64,000 nt of DNA, from positions 9,992 to 73,991 of the forward strand of contig JAYWHR010000065.1 in the NCBI GenBank assembly GCA_043777675.1. Direction: 5' to 3'. The notes beneath the pieces are model-generated. The model was given only the letters and a program-made list of their open reading frames with translations. It was not told the origin of the DNA and did not search any database. Source of the DNA: Comamonadaceae bacterium. Its GTDB lineage: Bacteria > Pseudomonadota > Gammaproteobacteria > Burkholderiales > Burkholderiaceae_C. Positions 1 through 64,000 of the stretch are shown piece after piece (positions within the stretch are counted from its first letter, which is position 1; each line of letters starts with the position of its first letter). The translations under genes were made by a program, and so were the position numbers.

Positions 1-115
1 TTGGAGGAAGGTCGGGTTGTGGAGGTTGGAGAAATCTAGTGTCATGCAGGGATTATCCGTGCCCGGCAGGCTCACGTTGACAAGCAGGCGATTTATCGCA
101 CTGAGCGCATGCGAA

Positions 116-1537
116 CTACTGCAATACACCCCGCCTTTGCGCCACCACTTCTGAAGCACTCACAGCATGGGCTTGATTGCCCCAACCCGCGCGGATATAA
201 GTGGCTACAGCAGCAATATCTTCATCGGTGAGCACATGAACGAAAGGCGGCATGCCATAGGGGTGAGGGTTGCCTAGGGTAGCGGGCGCGTAGCCGCCGG
301 CCAAGATAATTCGCACAAGGTTGGCACTGCTAGCTAGGCTGACGGCGCGGTTGCCCGAAAGAGCAGGAATTTTTGTAACGGATGGCGCCATGCCTGGCTG
401 GGCAAGTGCGTCTAGCTCTTGCAGGCCTTGGCCATCTGAGCCATGGCAGGTGGCGCAATATTTGCCGAAAAGTGCAGCGCCTTGGCCAAGCAATTGCTGT
501 GAGATTTTTGCGGCTCCCATACGTGGCGCGGGGCGCTCAGGCAGGCTTTGCAGATAAGCGGCAGCGGCATTCAAATCCTCATCGCGCCAATACTGCGTGC
601 TCTTGGCCACCACTTCGGCCATGGGGCCGAGAGCTGAGGCATTGTGCGTCGCGCCATTTTTGAGAAAAGCAATCACTTCGCTTCGCGGCCAATGTTGTAC
701 GCCGGCTTCCTCTTTCGCATGCAGCGATGGGGCATACCAATCTTGCATCGGCATCAGGGCGCCAGAGAGCAGGCCATCGCTGCTGGCTGCGCCCAGCGCA
801 TTGCGCTGCGCATGGCAAGCGCTGCAATGGCCGAGGCCGCTCACAAGATAGCGGCCTCTTTCCACTTCATTTTTAAAGGGTTTTGAGCCAGTAGCCGGCA
901 CAGAATATGCGTGAGAAGCTATTAATTTAGGAGTGTTCTCGATATCTCCAGCGCTAAAAAAGAGTACGCGCCACACCGCCAAAGCCAGCTGCGTGTTAAA
1001 CGGAAAGCCCAGCTCATGCTCACGGCTGGCCTGCGCAACAGGCTGCACGCCGAGCTGGAAATAGGCATACAGCGCATCGCTGTCAGCGCGGCTGATTTGG
1101 GTGTAATTCGGATAAGGAAAAGCGGGGGTGAGCAAGCGGCCTTGCGCATTCACGCCGTGCTTCATGGCACGATAAAAAGCATCAGCGCTCCACGCGCCAA
1201 TGCCATGCACAGGATCAGGCGTGATGTTGCTGGCGAAGACCGCGCCAAAAGGCGTGTGAATTGCCTTCCCGCCGGCGAATGGCTCGCCGCCTCGCGCGCT
1301 GTGGCAAGCAGCGCAGTTGCCTACTCTTGCTAGATACTCGCCTTGTGCAAGAGCCACATTTTTTTCTTCACTTTTAATACTTTTTTGGGCACTAGCCGGC
1401 ATATCTATTGATCTAAATGCTACTAATTCAATAGCAATCAGGCTGCACAACGTCAGCAGTAAAGCGGTAAGCGCAGCGCCTGCCACGATCAGGCAGCGCT
1501 TAGGCCATGAGGCCGTTTGCCAAAATTGCCGCTTCAT
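116..1537 (-). CDS. Membrane-anchored triheme cytochrome c (gluconate/alcohol dehydrogenase cytochrome subunit-like)
   Basis: Three CxxCH motifs (CAACH, CSACH, CATCH), N-terminal hydrophobic helix, NITPD and APSL motifs. Start moved to the ATG at 1537, which overlaps the upstream stop (ATGA). Confidence 0.85.
   Translation of the reverse strand: MKRQFWQTASWPKRCLIVAGAALTALLLTLCSLIAIELVAFRSIDMPASAQKSIKSEEKNVALAQGEYLARVGNCAACHSARGGEPFAGGKAIHTPFGAVFASNITPDPVHGIGAWSADAFYRAMKHGVNAQGRLLTPAFPYPNYTQISRADSDALYAYFQLGVQPVAQASREHELGFPFNTQLALAVWRVLFFSAGDIENTPKLIASHAYSVPATGSKPFKNEVERGRYLVSGLGHCSACHAQRNALGAASSDGLLSGALMPMQDWYAPSLHAKEEAGVQHWPRSEVIAFLKNGATHNASALGPMAEVVAKSTQYWRDEDLNAAAAYLQSLPERPAPRMGAAKISQQLLGQGAALFGKYCATCHGSDGQGLQELDALAQPGMAPSVTKIPALSGNRAVSLASSANLVRIILAGGYAPATLGNPHPYGMPPFVHVLTDEDIAAVATYIRAGWGNQAHAVSASEVVAQRRGVLQ
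892..934 (+). repeat. 43-bp interspersed repeat, copy 1 (in frame inside cytochrome c gene)
   Basis: tagccggcacagaatatgcgtgagaagctattaatttaggagt; gap-free match to the other copies; encodes TPKLIASHAYSVPAT on the minus strand. Confidence 0.85.
1393..1435 (+). repeat. 43-bp interspersed repeat, copy 2 (in frame inside cytochrome c gene)
   Basis: tagccggcatatctattgatctaaatgctactaattcaatagc; both ends conserved, middle diverged; encodes AIELVAFRSIDMPAS on the minus strand. Confidence 0.75.
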
Positions 1538-2274
1538 TTCACGCCGCCGCATTCAAGAGGCAATGGCAGAGGCAGAGCCAATGGCATTGGCAAGGCCGCA
1601 AGATTGGGTGCTGCAGATATGACGAGTTTGGCTTGAGGCACAGACTGCGCCGCCAGCCAGGTCACCACGGCGCTCACGTCTTCAGGCGTCAGTGTGCGAG
1701 CGATGCGCGCCATGCAATCTGGCGCTTGCGCCTTGCGAATGCCAGTTTGCCAAGCGCCGAGCTGCCCGGCCATATAGTCGCGCGGCAACCCGAGCAAGCC
1801 GGGAATGCTGGGCTGGGCAGTTGCATCGCCTACCAGTGCCGCACCGTGGCAGCTGGCGCAAGCTGCAATCCCCTTGCTGGCATCGCCCCGCAAGGCCAAT
1901 TGCTGGCCGCGCTGCATCACAGCAGCTGTTGTGCCACTGGGCGGCACTTGTGGCTCCGGGTAAGGTAATTGCAATTGCGCGAAATACTGAGCCATCTCCA
2001 TCAAAGCCGCATCGCTTTGATGCTCCACCAAGCCCACCATCAAGCCGTAATGCCGACGGCCATCGCGGAAATTCACGAGTTGGTTGTAGAGATAAAGCGC
2101 GGGCTTGCCAGCAATACGCGGAAAATACACTTCATTGGCTGTGCGCCCCACCGTAGCCGTAGAGCCAGCGCCATGGCATGTGGTGCAGGCTTGCATCCTT
2201 TTGGCAGCGCTTTGCGCGAAGCTGGAGTTAAGTGAAAGCGCACATACGAGCGCGAAAAGAAAGAAAGAATTCAC
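1534..2274 (-). CDS. Diheme cytochrome c4/c553 family protein
   Basis: Signal peptide, CTTCH and CASCH, PRIAGK..YLYNQL and P.L.GLPRDY motifs typical of c4. Confidence 0.85.
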   Translation of the reverse strand: MNSFFLFALVCALSLNSSFAQSAAKRMQACTTCHGAGSTATVGRTANEVYFPRIAGKPALYLYNQLVNFRDGRRHYGLMVGLVEHQSDAALMEMAQYFAQLQLPYPEPQVPPSGTTAAVMQRGQQLALRGDASKGIAACASCHGAALVGDATAQPSIPGLLGLPRDYMAGQLGAWQTGIRKAQAPDCMARIARTLTPEDVSAVVTWLAAQSVPQAKLVISAAPNLAALPMPLALPLPLPLECGGVK

Positions 2275-2318
2275 AGCCTAATGATAGCGCTGCACAAGCA
2301 CCGAGGGCTCGGGCAAGG

Positions 2319-2867
2319 CTAATAACTGCGCCCTGCTTTGTAAGCGGCGTGCGCTCTGGGCGCTAGCGTCGTGGCTGCCGCAAGCCGAGCTCTGGCCTGG
2401 CCCACATGCGCATGGGTGATAGCGAGGCCCAGCGCATCGGCGGCATCTTTGCCGGGCAAGCCGGGAAGCTTCAGCAAACGCATCACCATCTCCTGCACCT
2501 GTGCCTTAGCCGCTTTACCATGCCCCGCCACAGCCTGCTTCATCTGCAAAGCCGTGTATTCAGCCACTGGCATATCCAGTGAGACCAAAGCCGTAACACA
2601 GGCGCCACGCGCTTGGCCAAGCAGCAGCGTGGCCTGCGGATTCACGTTCACAAACACAATCTCAACCGCCGTCTGCGCTGGCTGATACGTGGCGACCACT
2701 TCGCGCACACCGTCATACAACACTTTCAAACGCGCAGGCAAATTGCCACGATCCAGATGCGTGGTGGTGATCGTGCCACTGGCGATGTATTGCAAAACGC
2801 CGCCAGAATACTCCAGCACGCCAAAGCCCGTGGTTTGCAAGCCAGGATCAATGCCTAAGATGCGCAT
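2319..2867 (-). CDS. ruvC: Holliday junction resolvase RuvC
   Basis: [44 protein letters not shown]. Confidence 0.95.
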
Positions 2868-3853
2868 CACAAATCAAAATACCAACGCACAGAATGAAAG
2901 AAGACAGGCGCCGCGAAACACAGCGCGTCCACGCGATCCAGCAGCCCTGTTGCACCCGTGACCGATGGCGCGCCGCTCCAGTTCGTCACACCCCGGTCGC
3001 GCTTTAATGCCTTCATCACCAAATGCCCCAAGCTGCCCGCCGTGCAAGCAATCAAAGCCATGCCTAGCGCCTGGCCTGGCTTAAAGGGCGTGATGCCTGC
3101 CAGCAAGCCCCCCACCAAACCGCCCGCTGCCACGCCCACTGCAAAGCTAGTCCAGGTAAAGCTCATGCTGATCAGTGGTGCACGCGGCTTTCCCTTTAGC
3201 CAGCGCTGCATCACATGCTGCACCACCATACAAATTTGCACGGTAAACACCAAGAAAAATACGAGGAAAGCATTCTTCGCCTCATCCCAGCGCGGAAAAT
3301 CAAGAAGCAACAAAGCCGGCACATGGCTCATGCCATACACACACACCATGATGCCCCATTGCAACTTAGCGTTGCGCTCCAAAAAGCGCTGCGGATCATT
3401 GGCCAGAGCGCTCACCACGGGAATCGCCAAAAACACATAGACCGGAATAAACACCGTAAAGAGCTCAAAATGTTCAGTAATCACCAGCCAAAACTGAATC
3501 GGCAGCACGATGAAAAAAGCCAAAATCAAGCTGCGATGATCGCCACGCCGCGTGGGCGAGAGCGTGATAAATTCGCGCAGCGCGAAAAATGCCACGATCG
3601 CAAAGAGCACAGTAGCCACCGTCTCACCCGCCACCCAACCGATCCAAAAAACCAAGGCCACCAGCCAAGAGGTATTGAGCAAACCGACCAAGCGCTTGAT
3701 CTCCAGCTCCCAAGCTTTGCCCAGCGGCGTTTCGCGCTCACGGAAAGCCAGCGCAAAGAGCACCATGGAGGCCACAAAAAGCAGGCCAAATACGATAATG
3801 AACAGCAAACCAACTTGCTGGGAGGCGGTAAGCGTACGCAAATATTGATTCAT
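2867..3853 (-). CDS. Phosphatidate cytidylyltransferase family membrane protein
   Basis: Multi-TM; ALREF, KRDRGV and [17 protein letters not shown] motifs; adjacent to acyltransferase. Start placed at MNQYL. Confidence 0.8.
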
Positions 3854-3857
3854 TGCG

Positions 3858-4508
3858 TTACACCTCTCTGAGCGCAATCACCGCATCGCGTGCTCTTTCG
3901 GCAAATGCTGCATGATCTTCCACCCAAGCGTCTTCGCCCTGCCCGCTGCGCTGAATTTGGATGGGTGCACCAAAAGTTACGCTGCATAACACGGGCACCG
4001 GCACCACCTCACCCTTGGGCAAAAGGCGCTGAATATTGTTGATCCATGCTGGCACCAGCACTACAAGGGGGAATTTCAACGCTAAGTTGTAAAGCCCGCT
4101 TTTAAACCGTTGCGGCAGCTCCTCGTAGCCTCGCGTACCTTCAGGAAACAAAATGATCGAATCACCATTCGCCAGCGCGTCGATCAAAGGTGCCAGCGGA
4201 TCGCTTAAATTACCAGCCGCATCAACGTTGCGCTCCCGCTCCACGTACACCGCATTGAACACTTCTCGCGTGATCCAGTGCTTAAAAGTCGTCTTCGTCC
4301 AGTAATCTCTTGCAGCAATGGGCCGCGTGATCCCGCGCAGCTCGGCGGGCAATGCTGCCCAAATCATCACTAAATCTGCATGGCTTTGGTGATTGGCAAA
4401 ATAAATGCGCTGCTCGGCCTTAGGCGGGCAGCCATGCCAACGCGCTTGCGCTCCGGTGAGCACACGCACAAGGCTCAGCAAAAAGAAACCCATTAATTTA
4501 GCCAACAT
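3858..4508 (-). CDS. Lysophospholipid (1-acyl-G3P) acyltransferase family protein
   Basis: NHQSHAD (HxxxxD), FPEGTRG, FKSGLY. Confidence 0.87.
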   Translation of the reverse strand: MLAKLMGFFLLSLVRVLTGAQARWHGCPPKAEQRIYFANHQSHADLVMIWAALPAELRGITRPIAARDYWTKTTFKHWITREVFNAVYVERERNVDAAGNLSDPLAPLIDALANGDSIILFPEGTRGYEELPQRFKSGLYNLALKFPLVVLVPAWINNIQRLLPKGEVVPVPVLCSVTFGAPIQIQRSGQGEDAWVEDHAAFAERARDAVIALREV

Positions 4509-4747
4509 GGCTTGATGTTACCCGTGCAGAAGCACAAGTTCTAAGAAATAAGACTGCATTTGTCTTTTTGCTTAGCGGCAACAGCCCACGAATCCGCGAA
4601 GCCGTGAGCGACAGCATTCATAATTTTTGTAGGCACACTGCCGTGCTAAATGTCACACTCCTCATCTGTTCTAGGGAGAGGCTCGTGTCAATGCACCAAT
4701 GATGTTCGGTATCATCAGTCCCTAGGGTTGCCACTACTTATCTACAA

Positions 4748-5809
4748 ATGTCTAAAATTCTCGTTACTGGCGGTGCCGGCTTTATTGGCTCAAATTTCGT
4801 GATTGATTGGCTTACCAATAAAGAGCACGCTGCGGTCAACGTTGATGCCCTGACTTACGCCGGAAACTTAGAGAATCTGAGCAGTCTTGAGAAAAATGCC
4901 GCGCATACCTTCGTTAAAGCCGATATCGCAGATTCAACGCGTATCGCGGAGCTTCTGGCTCAGCATCAGCCCAGTGCCGTGGTGCATTTTGCGGCTGAAA
5001 GCCATGTAGATCGCTCCATTCATGGGCCAGAGGCCTTCATTCAAACCAATATTGTTGGCACATTTCGCTTGCTTGAAGCCGTTCGCACCTATTGGGCAGG
5101 CTTGGCCGCTGATCAAAAAGCCGCATTCCGCTATCTTCACGTCTCGACTGACGAAGTCTATGGCTCACTCAGCGCTGGCGCGCCAGCGTTTACCGAAACG
5201 CACACCTACGAGCCCAACAGCCCCTACAGCGCCAGCAAAGCGGCCAGCGACCATCTCGTGCGCGCCTACCACCACACCTATGGCTTGCCCACGCTCACCA
5301 CCAATTGCTCCAACAATTACGGCCCCTACCATTTCCCCGAAAAGCTCATCCCCCTGATGATCGTCAACGCTTTAGCCGGCAAAAATTTGCCTGTGTATGG
5401 CGATGGCATGCAAATCCGCGATTGGCTTTATGTCAAAGACCATTGCAGCGCCATCCGCCGCGTGCTCGAAGCGGGCAAAGTTGGCGAGGTGTACAACATC
5501 GGCGGCTGGAATGAAAAGACCAATATCGAGATCGTCAAAACCATCTGCGCCCTGCTCGATGAATTGCGCCCCCGTGCAGACGGAAAAAGCTACACCAGCC
5601 AAATCACCTATGTGCAAGATCGCCCCGGCCACGATCGCCGCTACGCCATCGATGCGAGCAAAATCCACAATGAGCTCGGCTGGAAACCTCAAGAGACTTT
5701 CGACAGCGGCATCCGCAAAACCGTGCAGTGGTATCTGGATCATCCGCAATGGGTTGCCAATGTGCAGAGCGGCAGCTACCGCGATTGGGTAGAAAAGCAA
5801 TATGCTTAA
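4748..5809 (+). CDS. rfbB: dTDP-glucose 4,6-dehydratase
   Basis: [53 protein letters not shown]. Confidence 0.97.
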
Positions 5810-5835
5810 AATAGTGCTAGCCATAGGAGCACATC

Positions 5836-6390
5836 ATGGGTGAAGCACTTGCCAAACAAACTGCAGTCGAATACCTTGCGTGGGAGCCCAAGCAAGAAGA
5901 ACGGCATATTTATGTGCGCGGCGAGATTTTTGCTATATCAGGCGGTACGTTTGAGCACAATGAAATAGCGCTGAATTTAGCGGTTGCGCTTAAATCTCAT
6001 CTCAAAGGCGCGCCCTGTAAGGTTGGTATCAACGATATGCGAGTGGCCGTTGAAAAAGCTGATTGTTATTTTTACCCTGATGTGTTTGTGACCTGCGCCA
6101 CGCGCGACACACAAGATCCAAAAATCACCGAAGTCTATGAAGCGAAGCTTATCGCTGAAGTCCTCTCTGAGAGCACGGCATCGTATGACAGGGGTGCAAA
6201 GTTTGCAGACTATCGCCAGCTCAGCAGCTTAGAAGAATATGTCCTGATTGACCCTGATGCACGCACCGTTGAAGTCTTCCGAAAAAATGCTTCTCATATT
6301 TGGGAGTTGCATCCCAGCAATGCTGCCTCTCCGTCCGTTTCGCTCAATAGCGTGGGCTGGCAGGGCAATTTGGCCGATTTCTTCGGCTAA
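5836..6390 (+). CDS. Uma2 family (DUF820) PD-(D/E)xK endonuclease-like protein
   Basis: GGTFEHNEIA, YFYPDVFVTC, EVLSESTASYDRGAKF..YRQLSSLEEYVLID. Confidence 0.85.
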   Translation: MGEALAKQTAVEYLAWEPKQEERHIYVRGEIFAISGGTFEHNEIALNLAVALKSHLKGAPCKVGINDMRVAVEKADCYFYPDVFVTCATRDTQDPKITEVYEAKLIAEVLSESTASYDRGAKFADYRQLSSLEEYVLIDPDARTVEVFRKNASHIWELHPSNAASPSVSLNSVGWQGNLADFFG

Positions 6391-6416
6391 CAGTAAGCAA
6401 CTACAGGGACCTCAAT

Positions 6417-6500
6417 ATGCAATGGAGTGAAGTCATCGCCAACCCGTTTTTGCAAACCCGAGTGACATGCATGCAATATTTTGCCCGGCTCAAATATTAA
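6417..6500 (+). pseudogene. Possible 5' remnant of a second Uma2-type gene
   Basis: 27-codon ORF MQWSEVIANPFLQ-TRVTC... The first 13 residues resemble my recollection of a Uma2 subfamily N-terminus (MQWxEVxxxPxLQDLPYKIEL); unverified. Confidence 0.35.
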
Positions 6501-6508
6501 TTCGCATC

Positions 6509-6808
6509 ATGCGCCTTCAACCCAAGCAAATTGAGATCATCAAACTGCACACCCTAGATATCTTCGGCCCGCAGGCTGTTGTGCGCTTGTTTGGTTCGAG
6601 GCTTGATGATGCTGCGCTTGGTGGCGATGTCGATTTACACATTGATAGCCCCGTTCCACTAGGCTCCCCAGCGTTAGCCATCAGCCGGATGGGTGCAGCC
6701 TGTTCGCGCGCGATGTGGGGGCGTAAAGTTGATGTGTTGCTCAGTGCCCCAGGCCTGACTGAGCTGCCCATTCATCGCGTCGCGAAAACACAAGGAATTG
6801 TCTTGTGA
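6509..6808 (+). CDS. Minimal nucleotidyltransferase (MNT), putative antitoxin
   Basis: FGSRLDDAALGGDVDL (GS-x9-DxD), about 99 aa; overlaps the downstream HEPN gene by 4 nt. Confidence 0.85.
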   Translation: MRLQPKQIEIIKLHTLDIFGPQAVVRLFGSRLDDAALGGDVDLHIDSPVPLGSPALAISRMGAACSRAMWGRKVDVLLSAPGLTELPIHRVAKTQGIVL

Positions 6809-7299
6809 AACGTATCGATCATGAGCGCTTGGCATTTTTGTGCACCGTCGTGCGCAAAGAAATTACTCTTCTAATGCAAAGCATTCAAGAGTTGCAGCCC
6901 GCTTACGCCAGCAAAAGTGATGCAGAAATCACTGTGCTTCTTTCTACAAATCAGCGGATCAACGAAGTGATTGAGCTTTTCGCGGGGCGCTTTAGCCGTT
7001 TGCAAGACACTGTGGGCGACAAGTTGCTTGAACAACTCATGCGCGCACTCAGCGAGCCACCCCTTGCGCAACTTGCCAAGCTAGATCGCGCTGAGGCACT
7101 GGGCTGGCTGTCTAGCGCTAATTTATGGCTTGAAACGCGCCAATTGCGCAATCTTCTTCTGCACGAATACATCGAAGCGCCAGAGTTGCTGGTAGCGTCC
7201 GTCCGCACTGCGCTTGATCGCTGCAGTTTGCTTCTGGATACGGCAGAGCGCCTTATTGCTGAAGTCAACAAAATAACACCTCAAAATTCTTCATCATGA
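6805..7299 (+). CDS. HEPN-domain protein, putative RNase toxin
   Basis: RFSRLQD and RNLLLHEY (R-x4-H); paired with upstream MNT; stop overlaps rfbA start (ATGA). Confidence 0.8.
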
Positions 7300-8171
7300 C
7301 CACCCAACGCAAAGGCATCATCCTCGCCGGCGGCTCCGGCACGCGCCTGCACCCTGCCACGCTCGCCATCAGCAAGCAATTGCTTCCCGTGTACGACAAG
7401 CCCATGGTGTATTACCCACTCAGCACCCTCATGCTCGCTGGCATACGCGATATTCTCGTCATCAGCACACCGCACGACACGCCGCTGTATCAAAAGCTTC
7501 TGGGCGACGGCAGCCAATGGGGCATTAGCTTGCAATACGCCATTCAGCCAAGCCCTGATGGCCTAGCTCAAGCCTTCATCATCGGCGATAAATTTCTCGG
7601 CAATTCTCCCAGCGCTCTCGTGCTAGGAGACAACATCTTCTACGGCCATGATTTTCAGCAGCTTCTTGGTGCCGCAGATCAGCAAAGTCAAGGTGCCACA
7701 GTTTTCGCTTATCACGTCAAAGACCCCGAGCGCTATGGCGTGGTTGCCTTTGATGCGGCAGGCAAAGCCAACAGCATCGAAGAGAAACCAAAAGCGCCAA
7801 AAAGCAACTATGCTGTAACAGGCCTGTATTTTTATGACAATCAAGTCTCGGCAATCGCTAAAGAAGTCAAGCCCAGCGCTCGCGGCGAGCTAGAAATCAC
7901 ATCCGTCAACGATGCCTATCTGCAAAGGGATCAACTCAACGTGCAGATCATGCAGCGCGGCTACGCATGGCTTGACACAGGCACACACGAAAGCTTACTA
8001 GAGGCCAGCCAATTCATTGCTACCATTGAGCATCGGCAAGGCTTGAAAGTCTGCTGCCCAGAGGAGATTGCCTACAGATCCAGCTGGATTAACGCAGCGC
8101 AGCTCGAAGTCTTGGCCGCACCCTTGGCCAAGAATGCATATGGCCAGTATTTGCGTGGCCTGCTTAACTGA
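7296..8171 (+). CDS. rfbA: Glucose-1-phosphate thymidylyltransferase
   Basis: [48 protein letters not shown]. Confidence 0.97.
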
Positions 8172-8205
8172 TCCCAGTCAACGCTGCTAAATTAGGAGTC
8201 AAGCT

Positions 8206-8475
8206 GTGCCAGCCATCAGTATGTTTTACGGTATCGTCATTTATATGTACTTTTTTGATAATGATCGACACCATATGCCCCACATCCATGCCAAGTATCA
8301 AGATTTCAAAGCAATCTTTTCCATAGACGATGGAGCTTTGCTCGGTGGAAATCTCCCGCCTGCAAAAAATCGCTTGGTACAAGCATGGATAGAGATTCGC
8401 AGAGAAGAGCTGGTAGCCGATTGGAGTCTGGCGGTAGAAGGGCAAGCTCCGCTTTCGATTGATCCGCTGCGCTGA
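8206..8475 (+). CDS. DUF4160 family protein (putative toxin of a TA-like pair)
   Basis: MPxISxFYGIVIYMY..D..H..PHIH, LVQAWIE.RREEL..DW; GTG start with AGGAG RBS. Confidence 0.85.
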   Translation: MPAISMFYGIVIYMYFFDNDRHHMPHIHAKYQDFKAIFSIDDGALLGGNLPPAKNRLVQAWIEIRREELVADWSLAVEGQAPLSIDPLR

Positions 8476-8490
8476 AGCATAAGTTGCAAT

Positions 8491-8733
8491 ATGAACCACC
8501 TAGAAGAAGTCACAGCAGTATGTGCACTCAGCGGGCACCAACTGAAGTTAAAGTTTAAGTCCGGTGAAGACCGCTTGTTTGATTGCACTCCTTACCTCAA
8601 CAAAGGCTTATTCAAAGCGCTTCAAAACGAAGCTGTGTTTAATCAAGTCCGACTATGCTCTGGATCAATCGCATGGCCAGGCGGGCTCGATTTATCTCCA
8701 GAAACCTTGTTTGATCGTTCAATCCCATTTTAA
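8491..8733 (+). CDS. DUF2442 family protein (usual partner of DUF4160)
   Basis: L.L.F.SGE.R.FD..PYL, F..V, IAWPGGLDLSPETLF. Confidence 0.8.
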   Translation: MNHLEEVTAVCALSGHQLKLKFKSGEDRLFDCTPYLNKGLFKALQNEAVFNQVRLCSGSIAWPGGLDLSPETLFDRSIPF

Positions 8734-8737
8734 AGCC

Positions 8738-9022
8738 ATGCGCATCACCCCCCAAGAACACATCGCCATCGTCCAAGCTGTCATAGCTCAGGATGCTGCT
8801 GCGCAGATTTTTCTGTATGGCTCGCGGGCAGATGATCAAGCCTTGGGCGGCGACATTGATCTACTGCTTCTGTCCCAAAAAATCAAATTCGACAACAAAC
8901 TAGACATCTTGGTAAGCCTGCGCCACAGCCTAGGGGAGCGCAAAATTGATATTGCTGTGTATCCCGATGCGAGCAGGCCATTTGCGCAAGTTGCGCTTGA
9001 AACTGGTATTCGGCTCAACTAA
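8738..9022 (+). CDS. Second minimal nucleotidyltransferase (MNT), putative antitoxin
   Basis: YGSRADDQALGGDIDL and ERKIDI. Start reassigned to ATG at 8738, 4 nt after the DUF2442 stop. Confidence 0.85.
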   Translation: MRITPQEHIAIVQAVIAQDAAAQIFLYGSRADDQALGGDIDLLLLSQKIKFDNKLDILVSLRHSLGERKIDIAVYPDASRPFAQVALETGIRLN

Positions 9023-9024
9023 TC

Positions 9025-9465
9025 ATGCAGGCCAAGCTCACCCTCTTAAAAGCTGAGTTGGCTAGCCTCGAGCTTGCAGCGCAACATCTGAGGTTCTCTA
9101 TAGCGCGCTGTGATGGCTTTGCCAGTTGGCAGCCACCCACGCCAGAGCAGCTAGAGCGTTTAGAGTTTCTCTCTGCCAGATTTGCCAGGTTGGCTGACTT
9201 ACTGATACAGCGCATTTTTCGCTTGATTGATGACATTGAGATCGTCGGCTCCAGCACTGTGCTTGACAGAATTTATCGTGCTGAAAAACGTGGCTGGTGC
9301 GTAGCCTCTGATCTGATCAGAATCAGAGAGCTTCGCAACACCATCGCCCATGAATACGCCAGCGAAGCTATGGCCGAAATGTATACAAGTATTGCAGCTT
9401 TTTCTGAAATCCTATTGCAAGCCGCTCAGCAAACAATCAACGGCGCACAAGCGCACTTAAAATGA
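9025..9465 (+). CDS. Second HEPN-domain protein, putative RNase toxin
   Basis: RFARLAD and RNTIAHEY (R-x4-H); 2 nt after MNT, 7 nt before rfbC. Confidence 0.8.
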   Translation: MQAKLTLLKAELASLELAAQHLRFSIARCDGFASWQPPTPEQLERLEFLSARFARLADLLIQRIFRLIDDIEIVGSSTVLDRIYRAEKRGWCVASDLIRIRELRNTIAHEYASEAMAEMYTSIAAFSEILLQAAQQTINGAQAHLK

Positions 9466-9472
9466 TAAAACC

Positions 9473-10018
9473 ATGATTGTTACCCCAACATCCCTACCCG
9501 AAGTGCTCATCCTCGAACCCAAAGTGTTCGGCGATGAGCGCGGCTTTTTCTACGAGAGCTTTAACGCAAAGGCATTCGAGCAAGCCACAGGTGTCAAGAA
9601 AACTTTTGTGCAAGACAACCATTCCAAATCAGCCAAAGGCGTATTACGCGGTCTGCATTATCAGATTGAACAACCTCAAGGCAAGCTAGTGAGAGTGACG
9701 CAGGGTGAAGTGTTTGATGTGGCGGTAGACATCCGCAAAAGCTCGCCAAATTTCGGCAAATGGGTGGGCGTGAATTTAAGCGCGGAAAATAAACGCCAGC
9801 TTTGGGTGCCAGAGGGGTTTGCGCATGGCTTCTATACTATTACCGAAAGCGCAGAGTTTCTCTATAAAACGACCAACTACTATGCGCCACAAGCAGAAAG
9901 GTGTATTGTTTGGAATGATGCGCAGATCGGGATTGATTGGCCTGTGATTGCTCAGCCCGCCGTATCTGCAAAAGATGCTTTCGGCCTAGTATTCACTGAA
10001 GCTGAAAAATTCGATTGA
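9473..10018 (+). CDS. rfbC: dTDP-4-dehydrorhamnose 3,5-epimerase
   Basis: FGDERGFFYESF, FVQDNHS.S.KGVLRGLHYQ, PEGFAHGF. Confidence 0.97.
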   Translation: MIVTPTSLPEVLILEPKVFGDERGFFYESFNAKAFEQATGVKKTFVQDNHSKSAKGVLRGLHYQIEQPQGKLVRVTQGEVFDVAVDIRKSSPNFGKWVGVNLSAENKRQLWVPEGFAHGFYTITESAEFLYKTTNYYAPQAERCIVWNDAQIGIDWPVIAQPAVSAKDAFGLVFTEAEKFD

Positions 10019-10022
10019 CGAA

Positions 10023-11018
10023 TCATTCCGTGTAAAACACCCCTTCGCCAGCATGATTTTCTAAAAACTCGTGTTTTACAGTTTGCTCAATGGCTCTTTC
10101 AAGCGGAACGGGAGGCACAAAGCCTGTGCGTTCTAGCGCTGTGTTGTAAACAGAATTAGCACAAAACTTTTTGACGCGAATGGCGCTGATAGGAAATTGT
10201 TTGCCTGTGAGATTCGCCACCCCATCAAAACACTTGCCAATCATGTGGCCGACAGCGAAGGGCAGTCTAAAACGAATCGTCTCCGAGCGACCAAGCATGC
10301 GGTTCACGTTGGCAACCAAGCTATTCATCGTGAAATCTGGCTTGTCAATATAGTTAAAAATATGCAAACCTGGGCTAAAGCTCAAACTGTGCTCGATGAA
10401 CGCTGTCACATTCTCCACATAAGCCATCGATTTTCTGTTCTCTCCATTACCCACCATCACAAATTTGCCCGAGGCGATTTGTTTAAGGAGGTTATATACG
10501 TTTCCACGATTTTGTTCGCCAAAAACCACTGTGGGGCGAATGATCACCAGTGAACGTTCTGAAGGAGCTTCGGCCTGCCAAGCTTTAAAAATGAGCTCAG
10601 CTTCGCTTTTTGTGCGCCCATATTCGTTGAAGGGAGCAATCTTTCCTGATTCATCAGTTCCCAGCGGCGCAAATCCGTAAACCGCAACCGTGCTTGTGAA
10701 AACAATAGTCTTCACATTCTTTTCACGCGCAACAGTACAGATATTTCGTGCACCTTCAATGTTGACGTCGCTATAAAGGCTCAAAGGCCGGACATCATCT
10801 CGGTGCTCTGCAGCTAAGTTGATAATGACAGACGCTTCGGAAATCGTCGCTCTTAGCTGATCAGGGCGGGTTACATCGCCGAGCGCCACCAGTTCTGGAT
10901 GAGCTTTACTGGATGCCTTGTCGATGATTTTGACATTCAGCAAGTTGGTGAAGCTAAGTCGACGTACTAAACGAGTCCCAATGAAGCCGCTGCCACCAAT
11001 CACATTTACTGTTTGCAT
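10023..11018 (-). CDS. gnu: Gnu-like GlcNAc-PP-undecaprenol 4-epimerase (extended SDR)
   Basis: GGSGFIG, LAAEHRDDV, RPTVVFGEQNRGNVYNLLKQIASGKF, RVKKFCA, all matching my recollection of E. coli O157 Gnu. Confidence 0.78.
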   Translation of the reverse strand: MQTVNVIGGSGFIGTRLVRRLSFTNLLNVKIIDKASSKAHPELVALGDVTRPDQLRATISEASVIINLAAEHRDDVRPLSLYSDVNIEGARNICTVAREKNVKTIVFTSTVAVYGFAPLGTDESGKIAPFNEYGRTKSEAELIFKAWQAEAPSERSLVIIRPTVVFGEQNRGNVYNLLKQIASGKFVMVGNGENRKSMAYVENVTAFIEHSLSFSPGLHIFNYIDKPDFTMNSLVANVNRMLGRSETIRFRLPFAVGHMIGKCFDGVANLTGKQFPISAIRVKKFCANSVYNTALERTGFVPPVPLERAIEQTVKHEFLENHAGEGVFYTE

Positions 11019-11164
11019 TTGAATATCCCTTGAGTGCATGGAGTTCGCGTAAATAAGTTGCTTGTGTGATCATCGAAAAAAGGAAAGTTATGCCGCCAAC
11101 ACAGTAGCTCGCTTTTCTTCACGTCATATTTTATTTGTGGCAAGACAAAATCATGCTAGCACTT

Positions 11165-12427
11165 TTAATTTTTCTGAATTTTTTGGCTCGGATGCATGGC
11201 TGATGACCGCATTTTGTGAAAGAAAATACTGAATCTAGCCAGTTGCCCGGCTTCGGTATAGGATGCCTCGACGAGCCTTCGTGCGTTATCTCCGCGTGCT
11301 TCAATCGCACAAAGGTCATCGATTGACCATTGGTTGATCAACTCGATTAGTTGGTTGGCCTCGCTCCAGTCGAATGCCCAGCCGATATCATGCGACTTGA
11401 CGAGTCGATATATCTCACTGTCTTTCGGACCCAGAAACAGCATGGGCTTACCAGCGGCCAAGATGTTGTAGGTCTTCGACGGGACGCCAAGACCATACAT
11501 GTCAGGTCCTAGGATCACGAGAGCAATGTCACACGCACCCAGTACCCGGCTTTGATGGGCTCGGGGATAAGCCCCCTTCAGGATGAATCTCTGTCGACCT
11601 TGCGTTGCCTCGCGCAGCGCTGTTGACAGAGCGCCGGAGCCACGGAACACGTACTGGATAACATCGTTTTGCGCGGCCGAGACAAGCGCTACGAATTCGA
11701 GCAGACCTTGGGCGCGACCGATGTTGCCCGCGTATTGAATGACAATCCGATCCGACAGGCCCATGCCCGGGATCATCGATTGGTCTCGGGGAATCCGTTC
11801 CACTAACGGGTGGTCTGCCCAGTTTTCGATGAGTGTGATCCTGTCGGCACTGGCGGGAACTTTTTTGGCGATCACTTCGGACATGTCCCGGCCAATGGTG
11901 ATCACGGCGTCTGCCGAACCATATGCCCAGTCGAACACTCGGCGGATCAGCGGATATAGAAAGTGCTGGCGCCGAATGACACCAGCGGCCACCGCGTTCT
12001 CGGGAAATACGTCGTGGACGAGGAATACCAGCTGGAATCGCCGAACCTGCCGGATCATCGCCAAAGCGACCAGCAGAGGTGCTGGGTTGGTAACTGCAAA
12101 TACGGTGTCGGTGCGCCGGGATTTCAGGAGCGTTTTCCAGCCTAGGCCAATAGTCAGCATCAGCAAGCGAGCGAGCCGTGCCAGCAGTTTGTTTTTACTC
12201 AGCTTAGGTGCCCATGTCCGTACGATGCTGGCTTCATTAATCGGTGGTTTCTCCGCATTGTGGTGTGCTCGCCCTTCATAGGAGGCTGGGCCGGTCAGAA
12301 CCAACAGCTCAAACTCACGCGTAAGCTCGCTAGCAATCTTTGTGAGAATGTGGGCCGTCGCCGACTCCTCCGGATAGAAGAGTTCTGAGACCAAGACAAT
12401 ACGTTGTCTGTTACACATATTAATCAT
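11165..12427 (-). CDS. GT4 glycosyltransferase, WbuB-like (candidate L-FucNAc transferase)
   Basis: SELFYPE, HDVFPENA, YAGNIGRAQGL, PSK.YNILAAGKP; follows fnlABC. Confidence 0.78.
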   Translation of the reverse strand: MINMCNRQRIVLVSELFYPEESATAHILTKIASELTREFELLVLTGPASYEGRAHHNAEKPPINEASIVRTWAPKLSKNKLLARLARLLMLTIGLGWKTLLKSRRTDTVFAVTNPAPLLVALAMIRQVRRFQLVFLVHDVFPENAVAAGVIRRQHFLYPLIRRVFDWAYGSADAVITIGRDMSEVIAKKVPASADRITLIENWADHPLVERIPRDQSMIPGMGLSDRIVIQYAGNIGRAQGLLEFVALVSAAQNDVIQYVFRGSGALSTALREATQGRQRFILKGAYPRAHQSRVLGACDIALVILGPDMYGLGVPSKTYNILAAGKPMLFLGPKDSEIYRLVKSHDIGWAFDWSEANQLIELINQWSIDDLCAIEARGDNARRLVEASYTEAGQLARFSIFFHKMRSSAMHPSQKIQKN

Positions 12428-12433
12428 CTAGGA

Positions 12434-13570
12434 TCAATACGCTTTCCACACCACACGCCTGACATAGTCTGTGTAACTGTGGATGATGCGCAGAATCTTG
12501 TCCGACACATTGGGAACGCTGTAGTCCGCCACCAAGCGCAGAGATCGTTCGACACCGCGTGACTGAGTGGCCAAGATGGCTAGGCCTTGGCGCACCCTGT
12601 CCACCTCCAAGCCGGTCATCATTACAGCCGCTTCTTCCATGCCCTCTGGCCGCTCGTGCGCCTCGCGCAGGTTTAGCGCAGGGAAGTTTAGGATCGACGA
12701 CTCTTCGTTGATCGTTCCACTGTCCGACAGCACAGCTTTGGCATGCATCTGCAGATTTACGTAATCATGAAAGCCAAGAGGCTTCATAAGCCGTATTTGC
12801 GGATGAAATTTGACGCCTGTTGCATCGATACGCTTTTGGGTACGGGGATGCGTTGACACCACAATAGGCAGTTCATGGTCTTCAGCAACAGCGTTTAACA
12901 CACCAACCAACTTATTAAAGCTCCGATCAGACTCAATGTTTTCCTCACGATGCGCGCTAACTACAAAGTACTGCTCGCCAGTCAAGCCAAGTCGAGCTAG
13001 CGCATCAGATTCCTTAATTTGCGGCATATAGTGATGCAACACTTCAAACATAGGGCTTCCGGTATTGATCACTTGATCTGGCGGCAAGCCTTCGCGCAAT
13101 AAATAGTCTTTCGCTATGCTGCTGTAAGTTAAATTTATATCTGCCGTGTGATCAACAATTCGGCGATTTGTTTCTTCCGGTACACGCTGATCAAAGCAAC
13201 GGTTGCCAGCCTCCATGTGAAAGATCGGGATCCTGCGCCGCTTGGCTGGGATGACAGATAAACAGCTGTTGGTGTCCCCAAGCACCAGCATGGCTTCTGG
13301 CTGAATCTCAGCGAGCACTTGGTCTACACCGATGATTAGGTTGCCAATCGTGTGTGCTGCGCTCATAGTATTGATAGCGCTGCCTAGGAAATGGTCAGGC
13401 TTGCGAACTCCCAAATCGTCAAAAAACACCTGGTTGAGCTCATAGTCGTAGTTTTGTCCTGTATGCACCAGCACATGCTCACAGTGCTTGTCGAGTGCCG
13501 CAAGGACACGCGAGAGCCGGATGATCTCCGGTCGTGTGCCCACCACTGTCATTATCTTGAGCTTTTTCAT
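12434..13570 (-). CDS. fnlC: UDP-2-acetamido-2,6-dideoxy-L-talose 2-epimerase (FnlC/WbjD)
   Basis: GTRPEIIRLS, HTGQNYDYEL, HMEAGNRCFD, DSGTINEES, HERPEG; third gene of an fnlABC block. Confidence 0.87.
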   Translation of the reverse strand: MKKLKIMTVVGTRPEIIRLSRVLAALDKHCEHVLVHTGQNYDYELNQVFFDDLGVRKPDHFLGSAINTMSAAHTIGNLIIGVDQVLAEIQPEAMLVLGDTNSCLSVIPAKRRRIPIFHMEAGNRCFDQRVPEETNRRIVDHTADINLTYSSIAKDYLLREGLPPDQVINTGSPMFEVLHHYMPQIKESDALARLGLTGEQYFVVSAHREENIESDRSFNKLVGVLNAVAEDHELPIVVSTHPRTQKRIDATGVKFHPQIRLMKPLGFHDYVNLQMHAKAVLSDSGTINEESSILNFPALNLREAHERPEGMEEAAVMMTGLEVDRVRQGLAILATQSRGVERSLRLVADYSVPNVSDKILRIIHSYTDYVRRVVWKAY

Positions 13571-14700
13571 ACTTTCACTTTCATGGCTACAGTGTCCGGG
13601 CGCTGTTGGTCAAAAACCTCGTTGGCCCAGAGCATCACGATCATTTCGTCGTCTCCTATATTGGTGATGTTGTGCGTCCAGCCAGGGACAGTCTCCACAA
13701 TCTGTGCTTCGCCACCGCGTGTCACCAGTTCGTGGGTTTCGCCCGAGAGGATGTGGCGGAACCCGAAATGAGCTGTGCCTTTGAGCACTAAGAATTTTTC
13801 GGTCTTGCTGTGGTGGTAATGCTCGCCGCGGGTCACGCCGGGGTGTGCAGTGAAGTAAGAAAACTGCCCCGCGTCGGCCGTCTTCAGCATCTCGACAAAT
13901 TCGCCGCGCTGGTCGGCATGTCGAGGCACGGTGTAGGCGAACGCGGTTGGCGGCAGATAGCTGATGTATGTGCTGTAGAGCGCCCTCAAAAAGCCGGTGC
14001 CCACGCGATCAGTCAGCAGCGTGTTGCGGCTCGCTGCAAAACCGCGCAAGGTGGCTGCCACCTCAGCCACGGTGGTCGTGTACGCCGGAGCCACCGTGTC
14101 AAATGCGTCGGATGCCTGTGCCTCGCTGTTTGTCGCGGATATGCACGCAACAAAGGCCTGCACCACATCGTCCACGTAAACTAGATTTAACGGAGGTGCT
14201 GCTTCGTTCACCGAAATTGGTAGACCATAGGCCACGTTGTGGCAGAAGGTTGCAATGGCTGAATTGTAGTTGGGACGAGCCCACTTGCCAAACACATTGG
14301 GCAGCCGGAACACGTGCACCGGTGCACCAATGGCCGCGCAGTAAGCGCGAACCGTAAACTCGGCAGCGGCTTTGCTACGACCATAGGGGTTGTCTTGCGC
14401 AGCTTGGGTGGATGAAGCCAGCACCACGCGCGCCTTGCGCCCAGCAGCCGACAAGGCATCACAGATCGTCTGTGTCAACTCAGCATTCCCTGTTGTGAAC
14501 TCGGCTGGGTCTTTGGGTCGGTTGACACCAGCTAGGTGAAATACGCAGTCTGCCTCTTCCATCGCATGCTGTACATCGTTGGCCGACGAAGCACGGGTGA
14601 TTTCGGTCACTTGGGTGTGCCCGAGCTCGCGAAGGCGTACACGAAGATTCTTGCCAATGAAACCGTCGGCGCCGGTGATCACGATGCGCATGGGGTTCAA
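13567..14700 (-). CDS. fnlB: FnlB/WbjC reductase with C-terminal cupin domain
   Basis: TGADGFIGKNL, HLAGVNRP, NVFGKWARPNYNS, HYHHSKTEKF. Confidence 0.87.
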   Translation of the reverse strand: MNPMRIVITGADGFIGKNLRVRLRELGHTQVTEITRASSANDVQHAMEEADCVFHLAGVNRPKDPAEFTTGNAELTQTICDALSAAGRKARVVLASSTQAAQDNPYGRSKAAAEFTVRAYCAAIGAPVHVFRLPNVFGKWARPNYNSAIATFCHNVAYGLPISVNEAAPPLNLVYVDDVVQAFVACISATNSEAQASDAFDTVAPAYTTTVAEVAATLRGFAASRNTLLTDRVGTGFLRALYSTYISYLPPTAFAYTVPRHADQRGEFVEMLKTADAGQFSYFTAHPGVTRGEHYHHSKTEKFLVLKGTAHFGFRHILSGETHELVTRGGEAQIVETVPGWTHNITNIGDDEMIVMLWANEVFDQQRPDTVAMKVKV

Positions 14701-15752
14701 TCCTCGGCGGTGGCGTAGTCGCCTCGGGCAATATTTTGTATGAAATCCAGCTTGAGCAACAGCCGCTTCATGCCCGTGACATCCAGCCGCGTGGTGTTGT
14801 GTGAGTTGTAGTCTTCGCCATGTGTGCTCTGGGTGATGCGGGCCTCGCCTTGGTCAACGAACTTGGCGTAGTTCAAGTCACGCCCGTCTGGCGGCACGCG
14901 GAAATAGTCGCCCAAATCTTCAGCGCATGCCATGTCTTCCCTGCTGAGCAACGCCTCATACAGCTTTTCGCCATGCCGCGTGCCAATCGCACGCACCTCG
15001 TGACCCGGTTTGCCCATCACCGCCAGAATGGCCTCAGTTAGCACAGCCACCGTAGCTGCGGGTGCCTTTTGAATGAACATATCGCCGTTTTTGCCGTGCT
15101 CAAAAGCGTAGAGCACCAAATCCACCGCGTCGTCCAGCGTCATCATAAATCGCGTCATAGCGGGGTCGGTGACGGTGATAGCCTTACCGCCCTGCACCTG
15201 TTTGACGAATAGCGGAATGACCGAACCGCGCGAAGCCATCACATTGCCGTAGCGCGTGCCACAGATTACGGTGGGGGTGCCCTCTAGGTTGCGGCTAGCC
15301 GCCACCATCACCTTTTCCATCATGGCCTTGCTGATGCCCATGGCGTTGATCGGATAGACGGCTTTGTCGGTGCTCAAGCAAACGACCCGCTTCACCCCCG
15401 CGGAAATAGCCGCTTCCAACACATTCTCGGTGCCCATTACATTGGTGCGCACCGCCTCCATGGGGTGGAACTCACAAGAGGGCACCTGCTTCAATGCGGC
15501 GGCGTGGAAAACATAGTCCACACCGCGCATGGCAGTGCCTATGCTTCGCTCGTCACGCACATCACCAATGTAGAACTTCAGCTTGGGATGTTTGTAGCGC
15601 TTACGCATGTCATCCTGCTTCTTCTCATCTCGACTGAAAATGCGGATCTCACCGATGCTGGATTGCAAGAAACGACGAAGCACAGCGTTACCGAATGAAC
15701 CGGTGCCACCAGTAATTAATAGGACGCGACCTTCAAATGTGCTGGAAATCAT
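14697..15752 (-). CDS. fnlA: UDP-GlcNAc 4,6-dehydratase/5-epimerase (FnlA/WbjB)
   Basis: TGGTGSFG, SRDEKKQDDMR, AALKQVPSCEF, STDKAVYPINAMGISK, RYGNVMASRGSV. Confidence 0.9.
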   Translation of the reverse strand: MISSTFEGRVLLITGGTGSFGNAVLRRFLQSSIGEIRIFSRDEKKQDDMRKRYKHPKLKFYIGDVRDERSIGTAMRGVDYVFHAAALKQVPSCEFHPMEAVRTNVMGTENVLEAAISAGVKRVVCLSTDKAVYPINAMGISKAMMEKVMVAASRNLEGTPTVICGTRYGNVMASRGSVIPLFVKQVQGGKAITVTDPAMTRFMMTLDDAVDLVLYAFEHGKNGDMFIQKAPAATVAVLTEAILAVMGKPGHEVRAIGTRHGEKLYEALLSREDMACAEDLGDYFRVPPDGRDLNYAKFVDQGEARITQSTHGEDYNSHNTTRLDVTGMKRLLLKLDFIQNIARGDYATAED

Positions 15753-15761
15753 GAAACTCTC

Positions 15762-16475
15762 TTAGTGGTTGGATTTGAAAACGCCAACGTAGGATTCACC
15801 CGCAGACCAGCGAAGGGAACCAAAAGCAAACAGCAAAAACCAATTGACCAAACCCAAGGGCAACTTGTTTAGCAAGGGAATGCCAGAAAAGAAGGTGCTG
15901 CCTGAATATAGCGAGTTAAATCCATGCGATGTAATCAGAGTATCCCAGTCCTGTTTGTGCTTAAGTGACACATGGTCATCGCGGTAGCCATGCCACCCCT
16001 CTTTCATGAGCCGCGCACCCAAACCGGACAGATTCGGCGTTGTTACAAGGAAGATTCCACCGGGCTTTAGGTGCGCCTTAACTTTATCTAGCATGGCAGC
16101 CGGATTGTACAAATGCTCAATAACCTGAAAAGATACGATCAAATCGTATTTGCCTTTACCGAGATCGAAATTCTCGGCATTTCCTTGGCGCAGATTTGCT
16201 TGGGGTGCACGTGAAGCGGTTTCTTGCAAGAGCCGTTCGTCGTATTCCAGTCCGGTAAACCGGCTGTTTGCAAAGTTCTCGCTGGCAAATTCTAGGAAAA
16301 ATCCTGACCCCGTGCCGACTTCAAGAATTTCAAGTGGCTGTGTTCGGTCGAGGTTCTTATTTAAGAGTCTGAAAGCAAAAGCATAAGTGAGCCTGCGTTT
16401 GAATCGGTAAAGGCCGCCTCGTTTCTCAATATAAGGTGATGGAATATCACTTTTAACAGAGATTTTTTCATTCAT
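15762..16475 (-). CDS. Class I SAM-dependent methyltransferase
   Basis: LEVGTGSG, FQVIEH, VTTPN. Confidence 0.8.
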   Translation of the reverse strand: MNEKISVKSDIPSPYIEKRGGLYRFKRRLTYAFAFRLLNKNLDRTQPLEILEVGTGSGFFLEFASENFANSRFTGLEYDERLLQETASRAPQANLRQGNAENFDLGKGKYDLIVSFQVIEHLYNPAAMLDKVKAHLKPGGIFLVTTPNLSGLGARLMKEGWHGYRDDHVSLKHKQDWDTLITSHGFNSLYSGSTFFSGIPLLNKLPLGLVNWFLLFAFGSLRWSAGESYVGVFKSNH

Positions 16476-17539
16476 TTTTTTTCCGATACGAAATTCATAA
16501 ACGATTTTGAAAGGGCACGGTAATCGAAATTATCTAAGTAGTAGCTTCGGCAGTTCTGGGATAAGGTCGCCCATGAAGCCTCAAGTTTGGTAGCAGCTTG
16601 CAGAAATTCGTCTAGTGCGTAGCTATCAGAGATCAAGACGCCATGAACGCCATTCTCAAAGTATTCACTCTGGTTGCAGGTCGATACTAAAACAGGCGTA
16701 CCGAACATGTATGCCTTTGGCAGCACTCCGCTTTGCATGGAGCGCTTGTATGCATTCCAAACCACGAAGCTCTGTGCATAAAAGCGGTTGATCTGGCTGT
16801 TTGTCATGGGGTTGCCAGACTGTAAGACGAGGCGACCTGAAGACACGCACTGATCAATAGCAGCACGGTGCTTTAAAGGTATCTGGCTGCGAGTCGCAAT
16901 CAGGAAGCGCAGCGGGGACAGCGCCTGGTCTGCAATGCAAGCTTGCATTAGGCGGACGAATTCGTCAAAGGCGTGATCTTCGGCAATAGTGCCGATGTAG
17001 GAAACAAAATCTCTAGTGTAGCTCTGCGTTTCAGGCCCGCTTTCGTCGGCAAACATGAGGTTAATCTTGGCGTAACGGCGCGGCTGGAGTCGTGCGGCTG
17101 GAATGGCCTCAAAAGCGCGCGTCGAAGGTAGGATGATCTTGTCAGACAGCGCACAAATAACTCGACTCACCATGGAAATAACGGTGACTCGCACCGTCTT
17201 GAACCAACTGAAGCCGCCCGCCCGATAGGATGAAAAAGACGTAAATGGCTCATGATAGACGTAGACCGTCGTTGCTCGGGCGAATAACTTGACAAACAGC
17301 AGGTTGAAAATTACTGAAATACTGGCGTACCAAACGATGAATAGATCGCCTTTGCCAAGCGCTATAAAGCTCGAGAGATCCGCCTCTCTGCCCTTCATGG
17401 CGCAATCGGCAAACAACAAAAATCTTTTGTGCACGCAGAATCTCACGTCGAACCCATGCTCTTCAAGCAACTTGGAATTGGCTTCCATGTGGGAGATGTG
17501 TCCCGGATTGAAGCGCTTGGATGCTAGGATTGATTTCAT
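16472..17539 (-). CDS. Putative GT-B (GT4-like) glycosyltransferase
   Basis: N-terminal FNPGHISH and C-terminal SGVLPKAYMFGTPV resemble GT4. Start reassigned to MKSIL to remove the overlap with wzy. Confidence 0.65.
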   Translation of the reverse strand: MKSILASKRFNPGHISHMEANSKLLEEHGFDVRFCVHKRFLLFADCAMKGREADLSSFIALGKGDLFIVWYASISVIFNLLFVKLFARATTVYVYHEPFTSFSSYRAGGFSWFKTVRVTVISMVSRVICALSDKIILPSTRAFEAIPAARLQPRRYAKINLMFADESGPETQSYTRDFVSYIGTIAEDHAFDEFVRLMQACIADQALSPLRFLIATRSQIPLKHRAAIDQCVSSGRLVLQSGNPMTNSQINRFYAQSFVVWNAYKRSMQSGVLPKAYMFGTPVLVSTCNQSEYFENGVHGVLISDSYALDEFLQAATKLEASWATLSQNCRSYYLDNFDYRALSKSFMNFVSEKK

Positions 17540-17562
17540 AGATGGACACTGAGTGCGGATTC

Positions 17563-18780
17563 TCAGAGTGTCGCCAAAGTACGTTTTGGAGTTGAAGTGG
17601 TGTGACGACAATAGTGTGTGATGGCCGCTACAAGCCCTAGCGGAAGTATGCCGTTGGTAGAGAATAAATAAGGGTTTATTGCTGCGTTGATCAAATAAAT
17701 GGAAAACCCTGGGTAAATCCACTGCAAGTCAGAGCGCAGATTTTTTGTTGCTCTAACTAACATAAATAGGGTACCAATAAGTAGTGAGGCGAGGACGATT
17801 CCAAAAACACGTATCAACTCAATGTAGGTGAGTTCTGTTTTACTAGCCTTCTCTTCCATGGCTATCATATCTCTTAGTGGTGGTGACCATTCATGAGCAT
17901 TAAATCCCTGACCAAACAACAAGACTTGGGGGGCTGAAAATATCTCGCCATACCCATGCAGTAGCGATACCTTCATCGAGTTACTTGTTTCAGAGGTGGA
18001 AAAGAAAGAACTTAGTAGAGCGCTGACTTCTTCTGAACCAAGTCCTATGGCTGTTAACAATGTGGCGAGTAGGGCAATGCCTTTAACGGCAGCTCTTGGA
18101 GTGCTTAGCAGGACCATGTAAAACGGAGCAAATGCTAGTGCAATCAGTATGTGCGCTCGTGTCCCGGTTAACGCGAAAGAAAAGGCTGTTGCTGAAAAGA
18201 TAAGAAAACTCAGGACATTTTTCTTTTGTCTAAACTTGCCAAAATCATAGGCCATCAAGAGGATCAACAAGGGCGATGCCAGAAAATAGATGTATGGGAA
18301 TGTGATATTCGAGTACTCTCGATAGCTAAAAAGTGCAACGTTTCTTTCGCCGAAAAATCCAAGCCAACCGTCGAAGGAAAATATCTGTGCTACATATCCT
18401 GCAAAAACGAGGAGCGACAGCAGTCTAGTTGAAAGTACGAGCGATCTAATTCCGAACTCGCACATGCGTAGATTACGATAGAGTAGTGATGTGAGCATCA
18501 GTACGCCAGCCGCCAAGTAAGATGTGTCTATAAATTCACCGCCGTTCGCTCGAAACGAATACATGAAAAGTCCGTAAATTGGAAGCACGCCCGCTAGTAA
18601 CAATATCAGTAACCCACGATATGATCTGTCTAACTGCTTTAACGAGCCTGTCCATAATAGCCACAGCAAGCATGCGCATGCTGTCGCAAGAGCTAAATAT
18701 CTGATCCCAAACGTGAGTCCAATAGGATCAACTATGGCCCCAAACCATAGTAATGCTATTGCAGATTTCGCTAGTAGCAT
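17563..18780 (-). CDS. wzy: O-antigen polymerase Wzy (putative)
   Basis: About 10 hydrophobic segments, late soluble loop, AT-rich codons, position in a wzx cluster. Confidence 0.65.
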   Translation of the reverse strand: MLLAKSAIALLWFGAIVDPIGLTFGIRYLALATACACLLWLLWTGSLKQLDRSYRGLLILLLAGVLPIYGLFMYSFRANGGEFIDTSYLAAGVLMLTSLLYRNLRMCEFGIRSLVLSTRLLSLLVFAGYVAQIFSFDGWLGFFGERNVALFSYREYSNITFPYIYFLASPLLILLMAYDFGKFRQKKNVLSFLIFSATAFSFALTGTRAHILIALAFAPFYMVLLSTPRAAVKGIALLATLLTAIGLGSEEVSALLSSFFSTSETSNSMKVSLLHGYGEIFSAPQVLLFGQGFNAHEWSPPLRDMIAMEEKASKTELTYIELIRVFGIVLASLLIGTLFMLVRATKNLRSDLQWIYPGFSIYLINAAINPYLFSTNGILPLGLVAAITHYCRHTTSTPKRTLATL

Positions 18781-18914
18781 GGTTAATTTGGTGCAATTAA
18801 ATTCGAATTAGAATAAACGATTAAGCGGTTGTGAGTGGCATTGGAATGCACTAAATCGGTATTAAAAGAAAAATCTTGCATGCTTAAATCTTCTGCGGCG
18901 CATTTGAATTGTGG

Positions 18915-19559
18915 TTAGGGTTTGATAGCTCTTGTAATATATTGGACTGCAAGAAACTGTTCCATTAAACCGAAAGTGAGTCGGTTAAGCAAAGCGGATC
19001 TGCTGTTTCCTTCAACATTGGTTGGATTGCACTGCACAACCTTCAAGCCAGCTTCTTCGATCAATCTAATCATGCTCTTTTTAGTGAAAAATCTGAGGTG
19101 GGTTTTATCGAGAACGCCTGATTCTTTATACTCGAATTCACCCCTTAGGAGCTGTACGACGAGAGAGTGGTTGCGGGCGTTGGGTATGGAGGTTATGACA
19201 GTCCCACGTGCGCATAAATTGTCTTTGACTAAGCAATTTAGGGTCGCCCATGGATCCTTTAAGTGCTCCAAGACATCCAAAAGTAATATGAGATCAAATT
19301 GTCCAAGCGTTGACCGGGATTCATTCCGTTCAATATCCAGATTCCTTACTACATCCACTCTTTTCGAAGCGACTTCTGCAGCTCTTTCAGATAACTCAAT
19401 GCCTACGGTGATCGAATCTGGAAACTTGGATTTTATGATGCTCAATGTCGCACCTGAGCCGCAGCCTACTTCCAAAACTCGATGGATTTTTTCTGGGAGT
19501 AGTTGAATGATGTCCTCTCGGGGGTTTGAAAAATAACTGGGCTGCTTTTCTTCGTACAT
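18915..19559 (-). CDS. Class I SAM-dependent methyltransferase
   Basis: LEVGCGSG, DVLEHL.DPW, S.PNARN, G.LDKTHLRFFT. Confidence 0.82.
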   Translation of the reverse strand: MYEEKQPSYFSNPREDIIQLLPEKIHRVLEVGCGSGATLSIIKSKFPDSITVGIELSERAAEVASKRVDVVRNLDIERNESRSTLGQFDLILLLDVLEHLKDPWATLNCLVKDNLCARGTVITSIPNARNHSLVVQLLRGEFEYKESGVLDKTHLRFFTKKSMIRLIEEAGLKVVQCNPTNVEGNSRSALLNRLTFGLMEQFLAVQYITRAIKP

Positions 19560-19638
19560 TTTCGTCCTTTAGCTAAAATGATTTAGTTATTGTTGGTTGT
19601 GAATTGGGCTACTGACTATTTATTTGATCGCCGTCTAG

Positions 19639-20883
19639 TCAGATGTTCCAGTATTTATGGTCTTTTCTGTAGACGGACAAAAAAACCATTAGTTTCGAGA
19701 GATCATAGAAGCGATTGGGTCCAAATGCGCGCAGGAAGATACGCATCATCCAGTAAATAAATCCAAGAATCCTTTGGTTGCCATTGGCTTCCTTGAGTCC
19801 GGGATAGCTGTAGCGTTGTTGCGTTTTTCGCATGACAAGCCCGTTTTTGCGGGCAAAGTTTCCGACGACCTCAGTCGAATTAAATGGGTCTGCATGTGCA
19901 GGCAACTTTCGCCTGACGCTGGCGTATGCGCGTCTTAGTGTGGGTGAAATGTAGCTGCCATCACTCATATAGTCAAACGAATACGGCAATCGCTTGATTG
20001 TGCTCTCGTGGAACTTGAGCTTCTGCGAGTAATCCTTGCCGAGCTGTTCAAGCAATTCGTATCGCTTACCAGTTTCGTTGCTGGCTCTTTTGTTTAGGTA
20101 CTGCGGATCGGTGTGATCGAAGTTGCTGAAATGGAAGAAGATTAGCGGGTGAACGTGGTTGACCATGTATTGCTCGCCATTTTTGCTGGTTAGCGTTCTT
20201 TCGAAGGTGTTCCACGGTGCTGCGTTATAGCCAGGATTGAACGATATCTTTAGGAAGTCAAAAAAGCATGGCGCAATAGATACCCATTTTTGGTCGGTTG
20301 ACAAACCAAACTGGCTTTCCATAAAGCAAAAGTCAATGCAACGCCTGTTCCACCAATTGAGGAAGTAAGCGGCCTCAGAACTCTTCGTGACAGCAAAAAA
20401 ACCAAGATTGAACGATCCAAAACGCATCATTGCTAAGTCGGACTCACCTTCTGTGTCTGGTTGGGGTTTGATGTAGTGCGGTGTCAGGACTACAGGAGAC
20501 ACATCTAAATCTTTTAGGATCGGGTCTAAGGCACTGTACACGGCAGTATCTGGATCGAGAAAAATAACTCGCCTGTGTTTTTCCAATAGCTTTAAGGCGA
20601 TAAATGGTTTGAGGCTTGTACTGAATTCGATGATGTCGTAGATGAAAGCGAGTTGCTTCCATTCGGGCACGCCTAAATCCTCAAGCCAGGTAATGTCCAC
20701 CGTCTCTGGATGAGGGCTAAGTTCCTGTTTCCTGTCGAAGAGGATAACGTTTAGTCGCGTAGCGTTGTGTTCCCTCAGTGAATCAGCCAGCACGAGCGCT
20801 TTGGGCAGATAAGCGATATTGCAAACTGTAAATACGGCTAGGTCAACGTGGACGGGTTGAATCGCTTGAGAATTAAATTCCAT
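19639..20883 (-). CDS. Putative GT-A fold glycosyltransferase/polysaccharide protein
   Basis: AYLPKA.VLA.SL, ELSTS-like EFSTSLKP, FLDPD (DxD), FNLGF, DQKW, GYN.A.WN; cluster context. Confidence 0.6.
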   Translation of the reverse strand: MEFNSQAIQPVHVDLAVFTVCNIAYLPKALVLADSLREHNATRLNVILFDRKQELSPHPETVDITWLEDLGVPEWKQLAFIYDIIEFSTSLKPFIALKLLEKHRRVIFLDPDTAVYSALDPILKDLDVSPVVLTPHYIKPQPDTEGESDLAMMRFGSFNLGFFAVTKSSEAAYFLNWWNRRCIDFCFMESQFGLSTDQKWVSIAPCFFDFLKISFNPGYNAAPWNTFERTLTSKNGEQYMVNHVHPLIFFHFSNFDHTDPQYLNKRASNETGKRYELLEQLGKDYSQKLKFHESTIKRLPYSFDYMSDGSYISPTLRRAYASVRRKLPAHADPFNSTEVVGNFARKNGLVMRKTQQRYSYPGLKEANGNQRILGFIYWMMRIFLRAFGPNRFYDLSKLMVFLSVYRKDHKYWNI

Positions 20884-21689
20884 TATTTGCCTTGAATGAG
20901 CCGGGCTGTCAATTGCCCGAAAATATAGAGCACCATACTCCTAGTCAGTGTGTAGGTGTCGCTGAGTTGATTTTCAAAAATGCCGCCAACAATCAGTTTT
21001 AGATAAGCACCCAAAGCATCTTTGATGCGCGTGGCCGAATAGCGTCGTACTAGTAGCGTTTTTCCGAAGAGCTTAAGTGCCTTATCGGGCTGTTCGCTAG
21101 TGTGGTCAAAATCAGGCGTGTTATTAACTAGGCCAATCCTAAATCCGCAACGCCTTGCTCTGACACAGAATTCATAATCCACGCAGTCCACGAAGTATCT
21201 TTCATTATGCCACCCAATCTGTTGGAGCGCATTGAGATTGAATAGGCTGCCGCTGCTAATAGCTAAGCGTACTTCCTGCACGGATTCGGCGGCAGCCGGG
21301 TGTCCACTGAAGACCAGTGCGGCGTATTGCTGCTGAGCGTCTGCTGGTATAGATTGAGGAAAGGTTTGGATGAACTCGAGAGTCTGGCCGCTGATGCCAG
21401 TGTCTTGATCCAGAAACAGGAGGCGTTGAAAGCCGTACGCATAAGCGGTAGCACAAAGGGTGGACAGCGAATACCCGATGCCAACATTTTTGCCTGCGGT
21501 GAGGTAGACGATGTTCGAGTTCTCTTGCAAGGCGCGGCTGTGTTCGGTGTCAAAGGGTGAGTTGTCAAAGACATAAATACGGAAGCCAAGGGCGATCATT
21601 AGGTTGACTCTTTTGAGCAAGCTTTCTTGCGGATAAAAGAGTACCAGCCCAATGGCGTAGCTTGAGCGTGCGGGCCACTGTGAATTCAT
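20883..21689 (-). CDS. GT2 glycosyltransferase, rhamnosyltransferase-like
   Basis: VFDNS, N.GIGY.L, LDQDT, ISSGSL, YFVDCVDYEFC. Confidence 0.75.
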   Translation of the reverse strand: MNSQWPARSSYAIGLVLFYPQESLLKRVNLMIALGFRIYVFDNSPFDTEHSRALQENSNIVYLTAGKNVGIGYSLSTLCATAYAYGFQRLLFLDQDTGISGQTLEFIQTFPQSIPADAQQQYAALVFSGHPAAAESVQEVRLAISSGSLFNLNALQQIGWHNERYFVDCVDYEFCVRARRCGFRIGLVNNTPDFDHTSEQPDKALKLFGKTLLVRRYSATRIKDALGAYLKLIVGGIFENQLSDTYTLTRSMVLYIFGQLTARLIQGK

Positions 21690-22951
21690 GTGTTGATTTT
21701 CATTGCTCTGGTGTGCAGCAGGATAAGATCAAGCAATGCACGAAGCATCCAAGCTAGTGCCGCGCCAAGGATGCCGTGCAGTTGCGTTAGCAGATAGACG
21801 GCTGGGATGTAAAGAGCCGACTCGAAAAGATGAATCAGCGCGGTGCTTCGCGCGTCTCCAGATGCTTGAATATACGCGTGGGGAACTTGCGCTAGGCTGT
21901 TGAACAATATTCCTACGGCCAGCACGGACGCTACCGCTGACGATTTTTTGGCGAATTCCTCTCCTAGCCATATATTGATTCCGAACCTTGCACCGAAGAA
22001 AATGCATACTGTGACTGCACCCATCATTAAAAGAATGATTTTCATGCTCTTCGTGTACAGAGCCACGGATTTTACGTACCTTTTTTCCGAAAGGTCTTTT
22101 GAAAAAATAGGAAATAAGGTAGTTGTAATAGCAGCGGGCAAAACCAACAGACGCAGCATGAACTCAGCGGGAATGGTGTAATAAGCCAGCACTGCTGCGC
22201 CAAGAACGTTGGCTATCAAAAATCGATCAGCTACCACCATCAACGGACCGATGATATTGGACACTGTCATCCATCCGCCGAATTGGAAGAGTTGTGTTGA
22301 CTCTTCGCGACTGACATTGCTGGCGGATTTACCGATAACTTGGCGGACGCTTAAGTGGTGCGCGAAAAGGATGAGGTATCGGGCAATAACCAGTGATCCA
22401 ACTGTGTAGTCCAAACGTGGTCCGAACAGGGCGATTGAGGCCATAGGTCCAAGGAAATTTGAAAGTCCTAGGACGAGTCTGAGAAGGTTGATGGCCTTAA
22501 AGCGCTGCTCGCCTTCTAGGACTCCGCGCAGACCCGCAGTGGCTGTTGTCGCTGGAATTGCTAGGCATGCCAAAAGAAAGGAAGTGCGGATCTCATGGTC
22601 AAGGTGTGGCGTCGAATTGATCCAGCTAACACCTATTAATTCGATTGCCGCAAACCCTACCAAGCCGCCGACTATGCCAATCATTAGGGTGAGGAAAACA
22701 CCGGTAGTAGCAATAGTTTTTTTCTGCGAGTCGGTCTGATGTGATCCTAGGCTGGCGATCCGCTGGGTGATAGCCCGGCCGAGCCCGAAATCGAAAATAC
22801 TGAAATAGCCAATCAGTGCCCAGATTATTGTTAGGATGCCAATGCGCTCAATGCCAATGTGCTTATAAATGTATGGGATAGCGACGATACCAACAAGCAT
22901 TGGTGCCGCTGAACCTAGAAGGTTCCACAGCGTATTTACTCGGATATTCAT
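21686..22951 (-). CDS. wzx: O-antigen flippase Wzx
   Basis: NTLWNL.G, G.ERIG, FDFGLGRA, DRFLI; multi-TM. Start reassigned to MNIRV. Confidence 0.87.
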   Translation of the reverse strand: MNIRVNTLWNLLGSAAPMLVGIVAIPYIYKHIGIERIGILTIIWALIGYFSIFDFGLGRAITQRIASLGSHQTDSQKKTIATTGVFLTLMIGIVGGLVGFAAIELIGVSWINSTPHLDHEIRTSFLLACLAIPATTATAGLRGVLEGEQRFKAINLLRLVLGLSNFLGPMASIALFGPRLDYTVGSLVIARYLILFAHHLSVRQVIGKSASNVSREESTQLFQFGGWMTVSNIIGPLMVVADRFLIANVLGAAVLAYYTIPAEFMLRLLVLPAAITTTLFPIFSKDLSEKRYVKSVALYTKSMKIILLMMGAVTVCIFFGARFGINIWLGEEFAKKSSAVASVLAVGILFNSLAQVPHAYIQASGDARSTALIHLFESALYIPAVYLLTQLHGILGAALAWMLRALLDLILLHTRAMKINT

Positions 22952-22973
22952 GGATTTGTGAATCTTTGCCAAT

Positions 22974-24413
22974 TCATCGAACTCGCCCGTATTTATCGTC
23001 ATAGCGCACGATATCGTCCTCGCCCAAATAGCTGCCCGATTGCACTTCAATAATTTCGAGCGGTGCTGTGCCAGGGTTCGCGAGCCGATGCACCTCACCA
23101 AGTGGAATGTAAGTGGATTGGTTTTCCGTCAAGGTGAATACTTTGTCGCCGTTGGTGATTTCAGCAGTTCCCTTGACGACGATCCAGTGCTCAGCCCGAT
23201 GGCGGTGCTTTTGCAGGCTGAGGCTTGCCTTGGGTTTCACTTGAATGCGCTTGACTTTGAAGCGCTCGCCTTCGTCAATGCTGTCGTACCAGCCCCAAGG
23301 TCGGTGCACTTTGCGATGCAGGCTGTGTTCTTCTCTGCCTTGGGTATTGAGTTGACTGACGATATGCTTTACATCTTGGCATTTAGATTTGTCAGCAACA
23401 AGAATGGCGTCTGGCGTTTCGATAACAACCAAGTTTTCTACCCCGACCAAGCTGACCAATCGGCTGCTTGCATGCACGAGTGTGTTTCTGCAGTCAGTGG
23501 TGAGCACATCGCCCACGTGGGCGTTGCCAAAATCGTCTTTGGGGAGCACGTTCCAAACGGCATCCCACGCGCCGAGGTCATTCCACCCTGCATCCAAAGG
23601 CACCATCTTGATCGGGAAGGCGCTGCCGGGGCAGCGCTCCATAACGGCATAGTCAACGGATTCGCTGGGAATGGCAGTGAACGCCTCTTTACCGGGGCGG
23701 ATGAAGGCGCTGTCTGCGGTGCGCTGATCCCATGCGAGCTGGGTGGGTTGGGCGATGTCGGGGCGGAAGTGTTTGATGGCGTTTAGCCAAACTGAGGCCT
23801 TGAGCACAAACATGCCGGCGTTCCAGTAGTAGCCGCCTTCGCTCAGGTAGGTTTGGGCGGTTACGGCATCTGGTTTCTCAACGAACCGTTCAACCGTGAG
23901 GCGTGATGTGGATACTGCGAGTGTCTTGATATAACCGTAGCCAGTTTCGGGGCGATCCGGCTTGATTCCCAAGATCACGATATTGCCGCCAGCCGCCTCC
24001 GCAATGGCCTGCTGCATAGCAGCTGTGAATGCTGCGGAGTTGCTAACAGTCTGGTCGGCAGGGGTGACGACAAGGACGGGATCTTGGCCTGCTTCAACAG
24101 CCGCTAACGCGGCAAGTGTCAATGCAGGTGCTGTGTTGCGGCCCACGGGCTCAAGCAGTGCGGCGCCTAGTGCAATGCCCACTTCCTGCAGCTGCTGTGT
24201 GGCCAGGAAGCGATGATTCTCACCCATAACGATGAGTGGCGCTGCGACCTCAATATCTGGCGCGCCAAGGTTTGATAGGCGCAGTGCAGCTTGCTGGAAA
24301 AGGCTTTCATTGCCCGTTAAGCAGAGAAATTGTTTGGGAAATCCTGTACGAGAGAGCGGCCATAAGCGAGTGCCTGAGCCACCACACAGAATCACGGGTG
24401 TGATATGAATCAT
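22974..24413 (-). CDS. manC: Mannose-1-phosphate guanylyltransferase / mannose-6-phosphate isomerase
   Basis: LCGGSGTRLWPLSR, EPVGRNTAPA, FVEKP, WNDLGAW, RPWG, SLQKH.HRAEHW. Confidence 0.93.
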   Translation of the reverse strand: MIHITPVILCGGSGTRLWPLSRTGFPKQFLCLTGNESLFQQAALRLSNLGAPDIEVAAPLIVMGENHRFLATQQLQEVGIALGAALLEPVGRNTAPALTLAALAAVEAGQDPVLVVTPADQTVSNSAAFTAAMQQAIAEAAGGNIVILGIKPDRPETGYGYIKTLAVSTSRLTVERFVEKPDAVTAQTYLSEGGYYWNAGMFVLKASVWLNAIKHFRPDIAQPTQLAWDQRTADSAFIRPGKEAFTAIPSESVDYAVMERCPGSAFPIKMVPLDAGWNDLGAWDAVWNVLPKDDFGNAHVGDVLTTDCRNTLVHASSRLVSLVGVENLVVIETPDAILVADKSKCQDVKHIVSQLNTQGREEHSLHRKVHRPWGWYDSIDEGERFKVKRIQVKPKASLSLQKHRHRAEHWIVVKGTAEITNGDKVFTLTENQSTYIPLGEVHRLANPGTAPLEIIEVQSGSYLGEDDIVRYDDKYGRVR

Positions 24414-24534
24414 ATTGGTAAAAAGAGTTTCGGGTTTTTGCAATAACGGCAGGAAACTTTTTAAGTTAGTGGCTTAAAAACAGATCGCAGCAAGCGCGTT
24501 TGGCAACAGGTATTTTTCTTTGCAACTTTCCAAA

Positions 24535-25659
24535 TCAACTCTTGAAGCTTGCTAATCTGGTGTACGTGAAGGAGAAGATGACAATAACACCTATAAATGC
24601 AATCATGAGCATCAACTGCGAATGATGTATGTAATACGTAATTGCAACGATCACCATATTTGCGATACAGATTGCTAGAGCAGTCATGCCGTTTGCCAAG
24701 CCTGAGATTTGTGTAGATCCTGAACGGCTGAAGTACTTCCGGATGCAGCGGGCATAGACTAAATGATGCATATGAACTTTATCGGGCGCTCCCGGATGGT
24801 GGCCGCTGCGCCTAATCCTGCGGATCACACTAAACAACACTTCAGCGACCGGATATGAAATTAAGAGCAAACTTGCCCAAGGACTGACGCTAGGATTTCT
24901 AGCGGGTAACAAAATCACTAGCCATGCGATGCAAAAACCAATGAAGTATGCACCTCCATCTCCTAAAAATAATTTGCCGTACGGCCAATTCGTAAGCCAA
25001 AAGCCGAAGATTGCAACCGAAAGTAAGCTACTAACGTAAAGAAGCGGCATATCCCCTAGCCGCGCTGCAATAGCCATGACCCCAGCGCATACGACCATTG
25101 CAACGCCGCTGGACAAGCCATTGAAGCCGTCGATAATATTGAAAGCATTTGCCAAACCGGCGATAGCAATGCATGTCAAAAAAATGGCCGCCGGGGCTAA
25201 TGCTATAGACCATTCAGGTTTCAATGAAAGCACAGAATCAATCCAAGGCAAACCGACATCCGTGATAGAAATCGAGCTATGAAATACCGCCAACAGGGCA
25301 GCAATAAGGCACAGGACGAGCCGCATTGATACGCTTACCTTTTTGGTAACATCTTCGGCAAGACCTGCTAAAAAACATAGGCTGCCGCCTAGCAACATGG
25401 TTCGCATGATTTTTAGACTATCAAGATGAGACGAAGATTTAGCTTGGCTTTCAAAAATAAAGTAAGCAATGAGCATGCTTAAAAATACGCCTAAGCCCCC
25501 GATACGTGGGGTTGGCTGAGTGTGAATTTTCTGAATACCTTCATTGGAATCATGCGACCAGCGGCCATGCAGATTTTGCGTCAACACCACGCCAACGCAA
25601 ATTACAAAAGATGTACAGCAGACCACCACTAACAGGAAGTTATTTTCAGTGAAAAGCAA
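24535..25659 (-). CDS. WecA/MraY-family undecaprenyl-phosphate GlcNAc-1-P transferase
   Basis: TPRIGG, DD-like ED, NAFNIIDGFNGL, FLGDGG, DKVHMHH; TTG start. Confidence 0.82.
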   Translation of the reverse strand: MLFTENNFLLVVVCCTSFVICVGVVLTQNLHGRWSHDSNEGIQKIHTQPTPRIGGLGVFLSMLIAYFIFESQAKSSSHLDSLKIMRTMLLGGSLCFLAGLAEDVTKKVSVSMRLVLCLIAALLAVFHSSISITDVGLPWIDSVLSLKPEWSIALAPAAIFLTCIAIAGLANAFNIIDGFNGLSSGVAMVVCAGVMAIAARLGDMPLLYVSSLLSVAIFGFWLTNWPYGKLFLGDGGAYFIGFCIAWLVILLPARNPSVSPWASLLLISYPVAEVLFSVIRRIRRSGHHPGAPDKVHMHHLVYARCIRKYFSRSGSTQISGLANGMTALAICIANMVIVAITYYIHHSQLMLMIAFIGVIVIFSFTYTRLASFKS

Positions 25660-25669
25660 ATTTATCCCC

Positions 25670-25691
25670 TGTCATAATGGCTTTCATTATA
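25670..25691. promoter_or_regulatory. Candidate back-to-back -10 elements in a 46-bp divergent gap
   Basis: TGtCATAAT on + (25670-25678) and TATAAT on - (25686-25691), forming an ATAATG/CATTAT inverted repeat. Confidence 0.35.
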
Positions 25692-25705
25692 TTTGAAAGA
25701 GATTT

Positions 25706-26857
25706 ATGCCTTTGGAACTAATACCCATTTTGAAGAAAAAATGGCGCAGCTTAATGATGGCGGTCATTGGAGGAGCTTTATTAGCCTTTGTGCTTGCGAG
25801 CACAGTCTTATTAAGATTTAAATCAGACGGCTTTCTGAGCATCGAACTTTCCGTCATGGAGCACAAACGTATTAGTGAAAGCCTAGGGGCAGGGACGGAG
25901 ATCGCTACACGCTTGGCGGCCGAGCCTAGCTTACAAAATGATGCTAATGTGATTCAAAACGTGTTGCAAGGCGGCGTTGCTAAATGGCAAGCGCCGATAC
26001 CACGTGTGAGTAAAGCTGAGTCTAAAGATTTGCCAGATGCATTGTTGAAGTTGGAGCTTGAGAAAGAAAAGTTATCTGACGTCCAGCGTGCTTATTCTGG
26101 CATTCGCATAACCGCCAATGCCAAAGATGCTCAGCAATCCGCCCGCGTGGTGAGGTGGTTGGGTGACTATTTTCGCGACTCAGCTGCGAAGGAAATCTTG
26201 CGTCAAGAAATCTACGTATGGAAAGCAGAGAATGAAGGCTTTATAAGCCGATCAAAAGAAGAGCGGATTCGCATAGCTTATGAAGCCGAGCAATCTCAAT
26301 TGCGCGCTGGCGCACTCAAAAAGGTGCTGGGGCAATATCCCGATTTGGCAAAGGTAGATGCGCGATCTGTATTTGACGTTAGGAAGGAGAATGAGAAATT
26401 TGTATCCCCTGGTGGCCAGCTTATTGCGGCGGAGGTTGAGGTGATCAACTATAGAGAAAGCCTAACTCGATTAGAGAGACAGGTGGTGCAAGCGCAATTT
26501 ATCGCTCCATTTCTCATTGCATCGGAGAAAGCTTTGACTGAAAGCAATAGCGGGGACGATTTGGTGAAGCGCTTGAATGAATTAGTGCAGCAGACCAGTA
26601 AGCAAATTGAAAACGACACCCAGCGGGAAGTCTTGCTTAGCAAAGCCGCCAAGATCGCCGAGACCTCAGCCCGCTTCTTTTCCCGAACTCAATTTATCGT
26701 ACCGCCATCCATCCCAAGTAGAGCCGAAGCGCCTCGACCAAAAATGCTAGCGGCATTGGGCGGAATCTTGTTTGGCTTACTTGCGCTCGGTTGGGTGTTA
26801 AGAGATTGGATCAGCGCTGCCTTTAAGGAGAACGAAGTGATTCTGAATAAGCAGTGA
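25706..26857 (+). CDS. Wzz-like chain-length regulator (polysaccharide co-polymerase)
   Basis: One TM near each terminus, long coiled-coil-like middle, proline-rich PSIPSRAEAPRPK before the last TM. Confidence 0.55.
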   Translation: MPLELIPILKKKWRSLMMAVIGGALLAFVLASTVLLRFKSDGFLSIELSVMEHKRISESLGAGTEIATRLAAEPSLQNDANVIQNVLQGGVAKWQAPIPRVSKAESKDLPDALLKLELEKEKLSDVQRAYSGIRITANAKDAQQSARVVRWLGDYFRDSAAKEILRQEIYVWKAENEGFISRSKEERIRIAYEAEQSQLRAGALKKVLGQYPDLAKVDARSVFDVRKENEKFVSPGGQLIAAEVEVINYRESLTRLERQVVQAQFIAPFLIASEKALTESNSGDDLVKRLNELVQQTSKQIENDTQREVLLSKAAKIAETSARFFSRTQFIVPPSIPSRAEAPRPKMLAALGGILFGLLALGWVLRDWISAAFKENEVILNKQ

Positions 26858-26861
26858 TTTC

Positions 26862-26894
26862 AAAAATAAGAAACCCGCCGGTGGAGGGCTTCCT
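26862..26894 (-). terminator. Possible intrinsic terminator after yegP
   Basis: Minus-strand stem AGGAAGCCC/GGGTTTCTT (two G-U pairs) followed by ATTTTT. Confidence 0.45.
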
Positions 26895-26916
26895 GTTTTT
26901 AATTGGTGTGTCGAAA

Positions 26917-27249
26917 TCAGGTCTGATCATCAACAGCAGCACCGGGCGCATTGTTCACGCAAGATTCAACACCGCCATCGCGAGCTTTTTCGCTGGCATA
27001 CATCTGGCTTTGGCCGATGACTTGATGGTTGCCGGCTTTGAGTACAAAGTAAGGATCGCCTTTGGTGCCGGTGAGCTTTTCAAAGCGGCTGGCATCTGCT
27101 GCATTTTTTCTCACGGATTCAATGCCGTTTTGGGCACTGGCTTTGGTTTCATACATTTCGCTTTGCAAAATGTTTTGGCCATTGCTGGCGAGAAGACTGA
27201 AGTAAAACTTTTCATTTTTCGATTTTTTGAGCTCAAACTTGCCTGCCAT
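26917..27249 (-). CDS. yegP: YegP family (DUF1508) protein
   Basis: MAGKFELKKS...FYF.L.ASNGQ.IL.SE.Y, two tandem repeats. Confidence 0.88.
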   Translation of the reverse strand: MAGKFELKKSKNEKFYFSLLASNGQNILQSEMYETKASAQNGIESVRKNAADASRFEKLTGTKGDPYFVLKAGNHQVIGQSQMYASEKARDGGVESCVNNAPGAAVDDQT

Positions 27250-27360
27250 GATGGACTTCCTTGAATTGAAAGGGTTGCAGCGCCAAACGCTGTGGGATCG
27301 TTTTTAACGCCAAAGCACCCTTTTTGCAAGCCCTTACCCCAAACTGTGCTTCTAACACTC

Positions 27361-27975
27361 TTAAATGTTGTGAGATATTAGCCAATTGTGTTGGATGAGA
27401 GAGACCATAGCCCTGGCTGATTGCCCGCGATGGCTGATTTGATTTTTATGCTCGGGATTGAGCTGCGCCATCGTTTTACCGAGCTCGGGGATATACATCA
27501 CAGGATCAAAGCCGAAGCCGCCACTTCCTATTTCTTTCACTGCGATCTCACCTTGCACACGCCCCACCGAGATGAGCGGCTGCGGATCAAGTGGCGAGAG
27601 CACGGCCACTTGCACACTGATCATATTGGCGCGGCGATTTTTCTCGCCAACCATACGCTCGAGCACAGCTCTGCGATTGTTGTCGTCGCTCTTTTCGTAG
27701 CCGAATTGCATGCAGTAATAGGCAGTATCCACGCCAGGCAGCCCGCCCCAAGCATCGATGCACAACCCGGCATCATCGGCAATGGCAGGCAGGCCGGTGT
27801 GCTGCGCGGCGTTGCGGGCTTTGGTGAGGGCGTTTTCAACAAAGGTTTTATAGGGCTCGGGCGCTTCTGGCACGCCCAGCAAACCTTGCGCAATCAGCTC
27901 TACGCTCAATGGCGCAAACATGGGCAGCAATTCTGCGAGCTTGCCTTGATTGTTTGATGCGAGAACAATTTTCAT
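27361..27975 (-). CDS. rdgB: Non-canonical purine NTP pyrophosphatase
   Basis: LASNNQGK, TFVENA..KAR, ADDAGL, GFGFDP, K..ISHRG. Confidence 0.93.
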   Translation of the reverse strand: MKIVLASNNQGKLAELLPMFAPLSVELIAQGLLGVPEAPEPYKTFVENALTKARNAAQHTGLPAIADDAGLCIDAWGGLPGVDTAYYCMQFGYEKSDDNNRRAVLERMVGEKNRRANMISVQVAVLSPLDPQPLISVGRVQGEIAVKEIGSGGFGFDPVMYIPELGKTMAQLNPEHKNQISHRGQSARAMVSLIQHNWLISHNI

Positions 27976-28011
27976 GGCTTTTTAAGCTGATTTCAGTACA
28001 TTTTCAGTACC

Positions 28012-28054
28012 TAGCCGGCATCAATACTGCGTGAGCTGCTATTAATTCAGGAGT
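28012..28054 (+). repeat. 43-bp repeat, copy 3 (contains rph stop codon)
   Basis: tagccggcatcaatactgcgtgagctgctattaattcaggagt; close to copy 1. Confidence 0.85.
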
Positions 28055-28767
28055 GATTGCTTTTGCATGCCGATCAGCTCTGTGATGCCTTTCTCAGCCA
28101 AACTGAGCAATGCATCCATCTCTGCACGGCTAAATGCTACGCCTTCGGCTGTGCCCTGCACTTCCACATAATGGCCAGCGCCGGTCATCACCACATTCAT
28201 ATCGGTATCGCAACCGGAATCTTCGGTGTATTCGAGATCGAGCAGAGGCGTGCCTTGCACGATGCCCACCGAGATCGCCGCTACGGGCGCTGTCACGGGG
28301 CTTTCAGTAATTTTTCCTTGCGCGATCAGCCAATTCACGGCATCGATTGCAGCCACGTAGGCTCCCGTGATGCTTGCGGTGCGCGTGCCGCCATCGGCTT
28401 GCAATACATCGCAGTCAAGCGAGATCGTGCGCTCACCGAGCTTCTTTAAATCAAATACAGCGCGCAAACTGCGGCCAATCAAGCGCTGGATTTCTTGCGT
28501 GCGGCCGCTTTGCTTGCCCTTAGCAGCTTCACGGCTGGAGCGATCATGCGTGGCACGCGGCAGCATGCCGTATTCAGCTGTCACCCAGCCTTCGCCCGAG
28601 CCCTTTTTGTGCGGCGGCACGCGCTCTTCCACGCTGGCCGTGCAAAGCACTTTGGTGTTGCCCATCTCAATAAGCACTGAGCCTTCGGCGTGGATGGTGT
28701 ATTTACGGGTGATTTTTACGGGGCGAAGTGCGTTAGCAGCGCGGTTTTCGGAACGTTGGTAGGTCAT
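28042..28767 (-). CDS. rph: Ribonuclease PH
   Basis: [49 protein letters not shown]. Confidence 0.97.
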
Positions 28768-28800
28768 GGTTTGGAGGGATGAAGGATAGAAATTCAATAC

Positions 28801-28970
28801 CGGACGCAGAAGACGCAAAGGTTACGCAGAAGTAATACCAAAAAGAAAAAGAAAAAGAAAAAGAAAAAAAAGAAATTAAGTTAAAGCCGAAGTTTCTCGT
28901 GCAAAAGCACGACTTTTTTGTATTTCTCTTTTTTACGTCTTCTGCGAAACCTTTGCGTCTGCTGCGTCCG
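28801..28970. repeat. Long palindromic element, copy A
   Basis: Arm CGGACGCAGAAGACGCAAAGGTTACGCAGAAG at 28801 and its inverted copy ending at 28970; A-rich left and T-rich right interior; inner TCGTGC/GCACGA hairpin. Confidence 0.9.
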
Positions 28971-28988
28971 GCTGTTTGTATTTAGAAT

Positions 28989-29897
28989 TTAAGGCTTGAT
29001 CGACTTAGCAGCCGTTTTGCGGATCGCTTCATTGATCTCCGCAATGGAGCGCTCAATAGCGGCATCGTCCAAATCATCAACGAAATTGTCTAGGCCGCCC
29101 GCTTGAATAGTTGATGCGAACACGCCATCGCTGATGCTGTCGGTTGAAATGCCTTGCGTGGATTCAAAGGCATCCGGCGTTTCCCACTCCATGGCGATCA
29201 CGGTGACGTTATCGGAATGCTCACCACCCTGGCGCAAGCCCAGCTCGACCACATCGGGCACCACACTGGCCACCGGGGCTTTGCACATGGTGTGAACAAT
29301 ATCGTTATCGTTCACACTACCCCAAAGGCCATCGGAGCAGAGCATGATGCGATCACCTTGCTGGAGCATGTGCGGGCCGGAAATATCAAAAACAGGCTTC
29401 GTCGGCGAGCCAAGGCAAGTAAAAAGCACATTGCGATTCAAGCGATCAAGCTTGATGATGCCCGCTGCATGCTGCTCAACATAAGAATGATCTCGCGTGC
29501 GCGTGACGAGCTCACCATCGCGCATGTAATACAAGCGAGAATCGCCGCAATGCACCCAAGTGGCCGAGCCACCCTGAATCAGCGCAGCCACGAGCGTAGT
29601 GCGCGGCGTATCGAGCATGCCTTTTTCGCTGGCGTATCGAATGATCTGGTGATGCGCAGCCATTAATGCTGAGGTTAGAAATTCAGAGACATTATGAATT
29701 TGAGGGCGTGCTTCTTTTTGAAAGAGCGCGGAGATGGTTTGAAGCGCCAATTGCGCAGCAACTTCGCCTTCTGGATGCCCGCCCATGCCATCAGCGAGCG
29801 CAAACATCGCAGATTCCCGCGTGTAGCTGTAGCCCATACGGTCTTCGTTTTTCTCCCGCCCGCCCCTGCGGCTGACCTGAAATACAGAAAATTTCAT
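28989..29897 (-). CDS. PP2C-family Ser/Thr protein phosphatase
   Basis: NEDR, ADGMGGH, HCGDSRLY, TRDHS, CSDGLW, DNVT. Confidence 0.9.
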   Translation of the reverse strand: MKFSVFQVSRRGGREKNEDRMGYSYTRESAMFALADGMGGHPEGEVAAQLALQTISALFQKEARPQIHNVSEFLTSALMAAHHQIIRYASEKGMLDTPRTTLVAALIQGGSATWVHCGDSRLYYMRDGELVTRTRDHSYVEQHAAGIIKLDRLNRNVLFTCLGSPTKPVFDISGPHMLQQGDRIMLCSDGLWGSVNDNDIVHTMCKAPVASVVPDVVELGLRQGGEHSDNVTVIAMEWETPDAFESTQGISTDSISDGVFASTIQAGGLDNFVDDLDDAAIERSIAEINEAIRKTAAKSIKP

Positions 29898-29911
29898 CGC
29901 CTCGCTCGATT

Positions 29912-30916
29912 TCATTTAACTTTACCAAATCCGGTGGCTCTGCCAACGGCTTTCTTCGTATCGCTGATCACATTATCAAACTGAAGGCGCATTTTCTCGC
30001 CAACAGACAAGCGCGTATAACGCCGCTCGCTTTCCTGAGAAAGCTCTTTTTGCAGCGCAAACACCGATTGCGGGCGAGACAGTGGATCAAGAGACATGCA
30101 CCATTCCACCACTTCAATCAAATTGTCTGAATACACGCCGCGCAGACGGGAGAGCGAAAGCGACAAACGGTCTTTTTCCAAACGCTGCGGTGCATCGTTG
30201 GGCGGATAGCCTTGCATGCTGGCATAAATACAAGCGCCAATCGCGTAAATATCCGTCCACGGGCCCATGCTCGCGTCTCGGCGATACATCTCAGGCGCAG
30301 CAAACCCAGGGGTGTACATTGGGCGAATGAAATTGCCTTCTTTGGAGAGCACCTCGCGCGCCGCGCCGAAATCAATCATCACGGCTTTGTTGTCATCGGT
30401 GATGAAAATATTCGCTGGCTTGATATCTAGATGCAGCATCTTGTGCTGATGCACGATGCGCAAACCGCGCAAAATTTCATCGTACAAGCTGCGGATGGTG
30501 GATTCCCGGAAGACTTTTTGCTTCTTTAATTCACGCGCGGTGATGATGAAATCTTGCAGCGTAGCACCTTCGAGATAATTCATCACCATGTAAACCGTCT
30601 CGTTTTCGCGGAAGAAATTCAACACGGAAACGACAGAAGGATGCGAGATTTGAGCCAGCGAGCGACCTTCTTCAAAGAAACTCTTGAGGCCCAAGCGATA
30701 CAAAGACAATTTATCCGGCTGCACCTGCGGCAGCAGCTCGCCCGGCGCACGCGTGGCTAAGCTAGCGGGCAAGTATTCTTTGATAGCAACCTGCTGGCCT
30801 TCACTATCTACAGAGAGATACACCACGCCAAAGCCCCCAGCAGAAACTTTGCGAACGACACGATAGCCACCAATAACGGTATCGGGCGGCAGGGAAGCGG
30901 GTTTAACTTTAGACAT
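29912..30916 (-). CDS. Hanks-type Ser/Thr protein kinase
   Basis: GGFGVVY, VAIKE, HLDIKPANI, DFG, YTPGFAAPE, DIYAIG. Confidence 0.92.
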   Translation of the reverse strand: MSKVKPASLPPDTVIGGYRVVRKVSAGGFGVVYLSVDSEGQQVAIKEYLPASLATRAPGELLPQVQPDKLSLYRLGLKSFFEEGRSLAQISHPSVVSVLNFFRENETVYMVMNYLEGATLQDFIITARELKKQKVFRESTIRSLYDEILRGLRIVHQHKMLHLDIKPANIFITDDNKAVMIDFGAAREVLSKEGNFIRPMYTPGFAAPEMYRRDASMGPWTDIYAIGACIYASMQGYPPNDAPQRLEKDRLSLSLSRLRGVYSDNLIEVVEWCMSLDPLSRPQSVFALQKELSQESERRYTRLSVGEKMRLQFDNVISDTKKAVGRATGFGKVK

Positions 30917-30925
30917 AATGCTTGC

Positions 30926-31930
30926 ATGTCAGTTTACAGCATGACGGGCTACGCCAGCCTGCAAACCACCCCCCCCACCCCTTCTGGCGCGCAATCCGAA
31001 AGCCCTGCTTCACCCCGCCTCGGCTTAGAGCTGCGCTCGGTCAACAGTCGCTTTCTCGATCTCAGCTTCAAGCTAGGCGATGAGCTGAGAGCACAAGAAA
31101 GCGCCCTGCGCGAGCTGCTCACAGCTCATTTGAAACGCGGCAAAGTCGAGCTGCGCGCCTATTTATCTCATGAGAAGGCGCATGAAGCCGACGCCGCGAT
31201 GCCCAGCGCGCCGCCAGCCGCCCTACTCCAGCAGCTCTCCCATGCGCAGGATCAAATCCAAGCTTGGCTGCCGCAGGCGCGGGCTTTGTCTGTGGCGGAT
31301 GTGCTGCGCCTGAGCACCAGCCCTGGCCAAGCATCGCAAGCTGTGACAGGCGATCTGAGCGGAGCGCTTCTGGCGCTGGCCAAAGAAGCCCTCACGCAAT
31401 TCATGGCATCGCGTGAGCGAGAAGGTGCGCGCTTGGCCGCCATGCTTGCCGGGCACACAATCCAGCTGCGCCAGCTGGTGAAAATCGCCCAGCCGTTAGT
31501 GCCCACACTCGTGGCGGCGCAACAACAACGCTTCATCGAGCGCTTCACCGAAGCCTTGAAGCAAGCCGATAACACTGGCCAGCTCTCCGCCACCGCCGCC
31601 CAAGAGCGCGCCCTCACCGAAGCTGCCGCTTTTGCCATCCGCATTGATGTGGCCGAAGAGCTCACGCGCCTGAACGCACACCTGGATGAAATTGACGGCC
31701 TACTCGCTGGCAAATCCAGAGGCAGCGACAACTCAAAAGCTCAAGCCAAATCGAAAGTCAACGCACAACCCACCGAGCTGGGCAAACGCCTTGATTTCAT
31801 CATCCAAGAGCTGCACCGCGAAGCCAACACCTTAGGCAGCAAATCCTCCACACTCGAACTCTCGCGCATTAGCGTCGATATGAAGGTCCTGATCGAGCAA
31901 ATGCGTGAGCAAGTGCAGAATATCGAATAA
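30926..31930 (+). CDS. yicC: YicC/YloC family endoribonuclease
   Basis: SMTGYA, SVNSRFLD, DVAEEL.RL..H, GKRLDF..QE..REANT..SK, EQVQNIE. Confidence 0.9.
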   Translation: MSVYSMTGYASLQTTPPTPSGAQSESPASPRLGLELRSVNSRFLDLSFKLGDELRAQESALRELLTAHLKRGKVELRAYLSHEKAHEADAAMPSAPPAALLQQLSHAQDQIQAWLPQARALSVADVLRLSTSPGQASQAVTGDLSGALLALAKEALTQFMASREREGARLAAMLAGHTIQLRQLVKIAQPLVPTLVAAQQQRFIERFTEALKQADNTGQLSATAAQERALTEAAAFAIRIDVAEELTRLNAHLDEIDGLLAGKSRGSDNSKAQAKSKVNAQPTELGKRLDFIIQELHREANTLGSKSSTLELSRISVDMKVLIEQMREQVQNIE

Positions 31931-31972
31931 CTATCTTTTTGATAGCAGACTACGCATATTTTACGCCGGCTA
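31930..31972 (-). repeat. 43-bp repeat, copy 4 (abuts yicC stop)
   Basis: Reverse complement tagccggcgtaaaatatgcgtagtctgctatcaaaaagatagt. Confidence 0.78.
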
Positions 31973-32022
31973 TATGCCTTAAATGCTTTCAAAATCAGCT
32001 GAAACGTAGTTAAAATAAAGCT

Positions 32023-32643
32023 ATGGAATTTCCTGGAAATCTTTTTGTTGTTGCAGCTCCGAGTGGGGCCGGTAAATCGAGCCTTGTGAAAGCCCTGATG
32101 GAGCTGGATTCTCAGGTGCAACCTAGCATCTCGCACACCACGCGCTCAGCTCGCGGCCAAGAAAAGCATGGCCGAGAGTACTATTTTGTGAGCGATTCTG
32201 AATTTGAAACGCTTATCGCAGGTCAAGCCTTCTTTGAATGGGCGCATGTGCATGGCAAGCGCTATGGCACTTCGCGCATGGCCATAGAGAGCCGCCTCTC
32301 GCGCGGGGAAGATGTGATTCTTGAGATCGACTACCAAGGCGCGTATCAAATCAAAAAGCTTTTTCCAGAAGCTGTGCTGATCTTCATCTTGCCGCCCAGC
32401 CTTGAGGAGCTTCGTGGCCGCATTGAGCGGCGCGGTGAGGATACGACGGACAGCATCGAGCTGCGCATGCAAAACGCCCGCGATGAGATCATCCAAGCTC
32501 GCAATTTCGATTTCGTTATAATCAATGAGATATTTGAGCGGGCTTTGTTCGATCTGAAAGCTATCGTTTCTGCGCAACGGTTGAAGTTTGTAGCCCAGCG
32601 CCGAGCACGAGCCGCCACCTTCCTCGCACTGAATATTCATTGA
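32023..32643 (+). CDS. gmk: Guanylate kinase
   Basis: [30 protein letters not shown]. Confidence 0.96.
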
Positions 32644-32689
32644 GCTGCTTGTTCTCACATCATTTTTTTCGAATCACTGGAGTTATCCC

Positions 32690-32893
32690 ATGGCCCGTAT
32701 CACTGTTGAAGACTGCCTCAAACAGATCCCCAACCGCTTTGAGCTTGTGCTCTCGGCCACTTACCGTGCCCGCATGCTCAGCCAAGGCCACACGCCCAAG
32801 CTGGAGAGCAAAAACAAGCCTTGCGTCACCGCCTTGCGCGAGATCGCTGCTGGCAAAATCGGCACTGAAATGCTGAAAAAAGTGCCTATCTAA
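32690..32893 (+). CDS. rpoZ: RNA polymerase omega subunit
   Basis: [10 protein letters not shown]...NRFELVL.A..RAR, K....ALREIA.G. Confidence 0.96.
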
Positions 32894-32918
32894 GCCCGTC
32901 TACAACATCTACCTCTCG

Positions 32919-32945
32919 AAAAAGCGCCTTTTCAGGCGCTTTTTT
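32919..32945 (+). terminator. Intrinsic terminator-like hairpin after rpoZ
   Basis: AAAAAGCGCC-ttttca-GGCGCTTTTTT. Confidence 0.6.
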
Positions 32946-32983
32946 CATGGAATTTGCTTCTCTTGTTACCATGTGACTTATCT

Positions 32984-35308
32984 ATGAGTGCAGTGATGAA
33001 ACCCGTCCGTGCCAAGGCATCCGCCAAAAGCCCGAAATTAGCCGCAGATGCAGCCAATGCAGCGGCTGCTAGCTTTGCTGCGCTCATGGCCAAATTGGAT
33101 TACTTGGGGGCAGACGATGTCGATAGCATTCGCCGCGCCTACCGCTTTGCCGACGAAGCGCATTTAGGCCAAATGCGCGGCAATGGCGAGCCTTACATTA
33201 CGCACCCGATTTCCGTAGCTTCCCTCTGCGCCGAGTGGAAACTCGATGCCCAAGCGCTCATGGCAGCACTCATGCATGACACGCTGGAAGACTGTGGCGT
33301 GAGCAAGAGCGAAATCATCGAAAAGTTTGGTTCGCCCGTCGCAGAACTGGTCGACGGCCTCACGAAACTCGACAAACTCGAATTCAACACACGAGAAGAA
33401 AACCAAGCCGAGAGCTTTCGAAAAATGCTGCTTGCGATGGCGCGCGATGTGCGCGTGATCTTGATCAAACTGGCAGATCGCAGCCACAACATGCGCACAA
33501 TGGACGACATGCCCCGCGCCAAGTGGCCGCGCATCGCCCGCGAAACGCTGGATATCTACGCGCCGATCGCTCACCGCTTGGGTCTGAACACCACCTATCG
33601 CGAGCTGCAAGATCTCAGTTTTCGGCATTTGCACCCTTGGCGCTACGCCACGCTCACCCGTGCCGTGCAAAAAGCACGCGGCCGCCGCCGCGATCTGATT
33701 CAAAAAGTGCAGCGTGATATCGAAGCCAGCTTTGTCAATGCCAAGCTCCCTGTCACCATCTCAGGCCGCGAGAAAACCTTATTTTCCATCTACAACAAGA
33801 TGGACGGCAAGCACCTGAGCTTTGCAGAAGTTACCGATATCTATGGCTTTCGCCTAATCGTACCGAGCATCACCGATTGCTATACAGCGCTGGGCGTGCT
33901 GCATCAGCTCTACAAGCCCGTGCCTGGCAAGTTCAAAGATCACATCGCCATCCCGAAAATTAACGGCTACCAATCACTGCACACCACGGTGGTCGGCCCC
34001 AGCGGCGTGAATGTGGAATTTCAAATGCGCACGGAGCCGATGCATGTGGTGGCTGAGAGCGGTGTGGCTGCCCATTGGCTCTATAAGTCTGCCGGGGAGC
34101 AACAAGCGCTTGATGGCGTTGAAGATCCGCCGTCTTCTGCCGCCAGTGCCTCAGCCGATGCTGAGCGCTTAGGCACGCAATGGCTGCAATCCCTGCTCGA
34201 TATTCACAGCGAAAACCGCGAATCAGGCGATTTCTGGGAGCATGTGAAGATTGATCTCTTCCCCGATGCGGTGTATGTGTTCACGCCCAAAAGCAAAATC
34301 ATGGCCATGCCGCGTGGTGCAACGCTTGTGGATTTCGCCTATGCCGTCCACACCGATGTGGGCGACCATACCGTTGGTGCAAAAGTCAATGGCGAACAAG
34401 TGCCGCTGCGCACCGAGCTAAAAAATGGTGATGTGATTGAAATCATCACAGCAGAATTTTCCAAGCCCAACCCGGCTTGGCTAGGCTTTGTGCGAACCGC
34501 GCGAGCGCGCAGCAAAATTCGCCACTATCTGAAGACCCTGTCGCAAAATGAATCGCAAGATTTGGGAGAGAAATTGCTGCTACAAGCGTTGCGCAGCGAA
34601 GGCATTGAGGCACTCCCCGCTTACAAAGAGTCAAACCAAGATGATGCTCCGGTGAACGCGCTGTGGGATAAGCTGCTGCGCTTCTCAGGTAACAAAACCC
34701 GCGAAGAAATGCTCATCGATATCGGGCTGGGCAAGCGGGTGGCCACGATCGTTGCCAAGCGCTTGGTCAGTTTGTTGGCTGAGACCGGTAAAAAACCTGA
34801 TGCGCTGCTCATGAGCAAGGAGCGATTCACGGCGCATGAGCAAATCTCCCAAGGCGCGATTGTGCTTGATGGACGCGATGGCGGCACGGTGCAATACGCG
34901 CCATGCTGCCAACCGATTCCGGGCGACGCGATCACTGGCTACCTCGGGCGGGGCGAAGGTTTGCAGGTTCACACGGATGCATGCGGTGTGGCTAAGAAAC
35001 TCATGCAAAAAGATAAAGAACGCTTCATTGCCGTGGAATGGAGCGACGAACCGCTGCGCCCGTTTGCCACCACTGTCGTCGTCACCGTGCAAAGCGGTAA
35101 AGGCGTGTTGGCCAAGGTTGCGGCGGCTATGGCTTCGGCCGAAGCTGACATTAAAAGCGTGGATTTGGGACGCGACAGCGAGGTGGGCGCACCCACGGCC
35201 GATCTGCGATTTGTGATTGATGTACGGGATACGGCGCATTTGGATGCCGTGCTGCGTACCCTTGCCCGCACAGCCAACGTTCATAAAGCGCTACGGGTTT
35301 CGAGCTGA
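32984..35308 (+). CDS. spoT: Bifunctional (p)ppGpp synthetase/hydrolase
   Basis: HD hydrolase motif MHD..ED, GREK, PK.NGYQSLHT, TGS and ACT domains; gmk-rpoZ-spoT order. Confidence 0.92.
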   Translation: MSAVMKPVRAKASAKSPKLAADAANAAAASFAALMAKLDYLGADDVDSIRRAYRFADEAHLGQMRGNGEPYITHPISVASLCAEWKLDAQALMAALMHDTLEDCGVSKSEIIEKFGSPVAELVDGLTKLDKLEFNTREENQAESFRKMLLAMARDVRVILIKLADRSHNMRTMDDMPRAKWPRIARETLDIYAPIAHRLGLNTTYRELQDLSFRHLHPWRYATLTRAVQKARGRRRDLIQKVQRDIEASFVNAKLPVTISGREKTLFSIYNKMDGKHLSFAEVTDIYGFRLIVPSITDCYTALGVLHQLYKPVPGKFKDHIAIPKINGYQSLHTTVVGPSGVNVEFQMRTEPMHVVAESGVAAHWLYKSAGEQQALDGVEDPPSSAASASADAERLGTQWLQSLLDIHSENRESGDFWEHVKIDLFPDAVYVFTPKSKIMAMPRGATLVDFAYAVHTDVGDHTVGAKVNGEQVPLRTELKNGDVIEIITAEFSKPNPAWLGFVRTARARSKIRHYLKTLSQNESQDLGEKLLLQALRSEGIEALPAYKESNQDDAPVNALWDKLLRFSGNKTREEMLIDIGLGKRVATIVAKRLVSLLAETGKKPDALLMSKERFTAHEQISQGAIVLDGRDGGTVQYAPCCQPIPGDAITGYLGRGEGLQVHTDACGVAKKLMQKDKERFIAVEWSDEPLRPFATTVVVTVQSGKGVLAKVAAAMASAEADIKSVDLGRDSEVGAPTADLRFVIDVRDTAHLDAVLRTLARTANVHKALRVSS

Positions 35309-35387
35309 AGACCTCATTTGCTCACTGATTAGCGCTGCAATCTGTGGCCTAATAGTGGGTTGTATCAATTTTTCTTGGAATTCAATC

Positions 35388-35555
35388 ATGGCCGACAAAA
35401 TCAGAACCGAAGCAGATCGCAAACGCAGCCCTAAGCCTGTATTGCCTAATGGCGTATCTATGCCTGTGAGCCGTGGCCAAAAGGTGAGCTTAGAGCGCGG
35501 CAGCTCCACTAGAAATAAGAAAAACGCGGGCAAGCGTCCGAAAAAAGGCGGTTAA
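35388..35555 (+). CDS. Small basic hypothetical protein (55 aa)
   Basis: ATG-started ORF filling the spoT-FDH gap; 16 of 55 residues are K/R; weak RBS. Confidence 0.4.
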   Translation: MADKIRTEADRKRSPKPVLPNGVSMPVSRGQKVSLERGSSTRNKKNAGKRPKKGG

Positions 35556-35636
35556 TCTCGGCGGGCTGCTGTAGCCTGACGCTGCGATTGATTCAAATGC
35601 GCAGTTTGAACATGCGTGACTCTTGCTTGCCAAGAC

Positions 35637-38453
35637 TCACGCTTTTTGTATTTTTACAGCGCAGTATTTGAATTCTGGGATTTTTCCAAACGGATCAAGC
35701 GCTGAATTGGTGAGCAAATTGGCAGCCGATTCTGCATAGGCGAAGGGAATGAACACCGTATTTACGGGCGTTCCTTCGTCGATGCGCACTTGAAGCACGA
35801 TGCTACCGCGCCGTGAGGCGACCCGCAAACTCTCCCCGGCTTTGACGCTTGCTTGCGTTGCTGTAGCGGCGCTCATCGATACTGTAGCTTCTGGCTCAAG
35901 AGCATCTAGCATGCTGGCGCGGCGCGTCATGGAGCCGGTATGCCAGTGCTCTAGCTGGCGGCCCGTGATGAGCACAACCGGATATTCATCGTCCGGCAAT
36001 TCGTTGGCGGGTATAAAGCCAGCGGGTACGAGTTTGATGCGGCCATCCTTGGTGGGTACGGCGTCTTGAAATACGATAGGCTGGCCTGGATCATCTTCTG
36101 TGAGGCACGGGTAGGTGACTGAGCCTTCTTTTTCAAGCCGCGCCCAAGTGATGCCAGCAATCGCAGTGTGCATCGCTTGACGCATTTCTTCATACACGGC
36201 ACTGGCACCGCTATCGTCGCTCTCGCCACTGCCTTGCGATTCATCATCAGCGCCCGCGTAATCCCAATGCAGATCTAAGCGTTTGGCAAGCTGCTGAATG
36301 ATCCACAAATCATGCTTGGCAGCGCCCGGCAGCGGCAAAGCTTGGCGGCCGAGCTGCACCATGCGATCTGTGTTGCTCACCGTGCCGGTTTTTTCTGGCC
36401 AAGCGCTGGCGGGAAGCACCACATCGGCAAGCCACGCGGTCTCGGTCATGAAAATATCTTGTACGACGAGATGCTCCAAGCTTTCCAGCGCGTGGCGTGC
36501 ATGCGACAGGTCAGGGTCGCTCATCGCGGGGTTTTCGCCCATGATGTACATGCCGCGAATCTTGTGAGGATCTGTCTCTGGCGCGAGGATCTTGTGCATG
36601 ATCTCCACCACGGTGTAGCCGGGTTTGTTATCAAGCTTGGTATCCCAGAAATTTTCAAACCACGCATGTGCCTCTTGGTTGTCCACGCGCTGGTAGTTGG
36701 GCAGCATCATCGGAATCAAACCCGCATCGCTTGCGCCCTGCACATTGTTTTGCCCACGCAGCGGATGCAAGCCTGTGCCGGGGCGGCCAATCTGCCCAGT
36801 GATTGTGGCGAGAGCAATCAAGCAGCGCGCATTGTCTGTGCCGTGCACATGCTGGCTCACGCCCATACCCCAGAGAATCATCGCGCTCTTGGCGGTGGCA
36901 AACGTGGTGGCGACTTCGCGGATCGTTGCCGCATCAATCCCGCAAGCTTGGCTTACAGCTTCCGGTGAAAAATTCGCGACCTGCGCTTTAAGCGCTTCAA
37001 AATTGGTAGCACGCTGCGCAATGAAATCGTCGGCCACCAGCCCTTTTTCTATGATGGTGTAGAGCATGGCGTTGAGCAGCAACACATCTGTATCTGGCTT
37101 GAATTGCAGGCTCTTCCAAGCGTGGCGTGCGATGTCGGTGCGGCGTGGGTCAGCCAAAATAATTTTGCTGCCTTCTTTCGCCGAATTCTTCATCCACGTA
37201 GCGGCCACGGGATGATTCGAGGTGGGATTGCTACCGATGATGAGGATCACTTCGCTGTGCGCCACGTCGTTCACCTGATTGCTTACCGCGCCTGAGCCTA
37301 CGCCTTCCAGCAGCGCGGCAACCGATGATGCATGGCACAAGCGCGTGCAGTGATCCACGTTGTTACTGCCAAATCCCGTGCGCACAAGCTTTTGGAAAAG
37401 ATAGGCTTCTTCGTTGCTGCCTTTGGCACTACCAAAGCCGGCAAGTGACTTTGCACCATATTGATCACGCAAACTCTTGAGCTTACCGCCCGCAAGATTC
37501 AAAGCTTCTTCCCAAGTCGCCTCACGAAATACCTCGCGCCAATCCGCATCATGCGGCAAGATGCTTTTCGGCACGCCAGGCTTGCGAATCAAAGGCTGCG
37601 TCAAGCGCCCATCGTGATGCACGTAATCAAAACCAAAGCGCCCTTTCACGCAGAGCCGCGAATCATTCGCCGGTCCTTTGCGGCCGTCCACGCTGACGAT
37701 TTTGTCGTCTTTGACGTTGTAAGTGATCAAACAGCCCACGCCGCAATACGGGCAGACCGAATCAATTTTTTTATCAACCTTCTGGGAGCCAACTTGCGTC
37801 TTTGGCATCAGCGCTCCGGTTGGGCAGGCCTGCACGCATTCGCCGCAGCCCACGCAACTGCTCTCGCCCATCGCATCAAACTGATCAAACACAATGCTTG
37901 AGTGGCTGCCGCGCTGTGCATAGCCAATCACATCGTTGACCTGAACTTCGCGGCAAGCGCGCACACAGCGCGTGCATTGAATGCAAGCATCCAGATTCAC
38001 CGCCATCGCAGGGTGAGAAAGATCGGCTTTAGGTTGCTCGCGCCGCAGCGCTCTCAATTCGGGGCGCACTTGAACATCCATCACGCTCGCCCACTCGCTC
38101 AGTTCGCCATGCGGCTGCGTTGCATCGTCTTCGTGCCATTTGTAGCCCTGCTCTGGCAAATCTGCGAGCAGCATCTCCAGCACCATTTTTTGGCTTTTTA
38201 CAGCGCGCTCGCTAGTCGCTTTGACCTGCATACCCTCAACGGGCGCGCGGCAGCAGCTCGGCGCGAGCACGCGCTCGCCCTCAACTTCCACCACACAAGC
38301 CCGGCAATTGCCATCGGCTCGCATCCCTTCTTTGAAGCACAGATGTGGAATCTCCACGCCGCTGCGCTTAGCCGCTTGCAAAATGCTCTCGCCGGGAATC
38401 GCCTGCACGGCTTTGCCATCGAGCTCAAAACTGATCACTTCGCGGGCGCTCAT
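35637..38453 (-). CDS. fdhF: NAD-dependent formate dehydrogenase, alpha (molybdopterin) subunit
   Basis: 2Fe-2S (CRAC..E..LAPSC), 2x[4Fe-4S], CPYCGVGC, DHCTRLCH (Cys ligand, no Sec), LRGQNNVQGASD. Confidence 0.9.
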   Translation of the reverse strand: MSAREVISFELDGKAVQAIPGESILQAAKRSGVEIPHLCFKEGMRADGNCRACVVEVEGERVLAPSCCRAPVEGMQVKATSERAVKSQKMVLEMLLADLPEQGYKWHEDDATQPHGELSEWASVMDVQVRPELRALRREQPKADLSHPAMAVNLDACIQCTRCVRACREVQVNDVIGYAQRGSHSSIVFDQFDAMGESSCVGCGECVQACPTGALMPKTQVGSQKVDKKIDSVCPYCGVGCLITYNVKDDKIVSVDGRKGPANDSRLCVKGRFGFDYVHHDGRLTQPLIRKPGVPKSILPHDADWREVFREATWEEALNLAGGKLKSLRDQYGAKSLAGFGSAKGSNEEAYLFQKLVRTGFGSNNVDHCTRLCHASSVAALLEGVGSGAVSNQVNDVAHSEVILIIGSNPTSNHPVAATWMKNSAKEGSKIILADPRRTDIARHAWKSLQFKPDTDVLLLNAMLYTIIEKGLVADDFIAQRATNFEALKAQVANFSPEAVSQACGIDAATIREVATTFATAKSAMILWGMGVSQHVHGTDNARCLIALATITGQIGRPGTGLHPLRGQNNVQGASDAGLIPMMLPNYQRVDNQEAHAWFENFWDTKLDNKPGYTVVEIMHKILAPETDPHKIRGMYIMGENPAMSDPDLSHARHALESLEHLVVQDIFMTETAWLADVVLPASAWPEKTGTVSNTDRMVQLGRQALPLPGAAKHDLWIIQQLAKRLDLHWDYAGADDESQGSGESDDSGASAVYEEMRQAMHTAIAGITWARLEKEGSVTYPCLTEDDPGQPIVFQDAVPTKDGRIKLVPAGFIPANELPDDEYPVVLITGRQLEHWHTGSMTRRASMLDALEPEATVSMSAATATQASVKAGESLRVASRRGSIVLQVRIDEGTPVNTVFIPFAYAESAANLLTNSALDPFGKIPEFKYCAVKIQKA

Positions 38454-40195
38454 TGCACAACTCCAACGCTAATCTCATGCGAGAAGTATTTCAAAACGCT
38501 CAGCATCGGGTTCGGCGCAGCCTGCCCCAAGCCGCAAATGCTGGCATCCACCATCACAGTGCTTAAATCATTCAGCGTGGCTTGATCCCACACTTTCGCC
38601 TCCATCAGCTTCACAGATTTCTCCGTGCCCACGCGGCAAGGCGTGCATTGCCCGCAGCTCTCATGCGCAAAAAATTTCATCATATTGAGCGCGCCATTTC
38701 GCGCTGAATCCTGCTGACTCAACACGATCACCGCCGCGCTGCCAATGAAGCAACCATAGGGCTGCAGAGTATCAAAATCGAGTGGCACATTGGCCAGCGC
38801 TGCCGGCAAAATGCCGCCGCTCGCACCGCCCGGCAAGTAGGCATACAGCTCATGGCCATCCGCCATACCGCCACAGAATTCATCAATCAATTCGCGCACG
38901 CTGATGCCAGCAGGAGCCAACTTCACGCCCGGCTGCTTCACACGCCCGCTCACGCTAAAACTGCGCAGCCCCTTTCGGCCATTCCTGCCATGCGAAGCAA
39001 ACCATTCACCGCCTTTTTCCACAATCTCGCGCACCCAATACAGCGTTTCAAAGTTGTGCTGCAGCGTCGGCCGGCCAAACAAGCCCACTTGCGCAATATA
39101 CGGCGGCCGCATGCGCGGCTCACCGCGTTTGCCCTCAATGCTCTCAATCATCGCGCTCTCTTCGCCGCAGATATACGCACCCGCACCGCGCCGCAGTTCA
39201 ATTGTGGGCAGCTTGCATGGCGGATTCATTTGTAGCTTGGCGATTTCTGCGCTCAGCATCTCGCGCAGCTCATGGTATTCATCGCGCAGATAAATATAAA
39301 TCGCGTCAATGCCCACCACCTGCGCGGCAATCAACATGCCTTCTAAAAACCGATGCGGATCACGCTCCAGATACCAACGGTCTTTGAATGTGCCCGGTTC
39401 GCCCTCGTCAAGATTAATAGCCATGAGCTTAGGACTTGGTTGATCACGAACGATCCGCCACTTGCGCCCCGCCGGAAAACCCGCACCACCCAAACCGCGC
39501 AAGCCTGCATGCTCCAGCGCCGCAATCACACTCTCAGCATCGCGCGAACCATCCGCCACAGAACGCAGCAGCGCGTAGCCACCAGCAGCTTGGTAGTTAT
39601 TTAACGCTATTAAATCAATAGCGCTCTGCGCATGTTCTATGCCGGCTAGATGCTGTTTTTGCCCTAAAAACTGCTGAAAAATGTCTATGGAGGCATGCCC
39701 GAAATTCCGCTGCCCCACGGCCACCGCAGGCGCTTGCTCGCAGCGCCCAATGCAAGGCACCGGCTCAACTTTCACATCCGCTTGCAGCAGCGCGGGCAGC
39801 TCAGCCAGCAGCTCATTCGAGCCAGCCATCTCGCAGCTCAGTCCATTGCACACTCGAATCCGTAAACTTGGCGCGGCTTCGGCATCCCGCAAAATTTCAA
39901 AGTGATGATAAAAAGAAGCGACCTCAAACACTTCGGCCTGCGATAGTTTCATCAGATCCGCCAGTGCAGCGATATGCCGTTCAAACACCGCGCCATACGC
40001 GTCGTTCAAAGCATGCAAATATTCAATCAGCAAATCCCGCCTGAACAACTGCTCTGATGTGCCTGGCCACACTTTCTGCATCAGCGCACGCACCTGTTCG
40101 CGCGCCTGCGGCAATACCTGCCGCCCCTTCAATTGCGAGCGCACTGGATGCGTCTTGTGAACCGTGATTGGTTTGACTTCAACAATAGTTTTCAT
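38450..40195 (-). CDS. Formate dehydrogenase beta subunit (NuoE-like + NuoF-like fusion)
   Basis: EVASFY, CNGLSC, CIGRC; GLRGLGGAGF, DEGEPG.FKDR, GAGAYICGEE, HESCGQCTPCR, CGLG. Confidence 0.88.
   Translation of the reverse strand: MKTIVEVKPITVHKTHPVRSQLKGRQVLPQAREQVRALMQKVWPGTSEQLFRRDLLIEYLHALNDAYGAVFERHIAALADLMKLSQAEVFEVASFYHHFEILRDAEAAPSLRIRVCNGLSCEMAGSNELLAELPALLQADVKVEPVPCIGRCEQAPAVAVGQRNFGHASIDIFQQFLGQKQHLAGIEHAQSAIDLIALNNYQAAGGYALLRSVADGSRDAESVIAALEHAGLRGLGGAGFPAGRKWRIVRDQPSPKLMAINLDEGEPGTFKDRWYLERDPHRFLEGMLIAAQVVGIDAIYIYLRDEYHELREMLSAEIAKLQMNPPCKLPTIELRRGAGAYICGEESAMIESIEGKRGEPRMRPPYIAQVGLFGRPTLQHNFETLYWVREIVEKGGEWFASHGRNGRKGLRSFSVSGRVKQPGVKLAPAGISVRELIDEFCGGMADGHELYAYLPGGASGGILPAALANVPLDFDTLQPYGCFIGSAAVIVLSQQDSARNGALNMMKFFAHESCGQCTPCRVGTEKSVKLMEAKVWDQATLNDLSTVMVDASICGLGQAAPNPMLSVLKYFSHEISVGVVQ
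39606..39648 (-). repeat. 43-bp repeat, copy 5 (in frame in FDH beta)
   Basis: Reverse complement tagccggcatagaacatgcgcagagcgctattgatttaatagc; encodes LAGIEHAQSAIDLIA. Confidence 0.9.
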
Positions 40196-41052
40196 ACAGC
40201 GCAGCGCAAGATTTCGGCGTGATGACGAAGATGGCTTTCCATGAAACTGCTCACGAAATAATAACCGTGGTCATAGCTCGCATGTTGGCGAAATTGCAAG
40301 GCTTGGCCCACTTCTCGGCAGGCTGCTTCAAACAAATGCGGATGCAATTGCTCGGCCAAAAATTGATCACTCAAACCCTGATCAATCAAGATGCTGGTGG
40401 GCAGCAATGCCTTGCCACGCGCTAGCAGCAACTGAGTTGCGTCATGCTGGCGCCAAATTGCTTCATCATCGCCCAAATACCCTGCAAATGCCTTTCGCCC
40501 CCACGGGCATTGGCTGGGCGCGCAGATGGGTGCGAAGGCAGAGACTGACCGAAATGCATGAGGGTGGCGCAAGGCCAAGCTCAAAGCCCCATGCCCGCCC
40601 ATCGAGTGCCCCATGATGCCAAGGCGTTGCGTATCTATCGGCAAGAGTTGCCCAATGTGCGCCAGCAGCTCTTGCATTAAATAACTCTCCATGCGCCAAT
40701 GCTTTGCCCAAGGCTGCTGCGTGGCATCCAGATAAAAACCAGCCGCCACGCCAAAATCCCAGCTCTCGGATTGCCCAAGCACATCCGTGTTGCGCGGGCT
40801 GGTGTCTGGCGCGATCAATGCAATCCCCAGCTCACTAGCTACTCGCTGCGCTCCAGCTTTGATAGCAAAGGTTTCTTGCGTACAAGTCAGCCCCGCCAAA
40901 TACATCACGGCGGGCACTGTAGTTTGACTAGCTGCAGGCGGCAAATACACCGCAAAACGCATCGGCAGACCAATCTGGCTTGAGGCATGCTCGTAAAAAG
41001 ACTGCCGGCCACCAAAACAGGCATGCTCGCTCAACAACTGAAAATCTTTCAT
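40192..41052 (-). CDS. fghA: S-formylglutathione hydrolase
   Basis: LAGLTC, APDTSPR, GHSMGGHGAL, DQG..DQFL..QL, YDHGYYF. Confidence 0.93.
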   Translation of the reverse strand: MKDFQLLSEHACFGGRQSFYEHASSQIGLPMRFAVYLPPAASQTTVPAVMYLAGLTCTQETFAIKAGAQRVASELGIALIAPDTSPRNTDVLGQSESWDFGVAAGFYLDATQQPWAKHWRMESYLMQELLAHIGQLLPIDTQRLGIMGHSMGGHGALSLALRHPHAFRSVSAFAPICAPSQCPWGRKAFAGYLGDDEAIWRQHDATQLLLARGKALLPTSILIDQGLSDQFLAEQLHPHLFEAACREVGQALQFRQHASYDHGYYFVSSFMESHLRHHAEILRCAV

Positions 41053-41054
41053 GA

Positions 41055-43432
<2,378 letters not shown>

Positions 43433-43441
43433 AAATGGCGA

Positions 43442-44755
43442 TCAGTAAGTTTCTAAGTGCAAACGCGCTTCTTTTTTCAGGGCGCTGCCAATCGTATCCC
43501 AGCTGAATCCTGATTTTTCAGCGATGTCTTTGAGCGCAAGGATCACGCCCTCTTCCATTGCTTTCAAGCCACAAACATAGAAGTAAGCATTGGGGTCTTT
43601 CAGCAAGACGGCGAGATCGACGGCGCGGTCGCGCAGGGCATCTTGCACATAGCGTTTGGGTTTGCCGGATTCGCGGGAATAGCAAAATTCAATATCGATG
43701 AAATCTTTGGGCAGCTGCTGCAGCGGGCCGAAATACGGGAGCTCTGCTTGGGAGCGTGCGCCAAAGAAGAGCCAGAGTTTCCCACCGTCAAATTTGCTTT
43801 CACTGGCCGTATTTTTTGCGCGCATGCGCCTGCGCCACTCCGTCATGGCGCGCATCGGGGCGCTGCCTGTGCCGGTGCAGATCATCACGATGTGGCTCTT
43901 GGGGTGATTGGGCATGAGGAAGCTACTCCCGAAAGGGCCGATGACTTCAACCTGATCTCCCACCTTCAAATCGCACATGAAGTTGCTCGCCACGCCGCGC
44001 ACGGCTTTGCCACTGTGATCTTCGAGCACACGCTTGATCGTGAGCGAGAGATTGTTGTAACCCGCACGCTCGCCGCTGCGTGCGCTGGCAATCGAATACT
44101 GCCGAGCATGATGCGGCTTGCCGCGCGCATCCACGCCCGGCGGCACGATGCCGATGCTCTGCCCCTCGAGCACGGGGAACGGCATGCTGCCAAAATCGAG
44201 CACGATGTGGTGCGTGTCGTAATCACTGCCTGCCGTCTTACCGACTTCGGTGACGCGCACATTGCCTGTGACGCTGGCTGTGATGCTTTTTTCAGCCGCT
44301 TTCGCGCCATAAAGATTCGTGTACGCAAGGGCGGCAGACCATGGCGGCAGCGTTGCGCCATATTGTTGGTTGCTGATAGACGCTATGGTTTCGATAGCTG
44401 TCTGCGCAGGTTCTATGCCGGCTAATGGCCTATTTTCTTCTGAAACGGCACTGGAAATTTCCTCCTCAGCCAAAGCAGCTTCGGGCAACTCCTCTGGCAA
44501 ATCATCCCAAGTCAGCTGCTCTTCGACTGAATACGCTTTGACTTTCAGCATGCTGCGCCAATTGTCAATTGAGCCCGTAGGACAAGGCGAAATACAAGCC
44601 ATGCAAGAGTTGCACTTCTCGGCATCCACCACGTAGTTTCGATCATCATGCGTGATCGCCCCCACGGGGCAAGTGGCTTCGCAAGTGTTACAGCGAATAC
44701 AAATGACCGGATCGATCAGATGCTGTTTGATGATGGATGTTTCGTTAGCGCCCAT
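43442..44755 (-). CDS. boxA: Benzoyl-CoA epoxidase reductase component A
   Basis: KQHLIDP..CIRCNTCE..CP, second ferredoxin motif, RQYSIAS, CTGTGSAP, VCGL, ETY end. Confidence 0.93.
   Translation of the reverse strand: MGANETSIIKQHLIDPVICIRCNTCEATCPVGAITHDDRNYVVDAEKCNSCMACISPCPTGSIDNWRSMLKVKAYSVEEQLTWDDLPEELPEAALAEEEISSAVSEENRPLAGIEPAQTAIETIASISNQQYGATLPPWSAALAYTNLYGAKAAEKSITASVTGNVRVTEVGKTAGSDYDTHHIVLDFGSMPFPVLEGQSIGIVPPGVDARGKPHHARQYSIASARSGERAGYNNLSLTIKRVLEDHSGKAVRGVASNFMCDLKVGDQVEVIGPFGSSFLMPNHPKSHIVMICTGTGSAPMRAMTEWRRRMRAKNTASESKFDGGKLWLFFGARSQAELPYFGPLQQLPKDFIDIEFCYSRESGKPKRYVQDALRDRAVDLAVLLKDPNAYFYVCGLKAMEEGVILALKDIAEKSGFSWDTIGSALKKEARLHLETY
44382..44424 (-). repeat. 43-bp repeat, copy 6 (in frame in boxA)
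   Basis: Reverse complement tagccggcatagaacctgcgcagacagctatcgaaaccatagc; encodes LAGIEPAQTAIETIA. Confidence 0.88.
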
Positions 44756-44784
44756 GAGTTTTAAGTCCTTGAAGACATGAACAC

Positions 44785-44930
44785 CGGACGCAGAAGACGC
44801 AGAGGTTACGCAGAAGAAATACCAAAGAGAAAAAAAGAAACGGTGTCTTCAAATCAAACCCATTCAATTTTAAATCCCGTCTTCTGTCTTTTTTGCGTCT
44901 TTTGCGTAACCTTCGCGTCTTCTGCGTCCG
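44785..44930. repeat. Long palindromic element, copy B (boxB-boxA gap)
   Basis: Same 32-bp inverted arms as copy A, different interior. Confidence 0.9.
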
Positions 44931-44959
44931 GTATTGAATTCGTACTATTTCCTATTGAA

Positions 44960-46384
44960 TTAGTTAAAACGAATGTAATCGAAATCAACCACTTGCTTGT
45001 TGATACCCATTGCAGGTGGCGCAATCCAGTTGGCAAATTTTCCTGGCTCGACCACGCGGCCCATCAAGCTCGCTACAAACATGCGGTCTTCAGCCGTTGG
45101 CAACCATTCAGCTGATTTTGCAGCCCATTCCACCTCGCTCAACACACGGCCATCCGGCGAGACTTTTGCGCCAGCCAATGCGCCGATATTGCGGTTGAAA
45201 GCTTTGTGCGGTGTAGTGAGTTTGAACGGGATGCCCGCTTTCTCAATCACTTTGTTCCATCGGCCCACGCCTGCGACTGAATCCTTGATGTAGTCATCGC
45301 GCAGTACTTCGTTGAGTGCATTGAGCATCGGCACTTCTTTTTCAACCAACTGGCCACCGACCACTTGCAGCACTTTATAGCTCTGGCCGCGCAGCTGATG
45401 ATCATCCGTGCGCTTGCCTTCTTCGTAGCGGCCTTTGATGCCGGTGCTGTAGAAGGTGGCGGCATTGGATGATTCGTCTGCACCAAACAAATCGATTGTG
45501 ACGGAGAAGTGAAAGTTCAAATAGCGCTGCAATGTAGGTAGATCAATTACACCTGCTGCGCGAAGCTTTTTAGAATCATCCGTTTTCAGCTCATTCATCA
45601 TCTGGCAGGTGCGCTGGATCACGCGACTGATGCCGCTCTCACCCACAAACATGTGATGCGCTTCTTCGGTCAGCATGAATTTGCTGGTGCGCGCCAATGG
45701 CTCAAATGCGCTTTCTGCAAGAGCGCAGAGCTGGAATTTGCCATCACGATCGGTGAAATACGTGAACATAAAGAAGCTCAGCCAATCCGGCGTGGCTTCG
45801 TTGAAGGCTTGCAAGATGCGCGGTGTATCGGCATCGCCGCTGCGGCGCTCAAGCAGCGCTTCGGCTTCTTCACGGCCATCGCGGCCAAAATGCTTGTGCA
45901 GCAAATAGACCATCGCCCACAAATGGCGGCCTTCTTCAACGTTGATCTGATATAGGTTGCGCAAGTCATACATGGAGGGCGCTGTTAAGCCCAAGTGGCG
46001 CTGCTGCTCCACAGATGCTGGCTCGGTATCGCCTTGCGTGACGATGATGCGACGCAGATTGGCGCGGTATTCGCCGGGCACATCGTTCCACACGTCTTGC
46101 CCCATGTGATCACCAAAATGAATTTTACGGTCTTGCTGCGCAGGGTTCAAGAAAATGCCCCAGCGGTAATCGCGCATCTTCACATGCCCAAACTGCGCCC
46201 AGCCCGCTGGATCCACGCTCACTGCGGTGCGCAAATACACATCAGACATTTCCGAGCCCACGGGGCCAATTTCATCCCACCAGTTGATGAAATTAGGCTG
46301 CCAACCTTCTAGCGCGCGCTGCAAGGTGCGGTCTTCGCTCAAGTTGACATTGTTAGGAATTTTCTCGCTGTAGTTAATGCTCAT
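44960..46384 (-). CDS. boxB: Benzoyl-CoA 2,3-epoxidase component B (diiron)
   Basis: INYSEKIPNNV, QGDTEPASVEQ, EEGRH, DRDGK, EEAHH. Confidence 0.95.
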   Translation of the reverse strand: MSINYSEKIPNNVNLSEDRTLQRALEGWQPNFINWWDEIGPVGSEMSDVYLRTAVSVDPAGWAQFGHVKMRDYRWGIFLNPAQQDRKIHFGDHMGQDVWNDVPGEYRANLRRIIVTQGDTEPASVEQQRHLGLTAPSMYDLRNLYQINVEEGRHLWAMVYLLHKHFGRDGREEAEALLERRSGDADTPRILQAFNEATPDWLSFFMFTYFTDRDGKFQLCALAESAFEPLARTSKFMLTEEAHHMFVGESGISRVIQRTCQMMNELKTDDSKKLRAAGVIDLPTLQRYLNFHFSVTIDLFGADESSNAATFYSTGIKGRYEEGKRTDDHQLRGQSYKVLQVVGGQLVEKEVPMLNALNEVLRDDYIKDSVAGVGRWNKVIEKAGIPFKLTTPHKAFNRNIGALAGAKVSPDGRVLSEVEWAAKSAEWLPTAEDRMFVASLMGRVVEPGKFANWIAPPAMGINKQVVDFDYIRFN

Positions 46385-46485
46385 GAATTGCTCGATTTAA
46401 AAACAACGGTGGAGTTAGTTCGGTTACAGCAAGCCACCTGCCTTGCTGCACAACGAGATTTTTTAACTTCTAAATACATGAATAC

Positions 46486-46618
46486 CGGCCGCAGAAGACG
46501 CAAAGGTTACGCAGAAGGGATACCAAAAAATACCAAGACTGATGTTTCAAAAAAATCCTCTTTCTTGGATTTTCTTTTTTGTATTTTTTCTGCGTAACCT
46601 CTGCGTCTTCTGCGTCCG
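46486..46618. repeat. Long palindromic element, copy C (boxC-boxB gap)
   Basis: Same 32-bp inverted arms, shortest interior. Confidence 0.9.
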
Positions 46619-46637
46619 GCTGTTTGTATTCAAAACC

Positions 46638-48296
46638 TCAAACACGATTCCAATCGAAAACCGCCTTATCGCCCTTGCCATAAACCTTCAAAGCCCCCTT
46701 CTCTCCCACGGCGTTAGGCCTCTGAAAGATCCAGTTTTGCCAAGCAGTCAAGCGGCCGAAGACGCGGGTGGCCATGGTCTCTACGCCGTTGAAGCGCAGA
46801 TTGGCTTCCAAGCCTGTGAGTGCATCTGGGCTCATGGCCATGCGCTCTTCTAAAGCGATGCGCACTTCGTCTGCCCAATCAATATCATCTGGATTGGCGG
46901 TCACCAAGCCCAGTGCAAAGGCTGCATCTGCATCCAGCGGCTGGCCTGCCACAGCGCGCACGGCATCGAGCGCAGGCGCTTCGCTGTAGAAGCGGCGCTG
47001 CAAACGGCTTTCGCGCGTTGCCATCGGGTAGAGGCCAAAATTCACATCGCTCACAGTGATCTTCGGCGCTTTGGCTTCATAATCTGGCAAAGCGAGGTGA
47101 TATGCGCGGTCACAAGCCAAGCTCAGCTCTAAGAAAGTGCCTGCAAAGCACGAGCCGGGTTCGATGAAAGCGAAGAGGCTACGGGAAGATACATCAATGC
47201 GGCTGAAGGTGCGGCGTAGCATTCCGATGGTCTCGCGCACGAACCAATGATCCTTATTGGCCATCAGCACAGCATCCATCGCGAGCACTTTAGCGGCGTC
47301 GCCTTCGGTTTTGAAAATCCAAGTGCCAATGTCCAGCTCATTGGTGCGCATTTGCAAAATGGCATCATCCAGCTCACGCGCCAGCACGAAGGGATACCAA
47401 TTCGATGCTGCATTTTCGATAGCGGCTACGGTAGATTCCACGCCGGCTGTTGGCGCTTTAACTATAAAAGTAGCAAGGCGCTTAGCGCGATCAATCTCTA
47501 CCGTCACGTTGCCATAGCGCAATGCATCAGCTTCAATCGTGCAATTCAATGGTGTGAGTGCCACGCCTTTTGCGCCAGCAGGTCGGTCGCTCTTCTCAGC
47601 CAATTCTGCTGCTCGCTTTTGCACAGCCTCGTTAAATTGCGCGGGCTTCACAGCCTGATCCACCAAGCGCCATTCCACAGCTTTCTTGCCGCGCACGCCT
47701 TCAACACTGGTGCAAAAAATATCAGCCAAATCATGGCGTACTTTGCGTTTGTCTGTCACGCGGGTGAGGCCGCCGGTGCCGGGCAACACGCCGAGCAGTG
47801 GCACTTCAGGCAAGCTCACAGCGCTGGCGCGGTCGTCTACCAAAATGATTTCATCGCAAGCCAGCGCCACTTCATAGCCGCCACCTGCGCATGCCCCGTT
47901 CACAGCAGCAATGAATTTGAGGCCGCTGTATTCGGAAGAATCTTCCAAACCATTGCGCGTCTCGTTGGTGAATTTGCAGAAATTCACTTTCCATGCGTGG
48001 CTCGATACGCCAAGCATGAAAATATTGGCGCCCGAGCAAAACACTTTTTCCTTTGCGCTGGTGAGCACCACGGTGCGCACTTCAGGATGCTCGAAGCGGA
48101 TGCGATTAATTGCATCGTTCAACTCAATGTCGACACCGAGGTCATAGCTGTTGAGTTTGAGCTTATAGCCGGGGCGAAGGCCAGCGTTTTCATCGAAGTC
48201 GGCTTTGAGCGTGGCCACTGCGCCATTGAACTCCAATTTCCAATGTTTGTATTGGCTAGGCTCGGTGCGGTAGTTAACGCGAAGTTCGTTGCTCAT
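46638..48296 (-). CDS. boxC: 2,3-epoxybenzoyl-CoA dihydrolase
   Basis: KLNSYDLGVDIEL, CKFTNETRN, LPEVPLLGVLPGTGG, GRLTAWQNWIFQRPNA. Confidence 0.95.
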   Translation of the reverse strand: MSNELRVNYRTEPSQYKHWKLEFNGAVATLKADFDENAGLRPGYKLKLNSYDLGVDIELNDAINRIRFEHPEVRTVVLTSAKEKVFCSGANIFMLGVSSHAWKVNFCKFTNETRNGLEDSSEYSGLKFIAAVNGACAGGGYEVALACDEIILVDDRASAVSLPEVPLLGVLPGTGGLTRVTDKRKVRHDLADIFCTSVEGVRGKKAVEWRLVDQAVKPAQFNEAVQKRAAELAEKSDRPAGAKGVALTPLNCTIEADALRYGNVTVEIDRAKRLATFIVKAPTAGVESTVAAIENAASNWYPFVLARELDDAILQMRTNELDIGTWIFKTEGDAAKVLAMDAVLMANKDHWFVRETIGMLRRTFSRIDVSSRSLFAFIEPGSCFAGTFLELSLACDRAYHLALPDYEAKAPKITVSDVNFGLYPMATRESRLQRRFYSEAPALDAVRAVAGQPLDADAAFALGLVTANPDDIDWADEVRIALEERMAMSPDALTGLEANLRFNGVETMATRVFGRLTAWQNWIFQRPNAVGEKGALKVYGKGDKAVFDWNRV

Positions 48297-48319
48297 GAGT
48301 TGTCTCCTCGGTTTAGTTT

Positions 48320-48362
48320 ATGAATTATATTGCATATTTTGAAAACATGCAATATTTTTCAT
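48320..48362. promoter_or_regulatory. Candidate BoxR operator upstream of boxC
   Basis: Palindrome atgaaTTATATTGCATattttgaaaacATGCAATATTTttcat holding TGAA-N6-TGCA and TGCA-N6-TTCA. BzdR/BoxR are known to bind TGCA-containing operators. Confidence 0.6.
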
Positions 48363-48363
48363 G

Positions 48364-49296
48364 TTATTGAATTTCAACCACGGGCAGGAGCAATTTTTGA
48401 AGCAAGCCAAAGCTCTCATTCAAGCCTTGCGCACTCGTGTTGAGCGTGAAATCAGCTTTGGAATAGAAGGCAGTGCGGCCTGCCAGAATGCTCTTCAAAT
48501 CATCCAACGCCTCTTTGCTGGCCGCCATCGGGCGCATGTCGCCCTGCGCTTGCACGCGCTGCAAATGCTCTTGCGGCTCGGCTTGAAGCCAAACGCTGGT
48601 GCAGTGCGTGAGCACGGTATTGAATGTGCTCACATCGCTCACCAGCCCGCCCGGCGTAGCGATCACGCATTGCGCATGCTGGGCAATCAGCGCATCGAGT
48701 GCGCGGCGCTCATAGCGGCGATATGCCGTCACGCCATACAGCGCCTGAATCTCCGCCACGGAAGTGCCTGCCAACTTCTCAATCTCTCTGCTCATCTCAA
48801 AAAACGGGTATTTCAACGTCTGCGCAAGCATCTTGCCCAGCGTGGATTTACCTGCCCCGCGCAGGCCGATCAAAGCGATTCTCTGAGACCGTTTTTGGCC
48901 AGTAGCCGGCATAGAATCTGCGCGAGGCGCTCCTAAATATGTAGCAATGTTCAACCGAAGGTGTTTCAGTTGCACCTCATCCGCGTTTTCCAACAGTTTG
49001 CGCAGCATCAGCCATTCGGGGTTGCTTGTGGTCAAGTCGCCATGCAGCTCGGCCAGCGGGCATTCCAGCGCATCGGCCACCTGCTGCAAGATCAAAATCG
49101 AGGCATTGCCCACGCCATATTCCAAATTGGCCAAATGCCGCTCAGACACATCAGCAGCGGCGGCCAGCGCCTTGCGCGTTAGCCCCCGGCGCGAGCGCTG
49201 GCTGCGCACGCGCTCGCCCAGAGCTACCAAAAACGGGTTTTTGGCCTCTGGCTCGTCAGCTTCAGCAGCATCAACATGCAATATATTGCTTGACAT
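48364..49296 (-). CDS. boxR: BoxR/BzdR-type regulator (XRE HTH + shikimate-kinase-like domain)
   Basis: GLTRKALA..ADVSERHLANLE.G.GN; IALIGLRGAGKSTLG; position in box cluster. Confidence 0.87.
   Translation of the reverse strand: MSSNILHVDAAEADEPEAKNPFLVALGERVRSQRSRRGLTRKALAAAADVSERHLANLEYGVGNASILILQQVADALECPLAELHGDLTTSNPEWLMLRKLLENADEVQLKHLRLNIATYLGAPRADSMPATGQKRSQRIALIGLRGAGKSTLGKMLAQTLKYPFFEMSREIEKLAGTSVAEIQALYGVTAYRRYERRALDALIAQHAQCVIATPGGLVSDVSTFNTVLTHCTSVWLQAEPQEHLQRVQAQGDMRPMAASKEALDDLKSILAGRTAFYSKADFTLNTSAQGLNESFGLLQKLLLPVVEIQ
48903..48945 (+). repeat. 43-bp repeat, copy 7 (in frame in boxR)
   Basis: tagccggcatagaatctgcgcgaggcgctcctaaatatgtagc; encodes ATYLGAPRADSMPAT on the minus strand. 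Confidence 0.88.
49277..49290. promoter_or_regulatory. Possible second BoxR site (TGCA-N6-TGCT) at the boxR/bclA divergence
   Basis: tgcaatatattgct overlapping boxR codons 3-7. Confidence 0.3.
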
Positions 49297-49383
49297 GGGG
49301 TGATTTCAGGATTTATAGTTCAACTGGAATTATTTTGCATCAGAACAGATAACCCGTCAAACCAAGGGCTTGAGGAGACAACC

Positions 49384-50979
49384 ATGCAACAGCACACACC
49401 AGCGCCCCCGGCGCAGTTCAATTTCGCCGCCGATTTGATCGCCGCCAACGCGGCCCGCCCCAATAAAGTCGCTCTCATCGACGATGCTCTCTCGCTCACC
49501 TATGGCCAGCTTGCAGAGCAAATCAAAAGTACCGCTGCCGGCCTGCTAAACGCTGGCTTGCGCCGTGAAGAGCGCGTCTTGCTCCTGATGCACGATTGCA
49601 GCGATTGGGTCGTCTCCTTCCTCGGCTGCTTGTATGCGGGCGTGGTTCCCGTGGCGGTTAACACGCTGCTCACACCGGAAGACTACGCTTATATGCTGCA
49701 ACACAGCCGCGCCCAAGCGGCCTTGGTCTCTGGTGCGCTCGTGCCTGCACTGCAAGGCGGCATGCAACTCGCTTCGCAAAATGGCGGGCATGAAATCAAG
49801 GCAATTTATGTTTCCCGTGCAACTGCCGATCTGCCAGTGAGCTACAGGGCTTGGAGCACGTTGCTTGAAGCTGCGCCCTTGAGCAAGCCTTGCCCCACAT
49901 ACGCCGATGAAGCCGCCTTCTGGCTCTATTCTTCAGGCTCCACAGGCCGCCCCAAAGGCACTGTTCACACCCATGCCAATGCGTTTTACACCGCAGAGTT
50001 GTATGGCAAAGGCGTTTTGCAAATCACCGAGAAGGATGTGTGCTTCTCCGCCGCCAAGCTCTTCTTTGCTTATGGCTTAGGTAACGGCCTGAGCTTCCCG
50101 CTCGCCGTGGGCGCCACCGTGATTTTGATGGCCGAGCGGCCCACGCCGGATGCCGTCTTTAAACGCTGGAAAGGGCAGCTAGCCGGCATGAAATCTATCA
50201 AGCCTACTATCTTTTTCGGAGCACCCACAGGTTTCGCTGGCATGCTTGCTGCGCCCAATCTCCCAGCTAAAAACGAAGTGGCGTTGCGCATGTGCTCCAG
50301 CGCCGGCGAAGCCCTGCCCGCAGACATTGGCCAACGGTTTGAAAAACACTTCGGTGTACAAATCATCGATGGCATCGGCTCCACCGAAATGCTACATATC
50401 TTTTTATCCAACCAACCCGGCAAAGTCCGTTACGGCACCACGGGATGGGCTGTGCCCGGATATCAGGTTGAACTCAGAGGAGAGGGCGGTGGCGCTGTGC
50501 CCGACGGCGAGCCCGGTGAGCTCTACATCCAAGGCCCCACGGCTGCTCTCATGTATTGGCAAAACAGAGAAAAATCTCGCAACACTTTTCAAGGCGAATG
50601 GACGAAAAGCGGCGACAAATACGTCAAAAACTCTGACGGCTCATACACCTACTCAGGCCGCAGCGACGACATGCTCAAGGTCAGCGGTATCTACGTCTCT
50701 CCCTTCGAGGTGGAAGCCACACTCGTGCAACACAGCGCCGTGTTAGAGGCCGCCGTCATCGGCAAAGAAGATCACGAGGGGCTTACAAAAACCAAAGCCT
50801 TCGTCGTCTTAAAAGACGGGCATTCGGCCACCGAAGAAGAACTCAAAGCCTTCGTCAAAGGCCTTCTCGCGCCCTACAAATATCCGCGCTACATTGAGTT
50901 TGTGCGCGAATTGCCCAAGACGGCGACGGGGAAGATTCAGCGGTTTAAATTGCGAGATTTGGAAGCTTCGCGTCATTGA
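49384..50979 (+). CDS. bclA: Benzoate-CoA ligase
   Basis: FNFA.DL, LYSSGSTGRPKG, KLFFAYGLGN, DGIGSTE.LHIF, KTATGKIQRF. Confidence 0.9.
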   Translation: MQQHTPAPPAQFNFAADLIAANAARPNKVALIDDALSLTYGQLAEQIKSTAAGLLNAGLRREERVLLLMHDCSDWVVSFLGCLYAGVVPVAVNTLLTPEDYAYMLQHSRAQAALVSGALVPALQGGMQLASQNGGHEIKAIYVSRATADLPVSYRAWSTLLEAAPLSKPCPTYADEAAFWLYSSGSTGRPKGTVHTHANAFYTAELYGKGVLQITEKDVCFSAAKLFFAYGLGNGLSFPLAVGATVILMAERPTPDAVFKRWKGQLAGMKSIKPTIFFGAPTGFAGMLAAPNLPAKNEVALRMCSSAGEALPADIGQRFEKHFGVQIIDGIGSTEMLHIFLSNQPGKVRYGTTGWAVPGYQVELRGEGGGAVPDGEPGELYIQGPTAALMYWQNREKSRNTFQGEWTKSGDKYVKNSDGSYTYSGRSDDMLKVSGIYVSPFEVEATLVQHSAVLEAAVIGKEDHEGLTKTKAFVVLKDGHSATEEELKAFVKGLLAPYKYPRYIEFVRELPKTATGKIQRFKLRDLEASRH

Positions 50980-51212
50980 GCGTACATTGGTAGTACGCTG
51001 TGGCCTGAGATGACTGAAATCGGGCGCCCTCATGGTGGAGTACCACAAATCGGTCGCCCAATTTCAGTCATCTCAGACCGTCTTGTACAACGCGACCGGC
51101 TACGAGCGAAGACCTTTCGAGTAGCCAACAGGCCGCGAGTGTGAGGCTTTGCGACTGACCGATTTGTGGTACTCCACCATGAGGGCAGGCGCAAAGCCTC
51201 ACACTCGCAGCC
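50979..51212. repeat. Multi-hairpin intergenic element with 30-bp perfect inverted repeat
   Basis: Stems 50979-85/50993-99, 51005-20/51061-76, 51098-103/51121-26, 51135-53/51190-208. Sequence 51026-51055 is the exact reverse complement of 51157-51186. Confidence 0.8.
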
Positions 51213-51251
51213 GCTCTATCCACGCAGCCATCAACAGCCAGCCAACAACCT

Positions 51252-52364
51252 ATGCAAAACCTAGACAGCCTCCAAGGCATCAAAGTCATCGATCTATCGC
51301 GAGTACTCGGCGGCCCCTACTGCACGCAAATCTTGGCAGACCACGGCGCAGATGTTTTGAAAATCGAGCCACCTCAAGGGGACGAGACACGCGGCTGGGG
51401 CCCGCCATTTAATGCACATGGCACAGCCAGCTATTTCCTAGGTCTGAACCGCAACAAACGCGGCACGACCATGGATTTGTACGATCCCGCGCAGCGCGAA
51501 GCTTTGATGAAGTTGCTCGAAGATGCCGATGTGCTCGTGGAGAATTTCAAAACGGGCAGCATGGAAAAATGGGGTATTGGGTTTGACACACTGCATGCCA
51601 AATTCCCTCGCCTCATCCATTGCCGAGTGAGTGGTTTCGGCGCAGATGGGCCGATGGGCGGCTTGCCCGGCTATGACGCTGCGATTCAAGCTTTAGCTGG
51701 CCTGATGAGCATCAATGGCGAAAAGGGCGGCGAGCCGCTCCGTATGGGCATCCCCATCGTCGATATTGCCACCGGTATGAGCGCCGCCATGGGCATCTTG
51801 CTCGCGCTGCATGAGCGCGACAAAGGCGGAGGAAGCGGATTGGGTCAGTTCGTCGAATCCAGTCTCTACGACAACGGCTTAGCGCTGCTGCACCCTCATA
51901 GCGCCAACCATTTGCTCGATGGCCGCGTGCCCGGCCGCAGCGGCAATGCGCATCCCAATATCGTGCCCTACGACACCTTTGCCACAGGCACTGAGCCGAT
52001 CTTCCTCGCCGTGGGCAACGACCGGCAATTTGCCACCCTCGTGCAGACCATCGGTGCGCCCGATCTCGCCACCGATCCGCGCTTCGTCAACAACGGTCAG
52101 CGCAACCTCAACCGCGTCGCCCTCAAAGCCGCTTTAGAGGAAAAACTTGCCCTCTTCGCTGGCAAACCGCTGGCAGATCAACTCGTGCGCGCAGGCGTGC
52201 CCTGTGCCCCCATCCAAGACGTGAAAGCCGCGCTGAGCGACGAGCACACCTTGCACCGCGAGATGATCGTCAATATCGGTGAATATCAAGGCGTCGCCTC
52301 TCCCATCAAGCTCAGCCGCACGCCTGCGACCTACCGCTTACCACCGCCAGAGCGAAACAAATAG
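51252..52364 (+). CDS. Family III (CaiB/BaiF) CoA-transferase
   Basis: DLSRVLGGP, GADVLKIEPP.GD, LNRNKR, ENFK.G, PGYD..IQA. Confidence 0.9.
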   Translation: MQNLDSLQGIKVIDLSRVLGGPYCTQILADHGADVLKIEPPQGDETRGWGPPFNAHGTASYFLGLNRNKRGTTMDLYDPAQREALMKLLEDADVLVENFKTGSMEKWGIGFDTLHAKFPRLIHCRVSGFGADGPMGGLPGYDAAIQALAGLMSINGEKGGEPLRMGIPIVDIATGMSAAMGILLALHERDKGGGSGLGQFVESSLYDNGLALLHPHSANHLLDGRVPGRSGNAHPNIVPYDTFATGTEPIFLAVGNDRQFATLVQTIGAPDLATDPRFVNNGQRNLNRVALKAALEEKLALFAGKPLADQLVRAGVPCAPIQDVKAALSDEHTLHREMIVNIGEYQGVASPIKLSRTPATYRLPPPERNK

Positions 52365-52426
52365 CGCCGAACGCCGTCTCACCAAGCCCTGCGCGACAAT
52401 CTGCCATCGCAATTTAGGAAACCCCC

Positions 52427-53215
52427 ATGACCCTCTCGCTTAAAAACAAAACCGCCCTCATCACAGGCTCCACCAGTGGCATCGGCCTAGGCATTGCCAT
52501 TGAGCTTGCCAAGCAAGGCGCGAATATTGTGCTCAACGGTTTCGGAGACGCGGCAGCCATTGAAGCCGCTCGCTCGCAGGTAGCCGCGCAAGGCGTACGC
52601 GTGGCCTACCACGGGGCAGATATGAGCAAGCCCGCTGAGATCGAGCAGCTCATCGCATTTGCCGCCCGAGAATTCGGCATGGTCGATATCTTGGTGAACA
52701 ACGCAGGCATTCAGCATGTGAGCCCGGTGGAGAATTTCCCTGTTGAAAAGTGGGATGCTATTCTGGCCATCAATTTATCCAGCGCCTTCCACACCACACG
52801 CTTGGCCATGCCCGGGATGCGCGCCAAAAATTGGGGCCGCATCATCAACATCGCCTCAGCGCATGGCTTGGTGGCCTCCCAAGACAAATCCGCCTACGTC
52901 GCTGCCAAACATGGCCTCGTGGGTTTTACCAAATCCATCGCACTAGAAACAGCCACCACCGGCATCACAATCAACGCCATCTGCCCAGGCTGGGTGCTCA
53001 CGCCCTTGGTGCAAAAGCAAATCGACAATCGCGCTGAGCGTGAAGGCATCAGCGTGGATCAGGCCAGCAAAGATCTGCTGGGCGAGAAGCAGCCCTCGCT
53101 CCAATTCACCACACCCCAGCAGCTCGGCGAACTTGCCGTCTTCCTCTGCCAAGAGGCAGCAGCTAACGTGCGTGGTCAGGCTTGGGCAGTGGATGGCGGG
53201 TGGACAGCGCAGTGA
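52427..53215 (+). CDS. bdhA: D-3-hydroxybutyrate dehydrogenase
   Basis: TGSTSGIG, NNAGIQHV, SAHGLVAS..KSAYVAAKHG, WVLTPLVQKQI. Confidence 0.9.
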   Translation: MTLSLKNKTALITGSTSGIGLGIAIELAKQGANIVLNGFGDAAAIEAARSQVAAQGVRVAYHGADMSKPAEIEQLIAFAAREFGMVDILVNNAGIQHVSPVENFPVEKWDAILAINLSSAFHTTRLAMPGMRAKNWGRIINIASAHGLVASQDKSAYVAAKHGLVGFTKSIALETATTGITINAICPGWVLTPLVQKQIDNRAEREGISVDQASKDLLGEKQPSLQFTTPQQLGELAVFLCQEAAANVRGQAWAVDGGWTAQ

Positions 53216-53230
53216 TCTGCATTCCTGTGC

Positions 53231-53273
53231 ACTACTAAATCAATAGCGCTCCACGCTGTATTTATTCCGGCTA
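53231..53273 (-). repeat. 43-bp repeat, copy 8 (intergenic, after bdhA)
   Basis: Reverse complement tagccggaataaatacagcgtggagcgctattgatttagtagt. Confidence 0.8.
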
Positions 53274-53341
53274 TGCAGCCAAAAAGCCTTAAAAATCCAC
53301 TAAAAAATCTGCTCAGCGGCGCAAATCAGCGCCACTGAACT

Positions 53342-54430
53342 TCAAGTATCTTTGCTAATCTTGATAGAAGGAAACTTCGATGAAAAATCTTTGGCTTTCG
53401 CAGCAATCTTGATCGCCACTTGTCGCGCGACAGCTTTGTAGATTGTGGCAATCTCCCCATCTGGATCGGTCACCATCGTGGGGCGGCCGCTGTCTGCATT
53501 GACGCGGATGCTCATATTAAGTGGCAACGCGCCGAGGTAATCGATGCCCTTTTCCGCCGCATAGCGTTTGCCGCCATCTTCGCCAAAGATATGCTCGGTG
53601 TGGCCGCATTTTTCGCAGACGTGGACTGCCATGTTCTCCACCACGCCCAGAATCGGCACACCCACTTTTTCGAACATTGCCACGCCTTTTTTCGCATCCA
53701 GCAAGGCAATGTCTTGCGGTGTGGTGACGATCACAGCGCCTGTCATGGGCACGCGCTGGCTGAGCGTAAGTTGAATATCGCCGGTGCCAGGGGGCATATC
53801 GACGATGAGGTAATCCAAATCTTTCCAATTGGTTTGGCGAATCAGTTGCTCTAGCGCCTGAGTGGCCATGGGGCCGCGCCAGATCATGGCTTCGTCTTGG
53901 TTGACAAGGAAGCCTATGCTCATCACCTGCACGCCGTAGTTTTCCATGGGCTCCATGGTCTTGCCGTCTTCACTCTCTGGGCGGCCTTCAATGCCCATCA
54001 TCATGGGCTGGCTCGGGCCATAAATATCGGCATCCAAAATGCCCACGCGCGCGCCCTCGGCGGCCAGCGCGAGCGCGAGATTCACCGTGGTGGTGCTCTT
54101 GCCCACGCCGCCTTTGCCCGAAGCCACGGCTACGATGTTTTTTACCGTAGGCATGAGCGCCACACCGCGCTGAGCCGCATGCGCGACGATTTTGACTGTG
54201 ACATTGCAAGAGACGTTGTCCACGCCCGCCACGCTTTTGGCGGCTGCGATCAGCGCTTTGCGAAATGCCGGAATCTGGCTCTTGGCCGGGTAGCCCAGCT
54301 CCACATCAAAGGCCACATCGCCCTCGGTGACGGTGAGGTTTTTGATGCATTTGCTAGAGACAAAATCTTTACCGGTATTGGTGTCGATCACGCTTTTTAG
54401 CGCGTTGAGAATCTGTTCGTTGGTGGCCAT
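53342..54430 (-). CDS. apbC: Fe-S cluster carrier ApbC/Mrp
   Basis: SGKGGVGKST, DADIYGPS, WRGPM, DMPPGTGD, TTPQ, ENM..H.CEKCG. Confidence 0.95.
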   Translation of the reverse strand: MATNEQILNALKSVIDTNTGKDFVSSKCIKNLTVTEGDVAFDVELGYPAKSQIPAFRKALIAAAKSVAGVDNVSCNVTVKIVAHAAQRGVALMPTVKNIVAVASGKGGVGKSTTTVNLALALAAEGARVGILDADIYGPSQPMMMGIEGRPESEDGKTMEPMENYGVQVMSIGFLVNQDEAMIWRGPMATQALEQLIRQTNWKDLDYLIVDMPPGTGDIQLTLSQRVPMTGAVIVTTPQDIALLDAKKGVAMFEKVGVPILGVVENMAVHVCEKCGHTEHIFGEDGGKRYAAEKGIDYLGALPLNMSIRVNADSGRPTMVTDPDGEIATIYKAVARQVAIKIAAKAKDFSSKFPSIKISKDT

Positions 54431-54529
54431 AAGGTCTGCTAATTCGATGTTCGATGAAAGGGGGAATCGCTTGAGTGTACAGAAGCCCCATAAAATCAGG
54501 GATTCCCCCGATAAGAACTGCTCCTCGCC

Positions 54530-56605
54530 ATGTCAGCCAAACGCCAACTTTTCGTCACCACCGCCCTACCGTATGCCAACGGCAAATTCCACATCGGCCA
54601 CATCATGGAATATATTCAGGCTGATATTTGGGTGCGTTTCCAGCGGATGCAGGGGCATGACGTAAATTTTGTGTGTGCAGACGATGCACATGGCGCGCCG
54701 ATCATGATCGCAGCTGAAAAGGCTGGTAAAACACCGCGCCAGTTTGTGGACGACATTGCCGCTGGCCGCAAAGAATACTTAGATGGCTTTCACATCAGCT
54801 TCGACAACTGGAGCCACACCGACAGCGAAGAAAACCACGAACTGTGCCAAACCATTTATCAAGACCTAGACAAAATGGGCCTGATCGGCAAGAAAAGCGT
54901 AGAGCAGTTTTTCGATCCAGAGAAAAACATGTTTTTGCCAGACCGCTTCATCAAAGGCGAATGCCCCAAATGCGGCACCAAAGATCAGTATGGCGACAAC
55001 TGCGAAAACTGCGGCGCAGTGTATGCCCCCACCGATCTGAAAAATCCGTATTCCGCGCTCAGCGGCACCACGCCAATTCTCAAAAGCAGCGACCACTATT
55101 TCTTCAATTTGTCTGACTCTCGCTGCGTGGAATATCTAGAGAACTGGACGCAAGACGGCAAACTACAACCCGAAGTAGCCAACAAAGTCAAAGAATGGTT
55201 TTCAGTACGCACCAACCAAGACGGCAGTACGTCTGAGGGTTTAGCTGACTGGGACATCTCCCGCGACGCGCCCTATTTCGGCATCGAGATTCCCGGCGCG
55301 CCTGGTAAATATTTCTATGTGTGGTTTGACGCACCGATTGGTTATTTGGCATCGCTCAAAAATCTGCTCAATGAACGTGGTCAGGATTTTGATGCTTACA
55401 TCGCACCTAGTTCAGCAGTTGAGCAATACCACTTCATCGGCAAAGACATCGTTACGTTTCACACGCTCTTCTGGCCAGCAGTATTGAAGTTCAGCGGCCG
55501 CAAGACGCCGAATAACGTGTTTGTGCACGGCTTCCTCACCGTCAACAACGGTGAAAAAATGAGCAAGAGCCGTGGCACGGGTCTCGATCCTTTGAAATAC
55601 CTCGGCTTGAGTATGAACCCAGAATGGCTGCGCTATTACTTGGCCACCAAGCTGTCTGCACGCAATGAAGATATTGATTTCAACGCAGAAGATTTCATGC
55701 TGCGGGTGAATAGTGATTTGATTGGCAAGTATGTAAATATTGCGAGTCGTGCTGCTAAGTTTTTACCCAACGGCGCGCTGGCAGCATTTACGGATGATTC
55801 GCCGCACAAGTCGGGTGATCTACTCAAAAACGTTCGCGGCTTTTACGAAGAGCGTGAATATGGCAAAGCGCTGCGCGAGATCATGACGTTTGCTGACAGC
55901 GTGAATTCGCGATTCGATGGCGCTGCACCTTGGAAGCTCGTTAAAGAAGGCAAGGCAGAGCTTGCTGCAGAGAAAAGCTCGGAAGCCATTCAAATGTTTC
56001 GCATCATGAGCGCATGCTTGAAGCCGGTGATGCCTAGCGTTGTTGCGGCCGTTGAAAAATTTCTGCAATGTGAATCGCTCAGCTTTGAAAACGCAAGCCA
56101 GCCCTTGCCCATCGGCCACCGCGTGGGCAATTATGAGCACCTCATGCAACGCGTCACCTCAGAGCAACTTTCAAGCCTTTTTGAGCCTCCAGCCGGCATA
56201 GAATCTGCGCAAGTCGCTATTGAATCAGTAGCATCATCATTGCCCGGTGGCGAAGCGATTGCACAGAGCATCACGATTGACGACTTCGCCAAAATCGATC
56301 TGCGCATCGCCAAAATCGTTAACTGCGAAGCCGTGGAAGGCTCAACCAAGCTGCTGCGCTTGACGCTGGAAGTGGGCGAAGGCAAAACGCGGAACGTCTT
56401 CAGTGGCATCGCCAGCATGTACAAACCCGAGCAGCTCGTGGGCAAGCTGACGGTGATGGTGGCCAATCTCGCGCCGCGCAAGATGAAATTCGGCATCAGC
56501 GAAGGCATGGTGCTCGCAGGCAGCCATGCCGATGAAAAAGCCACGCCCGGTATTTACATCCTAGAGCCCTTCCCCGGCGCGCAACCAGGCATGCGCGTGC
56601 GTTAA
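54530..56605 (+). CDS. metG: Methionine-tRNA ligase
   Basis: ALPYANG..HIGH, Zn knuckle [25 protein letters not shown]-terminal tRNA-binding domain. Confidence 0.97.
56190..56232 (+). repeat. 43-bp repeat, copy 9 (in frame in metG)
   Basis: cagccggcatagaatctgcgcaagtcgctattgaatcagtagc; encodes [15 protein letters not shown]. Confidence 0.88.
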
Positions 56606-56662
56606 TCACGCCGCCCTCAAAAAGCTCCGCTGGTCACATTTCATCTTTACATTGAAGCAGCT

Positions 56663-56705
56663 ATTTTGTACAATATTGCATTCTGAATGCATTTTTGTAC
56701 AAAAT
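56663..56705. promoter_or_regulatory. Palindrome overlapping the ATPase start, candidate operator
   Basis: ATTTTGTACAA-tat-TGCATTC-t-GAATGCA-ttt-TTGTACAAAAT. Confidence 0.5.
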
Positions 56706-57951
56706 GACCGCCTCGCAATTTTCTCATCCAACAGCAGCTCTCCAAAGTAGCATCGCTCGCCAAGCAGCGCCCGCAATAGCGCGGTTGGCGCGTGGTTTTC
56801 GAGTGCTCGCGCTCACCGGCCCGCGACAATCAGGCAAAACGACTCTTGCGCAACTGGCCTTCCCCGCTAAACCTTATGTGAGCTTTGAAGACCTAGAGGT
56901 TCGCCGCCGCGCTGAGCTTGATCCACGCGGGTTTCTGGCGATGTTCCCAGATGGCGCTATTTTTGATGAAGTGCAGCGCAGCCCTGATATTTTTTCCTAC
57001 CTGCAAACGCATGTGGATGCACGCCAGCGCATGGGGGACTTCATTCTCACTGGTTCGCAGCAATTTGGCCTCACGGCGAGCATCACCCAATCGCTCGCAG
57101 GGCGCGTGGCTATGCTGGATTTGTTGCCACTCTCGCTGGCAGAAATTCATGCCCATCAAGGCATGGCATTGGGTCGCAAGCGCTTATGGGATTTCATTTG
57201 GCGCGGCTCTTATCCCGCGCTGCATCATAAAACACAGCATGGCGCACCTGCGCTGGAGCCAGCAGATTGGTATTCATCTTATGTCGCTACATATATACAA
57301 CGGGATGTGAGGCAGATTTCTGGCGTGCAGGATTTGGGAAGCTTTGAGCGTTTTGTGCTGCTGTGCGCAGGCCGCGTAGGGCAATTGCTCAATCTGGCCT
57401 CGCTCGCTTCCGATTGCGGCATCAGCTTCAACACAGCTAAGCATTGGATCAGCGTCATGGAGGCCAGCTACATCATTCGCTTGGTGCAGCCTTGGCATGA
57501 GAGCTTTGGAAAACGGCTGGTGAAAATGCCCAAGCTGTATTTTTTAGATATGGGCTTACTGTGCTACTTGCTGCGTATTCGTGATCCTCTGGCCTTGGCA
57601 CAGCATGCTCTGCGTGGGCTGATTTTTGAATCGTGGGTAATCAGCGAAACGCTCAAATGGCGTGCGAACCAAGGCTTGCGAAGCGATGTGTATTTCTGGC
57701 GTGATAACCATGGCACGGAGATCGATCTGGTGTTCCCGCATGATGACTTGCTCTATGCGGTGGAGATCAAATCAGGCGAGACCTTCAGCGCAGACTGGCG
57801 AGCGGGCTGCGACAAGTTTGTCAAATACGCGGGTTCGCGTGCGGGTGCGCCCATCATCGTCTATGGCGGCTTGGAGAATTTTGAATTTTTGGGTTACTCT
57901 GTGCGCTCTTGGCATAGCTTATCTGGTGCACCCTCCAACGTATCACCGTAG
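56704..57951 (+). CDS. AAA_14-type ATPase with C-terminal DUF4143 / nuclease-like domain
   Basis: GPRQSGKTT, IFDEVQ, LTGS, SLAGR, KMPKLYF.D.G, EIDL...AVEIKS. Confidence 0.87.
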   Translation: MTASQFSHPTAALQSSIARQAAPAIARLARGFRVLALTGPRQSGKTTLAQLAFPAKPYVSFEDLEVRRRAELDPRGFLAMFPDGAIFDEVQRSPDIFSYLQTHVDARQRMGDFILTGSQQFGLTASITQSLAGRVAMLDLLPLSLAEIHAHQGMALGRKRLWDFIWRGSYPALHHKTQHGAPALEPADWYSSYVATYIQRDVRQISGVQDLGSFERFVLLCAGRVGQLLNLASLASDCGISFNTAKHWISVMEASYIIRLVQPWHESFGKRLVKMPKLYFLDMGLLCYLLRIRDPLALAQHALRGLIFESWVISETLKWRANQGLRSDVYFWRDNHGTEIDLVFPHDDLLYAVEIKSGETFSADWRAGCDKFVKYAGSRAGAPIIVYGGLENFEFLGYSVRSWHSLSGAPSNVSP

Positions 57952-58001
57952 CGTGTATAGAAACTCTTCCCTGCACACTCTTGAAGAGATAATATCGCAT
58001 C

Positions 58002-58829
58002 ATGAACGCCCAAACAGATCGCGAAAGCCAGGCTCTCCAAAAGACCGATGCATCCGCCTACCGCAACTACACCGCCCCGCAAGTGAGCGAGGCGCAGCAG
58101 CGGGTGCGGGAGTTTTATCGGCTCAACCACACGCATCAAACGCACGATTTCGCGAAGGCAAAGAAAGCAGATTTTTTGAGCTTTACGCGCCAGAAGATGA
58201 ACCTGTGGGATGCGCTGGATTACCTCAACACTTTGGTAGACGATTCAGATCCTGACACCGCGCTGCCGCAAATTGATCATCTTGTGCAAACGGCCGAAGC
58301 CATGCGCAAAGATGGCCAACCCGATTGGATGATACTCACGGGCTTTATTCATGATTTGGGCAAAGTGCTCTGCCTGTTTGGTGAGCCACAATGGGCTGTG
58401 GTGGGCGATACATTTCCCACGGGCTGCGCGTATTCATCAAAAATTGTTTATAGTGAATTTTTCGCGCACAACCCTGATTTGCACAAGCCAGAATTACAAA
58501 CGAAGTACGGCATTTATGCGCCCCATTGCGGCCTGGATCAAGTCCACATGAGTTGGGGGCATGATGAATATCTGTATCACCTGCTGCGCCATCATCTGCC
58601 GATGGAAGCGCTCTACATGATTCGTTATCACAGCTTTTACAGTTGGCACGTAGTGGGCCATTACGATCACCTGTGCAACGCGCAAGACCGCGCGATGCTG
58701 CCTTGGGTGCAGCGCTTCAATCCATATGATTTGTATTCCAAAAATCCAAATCGCCCTGTGCTCAGCGATGTGAAGCCGTATTACGAAGATTTGATGGCGA
58801 AGTATTTGCCTGCTGATATTCAGTTCTGA
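58002..58829 (+). CDS. Myo-inositol oxygenase (MIOX) family HD-domain diiron protein
   Basis: VDDSDPD, H..QTAEA.R, IHDLGK, QWAVVGDTFP.GC, SWGHDEY, IRYHSFY.WH, FN.YDLYSK. Confidence 0.9.
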   Translation: MNAQTDRESQALQKTDASAYRNYTAPQVSEAQQRVREFYRLNHTHQTHDFAKAKKADFLSFTRQKMNLWDALDYLNTLVDDSDPDTALPQIDHLVQTAEAMRKDGQPDWMILTGFIHDLGKVLCLFGEPQWAVVGDTFPTGCAYSSKIVYSEFFAHNPDLHKPELQTKYGIYAPHCGLDQVHMSWGHDEYLYHLLRHHLPMEALYMIRYHSFYSWHVVGHYDHLCNAQDRAMLPWVQRFNPYDLYSKNPNRPVLSDVKPYYEDLMAKYLPADIQF

Positions 58830-58877
58830 AGCCTGCTTTGAGTTAGTCATTGGCACACAGCTTGCTCTGAACCCAGT

Positions 58878-60146
58878 ATGACTTTCCGCCCTCGCCTGCT
58901 CGACACCCTGGCCGGCTACAGCCGCGCAGCCCTCATCAAAGACATCGGCGCTGGCATCACCGTGGGCATTGTGGCGCTGCCGCTGGCTATTGCGATTGCC
59001 ATTGCCTCCGGGCTGCCGCCGCAAGCGGGCTTGTGGACAGCGATTGTGGGCGGGCTGCTTGTGTCGCTGTTGGGCGGCTCCAATGTGCAAATCGCGGGGC
59101 CCGCCAATGCATTCATCGTGGTGGTTTACAGCATCATTTTGCAACACGGCATCATGGGCTTGCTGCTGGCCACCATGATGGCGGGCGCGCTCATGGTGAT
59201 CATGGGTCTGCTGCAACTGGGGCGCTGGATGCGCCATGTGCCCGATGCTTTGATTGAAGGCTTCACCAGCGCCATTGCAGTAATCATCATCATCACGCAG
59301 CTCAAAGATGCGCTCGGCTTGCCGCTACCCAAGCCGCCAGCGGATGTGATTGGCTTGGTGGCTGCGGTGGCGGGCAAACTTGCGCAATTCAACCCGTGGT
59401 CGCTGGCTTTGGCTACTTCCTGCATTCTCATGCTCGTGCTCTGGCAGCAATTGAGCAAGCGCTTTGCGCTGCTCGCGCGCATTCCGGGACCGATGGTGGC
59501 GCTGCTTGGCCTCACTTTGCTGGCTTGGGGTTTGCAGCTGCCCGCCGAGACGATTGGCAGCCGCTTTGGCGCAGCCTTCAGCGAGATGGGTAGCCATTGG
59601 CCAAGCTTCATGTTGCCCAGCGTGCCTTGGAGCAGCCTGCCTGCGCTGATCGTGCCTGCGTTTACTTTAGCCGCGCTTGCTGCGATTGAATCCCTGCTTT
59701 GCGCGCGCATGGCCGATGAGCAAGCGCCAAACATGCAAAAGCATGCCCCCAATCAAGAGTTAATGGCGCAAGGCATCGCCAACATGGCCGCGCCGCTGCT
59801 TGGAGGCATGCCCGTCACAGGCACGATTGCCCGCACCATGACCAGTTTGCGCAGCGGCGGCTCCACGCCCATTGCAGGCATCGTGCATTCCCTCACGCTA
59901 TTGCTCATCGTGTTGATCGCTGCGCCCTTGGCCGCACACATTCCACTTGCGGTGCTCTCAGGCATCTTGCTCTTCATCGCATGGAACATGGGCGATTGGA
60001 AAGGCTTGCTCGCCTTACATCGCCAGGGCCGTGAATGGGCTTGGGTGGTGGGGGTGACTTTCGTTTTGACGCTCGCGCTCAGCTTGACTTGGGGAATTGC
60101 TGGCGGGTTGGCGGTTTCTTGGGCTTTTGGCAAGCGTAAGGCTTGA
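58878..60146 (+). CDS. SulP family anion transporter lacking the STAS domain
   Basis: AG.TVGIVALPLA.A.AIASG, ESLL.A..AD, NQEL..QG.AN, TG.IART; ends just after the last TM. Confidence 0.87.
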   Translation: MTFRPRLLDTLAGYSRAALIKDIGAGITVGIVALPLAIAIAIASGLPPQAGLWTAIVGGLLVSLLGGSNVQIAGPANAFIVVVYSIILQHGIMGLLLATMMAGALMVIMGLLQLGRWMRHVPDALIEGFTSAIAVIIIITQLKDALGLPLPKPPADVIGLVAAVAGKLAQFNPWSLALATSCILMLVLWQQLSKRFALLARIPGPMVALLGLTLLAWGLQLPAETIGSRFGAAFSEMGSHWPSFMLPSVPWSSLPALIVPAFTLAALAAIESLLCARMADEQAPNMQKHAPNQELMAQGIANMAAPLLGGMPVTGTIARTMTSLRSGGSTPIAGIVHSLTLLLIVLIAAPLAAHIPLAVLSGILLFIAWNMGDWKGLLALHRQGREWAWVVGVTFVLTLALSLTWGIAGGLAVSWAFGKRKA

Positions 60147-60158
60147 ATACCGAACTGC

Positions 60159-60320
60159 CGGACGCAGAAGACGCAAAGGTTACGCAGAAGGAATACCAAA
60201 AAGACAAAAAAGGGCGAAGAGAAGGCGAATACAGATCACTGAAGTTTCTGAATTCAATTTTTGCATTTTTTTTCTGTCTTTTTTGCGTCTTTTGCGTAAC
60301 CTTTGTGTCTTCTGCGTCCG
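60159..60320. repeat. Long palindromic element, copy D (between convergent SulP and lipoprotein genes)
   Basis: Same 32-bp inverted arms; right arm near-identical to that of copy B. Confidence 0.9.
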
Positions 60321-60331
60321 ATATTTTTGAC

Positions 60332-60865
60332 TTATTTTCCCGTCATCCCATTTTTAGGGTCTTCAGGATCAAGCCCCGTCTCTGAGCGGATTACTTTCAA
60401 ATTGCTATCCATCACCGCGCTAAAAATCATCGATGTATTGTTTTGATCTGCCAGATAGCGCCAGTTGTAATAGGTCTCTCTTTTCAGCTCATACGGCACA
60501 ACCTTCATCGGCTTGCCAAGCAGTTTGCGCACATCTTCCATCATCATCCCGGGCTGCACTTTTGCGAAATTCGCTGCCGAGAGCACTTGGCGCAGGGCGC
60601 TCATTTTTCCGTCTGTACCAATCGTGATCATGTAGTTGCGGTGGCCGGCGGGCTGACGGTTGTATTCAAAGATACGCGCACCATTCTCGCCCTCCCAAAT
60701 TTTCTCAGGCTCACCAAATTTCGTGCGCACATCGGCCTCAGTAGCCACACCCTCTTCGAGCTCAATAATCCGCTGCTGGTCACAGCCGACAAGCCCGAAA
60801 AAACTAGCCACGATTCCCATAAAAATCACCTTTTTGAAGACGTTTTTAAATGCTGCTGATGCCAT
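60332..60865 (-). CDS. BamE/SmpA-OmlA-like lipoprotein with two repeated domains
   Basis: Lipobox LVGC; two repeats (T.ADVR..FGEP and M..EDVR..LGKP). Confidence 0.7.
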   Translation of the reverse strand: MASAAFKNVFKKVIFMGIVASFFGLVGCDQQRIIELEEGVATEADVRTKFGEPEKIWEGENGARIFEYNRQPAGHRNYMITIGTDGKMSALRQVLSAANFAKVQPGMMMEDVRKLLGKPMKVVPYELKRETYYNWRYLADQNNTSMIFSAVMDSNLKVIRSETGLDPEDPKNGMTGK

Positions 60866-60911
60866 GTTAACCCCCGGTAAAATAGTCAATTACTAGAAAC
60901 AGTGTAAACCC

Positions 60912-61139
60912 ATGTCGCTCAAATCCATCCTCGCCAATTTGTTTCTCAAAAATGGCGACTATCGTTCGGATGCCACGAATTTCATCGCTGATGTCAAGCG
61001 CGCCCGCCCTGAGCTTGATGCCCAGCAACTCACAGGCCGCGCGCTGCTTTGGGATAAGAACGTTGATCGCAGCCAAATGGCTGACATTGGCGCTGGCCAA
61101 GTCAAGCAACAAGCCTACCCCTATCAAACCAAGGCCTGA
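60912..61139 (+). CDS. DUF3460 family protein
   Basis: Y.SDAT.FI, P.L...Q..GRALLWDK, V.Q..YPYQ. Confidence 0.75.
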   Translation: MSLKSILANLFLKNGDYRSDATNFIADVKRARPELDAQQLTGRALLWDKNVDRSQMADIGAGQVKQQAYPYQTKA

Positions 61140-61183
61140 ACCGCTCCGCCCCTGCCTGCCCTGCGATTGATCGAAGCTAAGCC

Positions 61184-62041
61184 GTGACCCGATTGCCTGA
61201 TCTGAGTGAAAGCGCTGCATTGCCTGCATCGCTAGCTGCCATGCCCACTGTGTTTGACACCGTAGCACTTGCTCGGCTGTATGGTGAGCCGCTGTTTAAA
61301 ATGCCACAGGATTTATACATCCCGCCTGATGCGCTGGAGGTGTTTCTTGAAGCCTTTGAAGGCCCACTTGATCTTTTGCTTTATCTCATCCGCAAACAAA
61401 ATTTCAATATTCTCGACATCCCCATGGCGGGAGTGACCAAGCAATATTTGAGCTATGTTGACGAAATCCGCAATCACAATTTAGAGCTTGCTGCTGAATA
61501 TCTTTTGATGGCTGCCATGCTGATCGAAATCAAATCACGCATGCTCTTGCCGCCGAAGAAAACGGAAGATGGCAAAGAACCGGAAGACCCGCGTGCCGAG
61601 CTGGTGCGCCGCCTGCTCGAATACGAGCGCATGAAGCAAGCTGCCCACAAGATAGACAGCTTGCCTACCTTTGGTCGCGATTATTTGCGCGCTCAGGTCT
61701 ATATCGAACAAAGCCTCGTGCCGCGCTTCCCCGATGTGCATATGGTGGATTTGCAGGATGCGTGGCGCGACATATTAAAGCGCGCCAAGCTCATCCAGCA
61801 TCACAAAATCACGCGCGAAGAGCTTTCCGTACGCGAGCATATGAGCATGGTTTTGAAGCGTCTTCAAGGCCGCAAGTTTGTGGAATTTGAAGAGCTGTTT
61901 GATCCGAGCCACGGCACGCAAGTGCTGGTCGTCACGTTTATTGCTCTGCTTGAATTGGGCAAAGAGACGCTGGTTGAGATCACGCAGGCTGAAGCTTACG
62001 CGCCGATTTACGTCCGACTGGCTTACACACCTGCGAGTTGA
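61184..62041 (+). CDS. scpA: Segregation and condensation protein A
   Basis: FEGPLDLLLYLIRK, AAEYL.MAA.L.EIKSR.LLP, F.ALLEL. Confidence 0.92.
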   Translation: MTRLPDLSESAALPASLAAMPTVFDTVALARLYGEPLFKMPQDLYIPPDALEVFLEAFEGPLDLLLYLIRKQNFNILDIPMAGVTKQYLSYVDEIRNHNLELAAEYLLMAAMLIEIKSRMLLPPKKTEDGKEPEDPRAELVRRLLEYERMKQAAHKIDSLPTFGRDYLRAQVYIEQSLVPRFPDVHMVDLQDAWRDILKRAKLIQHHKITREELSVREHMSMVLKRLQGRKFVEFEELFDPSHGTQVLVVTFIALLELGKETLVEITQAEAYAPIYVRLAYTPAS

Positions 62042-62045
62042 TACT

Positions 62046-63635
62046 TCAGTGGCGGAAGTGCCGCACGCCTGAAAACACCATGGTGACACTACGCTCGTTG
62101 GCCGCCTCAATAACCTCTTGATCGCGCATACTGCCGCCGGGTTGGATCACGCATGTCGCGCCTGCATCCACAACGACATCGAGGCCATCGCGGAATGGGA
62201 AGAAGGCGTCTGACGCTACCGCTGTGCCTTGCAGGCTTAAATTTGCGTGGCCAGCTTTGATGCTTGCGATGCGCGCGGAATCCAAACGGCTCATTTGGCC
62301 TGCACCTACGCCTAGGGTCATGCCGTCTTTGCAGAAGACAATAGCGTTAGATTTTACGAACTTGGCCACTTTCCATGCGAAGAGCAAATCTTGCAGCTGC
62401 TCTTGTGTCGGCTGGATTTTGGTGACGATTTTCAAATCACTCAGGTGCAATTCATGATTGTCTGCGGTCTGCATCAAAAGGCCAGAACCCACCCGCTTGA
62501 TATCCATCACGTTTTGGCCTCTGCTCCAAGCGCTATCGCCACCGGCAGGTAAGCTGATTTCCAGCACACGCACATTCGCCTTCGCCTTGAACACTGCCAA
62601 AGCTTGCGGCGAATAACTCGGTGCAATCAGCACCTCTACAAACTGCTTCGAAATCTGGAGTGCAGCGCGCTCATCCAGCGGGCAGTTCAAAGCAATGATG
62701 CCACCGAAGGCTGATGTGGGATCAGTTTGAAAAGCCTTGCAGTAAGCGGCCAAAGCGTTTGCTGCAGTAGCCACGCCGCAAGGATTGGCATGCTTGACGA
62801 TCACGCACGCTGGCTGAGAAAAGCTCTTCACGCATTCCCAAGCAGCATCCGCATCGGCGATATTGTTGTAAGACAATTCTTTGCCTTGCAGCTGTTTGGC
62901 TGTGACGAGCGATCCTGGTGCGGGATGCAAATCACGATAAAAAGCTGCAGCTTGGTGAGGATTTTCGCCATAGCGCAAATCTTGCAGTTTGACGAACCTT
63001 CCGTTGGTTTGAGAAGGAAACGTGCTTCTAGCCGGCGTATTACTTGCGCTAGATGCTTCGAAATCGATAGCAGACAGATAATCACTGATCGCACCATCGT
63101 AATTGCTGATGCGGTTGAATGCCGCCACGCTGAGTGCGAATTTGGTTTTTTTCGAGATGCCGCCAGCTTTGAGCTCAGCGATCACGCCAGCGTACTGCGA
63201 GGCATCGGTGAGCACGGCCACATCATTCCAATTCTTCGCTGCGCTGCGTACCATCGCCGGGCCGCCGATATCAATGTTCTCAATGGCATCTTCTAACGTG
63301 CAGCCGGGTTGAGCAACTGTGGCTTCAAACGGATAAAGATTCACGATCAGAATATCGATTTGCTCGATGGAATGCTCTTTGAGTGCTGCCATATGCGCAG
63401 GCAGATCACGCCGAGCCAGCAATCCGCCATGCACTTTGGGATGCAGCGTTTTCACGCGGCCATCTAGCATTTCGGGGAAACCAGTGACTTGCGCAATTTC
63501 AGTCACAGGCAGACCGTTGTCAGCTAAGAGTTTGGCTGTGCCGCCGGTGGAAATCAAATCCACCTTTAAAGCATGCAGTTCGCGGGCAAGCTCGACCACG
63601 CCGGTTTTGTCAGACACAGAAATCAATGCACGCAT
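62046..63635 (-). CDS. purH: Bifunctional AICAR transformylase / IMP cyclohydrolase
   Basis: [49 protein letters not shown]. Confidence 0.97.
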
Positions 63636-63686
63636 GTGCGCTCCCTGAAAGTTATAGAAATGGATTCACTGCTGCCCACAAGCGCA

Positions 63687-63920
63687 TCACAGCATCTGGT
63701 GTTCACCGAGCTTTTTGCGCAGCGTGTTGCGATTCATGCCAAGCCATTCTGCGGCTTTGGATTGGTTGTTGCCTGCTTGTCGCATCACCACCTCCAACAT
63801 CGGCTTTTCCACAACGCCAAGCATCATGGCATAAAGCTCATGCGGTGTCTCGCTGCCGAGATCTTTGAAATACGCATCCAAACCGTGGCGCACACTGTCT
63901 TCAATATTTTTTTTGCTCAT
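63687..63920 (-). CDS. fis: Fis family DNA-binding protein
   Basis: VEKP.L..VM..A.NNQSKAA..LG.NRNTLRKKL. Confidence 0.9.
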   Translation of the reverse strand: MSKKNIEDSVRHGLDAYFKDLGSETPHELYAMMLGVVEKPMLEVVMRQAGNNQSKAAEWLGMNRNTLRKKLGEHQML

Positions 63921-63924
63921 ACGC

Positions 63925-64000
63925 TTAACTCAAAACATCCGTCTCTTCTAATAGCAACTTGGCGCGATGCACCGGCAATCGATCCATCTGCTGCGCCAAA
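63925..64000 (-). CDS. 3' end of a gene cut by the window edge, probably dusB
   Basis: Open frame ...LAQQMDRLPVHRAKLLLEETDVLS* ending 4 nt before fis; dusB-fis-purH order is common. Inference from position. Confidence 0.4.
   Translation of the reverse strand, partial: LAQQMDRLPVHRAKLLLEETDVLS

Follow-up and report, generated by a model that had tools for sequence, protein, structure and literature searches.

The 43-bp repeat that drew attention in a 64,000-nucleotide stretch of DNA from a Comamonadaceae bacterium (hereafter called the window) is best explained as a vertically inherited genomic sequence tag that occupies approximately 820 fixed sites, and not as a transposing element. Comparison with known systems suggests that this tag might be a DNA uptake signal resembling those called USS and DUS, a reading that we regard as tentative and as having nearly, although not quite, an even chance of being correct.

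As the initial annotation had proposed, the genome was scanned with a profile of the repeat, which uncovered a large family. The genome profile (nhmmer, E<0.01) identifies 820 copies in the 3.65-Mb Comamonadaceae genome, equivalent to a density of approximately one per 4.5 kb. The motif core, TAGCCGGCAT, ranks first among all 10-mers of this genome, with 314 occurrences (147 as written and 167 as the reverse complement) versus 4 for the reversed control. Nearly half of the copies reside within CDSs (404, or 49%), whereas 358 (44%) are intergenic and 58 are located at gene edges.

All nine of the 43-bp copies originally described in the window were recovered, with genome-copy profile scores of 37.9 to 67.5 bits, but conservation extends beyond these 43 bp. 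The unit spans approximately 80 bp (60–80 bp), from approximately −33 to +46 with the T of TAGCC as the reference point, and carries approximately 66 bits of information over 86 positions. Its architecture includes A/T tracts near −31, −20, and −10, followed by GGCC and then by TAGCCGGCATAGAAT.TGCGC.....GCTAT.AAATT.ATAGC. The motif can be described as a composite of double-stranded DNA, wherein helically phased A/T tracts are combined with a lineage-specific 5′ core and with the older blocks TGCGC-N5-GCTA-N9-TAGC. Three additional, weaker copies are present in the window, two of which were detected by the profile (50153–50225 and 63000–63074) and one of which is degenerate (approximately 47405–47480). 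Six of the nine original copies are indeed intragenic, as are 9 of 12 when the weaker copies are counted. The features of the window are as follows.

861–937, plus strand: motif copy in a cytochrome c gene (116–1552, minus strand), in the reverse open frame (nhmmer 46.5 bits, translation).
1371–1440, plus strand: another copy within that cytochrome c gene (116–1552), directly past the membrane anchor (nhmmer 37.9 bits).
1441–27978, no strand: motif-free 26.6 kb with rml/TA genes and the O-antigen cluster, GC 0.506; the second-longest gap of the genome.
27979–28058, plus strand: motif copy across the last codons of rph (RNase PH, 28042–28818, minus strand) and the intergenic space (nhmmer 49.3 bits).
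31926–32004, minus strand: motif copy directly 3′ of the yicC (30926–31930) stop codon (nhmmer 40.9 bits).
39603–39681, minus strand: highest-scoring window copy, at the NuoE/NuoF junction of a formate dehydrogenase (FDH) beta-type subunit (38450–40195; 67.5 bits).
44377–44456, minus strand: motif copy in the BoxA ferredoxin/reductase linker (43442–44755; 57.3 bits).
47405–47480, minus strand: degenerate motif copy in BoxC (46638–48296; sequence and genus alignment).
48884–48948, plus strand: motif copy in the linker of a BoxR-type regulator (48364–49296, minus strand), in the reverse frame (51.3 bits).
50153–50225, plus strand: weak motif copy (5′ half) in benzoate-CoA ligase (49300–50979; 24.5 bits).
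53227–53305, minus strand: intergenic motif copy between a convergent gene pair (34.2 bits).
56165–56235, plus strand: motif copy in the MetG linker, 5′ of the C-terminal tRNA-binding domain (54530–56605; 44.7 bits).
63000–63074, plus strand: weak motif copy in the PurH interdomain linker (62046–63635, minus strand; 26.5 bits).

NCBIfam confirms the identities of BoxA, BoxC, the BoxR-type regulator, the NuoE/NuoF-type FDH beta subunit, benzoate-CoA ligase, and PurH. The absence of copies from the O-antigen cluster, which had been remarked on previously, was borne out by the gap that extends from 1435 to 28012.

The initial annotation viewed the repeat as mobile or self-copying and as entering genes in the manner of Rickettsia palindromic elements (RPEs). 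Much of that description stands, in that the family is abundant, is carried in frame by genes at variable linkers and loops, and lacks a linked transposase. Its mobility is not supported. No empty site was found at the six intragenic window copies in the 5 to 10 same-genus genomes compared per site, BoxC aligns without gaps across the motif to Burkholderia xenovorans BoxC (PDB 2W3P), and element-sized differences are few. At these six sites, the length between the flanks is the same or nearly the same in same-genus genomes, the motif or a remnant of it is present, and flank identity is 71 to 89%. Where the flanks belong to variable linkers that cannot be aligned, the motif persists as a conserved island. 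The FDH beta site is orthologous in eight genus genomes, wherein the between-flank length is 79 in all eight and dialect differences are evident. The BoxA site is likewise orthologous in eight genus genomes (nine loci), with a between-flank length of 77 to 89, and the corresponding length at the BoxR-type regulator site is unchanged in eight of nine genus genomes. The intergenic copy at 53227–53305 is the sole window copy for which locus length varies among species (31–662 nt), and presence/absence polymorphism of the motif was not observed in the genus genomes examined. In the MetG linker, the motif occupies the same site throughout the genus and, beyond it, in at least six genera. Six genera (Polaromonas, Rhodoferax, Albidiferax, Curvibacter, Simplicispira, and Acidovorax) share a related peptide and the DNA motif at this linker position, a distribution of the kind that the initial annotation had named as evidence against its own reading.

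Several properties of the family bear on what kind of sequence it represents. Orientation relative to transcription is unbiased inside genes (206 same-strand versus 198 opposite) and in tandem intergenic spaces (113 versus 100), and motif polarity follows neither GC skew nor position along one complete chromosome. Copies are spaced more evenly than a Poisson process would produce (variance 1.67 versus mean 2.26 per 10 kb). There is also a modest depletion in 10-kb bins of atypical composition, which hold 1.59 copies versus approximately 2.4 in typical bins, and no match to the motif was found in 72,556 plasmid records and 50,697 phage records. The 17-bp imperfect palindrome described earlier is present, but a search for compensatory covariation within it found none; at stem positions 30/38, for instance, C-G is seen 25 times versus approximately 28 expected. 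Neither subfamilies nor long-range linkage are detected among motif positions, which act independently, and the motif is not bounded by terminal inverted repeats, the sole palindrome being an internal one of 5+5.

These properties argue against three candidates. A structured RNA family was rejected on the lack of orientation bias, the absence of any match in an Rfam search with the motif, and folding z-scores of −4.2 to +1.1. A MITE was rejected given that there are no terminal inverted repeats and no polymorphism in the genus. The third candidate is the REP/BIME or REPIN-RAYT class, which shares with the present family its abundant short repeats, a species-specific consensus, and a (G/A)TAGC-like motif; as for REP/BIME sequences, copies are enriched in convergent and tandem spacers and depleted in divergent (promoter) spacers. 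However, REPs are extragenic hairpins with compensatory stems and with a cognate RAYT flanked by REPs, whereas 49% of the copies here are intragenic and stem covariation is lacking. A search for a linked transposase yielded a sole Y1_Tnp gene (C16:1051–1383), which has its own terminal inverted repeats and is without a motif copy within 6 kb. A REP or REPIN family with a RAYT was therefore rejected.

All sites in one genome follow one species-specific dialect, and orthologous sites have switched dialect together. Such sites carry GCCGGCATAGAA in one species group and GCCGTTATAGAA in another. Among 21 same-length orthologous pairs compared between genomes G000 and G010, positions 6 and 7 are GC in G000 (100% and 95%) and TT in G010 (76% and 76%). 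Pair identity at these two positions is only 19 to 24%, and the most strongly conserved motif positions reach 85 to 100%. Genome-wide counts of CCGTTATAGAA are 143 for G010, 96 for G007, 24 for G002, and no more than 8 elsewhere, and G008 uses a TCGCC/TTGCC dialect. The same architecture, with different 5′ cores, is found in approximately 25 of 120 other genera, and a MAG labelled A. facilis has its own dialect of the motif. The tract at −11 to −9 behaves differently, being either AAA or TTT, with each site holding its own state between species. This site-by-site retention argues against copy-to-copy conversion and, together with the independence of motif positions, fits a structural requirement on double-stranded DNA. 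From the concerted dialect pattern, we infer that one sequence-specific “reader” must act across the whole genome.

The DNA-uptake machinery of natural transformation would be the most likely reader. We propose that the motif would accumulate, and would track the preference of the receptor, because uptake and recombination would favour DNA fragments that bear it, which is the behaviour of USS and DUS. In the literature searched, uptake signals are known only from Pasteurellaceae (USS) and Neisseriaceae (DUS), and the likeness of the present family to them is extensive. Like USS and DUS, it comprises hundreds of evenly spaced copies on both strands, intragenic and intergenic, that are rare in foreign DNA. 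Intragenic copies occupy certain frames and protein segments of low conservation, orthologous sites exist between species, dialects are lineage-specific, and some copies may arise by substitution. The core of USS, moreover, is also flanked by helically phased A/T tracts. The differences are that USS and DUS have cores of 9 to 12 bp (approximately 30 bp with flanks) compared with approximately 60 to 80 bp and 66 bits here, that the density of the Comamonadaceae motif is several times lower, and that approximately one-third of coding sites here show loop lengthening.

A further difference concerns the ComP-type pilin, which does not seem to track dialect. The genome encodes ComEC, DprA, type IV pilus genes, and a minor pilin of the ComP_DUS family, but the competence genes found are nearly universal, and 110 of 120 genera, motif-bearing or not, possess a pilin of this family. 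The identity of this pilin to that of G000 is 60% in G010 (GTT), 62% in G005 (GGC), and 38% in G007 (GTT); pilin sequence type and dialect group thus do not seem to coincide. The cognate receptor could be a protein other than this pilin. Among the Comamonadaceae, natural transformation via type IV pili is documented for Verminephrobacter eiseniae, Acidovorax temperans, and A. facilis, and A. temperans was transformed by DNA of its own species only, with no uptake sequence identified (PMC4212676). Acidovorax genomes contain approximately 20 strict-pattern matches each, apparently too few for a tag that uptake would require.

An intracellular DNA-binding reader is compatible with every feature that was actually shown. 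The copies would then form an array of binding sites for an abundant chromosomal protein (nucleoid-associated, gyrase/IHF-type, as proposed for REP/BIME) in which purifying selection maintains regular spacing and dialects shift with the specificity of the protein. Phased A/T tracts and conserved blocks over 60 to 80 bp are typical of sites where DNA is wrapped or bent, and the evenness of spacing, the lack of orientation bias, the strong conservation of sites between species, and the wide differences in motif density among genera, some too low for an uptake tag, are all consistent with this explanation. Nevertheless, we consider it unlikely. It is difficult to see why approximately 400 coding sites, costly to proteins, would be used given the intergenic DNA available, and known nucleoid-protein sites are far less specific than one of 66 bits. 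Co-ordinated re-tuning from GC to TT at hundreds of selected sites, with function preserved throughout, would be difficult by selection alone, and no candidate protein was found. For the motif itself, HIP1 and other highly iterated palindromes of cyanobacteria offer a partial parallel, as they are over-represented inside and outside genes and are conserved at orthologous positions with no transposition, but HIP1 is only 8 bp long and palindromic, with a presumed tie to methylation and repair, whereas the motif described here is long, asymmetric, and composite.

Comparisons with homologous proteins bear on how individual copies came about. Motif instances appear to arise and persist largely in place via substitutions and small indels. 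At the motif, gaps of only 3+3 residues separate the FDH beta subunit from PDB 7E5Z. At the BoxC site, G005 has a near-perfect motif (59.6 bits) and other species have block-wise mosaics of intermediate states. With motif-free Limnohabitans as the outgroup, 19 of 52 intragenic sites have no net length change (9 of 52 differ by exactly zero), and 18 are located in loops that are longer by at least 10 residues (at least 20 extra residues for 6 sites). Identity to the Limnohabitans orthologues is 18.5% in motif windows versus 50% overall. Thus, the earlier claim that the motif adds new peptide is correct in part: because approximately one-third of sites fall in loops that exceed those of the outgroup by 10 or more residues, the motif is associated with added peptide. 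For the lengthened loops, point mutation alone is insufficient. The FabH loop, which adjoins the FabH active site, lengthened in steps of 4, 12, and 25 residues.

The lengthened loops are evidence for an ancient RPE- or MITE-like element that spread by insertion in an ancestor of the clade and is now immobile, with its copies homogenised by gene conversion, which amounts to the proposal of the initial annotation placed at an earlier date. FabH and several clean gaps of 21 to 25 residues resemble insertions, copy numbers vary widely between genera, and gene conversion yields concerted evolution. As with RPEs, short repeats without a transposase of their own lie in frame in genes for conserved proteins, at surface or linker positions. 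However, RPEs are insertions that are absent from orthologues, whereas here empty sites are lacking in the genus, many copies take the place of ancestral residues without changing their number, half of the copies are intergenic, and orthologous sites evolve in concert. Homologous residues continue through the motif, the FabH steps do not correspond to a single insertion, and the BoxC mosaics and sites of unchanged length also count against insertion. Subfamilies, linkage between distant positions, terminal inverted repeats, and plasmid or phage copies are all lacking, the AAA or TTT state is retained site by site although the rest of the motif follows the consensus, and the sole Y1 transposase gene is unrelated. 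An immobile relic of this kind is therefore an improbable source of the family, and less probable than the binding array.

The initial annotation also emphasized that each orientation uses only one reading frame. Although true, this frame “bias” is trivial: whichever way the consensus is read, two of the three frames contain stop codons, and 330 of the 404 intragenic copies use the one open frame of their orientation. Change in place pulls linker peptides toward ..VAGIE.AQSAI..IA.. or ..AI..IA..ADSMPA.., and the recognisable peptide consensus in both orientations and the conservation of the MetG linker peptide across genera could be taken to mean that a peptide module (..AGIE.AQSAI..IA..) is selected at the protein level with DNA similarity secondary, but this explanation is highly improbable and is effectively refuted by the 44% of copies that are intergenic and by two orientations that encode unrelated peptides at equal frequency, along with nucleotide-level conservation that includes third codon positions and dialect-specific bases.

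Returning to the possibility of an uptake signal, its fullest form would make this Comamonadaceae clade the third family to have one. The signal would be composite, helically phased, and 60 to 80 bp in size, a length without precedent, and would have species-level dialects. Molecular drive would overprint approximately 400 coding sites per genome and would lengthen protein loops, including the one beside the FabH active site. We offer this extended proposal more tentatively than the uptake signal itself. If it is true, the Comamonadaceae would join the Pasteurellaceae and the Neisseriaceae as a family in which self-recognition is mediated by an uptake signal.

The nine 43-bp copies that the initial annotation had located in the window were all found where it placed them. 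The extent of the motif was defined by aligning the flanks of every genomic TAGCCGGCAT core, which revealed conservation from approximately −33 to +46, wherein A/T tracts are followed by GGCC and then TAGCCGGCATAGAAT.TGCGC.....GCTAT.AAATT.ATAGC. The A/T tracts are centered near −31, −20, and −10, and thus lie one helical turn apart. In the genome that holds the window (G000, a 3.65-Mb draft of 82 contigs with 54% GC), TAGCCGGCAT is the top-ranking 10-mer, with 314 copies shared equally between the strands, versus 4 occurrences of its reversed control. A search of this genome with an nhmmer profile built from its own copies yields 820 matches at E<0.01, or approximately one per 4.5 kb, and adds two weak window copies, at 50153 and 63000; a repeat search further revealed a degenerate one at 47413. 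Among copies scoring at least 25 bits, the motif carries approximately 66 bits of information over 86 positions.

Two other repeats are present in the window. A second, unrelated family (28784–28987, 44768–44947, 46469–46635, and 60142–60337) comprises intergenic palindromes of approximately 130 to 200 bp with arms of approximately 33 bp (CCGGACGCAGAAGACGCAAAGGTTACGCAGAAG), whose 12- to 14-mers occur approximately 150 to 180 times in this genome, a rank immediately below that of the motif; this family looks REP/REPIN- or MITE-like. The third, at 51000–51223, is a set of nested inverted repeats lying between the benzoate-CoA ligase gene and the next gene, and BLAST (query 13000–13223) located more copies, of approximately 100 to 220 bp, elsewhere in G000 as well as in other same-genus genomes.

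Using our own rough ORF and codon-usage caller (3,136 genes, 87% coding), we assigned 404 of the 820 motif copies to coding sequences, 358 to intergenic regions, and 58 to gene ends, versus 84%, 10%, and 6%, respectively, for random positions. The motif is therefore approximately fourfold enriched between genes, though approximately 400 copies sit in coding sequence. Intragenic copies lie on the coding strand in 206 cases and on the opposite strand in 198, and one frame dominates in each orientation (178 of 206 and 152 of 198), with the open frames translating to VFAVFLKQNRPVAGIESAQSAIKLIAIK and LIAINLIALCADSMPATGLFCFKNTAKT. The single frame per orientation that had been noticed in the window is thus real as a dominance, but it is forced, because stops in the consensus occupy two of the three frames in each orientation. 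Intergenic copies exhibit no preference relative to the direction of transcription (113 versus 100), and they occur somewhat more often than expected between convergent genes and less often in divergent spacers. Per 10 kb, copy counts vary less than a Poisson distribution predicts (mean 2.26, variance 1.67), and in the bins of most atypical composition they drop to 1.59. The copy-free O-antigen stretch recognized previously extends for 26.6 kb, includes the rml/TA region, and is exceeded in length by just one other gap in the genome.

The initial annotation had proposed that copies insert in frame, in the manner of Rickettsia palindromic elements (RPEs), and had suggested looking for empty sites in orthologs. 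We placed both flanks of the six intragenic window copies (in the genes for FDH beta, BoxA, BoxC, BoxR, benzoate-CoA ligase, and MetG) in syntenic DNA from up to ten other species of the genus, with flank identities of 71 to 89%. At all six sites the length between the flanks is the same or differs by a few codons, and no site is empty in any of these species, which is contrary to the proposal. The intergenic copy at 53231 is the sole window copy whose locus varies in length (31–662 nt). One of the genomes compared, G004, apparently carries two box (benzoyl-CoA oxidation) clusters, on contigs C123 and C133 (loci L117 and L118), with the motif at the BoxA site in each. Across 400 kb of another genome of the genus, G010, 129 profile matches were found, and 53 of the 73 that could be mapped coincide with a G000 copy. 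Sites seemingly present in G010 and absent from G000 proved, in the cases inspected, to be flank-mapping artifacts in hypervariable low-complexity linkers. Where linkers are so variable that the flanks cannot be aligned, the motif is still found in both genomes as a conserved island.

Comparisons with more distant proteins bear on the same question. The MetG linker bears the motif, with the local version of the 5′ core (hereafter the dialect), in Acidovorax facilis, Polaromonas, Curvibacter, Simplicispira, Rhodoferax, and Albidiferax, and is 8 to 9 residues shorter and motif-free in Limnohabitans, Hydrogenophaga, and Comamonas. All of these genera retain LFEPPA, which the T-tract portion of the MetG copy encodes, and therefore part of the supposed MetG element is ancestral coding sequence. 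BoxC aligns without gaps across the motif to Burkholderia xenovorans BoxC (PDB 2W3P), wherein ATFIVKAPTAGVESTVAAIENAASNWYP of G000 matches ATFTAKAPQTEPPASIDAIVAAGANWWP. In G005, another genome of the genus, this site is a near-perfect motif (59.6 bits) encoding KAPVAGIEYAPSAIESVASNWY, and in other species it is a mosaic holding the 5′ core, the TGCGC block, and the ATAGC block in differing combinations; these mosaics are the product of stepwise accretion in place. FDH beta differs from PDB 7E5Z by just 3+3 residues across the motif.

Limnohabitans sp. DCL3, wherein the profile found no matches in 800 kb of chromosome, served as an outgroup. Homologs from this strain were globally aligned with 52 motif-bearing G000 proteins, and lengths were compared over a 27-residue motif window.

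Length difference of the motif window in G000 proteins versus Limnohabitans homologs
Within ±3 residues: 19 of 52 sites, nine of them exactly 0
4 to 9 residues: 10 of 52 sites
10 to 19 residues: 12 of 52 sites
At least 20 residues: 6 of 52 sites
Below −3 residues: 5 of 52 sites

Control windows from the same proteins fall within ±3 in 83% of cases and differ by at least 10 in 1.6%, and identity to Limnohabitans is 18.5% in the motif window versus 50% overall. Thus, motif copies occupy indel-prone, poorly conserved segments. About a third of the copies are pure overprints, and about a third fall within loops that have greater length in G000. The clearest apparent insertion is in FabH, which has 21 extra residues located eight residues ahead of the active-site cysteine. 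On a wider sample, the loop lengths form a series: most genera have 4 residues, the nearest genera have 12, and G000 and one other genus have 25 to 26. The 12-residue loops already hold the proto-motif GCCGCCGGTATAGC. The G000 gene (C28:31164–32216, outside the window) holds a full motif copy in this loop (QYFEQKAGVAGINAAQGATKSIA), and loop lengths across Comamonadaceae genera are 4, 12, 15, and 25 to 26 residues. The motif family as a whole is a warning that in-frame intragenic repeats are not necessarily insertions.

The MetG sequence assigns G000 to Comamonadaceae, with Polaromonas, Hylemonella, Albidiferax, Rhodoferax, and Curvibacter as the closest named genera at no more than 79% identity. 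The core 14-mer (≤1 mismatch) is present in 10 to 334 copies in all 14 other same-genus genomes, and is found at background only (0–5 copies) in other genera. The 3′ half, TGCGC-N5-GCTA-N9-TAG, occurs 338 times in G000 versus 2 for its control, and is over-represented in approximately 25 of the 120 other genera of the family (12–118 copies versus 0–3 for controls), many of the genomes compared being MAGs. Common to these genera is a layout consisting of an A/T tract, GGCC, a (T/C)AGC(C/G)C core, approximately 10 variable bases, TGCGC, N5, GCTA, an AT-rich stretch, and TAGC. The 5′ core is genus-specific (e.g., CCAGCCCTCGTGGAATA and TAGCGCCCGTA), and a MAG labeled Acidovorax facilis has its own, (T/C)AGCGCTTG. 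Strict-pattern counts are 62 in Polaromonas sp. CG9_12, 18 to 20 in two Acidovorax genomes, and 0 in two Limnohabitans genomes. On the complete chromosome of G135, a member of another genus, the interval from 2.0 to 3.0 Mb has 13 strict matches versus approximately 17 per 0.5 Mb elsewhere, an approximately threefold drop that could reflect the terminus region or large islands.

Within the genus, the dialect changes in concert. At orthologous sites, GCCGGCATAGAA is used by G000, G004, G005, G011, G013, and G014, and GCCGTTATAGAA by G007, G010, and partly G002; G008 uses TCGCC/TTGCC, and the 5′ core of G009 is degenerate. Genome-wide, CCGTTATAGAA occurs 143 times in G010, 96 times in G007, 24 times in G002, and at most 8 times in the others. 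Among 21 same-length orthologous pairs, the G000 copies have G at position 6 (100%) and C at position 7 (95%), and the G010 copies have T at each of the two (76% and 76%), although the latter were retrieved with the G000 profile, a bias that runs against detecting a dialect difference. Pair identity is 19 to 24% at these two positions, 85 to 100% at the strongest motif positions, and approximately 50 to 70% at non-motif positions. A genus tree based on three box-cluster genes joins G007 with G010 and places G002 beside G000, and therefore the dialect shift was not one clean event. Methylation or deamination bias was rejected as its cause on sequence grounds, as GC→TT needs a G-to-T transversion with the same replacement at many sites; restriction avoidance or deamination would likewise not account for so uniform a change.

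Mutual information is high for neighboring motif positions only, and the absence of long-range linkage indicates that there are no subfamilies. The GCTAT and ATAGC arms do not covary (T-A 288, T-G 135, C-A 69, and C-G 25, versus approximately 28 C-G expected). The tract at −11 to −9 is AAA or TTT, with neither fixed across the family, and this state is site-specific between G000 and G010 (identity of 95 to 100% at −10 and −9, and 76% at −11). Together, these three observations argue against a hairpin in RNA or single-stranded DNA, transposing master-copy lineages, and simple copy-to-copy gene conversion. The data fit position-by-position constraint on double-stranded DNA, including its bendability, imposed by one reader per genome.

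To our knowledge, sequence-specific DNA uptake has for decades been a two-family phenomenon. A recent survey still covers just Pasteurellaceae and Neisseriaceae (bioRxiv 10.1101/2025.10.24.684340), and the signature of their uptake signals (USS and DUS, respectively) is established knowledge (PMC2817400, PMC3630211, and PMC2397512). Like these signals, the motif uses both strands equally, resides in genes and spacers, occupies tolerant protein segments in forced frames, retains orthologous sites with species dialects, is evenly spaced and rare in foreign DNA, can originate in place, and has a core with phased A/T tracts. Unlike them, it is long, exceeding every known signal several-fold, and core length is the exception among sequence-level properties that are mostly shared. 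As the whole set corresponds to the USS/DUS signature, we consider the best single explanation to be that the motif may be such a tag, read by the DNA-uptake machinery of natural transformation, although we rate this proposal at slightly less than an even chance.

G000 carries competence-related genes, including ComEC, DprA, type IV pilus genes, and a ComP_DUS-family minor pilin adjoining pilY1. Three members of the same family, Verminephrobacter eiseniae, Acidovorax temperans, and A. facilis, undergo natural transformation that depends on type IV pili. For A. temperans, own-species DNA alone gave transformants, and competition data for V. eiseniae suggested selective binding; that study identified no uptake sequence (PMC4212676). 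Our literature search found no paper tying uptake sequences to Comamonadaceae. The length of the motif and its low density in Acidovorax genomes weigh against an uptake signal, as does the occurrence of a ComP-type pilin in 110 of 120 genera, motif-bearing or not. No correlation emerged when this pilin was considered as a dialect-matched receptor, in that its sequence type fails to follow dialect: relative to the G000 protein, identity is 60% in G010, 62% in G005, 38% in G007, 36% in G002, and 34% in G014. The G000 pilin gene lies outside the window, downstream of pilY1 (C24:84224–84646), and its product is hypervariable within the genus (34–84% identity versus 73–90% for MetG), which suggests cassette-like exchange of minor pilins.

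The main rival explanation is an intracellular DNA-binding reader, for which the motif would form a chromosome-organizing array of sites, and this is compatible with all the facts actually shown. A polar motif such as Chi or KOPS is rejected, as orientation does not follow the sign of GC skew and the two orientations are mixed together along the complete G135 chromosome. A RAYT or IS link, which the initial annotation had suggested looking for, is also rejected: the only HUH/Y1 transposase gene in the genome is bounded by terminal inverted repeats of its own, and no copy of the motif lies near it. This gene (C16:1020–1720, outside the window; PF01797, 51 bits; inverted repeats GGTCAGATACCATTTAATTT...) is flanked by neither repeat family and resembles a TIR-associated tyrosine transposase. 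Searches of 72,556 plasmid and 50,697 phage records gave no match to the motif. An RNA element is rejected by the lack of orientation bias, stem covariation, or an Rfam match, and by inconsistent folding. By the defining tests of each class, then, the motif does not behave as an RPE-like insertion element, a MITE, a REP/RAYT system, or a structured RNA.

Among the known classes of bacterial repeat, none explains this behavior in full, and we found no description in the literature searched of a 66-bit concerted tag overprinting enzymes. Whatever the reader, such a tag is present at approximately 800 orthologous sites, has been rewritten in concert between sister lineages, and is imposed on enzymes. 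If the motif is an uptake signal, it would represent a third, independent system of this kind, in common freshwater and soil Betaproteobacteria, and its greater length would test how far uptake-driven molecular drive shapes genomes and proteins. It would also offer a candidate explanation for the preference for own-species DNA reported in Acidovorax and Verminephrobacter, and a practical tag for genetics in this group.

Follow-up and report, generated by a model that had tools for sequence, protein, structure and literature searches.

Toxin-antitoxin-like gene cassettes in both junctions of a rmlB-rmlA-rmlC operon mark a recurrent and changeable docking place

Why does a three-gene rml operon carry seven toxin-antitoxin (TA)- and nuclease-like genes between its own genes, and by what route could they have arrived there? 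We addressed this question in a 64,000-nt stretch of contig JAYWHR010000065.1 from a Comamonadaceae bacterium, hereafter the window. The operon begins with rmlB (dTDP-glucose 4,6-dehydratase, 4748..5809, TIGR01181 1.6e-154), continues with rmlA (glucose-1-phosphate thymidylyltransferase, 7296..8171, TIGR01207 1.3e-154) and ends with rmlC (dTDP-4-dehydrorhamnose 3,5-epimerase, 9473..10018, TIGR01221 2.5e-83), in the order rmlB-[Uma2, MNT1-HEPN1]-rmlA-[DhiT-DhiA-like, MNT2-HEPN2]-rmlC, with every gene on the + strand. Re-checking of open reading frames and families showed that the gene order, single strand and seven inserted genes of the original prediction were correct to the base. The successive spacers from rmlB to rmlC, recomputed as 26, 118, -4, -4, 34, 15, 4, 2 and 7 nt, were identical to those first given (-4 to 34 nt, one of 118 nt), and the coordinates agreed that the HEPN1 stop overlaps the rmlA (rfbA) start and that HEPN2 ends 7 nt before rmlC (rfbC). 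Downstream, rmlC faces a long cluster of polysaccharide genes in convergent orientation. The operon lacks rmlD, for which a 35% homologue is found on another contig. All seven inserted genes are single-copy in the 3.66-Mb genome, which holds only one Uma2 match (the gene in this operon), two DUF4160 and five Polbeta-MNT matches, so their clustering here does not reflect a background across the genome. What the region holds is a functional rmlB-rmlA-rmlC operon whose two intercistronic junctions house a "TA islet".

The first slot, between rmlB and rmlA, contains an MNT-HEPN pair preceded by a Uma2 nuclease-like gene and by what is left of another Uma2 gene. The Uma2 gene (5836..6390, PF05685 4e-34), of the PD-(D/E)xK nuclease-like family, is a solitary cassette and matches the PADLOC candidate PDC-S03 (2.6e-25). 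Sequence comparison identified a 5' stub of about 13 codons, MQWSEVIANPFLQ (6418..6458), as derived from a deleted second Uma2-family gene, "Uma2b", which stands intact at this position (139 aa, PF05685 6e-17) in G010, L051, L254, L256 and L259. The operon has its sole 118-nt gap because this remnant is still there. MNT1 (6509..6808), a minimal nucleotidyltransferase and presumed HEPN1 antitoxin, carries an invariant GSRxDDx3GGDxD signature with a further invariant Asp (D75), and its stop overlaps the start of HEPN1 (6805..7299). Alignment and fold mark HEPN1 as a predicted RNase-type toxin of the HEPN fold that carries R-x4-H-x-Y: R115, N116, H120, E121 and Y122 are invariant across its family alignment, and its AlphaFold model has a pLDDT of 91.8.

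In the second slot, between rmlA and rmlC, a DhiT-DhiA-like pair is followed by another MNT-HEPN pair. The DUF4160 gene (8206..8475, PF13711 2.7e-24) encodes a predicted DhiT-like toxin and the DUF2442 gene (8491..8733, PF10387 1.8e-13) a predicted DhiA-like antitoxin, which together would act as type II DhiTA does. The pair shares its domains and its unusual toxin-first order with DhiTA of Dickeya dadantii 3937 (PMC8198452), and its NCBIfam toxin_DhiT match (4.2e-28) covers 82/84 positions, yet with 97.8 bits it narrowly misses the curated cut-off of 100. The pair differs in having a 15-nt spacer, where DhiTA has a 3-nt overlap, and in its position, with rmlA on one side and an MNT-HEPN pair on the other. 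MNT2 (8738..9022), again a minimal nucleotidyltransferase and the presumed HEPN2 antitoxin, matches Polbeta (1.1e-7) and MntA_antitoxin (1e-7). HEPN2 (9025..9465), a second predicted HEPN toxin (motif RNTIAHEY), is related to HEPN1 by BLASTP (1e-8) and has a weak HepT-like match (E 0.023).

Both MNT-HEPN pairs are most likely type VII HepT/MntA-like systems, in which the HEPN RNase (R-x4-H) would be kept inactive by its partner MNT, which would AMPylate the adjacent Tyr. Like the systems of Shewanella oneidensis (SO_3165/SO_3166) and Aphanizomenon flos-aquae, they are MNT-first, with an MNT stop that meets or overlaps the start of HEPN, an MNT with GSx(9-11)DxD plus a third Asp, and a HEPN with R-x4-H followed by the Tyr at which HepT is AMPylated. 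The best PDB folds for the HEPN1 model are HEPN toxins of HEPN-MNT systems, solved HepT/HEPN toxins (probability 1.0, with a weak E of ~1e-2), and MNT1 lies directly 5' of HEPN1 in 80/80 related loci. The pairs differ from the known systems, which stand alone with a mapped promoter, in being nested in a housekeeping operon and predicted from sequence. MNT1, HEPN1 and HEPN2 had no significant Pfam match and score under every curated family threshold (Pfam/NCBIfam HepT-like, DUF86, MntA); the HEPN1 family, with about 109 clusters, has no Pfam domain in precomputed annotation, and the HEPN2 family exceeds 586 clusters. The best PDB sequence matches, HI0073 (the single PDB profile match of MNT1, E 0.1) and HI0074/TTHA0048, together with the repeated association of such pairs with nucleotide-sugar genes, would suit two-subunit nucleotidyltransferases of nucleotide-sugar or polysaccharide metabolism rather than TA systems, as first proposed for HI0073/HI0074. 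We regard this as very improbable, since the RNase/AMPylation motif is invariant, the folds match proven HEPN toxins, classical TA families occupy the same slots and most rml operons lack the pairs.

We compared the rmlB-rmlA and rmlA-rmlC junctions across congeners and metagenomic relatives, and found cassette turnover. Relatives clearly have no fixed gene set: at least eight occupancy states exist in one genus-level group, ten other species of which have a compact, empty rmlB-rmlA-rmlC. The slots contain MNT1-HEPN1 in L251; Uma2, Uma2b and MNT1-HEPN1 in L256; Uma2b, MNT1 and a truncated HEPN1 in L254; Uma2b in G010; and Uma2, the stub, MNT1-HEPN1 and an orphan MNT2 in G005. MNT2 copies are orphaned or internally deleted in G005 and G010, and L259 has MNT2-HEPN2 in the rmlB-rmlA slot. 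Cassettes of all variants are oriented on the operon's strand.

The same junctions are occupied repeatedly beyond this genus. We surveyed 88 rml operons of the family (238 junctions, drawn from the 150 best RmlA matches) and counted a junction as filled when it exceeded 300 nt. Filled junctions numbered 21/238, in 15/88 operons, and 15 of the 21 held TA genes (PIN/VapBC, CcdAB, MNT with NTase_sub_bind or HepT, AbiEii), compared with 3/520 filled junctions, none by TA, in the nuo operon. Fisher's test gave a P of ~1e-8, a value that overstates independence, as the genomes are related, the rml sample came from the best RmlA matches and nuo is an unusually constrained control. True rml genes lay within 7 kb in 13/80 HEPN1-family loci, against about 0.5% expected by position, and these loci include Limnohabitans, Rhodocyclaceae, Sulfuricella and gammaproteobacteria. 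Among five sampled HEPN2-family loci, three were beside rml and one more beside other polysaccharide-synthesis genes. These results show that rml junctions are a recurrent, changeable docking place for selfish or defensive modules. The literature search found no description of TA modules lodged between conserved rml genes.

We next considered how the modules arrive. In line with the original prediction, the operon region was free of transposase and integrase genes and of flanking repeats. It also lacked tRNA genes and Rfam matches; the cassette borders had neither inverted nor direct repeats, and no plasmid or phage copies of the cassettes were found. TA modules are known from chromosomal (super)integrons, where they are thought to stabilise the array, and DUF4160/DUF2442 and MNT/HEPN genes occur in chromosomal integron arrays. 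The small, tightly packed, same-strand genes of the operon resemble such arrays, and could in principle be cassettes of the integron type, taken up into the operon as an attC array that lacks an integrase. This reading is extremely improbable: the 2-34-nt spacers already contradict it, being too short for attC, no attC site was found, the flanks are biosynthetic, the borders lack repeats, and neither the stretch nor its annotated flanking genes (window 116-15752) contain an integrase gene.

Recombination scars were present. The 13-nt sequence GGAGCRCATCATG is repeated on both sides of Uma2 in L256/L257. It stands ahead of the gene that comes after rmlB, whichever that is, and occurs nowhere else among 262 loci. 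A ParDE+ATPase insert in Limnohabitans T6-5 is flanked by a 92-nt duplicated rmlC 5' end, and the Uma2b stub also counts as a recombination scar. Between the window and L251, MNT1-HEPN1 is 93.6% identical in nucleotides (dS 0.13-0.26; HEPN1 alone 92.5%, its flanks ~81%), whereas rmlB and rmlA are 81% (dS 1.0-1.6) and lapB 76.5% identical (dS 1.7), and rml and core genes together span 76-82%. The tract of high identity opens with the start of MNT1 and ends some 75 nt inside rmlA. Being so much more similar than the rml and core genes, the module was exchanged recently between species, alone and independently of its flanks. These signatures favour homologous recombination within rml genes, together with joins that are illegitimate or based on microhomology, over a site-specific recombinase. 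The insertion mechanism, which the original prediction had left unexplained, is thus partly answered by the scars and the exchange tract, and the route remains an inferred one; the initial event, in which a cassette enters de novo, was not seen among the loci compared. The original interpretation is partly borne out: variable occupancy, the TA excess over nuo and the one module exchanged alone support its claim that the gaps act as cassette landing sites.

The expression of the inserted genes was considered from their arrangement. With 2-34-nt spacers or 4-nt overlaps, a common strand and no terminator signal between them, rmlA and rmlC should be expressible only through the cassettes, which are probably co-transcribed with the operon. 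HEPN1 stop and rmlA start share ATGA, an overlap present in all four variants examined, and rmlA may be translationally coupled to HEPN1; where relatives have an empty junction, the rmlB stop overlaps the rmlA start. A different view is that the modules are self-contained TA operons of the usual kind, with autoregulated promoters, sitting at a tolerant spot outside the rml transcript and perhaps supplying promoters to rmlA and rmlC. MntA-HepT (PMC4621449) and DhiTA (PMC8198452) do have autoregulated promoters of their own near the first start codon (within 30 nt in Shewanella MntA-HepT, PMC4621449), weak promoter-like matches lie at 8234-8262 and 8997-9026, and each module could have a promoter inside the preceding gene. 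We consider this view improbable, as the spacing leaves no intergenic room, every cassette in every variant lies on the same strand as the operon, and the consensus scan gave no enrichment either way over shuffled expectation (promoter-like 4 vs 5.7, terminator-like 11 vs 7.4).

The explanation that we favour, and hold to be moderately probable, is that the TA islets ride on conserved rml genes as homology arms and are read through with the operon. In a surface-polysaccharide locus that is otherwise hypervariable, the rml genes are the part that is conserved and widely shared, and they would serve as portable homology arms, by which homologous recombination could carry modules lodged between two of them into other genomes. 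Microhomology or illegitimate events would lose or shuffle modules, no dedicated recombinase would be involved, and the putative toxin activity would retain modules by addiction, perhaps also defence. This pattern fits the published model of TA acquisition and erosion in which recombination at the core genes on either side spreads the modules (Belot et al., Mol Biol Evol 2026, PMC13617665), whose TA spots likewise lack mobile-element genes, are patchy among congeners and contain truncated toxins, orphan antitoxins and DNA remnants. The rml spots differ in being the junctions between the genes of one particular operon, with the modules always in its orientation, in recurring across a whole bacterial family and beyond, and in the long-term purifying selection on their toxins. 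As in O-antigen locus exchange and replacement flexible genomic islands (PMC4033161), the rml locus edges a hypervariable polysaccharide cluster, with crossover scars within rml genes and with rmlC alleles that range within the genus from 51 to 90% identity to that of the window, against 85-91% for rmlA, although that literature concerns the swapping of glycosyltransferase sets.

Finally, we asked whether the placement could be adaptive for the host, the modules being tied to how the operon for O-antigen precursors is expressed, either as an abortive-infection sensor firing once a phage shuts off host (rml) transcription or as a locus guard killing cells that delete or replace the resident polysaccharide locus. 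We judge this rather unlikely. Unrelated VapBC, CcdAB, ParDE and AbiEii in the same junctions argue for a permissive site and not a specific circuit, antitoxins often remain where the toxin is truncated or missing (G005, G010, L254, L259), most congeners have no cassette, and TA systems do not conserve neighbourhoods (Belot et al. 2026, PMC13617665). In its favour are the PADLOC match of Uma2, the constant HEPN1-rmlA overlap and the enrichment, across several orders, of two separate MNT-HEPN subfamilies at loci for rml or polysaccharide synthesis. It is also favoured by selection: in the G000 vs G005 comparison cassette dS equals that of the flanking rml genes, and cassette dN/dS is 0.09-0.12 (Uma2 0.09 vs G005, HEPN1 0.12), indicating that the toxin genes have been under purifying selection as long as the flanking rml genes. 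Such selection over a long time (dS ~1.4) exceeds what is predicted for a purely selfish, eroding element, and leaves room for a host-level function of the toxins.

Both junctions of the rml operon in the window are occupied by accessory genes. Along the plus strand, rmlB (4748-5809, profile match) is followed by a Uma2-family gene (5836-6390, Pfam), the minimal nucleotidyltransferase gene MNT1 (6509-6808, alignment signature), HEPN1 (6805-7299, motif and fold model), rmlA (7296-8171, profile match), a DUF4160/DhiT-like gene (8206-8475, PF13711 and NCBIfam), a DUF2442 gene (8491-8733, PF10387), MNT2 (8738-9022, Polbeta/MntA match), HEPN2 (9025-9465, BLASTP to HEPN1) and rmlC (9473-10018, profile match). 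The spacers from rmlB to rmlC are, in order, 26, 118, -4, -4, 34, 15, 4, 2 and 7 nt, and the HEPN1 stop overlaps the rmlA start. Gene order, strand, spacers and this overlap agree exactly with the original prediction, and the absence of transposase, integrase and repeats that it reported was borne out: the region has none of these, nor a tRNA or any meaningful repeat, and the gaps gave no Rfam match to a structured RNA at E <= 0.1. All seven cassette genes are single-copy in the 3.66-Mb genome, which holds one Uma2, two DUF4160 and five Polbeta-type MNT genes in total. Therefore, the islet is not simply the reflection of a genome rich in toxin-antitoxin (TA) genes.

Upstream of rmlB, on the opposite strand, lie core genes (cytochromes c, ruvC, a CTP-transferase and an acyltransferase), and the downstream side is taken up by a dense polysaccharide cluster, convergent with the operon, whose gaps are too small for cassettes and whose contents include epimerase, GT4 glycosyltransferase, UDP-GlcNAc 2-epimerase and FnlB/FnlA-like genes. 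The rml operon therefore forms the conserved border of a surface-polysaccharide locus that is variable; O-antigen loci are known replacement islands (PMC4033161). Three of the four rmlBDAC enzymes, RmlB, RmlA and RmlC, are encoded in the operon. No rmlD was found inside it in the window (4748-10018) or in the loci of the genus (L031-L042), family-level relatives have the order rmlB-rmlD-rmlA-rmlC, and the sole RmlD homologue of the window's genome (G000), on contig C39, is only 35% identical. The final sugar product of the genus may therefore differ, or may depend on a distant reductase.

We then assessed the identity of the two MNT-HEPN pairs. HEPN1 and HEPN2 carry the R-x4-6-H RNase motif as RNLLLHEY and RNTIAHEY, respectively, and are related to each other (BLASTP 1e-8). 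In an alignment of 30 HEPN1 homologues, R115, N116, H120, E121 and Y122 were invariant, giving R-x4-H-x-Y, and the position equivalent to Y122 is present in HEPN2. The tyrosine next to R-x4-H is the residue that is AMPylated in HepT. Published work on HepT (PMC7641770) likewise points to this tyrosine. PDB searches by sequence alone gave marginal matches only, so a fold search was needed. The AlphaFold model of HEPN1 (pLDDT 91.8) is all-helical with the HEPN four-helix fold, and its top Foldseek matches (8xeh, 8yuf, 7ae6, 1jog and 5yep) had probability 1.0 with weak E-values of ~1e-2 and TM scores of 0.43-0.65 by query length and 0.50-0.78 by target length; almost all of the best folds were HEPN toxins of HEPN-MNT systems. 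The upstream partner in such systems carries a nucleotidyltransferase signature, G-S-x(9-11)-D-x-D plus a third catalytic aspartate. In the MNT1 family G29, S30, D40, D42 and D75 were invariant (G-S-R-x-D-D-x3-G-G-D-x-D plus the third Asp), the sole match of an MNT1 profile search of the PDB was HI0073, the MNT partner of HI0074, and MNT2 matched Polbeta and MntA at 1e-7.

HEPN1, HEPN2 and MNT1 had no significant Pfam or NCBIfam match, HEPN1 and MNT1 did not match PF01934 (HepT-like) or NF047752 (MntA), and none of the 109 homologous clusters of HEPN1 contained a Pfam domain. HEPN2 scored 14.9 bits (E 0.023) against the HepT-like model, with a cut-off of 23.5, and MNT2 scored 31.8 bits against the MntA model, with a cut-off of 60. 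The window pairs thus resemble type VII HepT/MntA in MNT-first adjacency, R-x4-H-x-Y, MNT catalytic aspartates and HEPN fold but fall below the curated thresholds, and from their sequences they are best filed as divergent relatives of that system. By analogy with it, the HEPN protein would be a toxic RNase that AMPylation of the tyrosine beside R-x4-H holds in check. Two MNT-HEPN subfamilies that escape the Pfam and NCBIfam models in current use come to light here.

The DUF4160 (PF13711, 2.7e-24) and DUF2442 (PF10387, 1.8e-13) genes have the composition of DhiTA and share its toxin-first gene order (PMC8198452), with a score of 97.8 bits against the NCBIfam DhiT equivalog model, marginally under its cut-off of 100; by analogy, the pair would act like DhiTA. 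Uma2 is a solitary PD-(D/E)xK-like gene whose only match among defence models is a candidate family.

The occupancy of the junctions was compared among relatives. In ten other species of the genus the operon is a compact rmlB-rmlA-rmlC, with the rmlB stop overlapping the rmlA start and the rmlA stop often overlapping the rmlC start, and all nine order-level loci, a small sample, were compact. Non-compact states came from the remaining congeners and from metagenomic and NCBI contigs retrieved with the cassette proteins. The window reads rmlB-[Uma2, stub, MNT1-HEPN1]-rmlA-[DhiT-DhiA, MNT2-HEPN2]-rmlC; the congener G005 reads rmlB-[Uma2, stub, MNT1-HEPN1, orphan MNT2]-rmlA-rmlC; and the congener G010 reads rmlB-[Uma2b]-rmlA-[divergent DUF4160, DUF2442, internally deleted MNT2]-rmlC, where Uma2b is a second Uma2-family gene. 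Among the contigs, L251 has rmlB-[MNT1-HEPN1]-rmlA, L254 has rmlB-[Uma2b, MNT1, HEPN1 truncated to 92 aa]-rmlA-[MNT, 161-aa gene]-rmlC, L256 and L257 have rmlB-[Uma2, Uma2b, MNT1-HEPN1]-rmlA, and L259 has [Uma2, Uma2b, MNT1, HEPN1 remnant]-rmlB-[MNT2-HEPN2]-rmlA. The original prediction had named a fixed gene set in relatives as evidence against itself, and the contents of both the rmlB-rmlA and rmlA-rmlC junctions proved to vary. In L251 (5730-6000), rmlC directly follows rmlA and has an apparent stop after ~28 codons, either a pseudogene or a metagenome assembly error.

The 118-nt gap of the window holds the first ~13 codons of Uma2b (MQWSEVIANPFLQ), a stub with 38 nt identical to the intact Uma2b of L256. 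Erosion of chromosomal TA modules is described as leaving orphan antitoxins, truncated toxins and stubs (PMC13617665), and those of the islet variants are of this type. The islet-bearing species do not form one close clade, as nuoD identity to G000 was 84-87% for bearing and empty congeners alike. G000 also contains a second, partial nuoD with only 77% identity on a tiny contig (C82, 1-430), probably a piece of some other organism's DNA; the reported contamination of the assembly is 2.85%.

A tmRNA gene lies directly upstream of rmlB in G005 (L038, 8115-8500; tag ANDERFALAA) and in L251 (~2480-2865). In L051, a contig whose TA islet is the same and lacks rml genes, the tmRNA gene (5273-5657) directly adjoins the islet on its upstream side, and in L259 the same lapA-lapB flank lies upstream of the islet. 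Islet and rml operon may be tied to the ssrA integration hotspot in part of the genus. An island targeted to a tRNA or tmRNA was rejected for the window itself, which has neither gene within 16 kb; the tmRNA gene of G000 is on another contig (C55, 21129-21514).

To measure enrichment, we took ~10 kb around rmlA from 80 further family genomes in addition to 20 earlier ones, measured the distances between successive rml genes and counted a junction as filled at >300 nt. Among 88 family-level operons, 21 of 238 junctions were filled, in 15 operons, and 13 genus operons, window included, had 5 of 26 filled, in 3 operons. The control was nuo, a strongly constrained operon (40 family genomes, 14 genes each), where 3 of 520 junctions in 2 operons were filled; the rml sample was drawn from the best RmlA matches. 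Classification of the inserted ORFs of the family sample by Pfam scans and inspection showed TA-type inserts in 15 junctions of 10 operons, a count that includes a few remnants: VapBC/PIN, CcdAB, MNT with NTase_sub_bind or HepT-like partners, and an AbiEii-like gene. The other 6 junctions held an epimerase, an AAA ATPase, an acyltransferase, two Wzz-like genes and lipoproteins. None of the three filled nuo junctions contained TA genes, and lipoprotein-like genes were found instead. These inserts, in nuoD-nuoE and nuoI-nuoJ of L230 (genome G071) and nuoF-nuoG of L211 (G085), are on the operon strand and encode 180-aa and 131-aa proteins, a 280-aa secreted-looking protein and a 211-aa lipoprotein-like protein, none TA-like. 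Fisher tests of rml against nuo gave an odds ratio of 16.7 (P ~1e-8) for any insert and P ~2e-8 for TA inserts. These values are qualified by the relatedness of the genomes, which are hence not independent, by the choice of the rml sample and by the strong constraint on the control operon.

The association was also seen from the side of the toxins. In 80 HEPN1-family loci examined of 424 found, one genome per species, MNT1 was directly upstream of HEPN1 in every case, and true rml genes lay within 7 kb in 13, against ~0.5% expected from position alone. Several Limnohabitans and Burkholderiaceae genomes have this MNT-HEPN pair in the rmlA-rmlC junction and one Rhodocyclaceae MAG has it in the rmlD-rmlA junction, and in Sulfuricella and gammaproteobacterial MAGs it adjoins rml genes. 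Three of five sampled HEPN2-family loci were near rml genes, directly beside them in L258 and L259 and 2.5 kb downstream of rmlC in L260, and a fourth adjoins other polysaccharide-synthesis genes. L260 (3587-5480, 3' of rmlD-rmlA-rmlC-manC) also carries, inside its polysaccharide cluster, a UPF0175/DUF3368 pair and a three-gene unit of MarR-type HTH, MNT and HEPN2-like genes. A search of 72,556 plasmids and 50,697 phage records gave no HEPN1 relative.

Substitution rates were compared to assess the age of the cassettes. Between G000 and G005, dS was 1.36-1.50 for Uma2, MNT1 and HEPN1 and 1.47-1.51 for the flanking rmlB and rmlA, and dN/dS was 0.09-0.12 for the cassettes and 0.05 for the rml genes. 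Uma2, MNT1 and HEPN1 are old, co-inherited with rml and under purifying selection, toxins included. Between the window and L251, the MNT1-HEPN1 module was 93.6% identical at the nucleotide level (dS 0.13-0.26), compared with ~81% for rmlB and rmlA (dS 1.0-1.6) and 76.5% for the core gene lapB (dS 1.7); the high-identity tract runs from the MNT1 start codon and fades ~75 nt into rmlA. This near-identity between diverged flanks shows that MNT1-HEPN1 was exchanged recently between two species, without its surroundings. Variable occupancy, TA enrichment and module exchange together support the description of the gaps as landing sites, and that part of the original prediction only.

No signature of site-specific recombination was found at the islet. 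An integron cassette array was rejected, as the spacers of 2-34 nt are too short for attC and the borders lack inverted repeats, and neither the stretch nor the set of annotated flanking genes (116-15752) includes an integrase gene. Three scars point to general recombination. The first is the end of the window/L251 tract in the conserved 5' part of rmlA. The second is a 13-nt Shine-Dalgarno-plus-start repeat, GGAGCRCATCATG, on both sides of Uma2 in L256/L257, which also precedes whichever gene comes after rmlB in G000 and L254 and is absent from the rest of the 262 loci compared; recombination between its two copies would yield exactly the Uma2-less arrangement. The third is in Limnohabitans sp. 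T6-5 (L062, 7919-8071 and 10210-10761), where a 92-nt duplicate of the rmlC 5' end, 93% identical, is followed by a ParD/ParE pair and an AAA_14/DUF4143 ATPase gene and then the full rmlC, as would be expected if DNA from a foreign locus had been imported by an illegitimate or single-crossover join. The T6-5 operon additionally contains two MNT-HEPN pairs and one orphan MNT. The rml genes, as the most conserved and most widely shared genes of a hypervariable locus, probably serve as portable homology arms, which would account as well for the trapping of particular MNT-HEPN subfamilies in this context.

All cassettes are on the operon strand with minimal spacers, and promoter-like and terminator-like sites did not exceed those of shuffled sequences in a scan that is itself uninformative, so rmlA and rmlC would be expressed through the cassettes, which would be transcribed by read-through with the operon. 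The ATGA overlap of HEPN1 and rmlA is retained in all four variants examined and replaces the rmlB/rmlA overlap of empty operons; it suggests that rmlA may be translationally coupled to HEPN1. We consider it probable that the TA modules at rml junctions are selfish or hitchhiking. Adaptive coupling of the modules to polysaccharide expression is unlikely. Equally doubtful, or slightly more so, is that the rml junctions are a selected, lineage-spanning niche in which TA modules are functionally coupled to the expression of surface-polysaccharide precursors, either as a sensor of transcription shut-off that would trigger abortive infection or as an allele guard that would impose a cost when the resident O-antigen type is lost or replaced.

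The cassettes belong to known kinds of TA system as divergent members, and their organisation is a variation on a known TA-hotspot theme. A general account exists of TA islets that lack mobile-element genes, of how they erode and of how recombination at flanking core genes spreads them (PMC13617665). The literature searches turned up no account of TA modules lodged between rml operon genes or in O-antigen operons, of their family-wide recurrence in rml junctions, or of lone module exchange between such sites. It has long been asked what purpose chromosomal TA modules serve and how they move when mobile-element genes are lacking. The rml locus allows both to be studied in a compact natural setting: a single conserved operon whose two or three defined slots take many states of occupancy in close relatives, with enrichment that can be measured against a control operon, purifying selection on the toxins, and one interspecies module transfer caught with its flanks left behind. 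Several ideas become directly testable there: that TA modules spread by using conserved genes as homology arms, that a toxin is expressed by read-through and coupled in translation to a housekeeping gene, and that TA modules guard a phage-receptor locus. If either the sensor or the guard were true, chromosomal TA modules would gain a specific physiological function connected with the main phage receptor.

Follow-up and report, generated by a model that had tools for sequence, protein, structure and literature searches.

REPIN-RAYT systems consist of REP doublets and a single-copy REP-associated tyrosine transposase (PMC3116915; bioRxiv 10.1101/2021.07.10.451892; 10.1101/2022.05.22.493013). A comparable arrangement surrounds SsnA, a site-specific nuclease of single-stranded DNA that modulates transformation: NTS repeats, which number in the hundreds, lie on either side of its gene (PMC11893778, 2025). 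The authors of that work themselves remark on the IS-like architecture. We analysed a 64,000-nt stretch of a Comamonadaceae genome (the window), in which four palindromes share their arms with a single gene-carrying copy located elsewhere in the genome. From the comparison of related genomes we favour, with moderate confidence, the view that the four palindromes are gene-less partners of this one resident copy, a GxxExxY nuclease gene between two arms, in a partnership similar to those of REPIN-RAYT and NTS-Ssn.

The likeness to REPIN-RAYT is manifold: a single-copy gene lies between inverted repeats that recur as dozens to hundreds of gene-less, extragenic palindromic doublets, the gene is inherited vertically and persists long at a fixed locus, repeat type and gene co-vary between lineages, and there is no target duplication. 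Here, however, the flanked gene encodes a PD-(D/E)XK nuclease of family PF13366 and not a Y1 HUH transposase, and each arm, 32-43 nt in length, is an array of 9-11-nt units that starts with (A)ATAC-CGGACGCAGAAG instead of the GTAG/CTAC head of REP sequences. With NTS/SRM-Ssn the locus shares a small single-domain nuclease gene framed by hairpin-forming repeats that are scattered through the same genome, and the existence of many nuclease-repeat pairs, each with its own (here predicted) specificity. The two differ in nuclease superfamily (PD-(D/E)XK versus GIY-YIG) and in the repeats, which in our case build foldbacks of 100-200 bp from long unit arrays, around interiors that are unique; moreover, GxxExxY is known here from sequence alone, whereas Ssn is known from biochemistry.

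As in MITEs and foldback elements, one longer copy that carries a gene has the same terminal inverted repeats as the short non-autonomous ones, and arms of tandem short units surround heterogeneous centres. Unlike in those elements, no target duplication is seen, it is an inner arm block that is conserved and the outermost ends that vary, and the partner with the same ends encodes a PD-(D/E)XK nuclease, not a known transposase, and is single-copy and syntenic across genera. Nor is there support for cassettes in the integron-like sense that the wording of an earlier note on this DNA might suggest: instead of forming tandem arrays, as integron cassettes with their attC sites do, the copies occur one by one in operon junctions on more than 45 contigs. 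We found no published description of a GxxExxY nuclease-repeat pairing in the literature.

Palindromes in the window and across the genome

The earlier note, made from the letters of the window, had described four palindromes, all of which are present:

Element 1, 28795..28976: gene-less palindrome with arms at 28801-28832 and 28939-28970, between a PP2C-like gene (minus strand, stop codon 28989-28991) and rph (RNase PH, minus strand, start codon 28766-28768)
Element 2, 44779..44936: arms at 44785-44816 and 44899-44930, in the boxB-boxA junction, minus strand, with the boxB stop codon 29 nt before it
Element 3, 46480..46624: arms at 46486-46517 and 46587-46618, in the boxC-boxB junction, minus strand, with the boxC stop codon 19 nt before it
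Element 4, 60153..60326: arms at 60159-60190 and 60289-60320, between convergent genes, one of the sulfate-permease family (stop codon 60144-60146) and one BamE-like (stop codon 60332-60334)

Most of what that note had read in these elements was borne out. The eight arms are of one sequence, with 0-2 mismatches each to the 32-nt consensus CGGACGCAGAAGACGCAAAGGTTACGCAGAAG (100 shuffles gave 0 matches, and none is expected by chance). Interiors are A-rich and then T-rich, differ from copy to copy and extend the inverted-repeat pairing to 45-57 nt, and the distance from arm edge to stop codon, claimed to be 11-30 nt, is 18, 29, 19 and 12/11 nt for elements 1 to 4. The corresponding RNA hairpins are predicted at -72 to -82 kcal/mol (z -8 to -13), and no Rfam covariance model matches at gathering score anywhere in the window. 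The polarity attributed to the elements did not hold: only the fourth unit, ACGCAAAAAAG, is present or absent, this can happen in either arm, and there is no bias relative to transcription.

Further copies, as the note had anticipated, exist genome-wide: 78 paired elements and another 19 with the second arm shortened, a family of about 95. Elements measure 98-199 bp, with inverted arms of 32-43 nt, and each arm is an array of units in the order ACGCAGAAG / ACGCAAAGGTT / ACGCAGAAG / ACGCAAAAAAG, 9-11 nt each, with a phase of about 10 bp. The conserved block exceeds 32 nt: it starts some 6 nt beyond the arm, with A-A-T-A-C (variants: ACAGC, ACTTC), and ends with the fourth unit. This last unit is found in the right arm only in 32 elements, in both arms in 26, in the left arm only in 17 and in neither in 3. 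Every copy has its own interior, and copies are related in a star-like manner, arms matching each other as well between elements (29.5/32) as within them (29.6/32); no conversion between the arms of an element was found. Two kinds of candidate were discarded. Apparent solo arms enclosing cargo (e.g. C3:61830 and C3:67292, 5.4 kb apart) are separate elements with a shortened or variant second arm, and an apparent in-frame insertion at C28:21670 is a spurious-ORF artefact, the element lying in the paaA-paaB junction.

Of the 78 copies, 62 lie between same-strand genes, the median distance being 21.5 nt between stop codon and arm, and no more than 45 nt between arm and following start codon. The sequence logo of the stop-codon context has only a mild T at -1 and A at +1. 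The placement between genes, together with the great stability of the predicted hairpins and the fact that the gene-carrying copy is itself an operon-junction insert, is what one would expect if the elements acted at the RNA level, as mRNA stabilisers, processing sites or attenuators between cistrons, the arms being conserved for that role and GxxExxY acting on RNA or being incidental. We regard this as quite unlikely. The covariation analysis of arms proposed in the earlier note gave no compensatory signal (14 shared variants versus 10.3 expected, with 186 found in one arm only), the elements favour neither orientation with respect to transcription (21 versus 16), and it is the sequence of the arms, beyond mere pairing, that is conserved and that switches type together with the nuclease gene. 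The protein has E...D...ExK and QxxxY motifs, as found in metal-dependent DNA nucleases of the RecB/Cas4 kind. Under the gene-less partner reading, copies would still be transcribed as intercistronic hairpins, as a by-product or a side function.

The gene-carrying copy and its nuclease

Proteins of the PF13366/GxxExxY family are very numerous and occur in bacteria, archaea and viruses alike. In the only superfamily survey that we found, the function of this family is listed as 'Unknown' (PMC3424549). The genome studied here (G000) has a single match to PF13366 and TIGR04256 (E 4e-38 and 1e-39), and this gene lies exactly inside a 485-bp element with the same arms (G000:C35:10205-10689). That element is not in the window; it lies between trpE and trpG, and the start codon of the nuclease gene overlaps the trpE stop. 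The conjecture that the palindromes are gene-less versions of a GxxExxY-carrying cassette, made in the earlier note, is thus supported, and the arm search for copies enclosing an ORF yielded this one; no other copy encloses any gene.

The ORF (G000:C35, L076:1417-1866) scores 135 bits with TIGR04256 (cut-off 35) and 132 bits with PF13366 (cut-off 22), and Pfam and NCBIfam searches of its product, of about 120 residues, return PDDEXK_3/GxxExxY only; GIY-YIG is not matched. The catalytic residues of the PD-(D/E)XK family (E of GxxExxY, D and ExK) are present, as is QxxxY, and the motifs GLLESAY, YRAD, VELK and AQLLSY are invariant or nearly so across 25 homologues. PADLOC reports only weak Cas4 similarity, across the motif stretch. 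An AlphaFold model of low confidence (pLDDT 61), used as query against the PDB with Foldseek, gave weak PD-(D/E)XK matches, none at E <= 0.001, and a PDB sequence search with the protein gave nothing relevant.

In all 13 assembled loci of the genus the gene lies between trpE and trpG (11 genes complete, two truncated at contig ends that fall 100 nt upstream of trpG), and V. paradoxus CP063166.1 and Ramlibacter sp. PS3R-8 have it in the same location. Its apparent absence from G004 and G011 is due to an assembly break, the 3' end of the gene and an arm being visible at the contig ends. Synonymous sites are saturated (pS 0.55-0.8) and dN/dS is 0.02-0.05: judged by these substitutions, the GxxExxY gene is under strong purifying selection. 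The 32-nt arms have 0-3 base differences across the same species, and the comparison shows that gene and arms alike are, on this evidence, conserved by selection. A recent lateral transfer of the cassette carrying type A arms was considered and rejected, its DNA divergence (79-86%) equalling that of the flanks within this type.

Arm type and nuclease gene in related genomes

Arms fall into types that differ between species, and we asked which type each genome carries next to the gene and which it carries dispersed. In 12 of 12 genomes with both scored, the arms of the gene are of the leading dispersed type (joint-leading in one case); arms were counted per strand, the set comprises the genomes in which it was possible to type and count the arms of the gene, and these 12 are related, amounting to roughly 6-7 independent lineages. 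The counts are as follows:

Type A: G000 83/87, G008 67/63, G003 43/41, G010 27/24
Type C: G005 60/57, G013 49/54, G006 30/28
Type E: G004 103/99, G011 53/53
Type A': G007 55/45
Own variants: V. paradoxus 59/60, Ramlibacter 94/94

In G006 the gene-matched type C is accompanied by type E in equal number (31/30), and several genomes have minority arm types with no matching gene. Arm type tracks the gene and not the flanking genes, since pairs of genomes with similar TrpE differ in arm type: G010 and G007 have 95% identical TrpE, yet types A and A', and G001 and G013 have 97% identical TrpE, while their GxxExxY proteins are 62.6% identical and their arms of types B and C. The pairing between arm and gene, as typed in these assemblies, is thereby shown to be genome-specific and to change with the gene.

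A natural mutant of the nuclease motifs adds to this picture. In G009, the sole genome with these changes, RAD has become RAH and QLLSY has become QLLSH (QxxxY to QxxxH), and the 3' arm is deleted. Its arm arrays number 2/1, versus 41-94 per strand in the other 14 genomes. Comparison shows, for this genome, that the repeats are all but gone where the motifs are mutated, a correlation from one lineage in which cause and effect could run either way. Across these related bacteria as a whole, it shows repeats and nuclease to rise, change and vanish together, as far as gene and repeat content can tell.

These data bear on a host function like that of Ssn, in which the nuclease would modulate recombination by cutting single-stranded DNA at the arm sequence, for instance in DNA taken up during transformation or in intermediates of replication and repair, the repeats marking the genome and having spread by ordinary recombination or another nuclease-independent route. 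SsnA, a small GIY-YIG nuclease of single-stranded DNA with flanking NTS repeats, is a precedent (PMC11893778), and a single-copy, syntenic gene under purifying selection, with arm types specific to each species, agrees with it. Taken alone, this explanation leaves unexplained why some 95 copies match the arms of the resident gene after a change of type between sister species, and gives no account of the loss of repeats with the motif mutations in G009, and we consider it unlikely.

Occupied and empty junctions, and a possible mechanism

Empty sites in relatives, which the earlier note had proposed to look for, were seen in sister species, and they are clean. The gap of element 1 is empty in G008, where stop and start codons overlap as ATGA, and holds other arm types in 11 species. 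Those of elements 2 and 3 are empty in G010 (with an 8-nt spacer in the case of element 2); in other species the gap of element 2 contains arms of other types, or else a GC-rich repeat that is unrelated, and in G008 that of element 3 has a copy with the same arm type and a diverged interior. More generally, the same gaps are filled by different arm types across species, unrelated GC-rich palindromes occupy the same junctions elsewhere, and copies at the same site in G000 and G008 have kept their arms while their interiors have diverged. The occupancy of junctions may reflect few permissive sites and slow turnover and not active targeting.

Shared gaps, and arms that are conserved while interiors drift, would also follow from concerted evolution independent of any protein, in which old, immobile intergenic palindromes owe the likeness of their arms to ectopic recombination alone and one of them happens to enclose the gene. 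This we hold to be highly improbable, for it leaves unexplained the clean empty sites of some species, the strong selection on the GxxExxY protein, the changes of type between sister species, which go with the gene, and the near-total loss of arrays in the motif-mutated genome.

The earlier note had seen no obvious target duplication and no transposase, and both observations stand. At fixed offsets 0-15 with k = 3, 5 and 8, identity was not in excess, save for one marginal cell of the 48 tested (z 3.4), and a second, flexible test near the stop codon was likewise negative (z 0.0); an apparent duplication of the end of the upstream gene at site 1 did not generalise. A single metagenome scan with BoxB yielded no relative above 88% protein identity, and no near-identical strains in which fresh insertions might show. 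The elements match neither a transposase nor any described MITE, REP or Rfam family. The terminal inverted repeats, small size and many copies would suit an ordinary MITE that some unrelated transposase mobilises in trans, one copy having picked up the GxxExxY gene as a passive passenger, and the genome does have one IS200/RAYT-type Y1 gene (C16:1051-1383, its only PF01797 match). We rejected this gene as mobiliser, because it bears different inverted repeats and no arms. With no target duplication found, no other copy enclosing any gene, the gene-carrying copy fixed at one locus across genera under purifying selection, an arm type that tracks the GxxExxY gene and a genome, G009, all but devoid of the repeats, we deem such a MITE very unlikely.

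Returning to the partnership of nuclease and gene-less copies, we infer cutting and movement from the comparison. More likely than not, the nuclease would recognise the arm units, probably with several subunits together on an arm that is folded back or double-stranded. Its activity might in turn maintain the arm population, spreading copies into permissive operon junctions or re-copying arms between elements, a step to which we give somewhat less than an even chance. The system would be vertically inherited and domesticated, as opposed to a hopping, horizontally spreading transposon. A broader proposal, which we advance tentatively and with greater doubt, is that GxxExxY could be the enzyme partner of a third, independently evolved within-genome replicator besides RAYT/REPINs and Ssn/NTS: a minimal RecB/Cas4-like nuclease would read units phased at about 10 bp on folded-back arms, its cutting would drive the copying of arms into operon junctions or their conversion, and repeats would last only while the nuclease is active and be rewritten upon replacement of its allele.

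The locus links one GxxExxY member to a defined DNA partner, with comparative evidence for mutual dependence, and so suggests a testable role for it; the presence of the same pairing in the cultured and genetically tractable Variovorax paradoxus makes direct functional testing possible. If the nuclease is indeed specific for the sequence or structure of its arms, the natural pairs of types A, A', B, C, D and E within one genus would constitute matched enzyme-site specificities, as has likewise been proposed for Ssn. The repeats also matter for annotation. They break assemblies, two relatives losing the gene to contig ends, and they add hairpins of about 150 nt inside operons such as box, paa and trp. 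Arms can also extend ORF calls, as in the nuclease gene itself, whose first 25-30 codons are arm sequence.

The palindromes and their gene-carrying copy

Four gene-less palindromes lie in the window, each where the earlier note had placed it:

28801-28970: element 1, at the PP2C-like/rph junction (site 1)
44785-44930: element 2, at the boxB/boxA junction (site 2)
46486-46618: element 3, at the boxC/boxB junction (site 3)
60159-60320: element 4, between a convergent gene pair (site 4)

As had been claimed, all eight arms (inverted end blocks of 9-11-nt units) fit CGGACGCAGAAGACGCAAAGGTTACGCAGAAG, with 0-2 mismatches; 0 of 100 shuffles contained a match. Inverted pairing reaches 45-57 nt and the predicted RNA folds reach -72 to -82 kcal/mol each (z -8 to -13). 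An Rfam scan of the window gave no match. Allowing ≤6 mismatches, we found 175 arm matches in the window's own genome (G000: 3.66 Mb, 54% G+C, 82 contigs, with the window at C65:9992-73991), which pair into 78 elements, 77 of 98-199 bp and one of 485 bp, with essentially one arm type. Nineteen seemingly solo arms proved to be elements whose second arm is shortened (units lost) or has a variant unit. The conserved block from an anchored profile is (A)ATAC / CGG ACGCAGAAG ACGCAAAGGTT ACGCAGAAG ACGCAAAAAAG, with unit lengths of 9, 11, 9 and 11 nt, hence a phase of ~10 bp. Its outer five bases vary (AATAC, ACAGC, ACTTC), and the sequence on either side of the block is A/T-rich and copy-specific. 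What had been read as polarity of the element comes down to either arm having or lacking its fourth unit, with no bias relative to transcription direction.

A genome-wide check for copies enclosing an ORF, proposed in the earlier note, returned one, the 485-bp element; no other G000 copy encloses a gene. Its 149-codon ORF matches TIGR04256 (GxxExxY; E 1e-39) and PF13366 (PDDEXK_3; E 2e-38). Because this is the sole PF13366 match in G000 (C35:10267-10614) and lies within the same arms, the earlier idea that the palindromes could be cargo-less versions of a GxxExxY cassette was right. The element sits between trpE and trpG, and the ATG of the ORF overlaps the trpE stop as ATGA. The left arm encodes its first 25-30 codons, a stretch retained among homologues and predicted to be disordered. 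The protein shares the motifs E (GxxExxY), D, ExK and QxxxY with nucleases of the RecB/Cas4 type, and PADLOC reports weak Cas4 similarity (E 1e-3). A sequence search found no solved-structure relative; the structure model (α-α-β-β-β-α-β, pLDDT 61) gave weak Foldseek matches to PD-(D/E)XK nucleases, with no match reaching E ≤ 0.001.

Same-strand genes flank 62 of the 78 copies, convergent genes 9 and divergent genes 7. For nearly all genes pointing at an element, the stop codon is 9-38 nt from the arm edge (mode 18-19); for elements between same-strand genes this distance has a median of 21.5 nt, with at most 45 nt from the arm on to the next start, so that the elements are the intercistronic spacer itself. 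Genes ending beside an element have less third-position C in their last codons (0.07-0.17 vs ~0.22) and more often a TAA stop (52% vs 36%) followed by A, a skew that could stem from expression level or a weak targeting preference.

No target duplication was found at fixed offsets or around the stop codon (z 0.0). The only Y1 transposase gene of IS200/RAYT type in the genome (G000:C16:1051-1383, locus L150) was rejected as a partner, its ends being unrelated to the arms. It has a flanking inverted repeat of its own (GGGTCAGATACCATTTAATTT / AAATTAAATGGTATCTGACCCC), whose core has ~4 genomic copies. The covariation analysis suggested earlier gave no arm-arm signal (shared variants 14 vs 10.3 expected). 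Arm identity is 29.6/32 within one element vs 29.5/32 between different elements. The elements thus look as if each had been copied separately from a single master sequence.

Arm types and the GxxExxY gene

Among 41 relatives sampled, the arm core was present in 14/14 genus members (MAGs labelled Variovorax sp., Comamonadaceae bacterium or Ramlibacter sp. at NCBI) and in 0/26 from other genera. PF13366 is single-copy in 11/15 genus genomes, in the trpE-trpG gap every time. In G004 and G011, otherwise 96-99% complete, its absence is an assembly break: each contig end lies 100 nt upstream of trpG, and the last GxxExxY codons and the 3' arm are visible there (loci L131 and L130), the gene being lost to the repeat of 50-100 copies on either side of it. 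Since assemblies break at the arms, profile-based absence of GxxExxY in draft genomes is unreliable. In neither G002 nor G012 was the locus recovered. Variovorax paradoxus CP063166.1 and Ramlibacter sp. PS3R-8 share the gene order, with arms of CCGGACGCAGA type and the start codon overlapping the trpE stop as ATGA.

Arm types of the GxxExxY gene and per-strand counts of dispersed arms (forward/reverse) in G000 and its genus relatives (G001-G014)
Type A (ACGCAGAAG-ACGCAAAGGTT…): gene arms in G000, G003, G008, G010; dispersed G000 83/87, G008 67/63, G003 43/41, G010 27/24, elsewhere 1-10
Type A' (…CGCGAAAG…): gene arms in G007; dispersed G007 55/45 (pattern cross-hits type C arms)
Type B: gene arms in G001
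Type C (TAGGTAACGCGAAAA…): gene arms in G005, G006, G013; dispersed G005 60/57, G013 49/54, G006 30/28, G010 9/17, elsewhere ≤6
Type D: gene arms in G014
Type E (GAACACGGAAG…): gene arms in G004, G011; dispersed G004 103/99, G011 53/53, also G012 29/42, G006 31/30

The leading type of dispersed arm is that of the gene in 12/12 genomes scored for both, V. paradoxus and Ramlibacter included, representing ~6-7 independent lineages; in G006 the gene-matched type C does no better than tie with type E. V. paradoxus arms (59/60) have their own variant AGAGGRCGCRAAGG in all those listed, and Ramlibacter arms (94/94) their own AGAAGGCGCAGAAG-type variants. By TrpE/TrpG, G010 pairs with G007 (95%) and G001 with G013 (97% and 91%); by GxxExxY, G010 pairs with G008 (96.8%) and G013 with G005/G006 (88-89%), and G001 and G013 share 62.6% identity. 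On these sequence comparisons, arm type goes with the GxxExxY gene and not with its neighbours. G006 has ~30 arms per strand each of types C and E and one assembled GxxExxY gene, of type C; in G010, too, type C and E arms form a minority and carry more mismatches. These unmatched arms may be relics of earlier gene alleles.

DNA identity of the type A cassette (79-86%) equals that of its flanks, which argues for vertical descent; in a four-locus DNA comparison the genus is nearly star-like (~76-85% identity). GxxExxY dN/dS is 0.02-0.05, with synonymous sites saturated, and does not exceed the trpG value. Across type A species the gene copy's 32-nt arms differ by 0-3 bases, and in dispersed copies at sites shared by G000 and G008 the arms stay near consensus while interiors have drifted almost beyond alignment. 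Constraint thus lies on the arms and not on the interiors.

One relative, G009 (completeness 96%), resembles a natural knock-out. A type-independent pattern (three units in phase) finds 41-94 arrays on each strand of 14 genus genomes, against 2/1 in G009 and 0-12 in controls. Its GxxExxY carries YRAD -> YRAH and QLLSY -> QLLSH, at two otherwise nearly invariant motif positions, its cassette has lost the 3' arm, and decayed remnants of arms, or a different repeat family, sit at its junctions. This pattern, from one lineage and readable in either causal direction, ties repeat survival to the nuclease.

Filled and empty junctions, and a candidate partnership

The search for empty sites in relatives succeeded, with clean examples at window sites 1, 2 and 3 and at three others.

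Occupancy of orthologous junctions
Window site 1: types A, A', C, D-like and E across 11 species; 58-bp remnant in G002; empty in G008 (ATGA gene overlap)
Window sites 2 and 3: no element in G010 (site 2, 8-nt spacer; site 3, conserved 78-nt leader only)
C37:726: filled in G000 (type A) and G005 (type C); empty in G008 and G007 (TAATG overlap)
C37:16800: filled in G000 (type A) and G003 (type C); empty in G010, G008 and G007 (11-nt ribosome-binding-site spacer)
C24:138069: filled in G000 and G008 (both type A) and in G005 (type C); half remnant in G007; empty in G010

The insert starts directly 3' of the stop codon at every filled site and leaves the ribosome-binding site of the next gene in place beyond it. 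In 80 metagenomic box operons, box junctions span 0 to 533 nt, often with unrelated GC-rich palindromes; CCGGACGCGAAGG-type elements occur in two (L167, L170). Given these varied fillings across species and metagenomes, operon junctions seem to be permissive places colonised by different repeat families, whether by repeated insertion or by in-place replacement.

The earlier interpretation is essentially right, and the finding is real. The best explanation, to which we give moderate credence, is a vertically inherited nuclease-repeat partnership. The GxxExxY nuclease would recognise the arm units and would sustain the repeat population, possibly by spreading copies, by conversion or through a host role that involves single-stranded DNA or RNA. 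The function of PDDEXK_3 is entered as 'Unknown' (PMC3424549), and in the literature searched 'GxxExxY' receives a passing mention alone (PMC8934634). In print, the designs nearest to this one are REPIN-RAYT (PMC3116915; 10.1101/2021.07.10.451892) and NTS-Ssn (PMC11893778). What the present case contributes, at the level of sequence, is the genus-wide matching of arm types, the empty sites, the selection data and the G009 pattern.

Other repeats and a conserved leader

Two further features of the window were recorded:

51002-51212: two adjacent GC-rich palindromes with 37-39-nt arms and a common 30-nt core, GCCCTCATGGTGGAGTACCACAAATCGGTC, inverted
46388-46465, minus strand: ~78 nt upstream of boxB, AAAACAACGGTGGAG…CAGCAAGCCACCTGCCTTGCTGCACAACGAGATTTTTTAA

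The GCCCTCATGGTGGAGTACCACAAATCGGTC palindromes are a second repeat family, unrelated to the arms; their core has ~6 copies in the genome (≤5 mismatches). Similar elements, 'CCTCAT…GGTACC…AAATCGTCACCCGCCCC', occupy the boxB-boxA junctions of the metagenomic relatives L171, L183 and L191. At the same junction, L116 (G009) and L118 (G003) have a GC-rich REP-like element in place of element 2 of G000 (…GCAGCCGC(T/C)GCGGA(A/T)CTGGCT(T/C)TGCCAGGCCGC…GGCGCCCC(C)TTGAGGGG…), and several metagenomic box operons carry related CGGCTTCGCCG…CCCCC…GGGGG elements. The ~78-nt stretch, for which Rfam gave no match, includes a hairpin and is kept across the genus even without a neighbouring palindrome (G010); it may serve boxB as a leader or regulatory RNA.

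Follow-up and report, generated by a model that had tools for sequence, protein, structure and literature searches.

Box genes directed into a predicted formate dehydrogenase locus, with frmA-fghA inserted at the junction, in a Comamonadaceae bacterium

The box genes of the genome analyzed here (G000) run into the genes of a predicted formate dehydrogenase (FDH), with the formaldehyde oxidation genes frmA and fghA inserted between them. The box-FDH link is real and common in the family, and it has already been proposed in the literature; newness is limited to the inserted formaldehyde genes. On balance, we favor the reading that a BoxR-controlled boxCBA-pcaF operon came to lie head-to-tail with a resident Fdh1BA locus and is read with it as a long boxC-fdhA transcript.

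Gene organization of the locus

The window is the whole 64,000-nucleotide stretch of DNA analyzed, and positions are counted from its first letter. ORF calling in the window revealed boxR, boxC, boxB, boxA, pcaF, frmA, fghA, fdhB and fdhA in this order on the minus strand. NCBIfam equivalog cut-offs served as the identity criterion for the box, pcaF, frmA, fghA and fdhA products. The features are as follows, with scores in bits.

54530-56605: metG, left anchor of the FDH locus together with apbC
53342-54430, minus: apbC (NF008669, 412.1); with metG it forms the conserved anchor on the left side of the family's FDH locus
49300-50979, start probably near 49384, plus: bclA, benzoate-CoA ligase, divergent from boxR (TIGR02262, 752.6, cut-off 375)
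49290-49319: bclA promoter, TTGACA-18-TATAGT, 11 of 12 consensus positions matched in the promoter scan
48364-49296, minus: boxR, XRE-HTH and shikimate-kinase-like repressor of the box genes (NF006015, 411.3, cut-off 204; Pfam HTH_3, SKI)
48297-48363, minus: boxC promoter and BoxR-type operator, AAAATATTGCAT-N13-ATGCAATATAATTCAT, read from the sequence
46638-48296, minus: boxC, formate-releasing 2,3-epoxybenzoyl-CoA dihydrolase (TIGR03222, 944.8, cut-off 712.3)
46485-46619, minus: palindromic MITE/REP-like element in the boxC/boxB gap, inverted terminal arms of 32 nt
44960-46384, minus: boxB, oxygenase subunit of benzoyl-CoA 2,3-epoxidase (TIGR03225, 893.6, cut-off 499.1)
44784-44931, minus: palindromic element, second copy, in the boxB/boxA gap, read from the sequence
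43442-44755, minus: boxA, reductase subunit of benzoyl-CoA epoxidase (TIGR03224, 711.8, cut-off 459.2)
42230-43432, minus: pcaF, 3-oxoadipyl-CoA thiolase, final pathway step (TIGR02430, 702.7, cut-off 597; NF006551, 735.8, cut-off 605)
42165-42229, minus: pcaF-frmA spacer, 65 nt, a GAGAGG ribosome-binding site being its sole signal
41055-42164, ATG at 42164, minus: frmA, S-(hydroxymethyl)glutathione dehydrogenase (TIGR02818, 733.2, cut-off 543.95)
40192-41052, minus: fghA, S-formylglutathione hydrolase (TIGR02821, 431.7, cut-off 281.7)
38450-40195, minus: fdhB, Fdh1B type, fused NuoE-like 2Fe-2S and NuoF-like FMN/NAD/4Fe-4S subunit (Pfam 2Fe-2S_thioredx, Complex1_51K, SLBB, NADH_4Fe-4S)
35637-38453, minus: fdhA, Fdh1A type, Mo/W-bisPGD catalytic subunit of NAD-dependent formate dehydrogenase (TIGR01591, 693.9, cut-off 666.25)

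Adjacent boxA, boxB and boxC, each above its NCBIfam cut-off, and the divergent bclA and boxR with a TGCA-palindrome operator identify a box cluster. FrmA and FghA scored as the NCBIfam equivalogs of class III ADH and S-formylglutathione hydrolase. In the genome frmA (one tblastn match), fghA and fdhBA are each present as a single copy. These ORF calls and NCBIfam/Pfam scores bear out the gene identities and order given in a preliminary description of this DNA, and its biochemical logic was judged correct: BoxC releases formate, FrmA/FghA make formate and FDH oxidizes it.

The boxA/pcaF gap is 9 nt, followed by 65 nt between pcaF and frmA and 2 nt between frmA and fghA. The stop of fghA and the start of fdhB share 4 nt, as do the stop of fdhB and the start of fdhA. 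The spacing reported before (65, +2, -4 and -4 nt) was reproduced exactly. From boxC to fdhA the genes thus form a candidate unit, lying on one strand with short or overlapping junctions and without a terminator between pcaF and fdhA. An identical FghA protein was found in the order pcaF-frmA-fghA-fdhB on contigs of at least five independent samples, so the junctions do not stem from misassembly.

The formate dehydrogenase and its ancestral locus

FdhBA is predicted to be an Fdh1AB-type NAD-dependent Mo/W formate dehydrogenase. FdhA matched PDB 7VW6_A/7E5Z_A with 1195.8 bits (residues 5-935) and FdhB matched 7E5Z_B with 676.3 bits (residues 18-572), both over the full length. According to Pfam, the alpha subunit has an N-terminal 2Fe-2S/4Fe-4S region and a bis-PGD domain, and the beta subunit is a NuoE/NuoF fusion. 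The same two-subunit arrangement is found in Fdh1AB of Methylorubrum extorquens AM1 (PDB 7E5Z, 7VW6). That enzyme contains tungsten and serves methylotrophy, whereas the one described here would carry W or Mo and is placed in an aromatic-degradation operon. Since fdhA has no in-frame stop, the enzyme is of the Cys type and not of the Sec type.

The FDH genes are a resident locus of this Comamonadaceae-like family, with apbC-(lysR)-fdhBA as the likely ancestral order. Among 28 other genera, fdhB is directly preceded by boxA in 5, by a LysR orthologue in 6 and by apbC in 3, and in many genera apbC adjoins (lysR-)fdhBA or box-fdhBA. No orthologue of this LysR was found in G000, and the old region upstream of fdhB is absent as well. 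In Cupriavidus necator, FdsR-fdsGBACD is a LysR-regulated soluble FDH operon. Similarly, sister genomes (G014, G008, G096 and six other genera) carry a LysR gene directly upstream of fdhBA; G000 is without this gene. Orthology of the LysR to FdsR is not established, because the best NCBIfam match of the sister-genome protein was CynR, below the cut-off.

Linkage of box and FDH genes across the family

Of the 84 sampled genera having both box and fdhBA, at least 9 carry a box cluster in the interval from apbC to fdhB, transcribed in the same direction as fdhBA. The adjacency of box and fdhBA extends to every assessable species of the genus and to at least eight other genera, although these may trace to one ancestral event in view of their shared metG-apbC context, so that the counts are not independent. 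The complete block, metG-apbC followed by bclA divergent from boxR-boxCBA-fdhBA, occurs in G136, G180, G160, G210 and Limnohabitans sp. Bal53. Variants were boxCBA-lysR-fdhBA (G096), boxCBA separated from fdhBA by 3 to 7 kb (G118, G050) and boxCBA-pcaF-fdhBA (one Hydrogenophaga MAG). Over about 200 genera (201 genomes), BoxC and Fdh1B co-occurred with an odds ratio of 6.2.

The linkage is not new, since FdhBA (COG1894/COG3383) has already been proposed as a predicted BoxR-regulon member oxidizing BoxC formate in Azoarcus/Aromatoleum sp. EbN1 (Suvorova & Gelfand 2019, PMC6449761). The preliminary description, which knew of no account of the linkage, has to be corrected on this point. The box divergon of EbN1 (PMC6449761; Gescher et al. 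2002, 2006 cited there) resembles the present one in BoxR with its TGCA-palindrome operator and in a boxCBA operon divergent from bclA. It also has a two-gene NuoF-like plus molybdopterin FDH, so near the box genes that co-transcription with them was proposed there, together with a role in oxidizing the formate from BoxC. In contrast, the FDH genes of EbN1 lie on the bclA/boxD side, after the genes for lactonase and thioesterase, whereas here they follow boxCBA-pcaF. Neither boxD nor the lactonase gene is present here, and frmA-fghA is intercalated. In the literature searched, frmA-fghA was reported inside no box cluster.

Insertion of frmA-fghA

The frmA-fghA pair occupies the pcaF-fdhB junction in five species of the genus (G000, G004, G005, G007, G010). 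In G014 and G008 the junction holds lysR. In G009, the first branch in the tree of shared proteins, pcaF and fdhB overlap directly as TGATG, and frmA-fghA is placed in an unrelated housekeeping context. The overlap demonstrates that FDH can be integral to the box operon in this genus. Among 80 other species and 28 other genera, the pair was never found beside box genes. Presence of FghA was not associated with box (odds ratio 0.75, about 200 genera) and did not track FDH in these genera either. A general partnership of frmA-fghA with box is thus not borne out. Recurrence beyond this genome, which had been set as a check, holds for box-fdhBA in the genus and in the other genera; for box with frmA/fghA it is confined to the five species of this genus. 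One other genus (G151) ties frmA-fghA to the same FDH locus, as apbC-frmA-fghA-lysR-MFS-fdhBA without box. The pair probably joined the FDH locus, as it did independently in G151, and not the box pathway itself.

The nearest counterparts are Escherichia coli frmRAB and Paracoccus flhA-fghA, units of glutathione-dependent formaldehyde oxidation; FrmA and FghA score as equivalogs, and here too the genes are adjacent and nearly overlapping. Unlike in these systems, the pair is joined to a catabolic operon on its upstream side and to FDH on its downstream side. E. coli frmRAB includes FrmR, whereas no dedicated FrmR-type formaldehyde regulator was found in the locus or the genome. The only CsoR/RcnR/FrmR-family gene lies on a different contig between YeeE-like and persulfide-dioxygenase-like genes, a sulfur-related context, which agrees with the absence of frmR noted before.

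It is very improbable that FrmA and FghA replace BoxD, with the glutathione thiohemiacetal of 3,4-dehydroadipyl-CoA semialdehyde oxidized by FrmA to a thioester that FghA hydrolyzes. Such a role would suit the lack of a BoxD orthologue in G000 and seven other genus members searched (best matches 26-27% identical). However, G014 and G008 carry box genes with neither BoxD nor FrmA, so FrmA/FghA are not a general BoxD replacement in the genus. Both proteins score as plain formaldehyde-enzyme equivalogs, and the housekeeping context in G009 also speaks against this role. BoxD is not a universal feature of box clusters, since the orthologue is missing in these eight genus members and many other box loci also lack a nearby BoxD.

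A functionless adjacency, the neutral outcome of insertions between genes at a permissive site beside apbC, is improbable. In all nine genera the box genes share the strand of fdhBA and are directed into it, LysR genes were lost repeatedly and the coupling is tight or overlapping, even though the pcaF-fdhB junction, a hot spot, takes three different forms in one genus. The operon has also received palindromic elements (G000) and a Fic toxin pair (G008), insertions that would fit neutrality. Phyletic co-occurrence of BoxC and Fdh1B does not, nor does the independent association of box and FDH in a different order in Aromatoleum (PMC6449761), nor the stoichiometric match of BoxC product and FDH substrate, formate.

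Proposed origin of the arrangement

The favored head-to-tail fusion would have started from metG and apbC-(lysR)-fdhBA. The box divergon (bclA divergent from boxR-boxCBA) would have settled between apbC and fdhB, directed into fdhBA, and pcaF would have joined after boxA in this genus. In one part of the genus frmA-fghA would then have taken the pcaF-fdhB junction, sister species having a LysR gene or nothing there. The former fdhB promoter region and the LysR regulator would have been lost in this genome. Benzoyl-CoA would free the boxC-promoter operator of BoxR and allow one long boxC-fdhA transcript. BoxC would yield one formate per ring, which Fdh1AB would convert to CO2 with recovery of NADH, and FrmA and FghA would supply formaldehyde-derived formate to the same FDH.

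Regulatory capture, a further-reaching proposal, appears quite unlikely. With LysR and the fdhB promoter lost, the sole formaldehyde-detoxification genes and the sole NAD-FDH would have come under BoxR. C1 detoxification would be wired to aromatic catabolism, for instance of methoxylated or formaldehyde-releasing substrates, and FrmA/FghA would possibly handle the BoxC aldehyde without BoxD. Methoxy-aromatics, suggested earlier as a formaldehyde source, did not find support: the three VanA_C-type Rieske oxygenases of the genome match no vanillate demethylase model.

BoxR control and read-through

The boxC promoter has a -10 TATAAT and a -35 TTGCAT, 17 nt apart. The published BoxR/BzdR site consists of TGCA-containing palindromes (PMC6449761), and the BoxR-type motif at the boxC promoter is conserved in 7 of 7 genus members compared. 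Nothing similar to this operator was found before frmA. The pcaF-frmA spacer was searched for a terminator, a BoxR-like operator and, with a consensus scan that also missed the obvious boxC promoter, for a promoter; none was seen. Its predicted fold is no more stable than that of shuffled sequence (z = -0.03), and terminator-like matches in the region (17 against 19.7 in shuffles) show no excess, in keeping with the earlier statement that no terminator is evident. The spacers of the five frm-bearing species are 60-75 nt long and not conserved in sequence. Because promoter, operator and terminator were all unseen before frmA, transcription from the conserved, BoxR-controlled promoter of boxC probably reads through, and from these sequence features we infer a single BoxR-controlled transcript from boxC to fdhA.

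Alternatively, frmA-fghA-fdhBA may be a separate C1-oxidation unit, transcribed either constitutively or in response to formaldehyde/formate from a promoter of its own within the 3' end of pcaF or the spacer. Its position after box would then reflect only genomic history, as box settled by a resident FDH. We hold this alternative to be somewhat unlikely. In many genera the FDH genes are already present at apbC together with a LysR regulator of their own, a LysR gene is retained between box and fdhBA in G014, G008 and G096, G151 has its C1 genes without box, and FghA is unassociated with box. On the other hand, the spacer shows no promoter-like site, operator or conserved sequence, no terminator follows pcaF, LysR and the old fdhB upstream region are missing in G000, and pcaF and fdhB overlap in G009. 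The copy number bears on this as well. With frmA, fghA and fdhBA as the only copies, control by benzoyl-CoA alone would leave formaldehyde/formate detoxification uninduced on other substrates; benzoate-independent induction would be physiologically sensible, and this argues for some extra promoter. The 65-nt spacer or the pcaF 3' end may contain a promoter that is weak or not of the sigma-70 type.

Palindromic elements in the box genes

The boxC/boxB gap measures 253 nt and the boxB/boxA gap 204 nt, and a palindromic repeat element fills each; these gaps were absent from the preliminary description. The entire boxC/boxB gap folds at -101.6 kcal/mol (z = -10.4). Arms of the element were found 174 times genome-wide, and G010 is without the element at the boxC/boxB site. 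A long transcript could be attenuated or processed at these two very stable hairpin elements.

Formaldehyde and formate oxidation genes follow the box operon

Nine ORFs, from boxR to fdhA, are located on the minus strand of the window between 35637 and 49296, flanked by spoT at one end and apbC-metG at the other. Gene identities were assigned with NCBIfam equivalog families, and the curated cut-offs were exceeded for the eight scored genes.

Proteins of the locus, with strand, NCBIfam score and curated cut-off
BoxR, minus, 411 bits, cut-off 204
BoxC, minus, 944.8 bits, cut-off 712
BoxB, minus, 893.6 bits, cut-off 499
BoxA, minus, 711.8 bits, cut-off 459
PcaF, minus, 702.7 bits, cut-off 597
FrmA, minus, 733.2 bits, cut-off 544
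FghA, minus, 431.7 bits, cut-off 282
FdhA, minus, 693.9 bits, cut-off 666

FdhB consists of a NuoE-like 2Fe-2S domain fused to a NuoF-like FMN/NAD/4Fe-4S module. Both FDH subunits align over their whole length with FDH1 of Methylorubrum extorquens, a tungsten NAD-dependent enzyme of solved structure (1195.8 bits for FdhA, 676.3 bits for FdhB). Therefore, the FDH of the window is assigned to the Fdh1AB type. The preliminary description had observed the box genes joined to frmA, fghA and the FDH genes, which the ORF layout and the family scores confirm. Re-measurement returned the same gaps as reported there, namely 65 nt between pcaF and frmA, 2 nt between frmA and fghA, and -4 nt both between fghA and fdhB and between fdhB and fdhA. 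The frmA gene starts with ATG at 42164, with GAGAGG just before it. On the divergent side of the box operon lie bclA, a family III CoA-transferase gene and an SDR gene.

A search of the genome carrying the window (G000) showed that frmA, fghA and fdhBA are each single-copy, and revealed no second NAD-FDH or frmA. The runner-up FdhA match (contig C37) was rejected as an NAD-FDH; it has a BFD-like C-terminal extension and resembles assimilatory nitrate reductase. A protein identical to FghA, within the same pcaF-frmA-fghA-fdhB order, was found on contigs of at least five independent samples, and thus the junctions are no assembly artefact. The order is also present in four other species, and an assembly or binning error was discarded as an explanation. 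Between spoT and the fdhA end, at about 35340-35510 on the plus strand, we observed a 55-aa very basic ORF (MADKIRTEADRKRSPKP...KRPKKGG). It is an annotated gene in an independent assembly (locus L169) and has no family match.

Promoter and operator of the box operon and the spacer before frmA

The 67-nt spacer between boxR and boxC contains AAAATATTGCAT-N13-ATGCAATATAATTCAT. The -10 (TATAAT) and -35 (TTGCAT) elements of the boxC promoter are both inside an inverted repeat with TGCA cores, the type of site published for BoxR/BzdR (Suvorova & Gelfand 2019, PMC6449761). This BoxR-type operator motif is kept in 7/7 genus members compared. Nothing similar was found upstream of frmA, and no terminator is visible there. 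From the gene layout, we think it reasonably probable that a single transcript would run from boxC to fdhA once benzoyl-CoA releases BoxR. Fdh1AB would then oxidize the formate released by BoxC, yielding NADH, and FrmA and FghA would supply formaldehyde-derived formate to the same Fdh1AB.

A separate promoter for frmA-fghA-fdhBA would remove a physiological oddity, namely that the sole formaldehyde and formate enzymes of the cell would be induced by benzoate alone. We regard such a promoter as rather unlikely; a promoter scan of the 65-nt pcaF-frmA spacer gave no promoter-like match, and the spacer folds at the level of shuffled sequence (z = -0.03). Read-through from boxC may, in favour of a separate promoter, be restricted by hairpin elements in the box gaps. 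Each of the two large gaps of the box operon (253 and 204 nt) is taken up by a palindromic element whose ends form inverted repeats of 32 nt, and the gap between boxC and boxB has a fold of -101.6 kcal/mol (z = -10.4). The elements have no U-tract and are therefore not classical terminators; they could affect the transcript. In the genome of 3.66 Mb we counted 174 arms, or about 87 copies, and the window has four copies, two of them within the box operon.

MITE/REP-like palindromic elements in the window (about 135-170 nt, ends CCGGACGCAGAAGACGCAAAGGTTACGCAGAA)
28800-28971, palindromic element
44784-44931, palindromic element
46485-46619, palindromic element
60158-60321, palindromic element

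No palindromic element was present in the corresponding box gaps of the congener G010.

A dedicated regulator of frmA was rejected on three grounds. The absence of frmR, stated earlier, was borne out, as the sole CsoR/RcnR-family gene of the genome is on another contig, beside YeeE-like and persulfide-dioxygenase-like genes. An orthologue of the LysR of sister species is missing from the genome, in which the LysR gene and the fdhB upstream region have both been lost. Finally, the pcaF-frmA spacers of five frm-bearing species have no conserved sequence or motif. In the unit at C47:277576-279486, the CsoR-family gene has genes for YeeE/YedE-like membrane proteins on one side and for a metallo-beta-lactamase-fold protein of 383 aa on the other, and the unit resembles a persulfide-sensing CstR/SqrR-type rather than FrmR.

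FrmA/FghA as a substitute for BoxD was also considered and rejected. The eight genus members searched all lack BoxD, and in two of these (G014 and G008) FrmA is missing as well. Methoxy-aromatics as a possible source of formaldehyde gained no support: within the window's genome, none of three VanA_C-type oxygenases matched the vanillate demethylase models, PQQ methanol dehydrogenase was not found, and one GFA-domain protein is encoded elsewhere. Taken as a whole, the earlier interpretation as one BoxR-controlled, C1-oxidizing unit is partly supported. The box-frm-FDH locus is a genomic observation and no new mechanism.

The pcaF-fdhB junction varies within the genus

For comparison within the genus, boxC and its surroundings were taken from same-genus genomes and searched with the proteins of the window. 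The pcaF-fdhB junction was found in three states.

Content of the pcaF-fdhB junction in members of the genus
frmA-fghA: G000, G004, G005, G007, G010
co-directional LysR gene: G014, G008 (both genomes without any FrmA)
nothing: G009 (pcaF stop and fdhB start overlap in TGATG)

In G009, frmA-fghA are present away from the box locus, among housekeeping genes. A maximum-likelihood tree of shared proteins placed G009 basal in the genus, with the remaining branches poorly resolved. Across these three states, the FDH downstream of box is common to the whole genus and frmA-fghA is a variable insert at a single junction. This variant illustrates operon growth as a natural experiment: depending on the sister species, a regulator gene, two detoxification genes or no gene at all occupies one and the same junction, and the regulatory consequences could therefore be directly compared.

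Further insertions were seen between boxA and pcaF. G008 (L027, C115, 2231-3124) has a Fic-family adenylyltransferase of 215 aa (motif HAFPDGNGRS) with an upstream 78-aa partner at this position. The G004 MAG contains two versions of the boxB-boxA-pcaF stretch on contigs C133 and C123 (L029, L034). In one, boxA and pcaF are separated by an insert of 1.1 kb, and the other runs on into frmA-fghA-fdhBA; this is probably strain heterogeneity of the bin.

The box-FDH linkage recurs across the family

In the box pathway, one carbon of each ring is given off as formate. To our knowledge, the fate of this formate and the recovery of its reducing power have rarely been shown. Across 200 sampled genera, BoxC was found in 115 and an Fdh1B orthologue (E <= 1e-120) in 110. 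The two co-occur (both 85, box only 31, FDH only 26, neither 59 genomes; odds ratio 6.2, Fisher p = 2e-9, uncorrected for phylogeny and genome size). FghA is not associated with box (odds ratio 0.75) or FDH (odds ratio 0.64). Same-strand adjacency of box and FDH was observed in 9/84 genera with both, well above the roughly 0.5% that chance would give for two random loci no more than 10 kb apart in a genome of 4 Mb. Given the shared apbC-metG context, the cases may go back to one common event.

Among 28 other genera, fdhB is directly preceded by boxA in 5, by a LysR orthologue in 6 (46-54% identity to the G014 LysR) and by apbC in 3. Four genera (G136, G180, G160, G210) have metG-apbC followed by bclA(-boxD) divergent from boxR-boxCBA-fdhBA, and on the short contig of G222 boxCBA-fdhBA alone is visible. 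The order is boxCBA-lysR-fdhBA in G096, and 3 to 7 kb separate boxCBA from fdhBA in G118 and G050. A synteny survey of box clusters had been proposed in the preliminary description. The adjacency with FDH recurs in other genera, including Limnohabitans sp. Bal53 and a Hydrogenophaga MAG in a BoxC-profile survey of 80 species; frmA or fghA was found at 0 loci of that survey. From these gene orders we infer an ancestral apbC-(lysR)-fdhBA locus, with the box divergon arriving later between apbC and fdhB. In another genus (G151, L164, C14, 6634-17193) apbC-frmA-fghA-lysR-MFS transporter-fdhB-fdhA lie on one strand without box genes. Identity to the window is only 64% for FrmA and only 67% for FghA; here the formaldehyde pair joined the FDH locus independently, at the chromosomal anchor also found in the window.

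Formate release by BoxC is established biochemistry (cited in PMC6449761). The box-FDH linkage, initially thought undescribed, is already published as a prediction, with the same neighbourhood noted in Azoarcus sp. BH72 as in EbN1 (PMC6449761). In EbN1 the FDH is on the bclA side, whereas in the family of the window it follows boxCBA. For the frmA-fghA insertion the claim of novelty stands: no report of box genes linked with frmA or fghA was found in the papers searched, and bioRxiv 10.64898/2026.06.26.734754 (box pathway, formate, formaldehyde) has no bearing on this link. New are thus the breadth of the box-FDH link in a second, large family and at a different position, the history of the locus and the frmA-fghA insertion at its junction. 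An FDH of the Fdh1AB type recurs at the downstream end of box operons across a large betaproteobacterial family, which turns a one-genome prediction into a family-wide, easily testable pattern.

Other genes in the window

Two plus-strand genes follow bclA on its 3' side.
51252-52364, plus, family III CoA-transferase (PF02515)
52427-53215, plus, 3-hydroxybutyrate-dehydrogenase-like SDR

The top NCBIfam matches of the CoA-transferase were succinate-glutarate and mesaconate transferases, all under cut-off. Its position is kept genus-wide (84-94% identity), and for the SDR the genus loci gave no qualifying match at the corresponding position. Neither gene adjoins the other box clusters surveyed, and genus-specific pathway steps are possible. 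A myo-inositol oxygenase homologue (58002-58829, plus; PF05153, 359.6 bits) adjoins a DUF4143/AAA_14 ATPase gene (56695-57951), with no inositol genes seen nearby.
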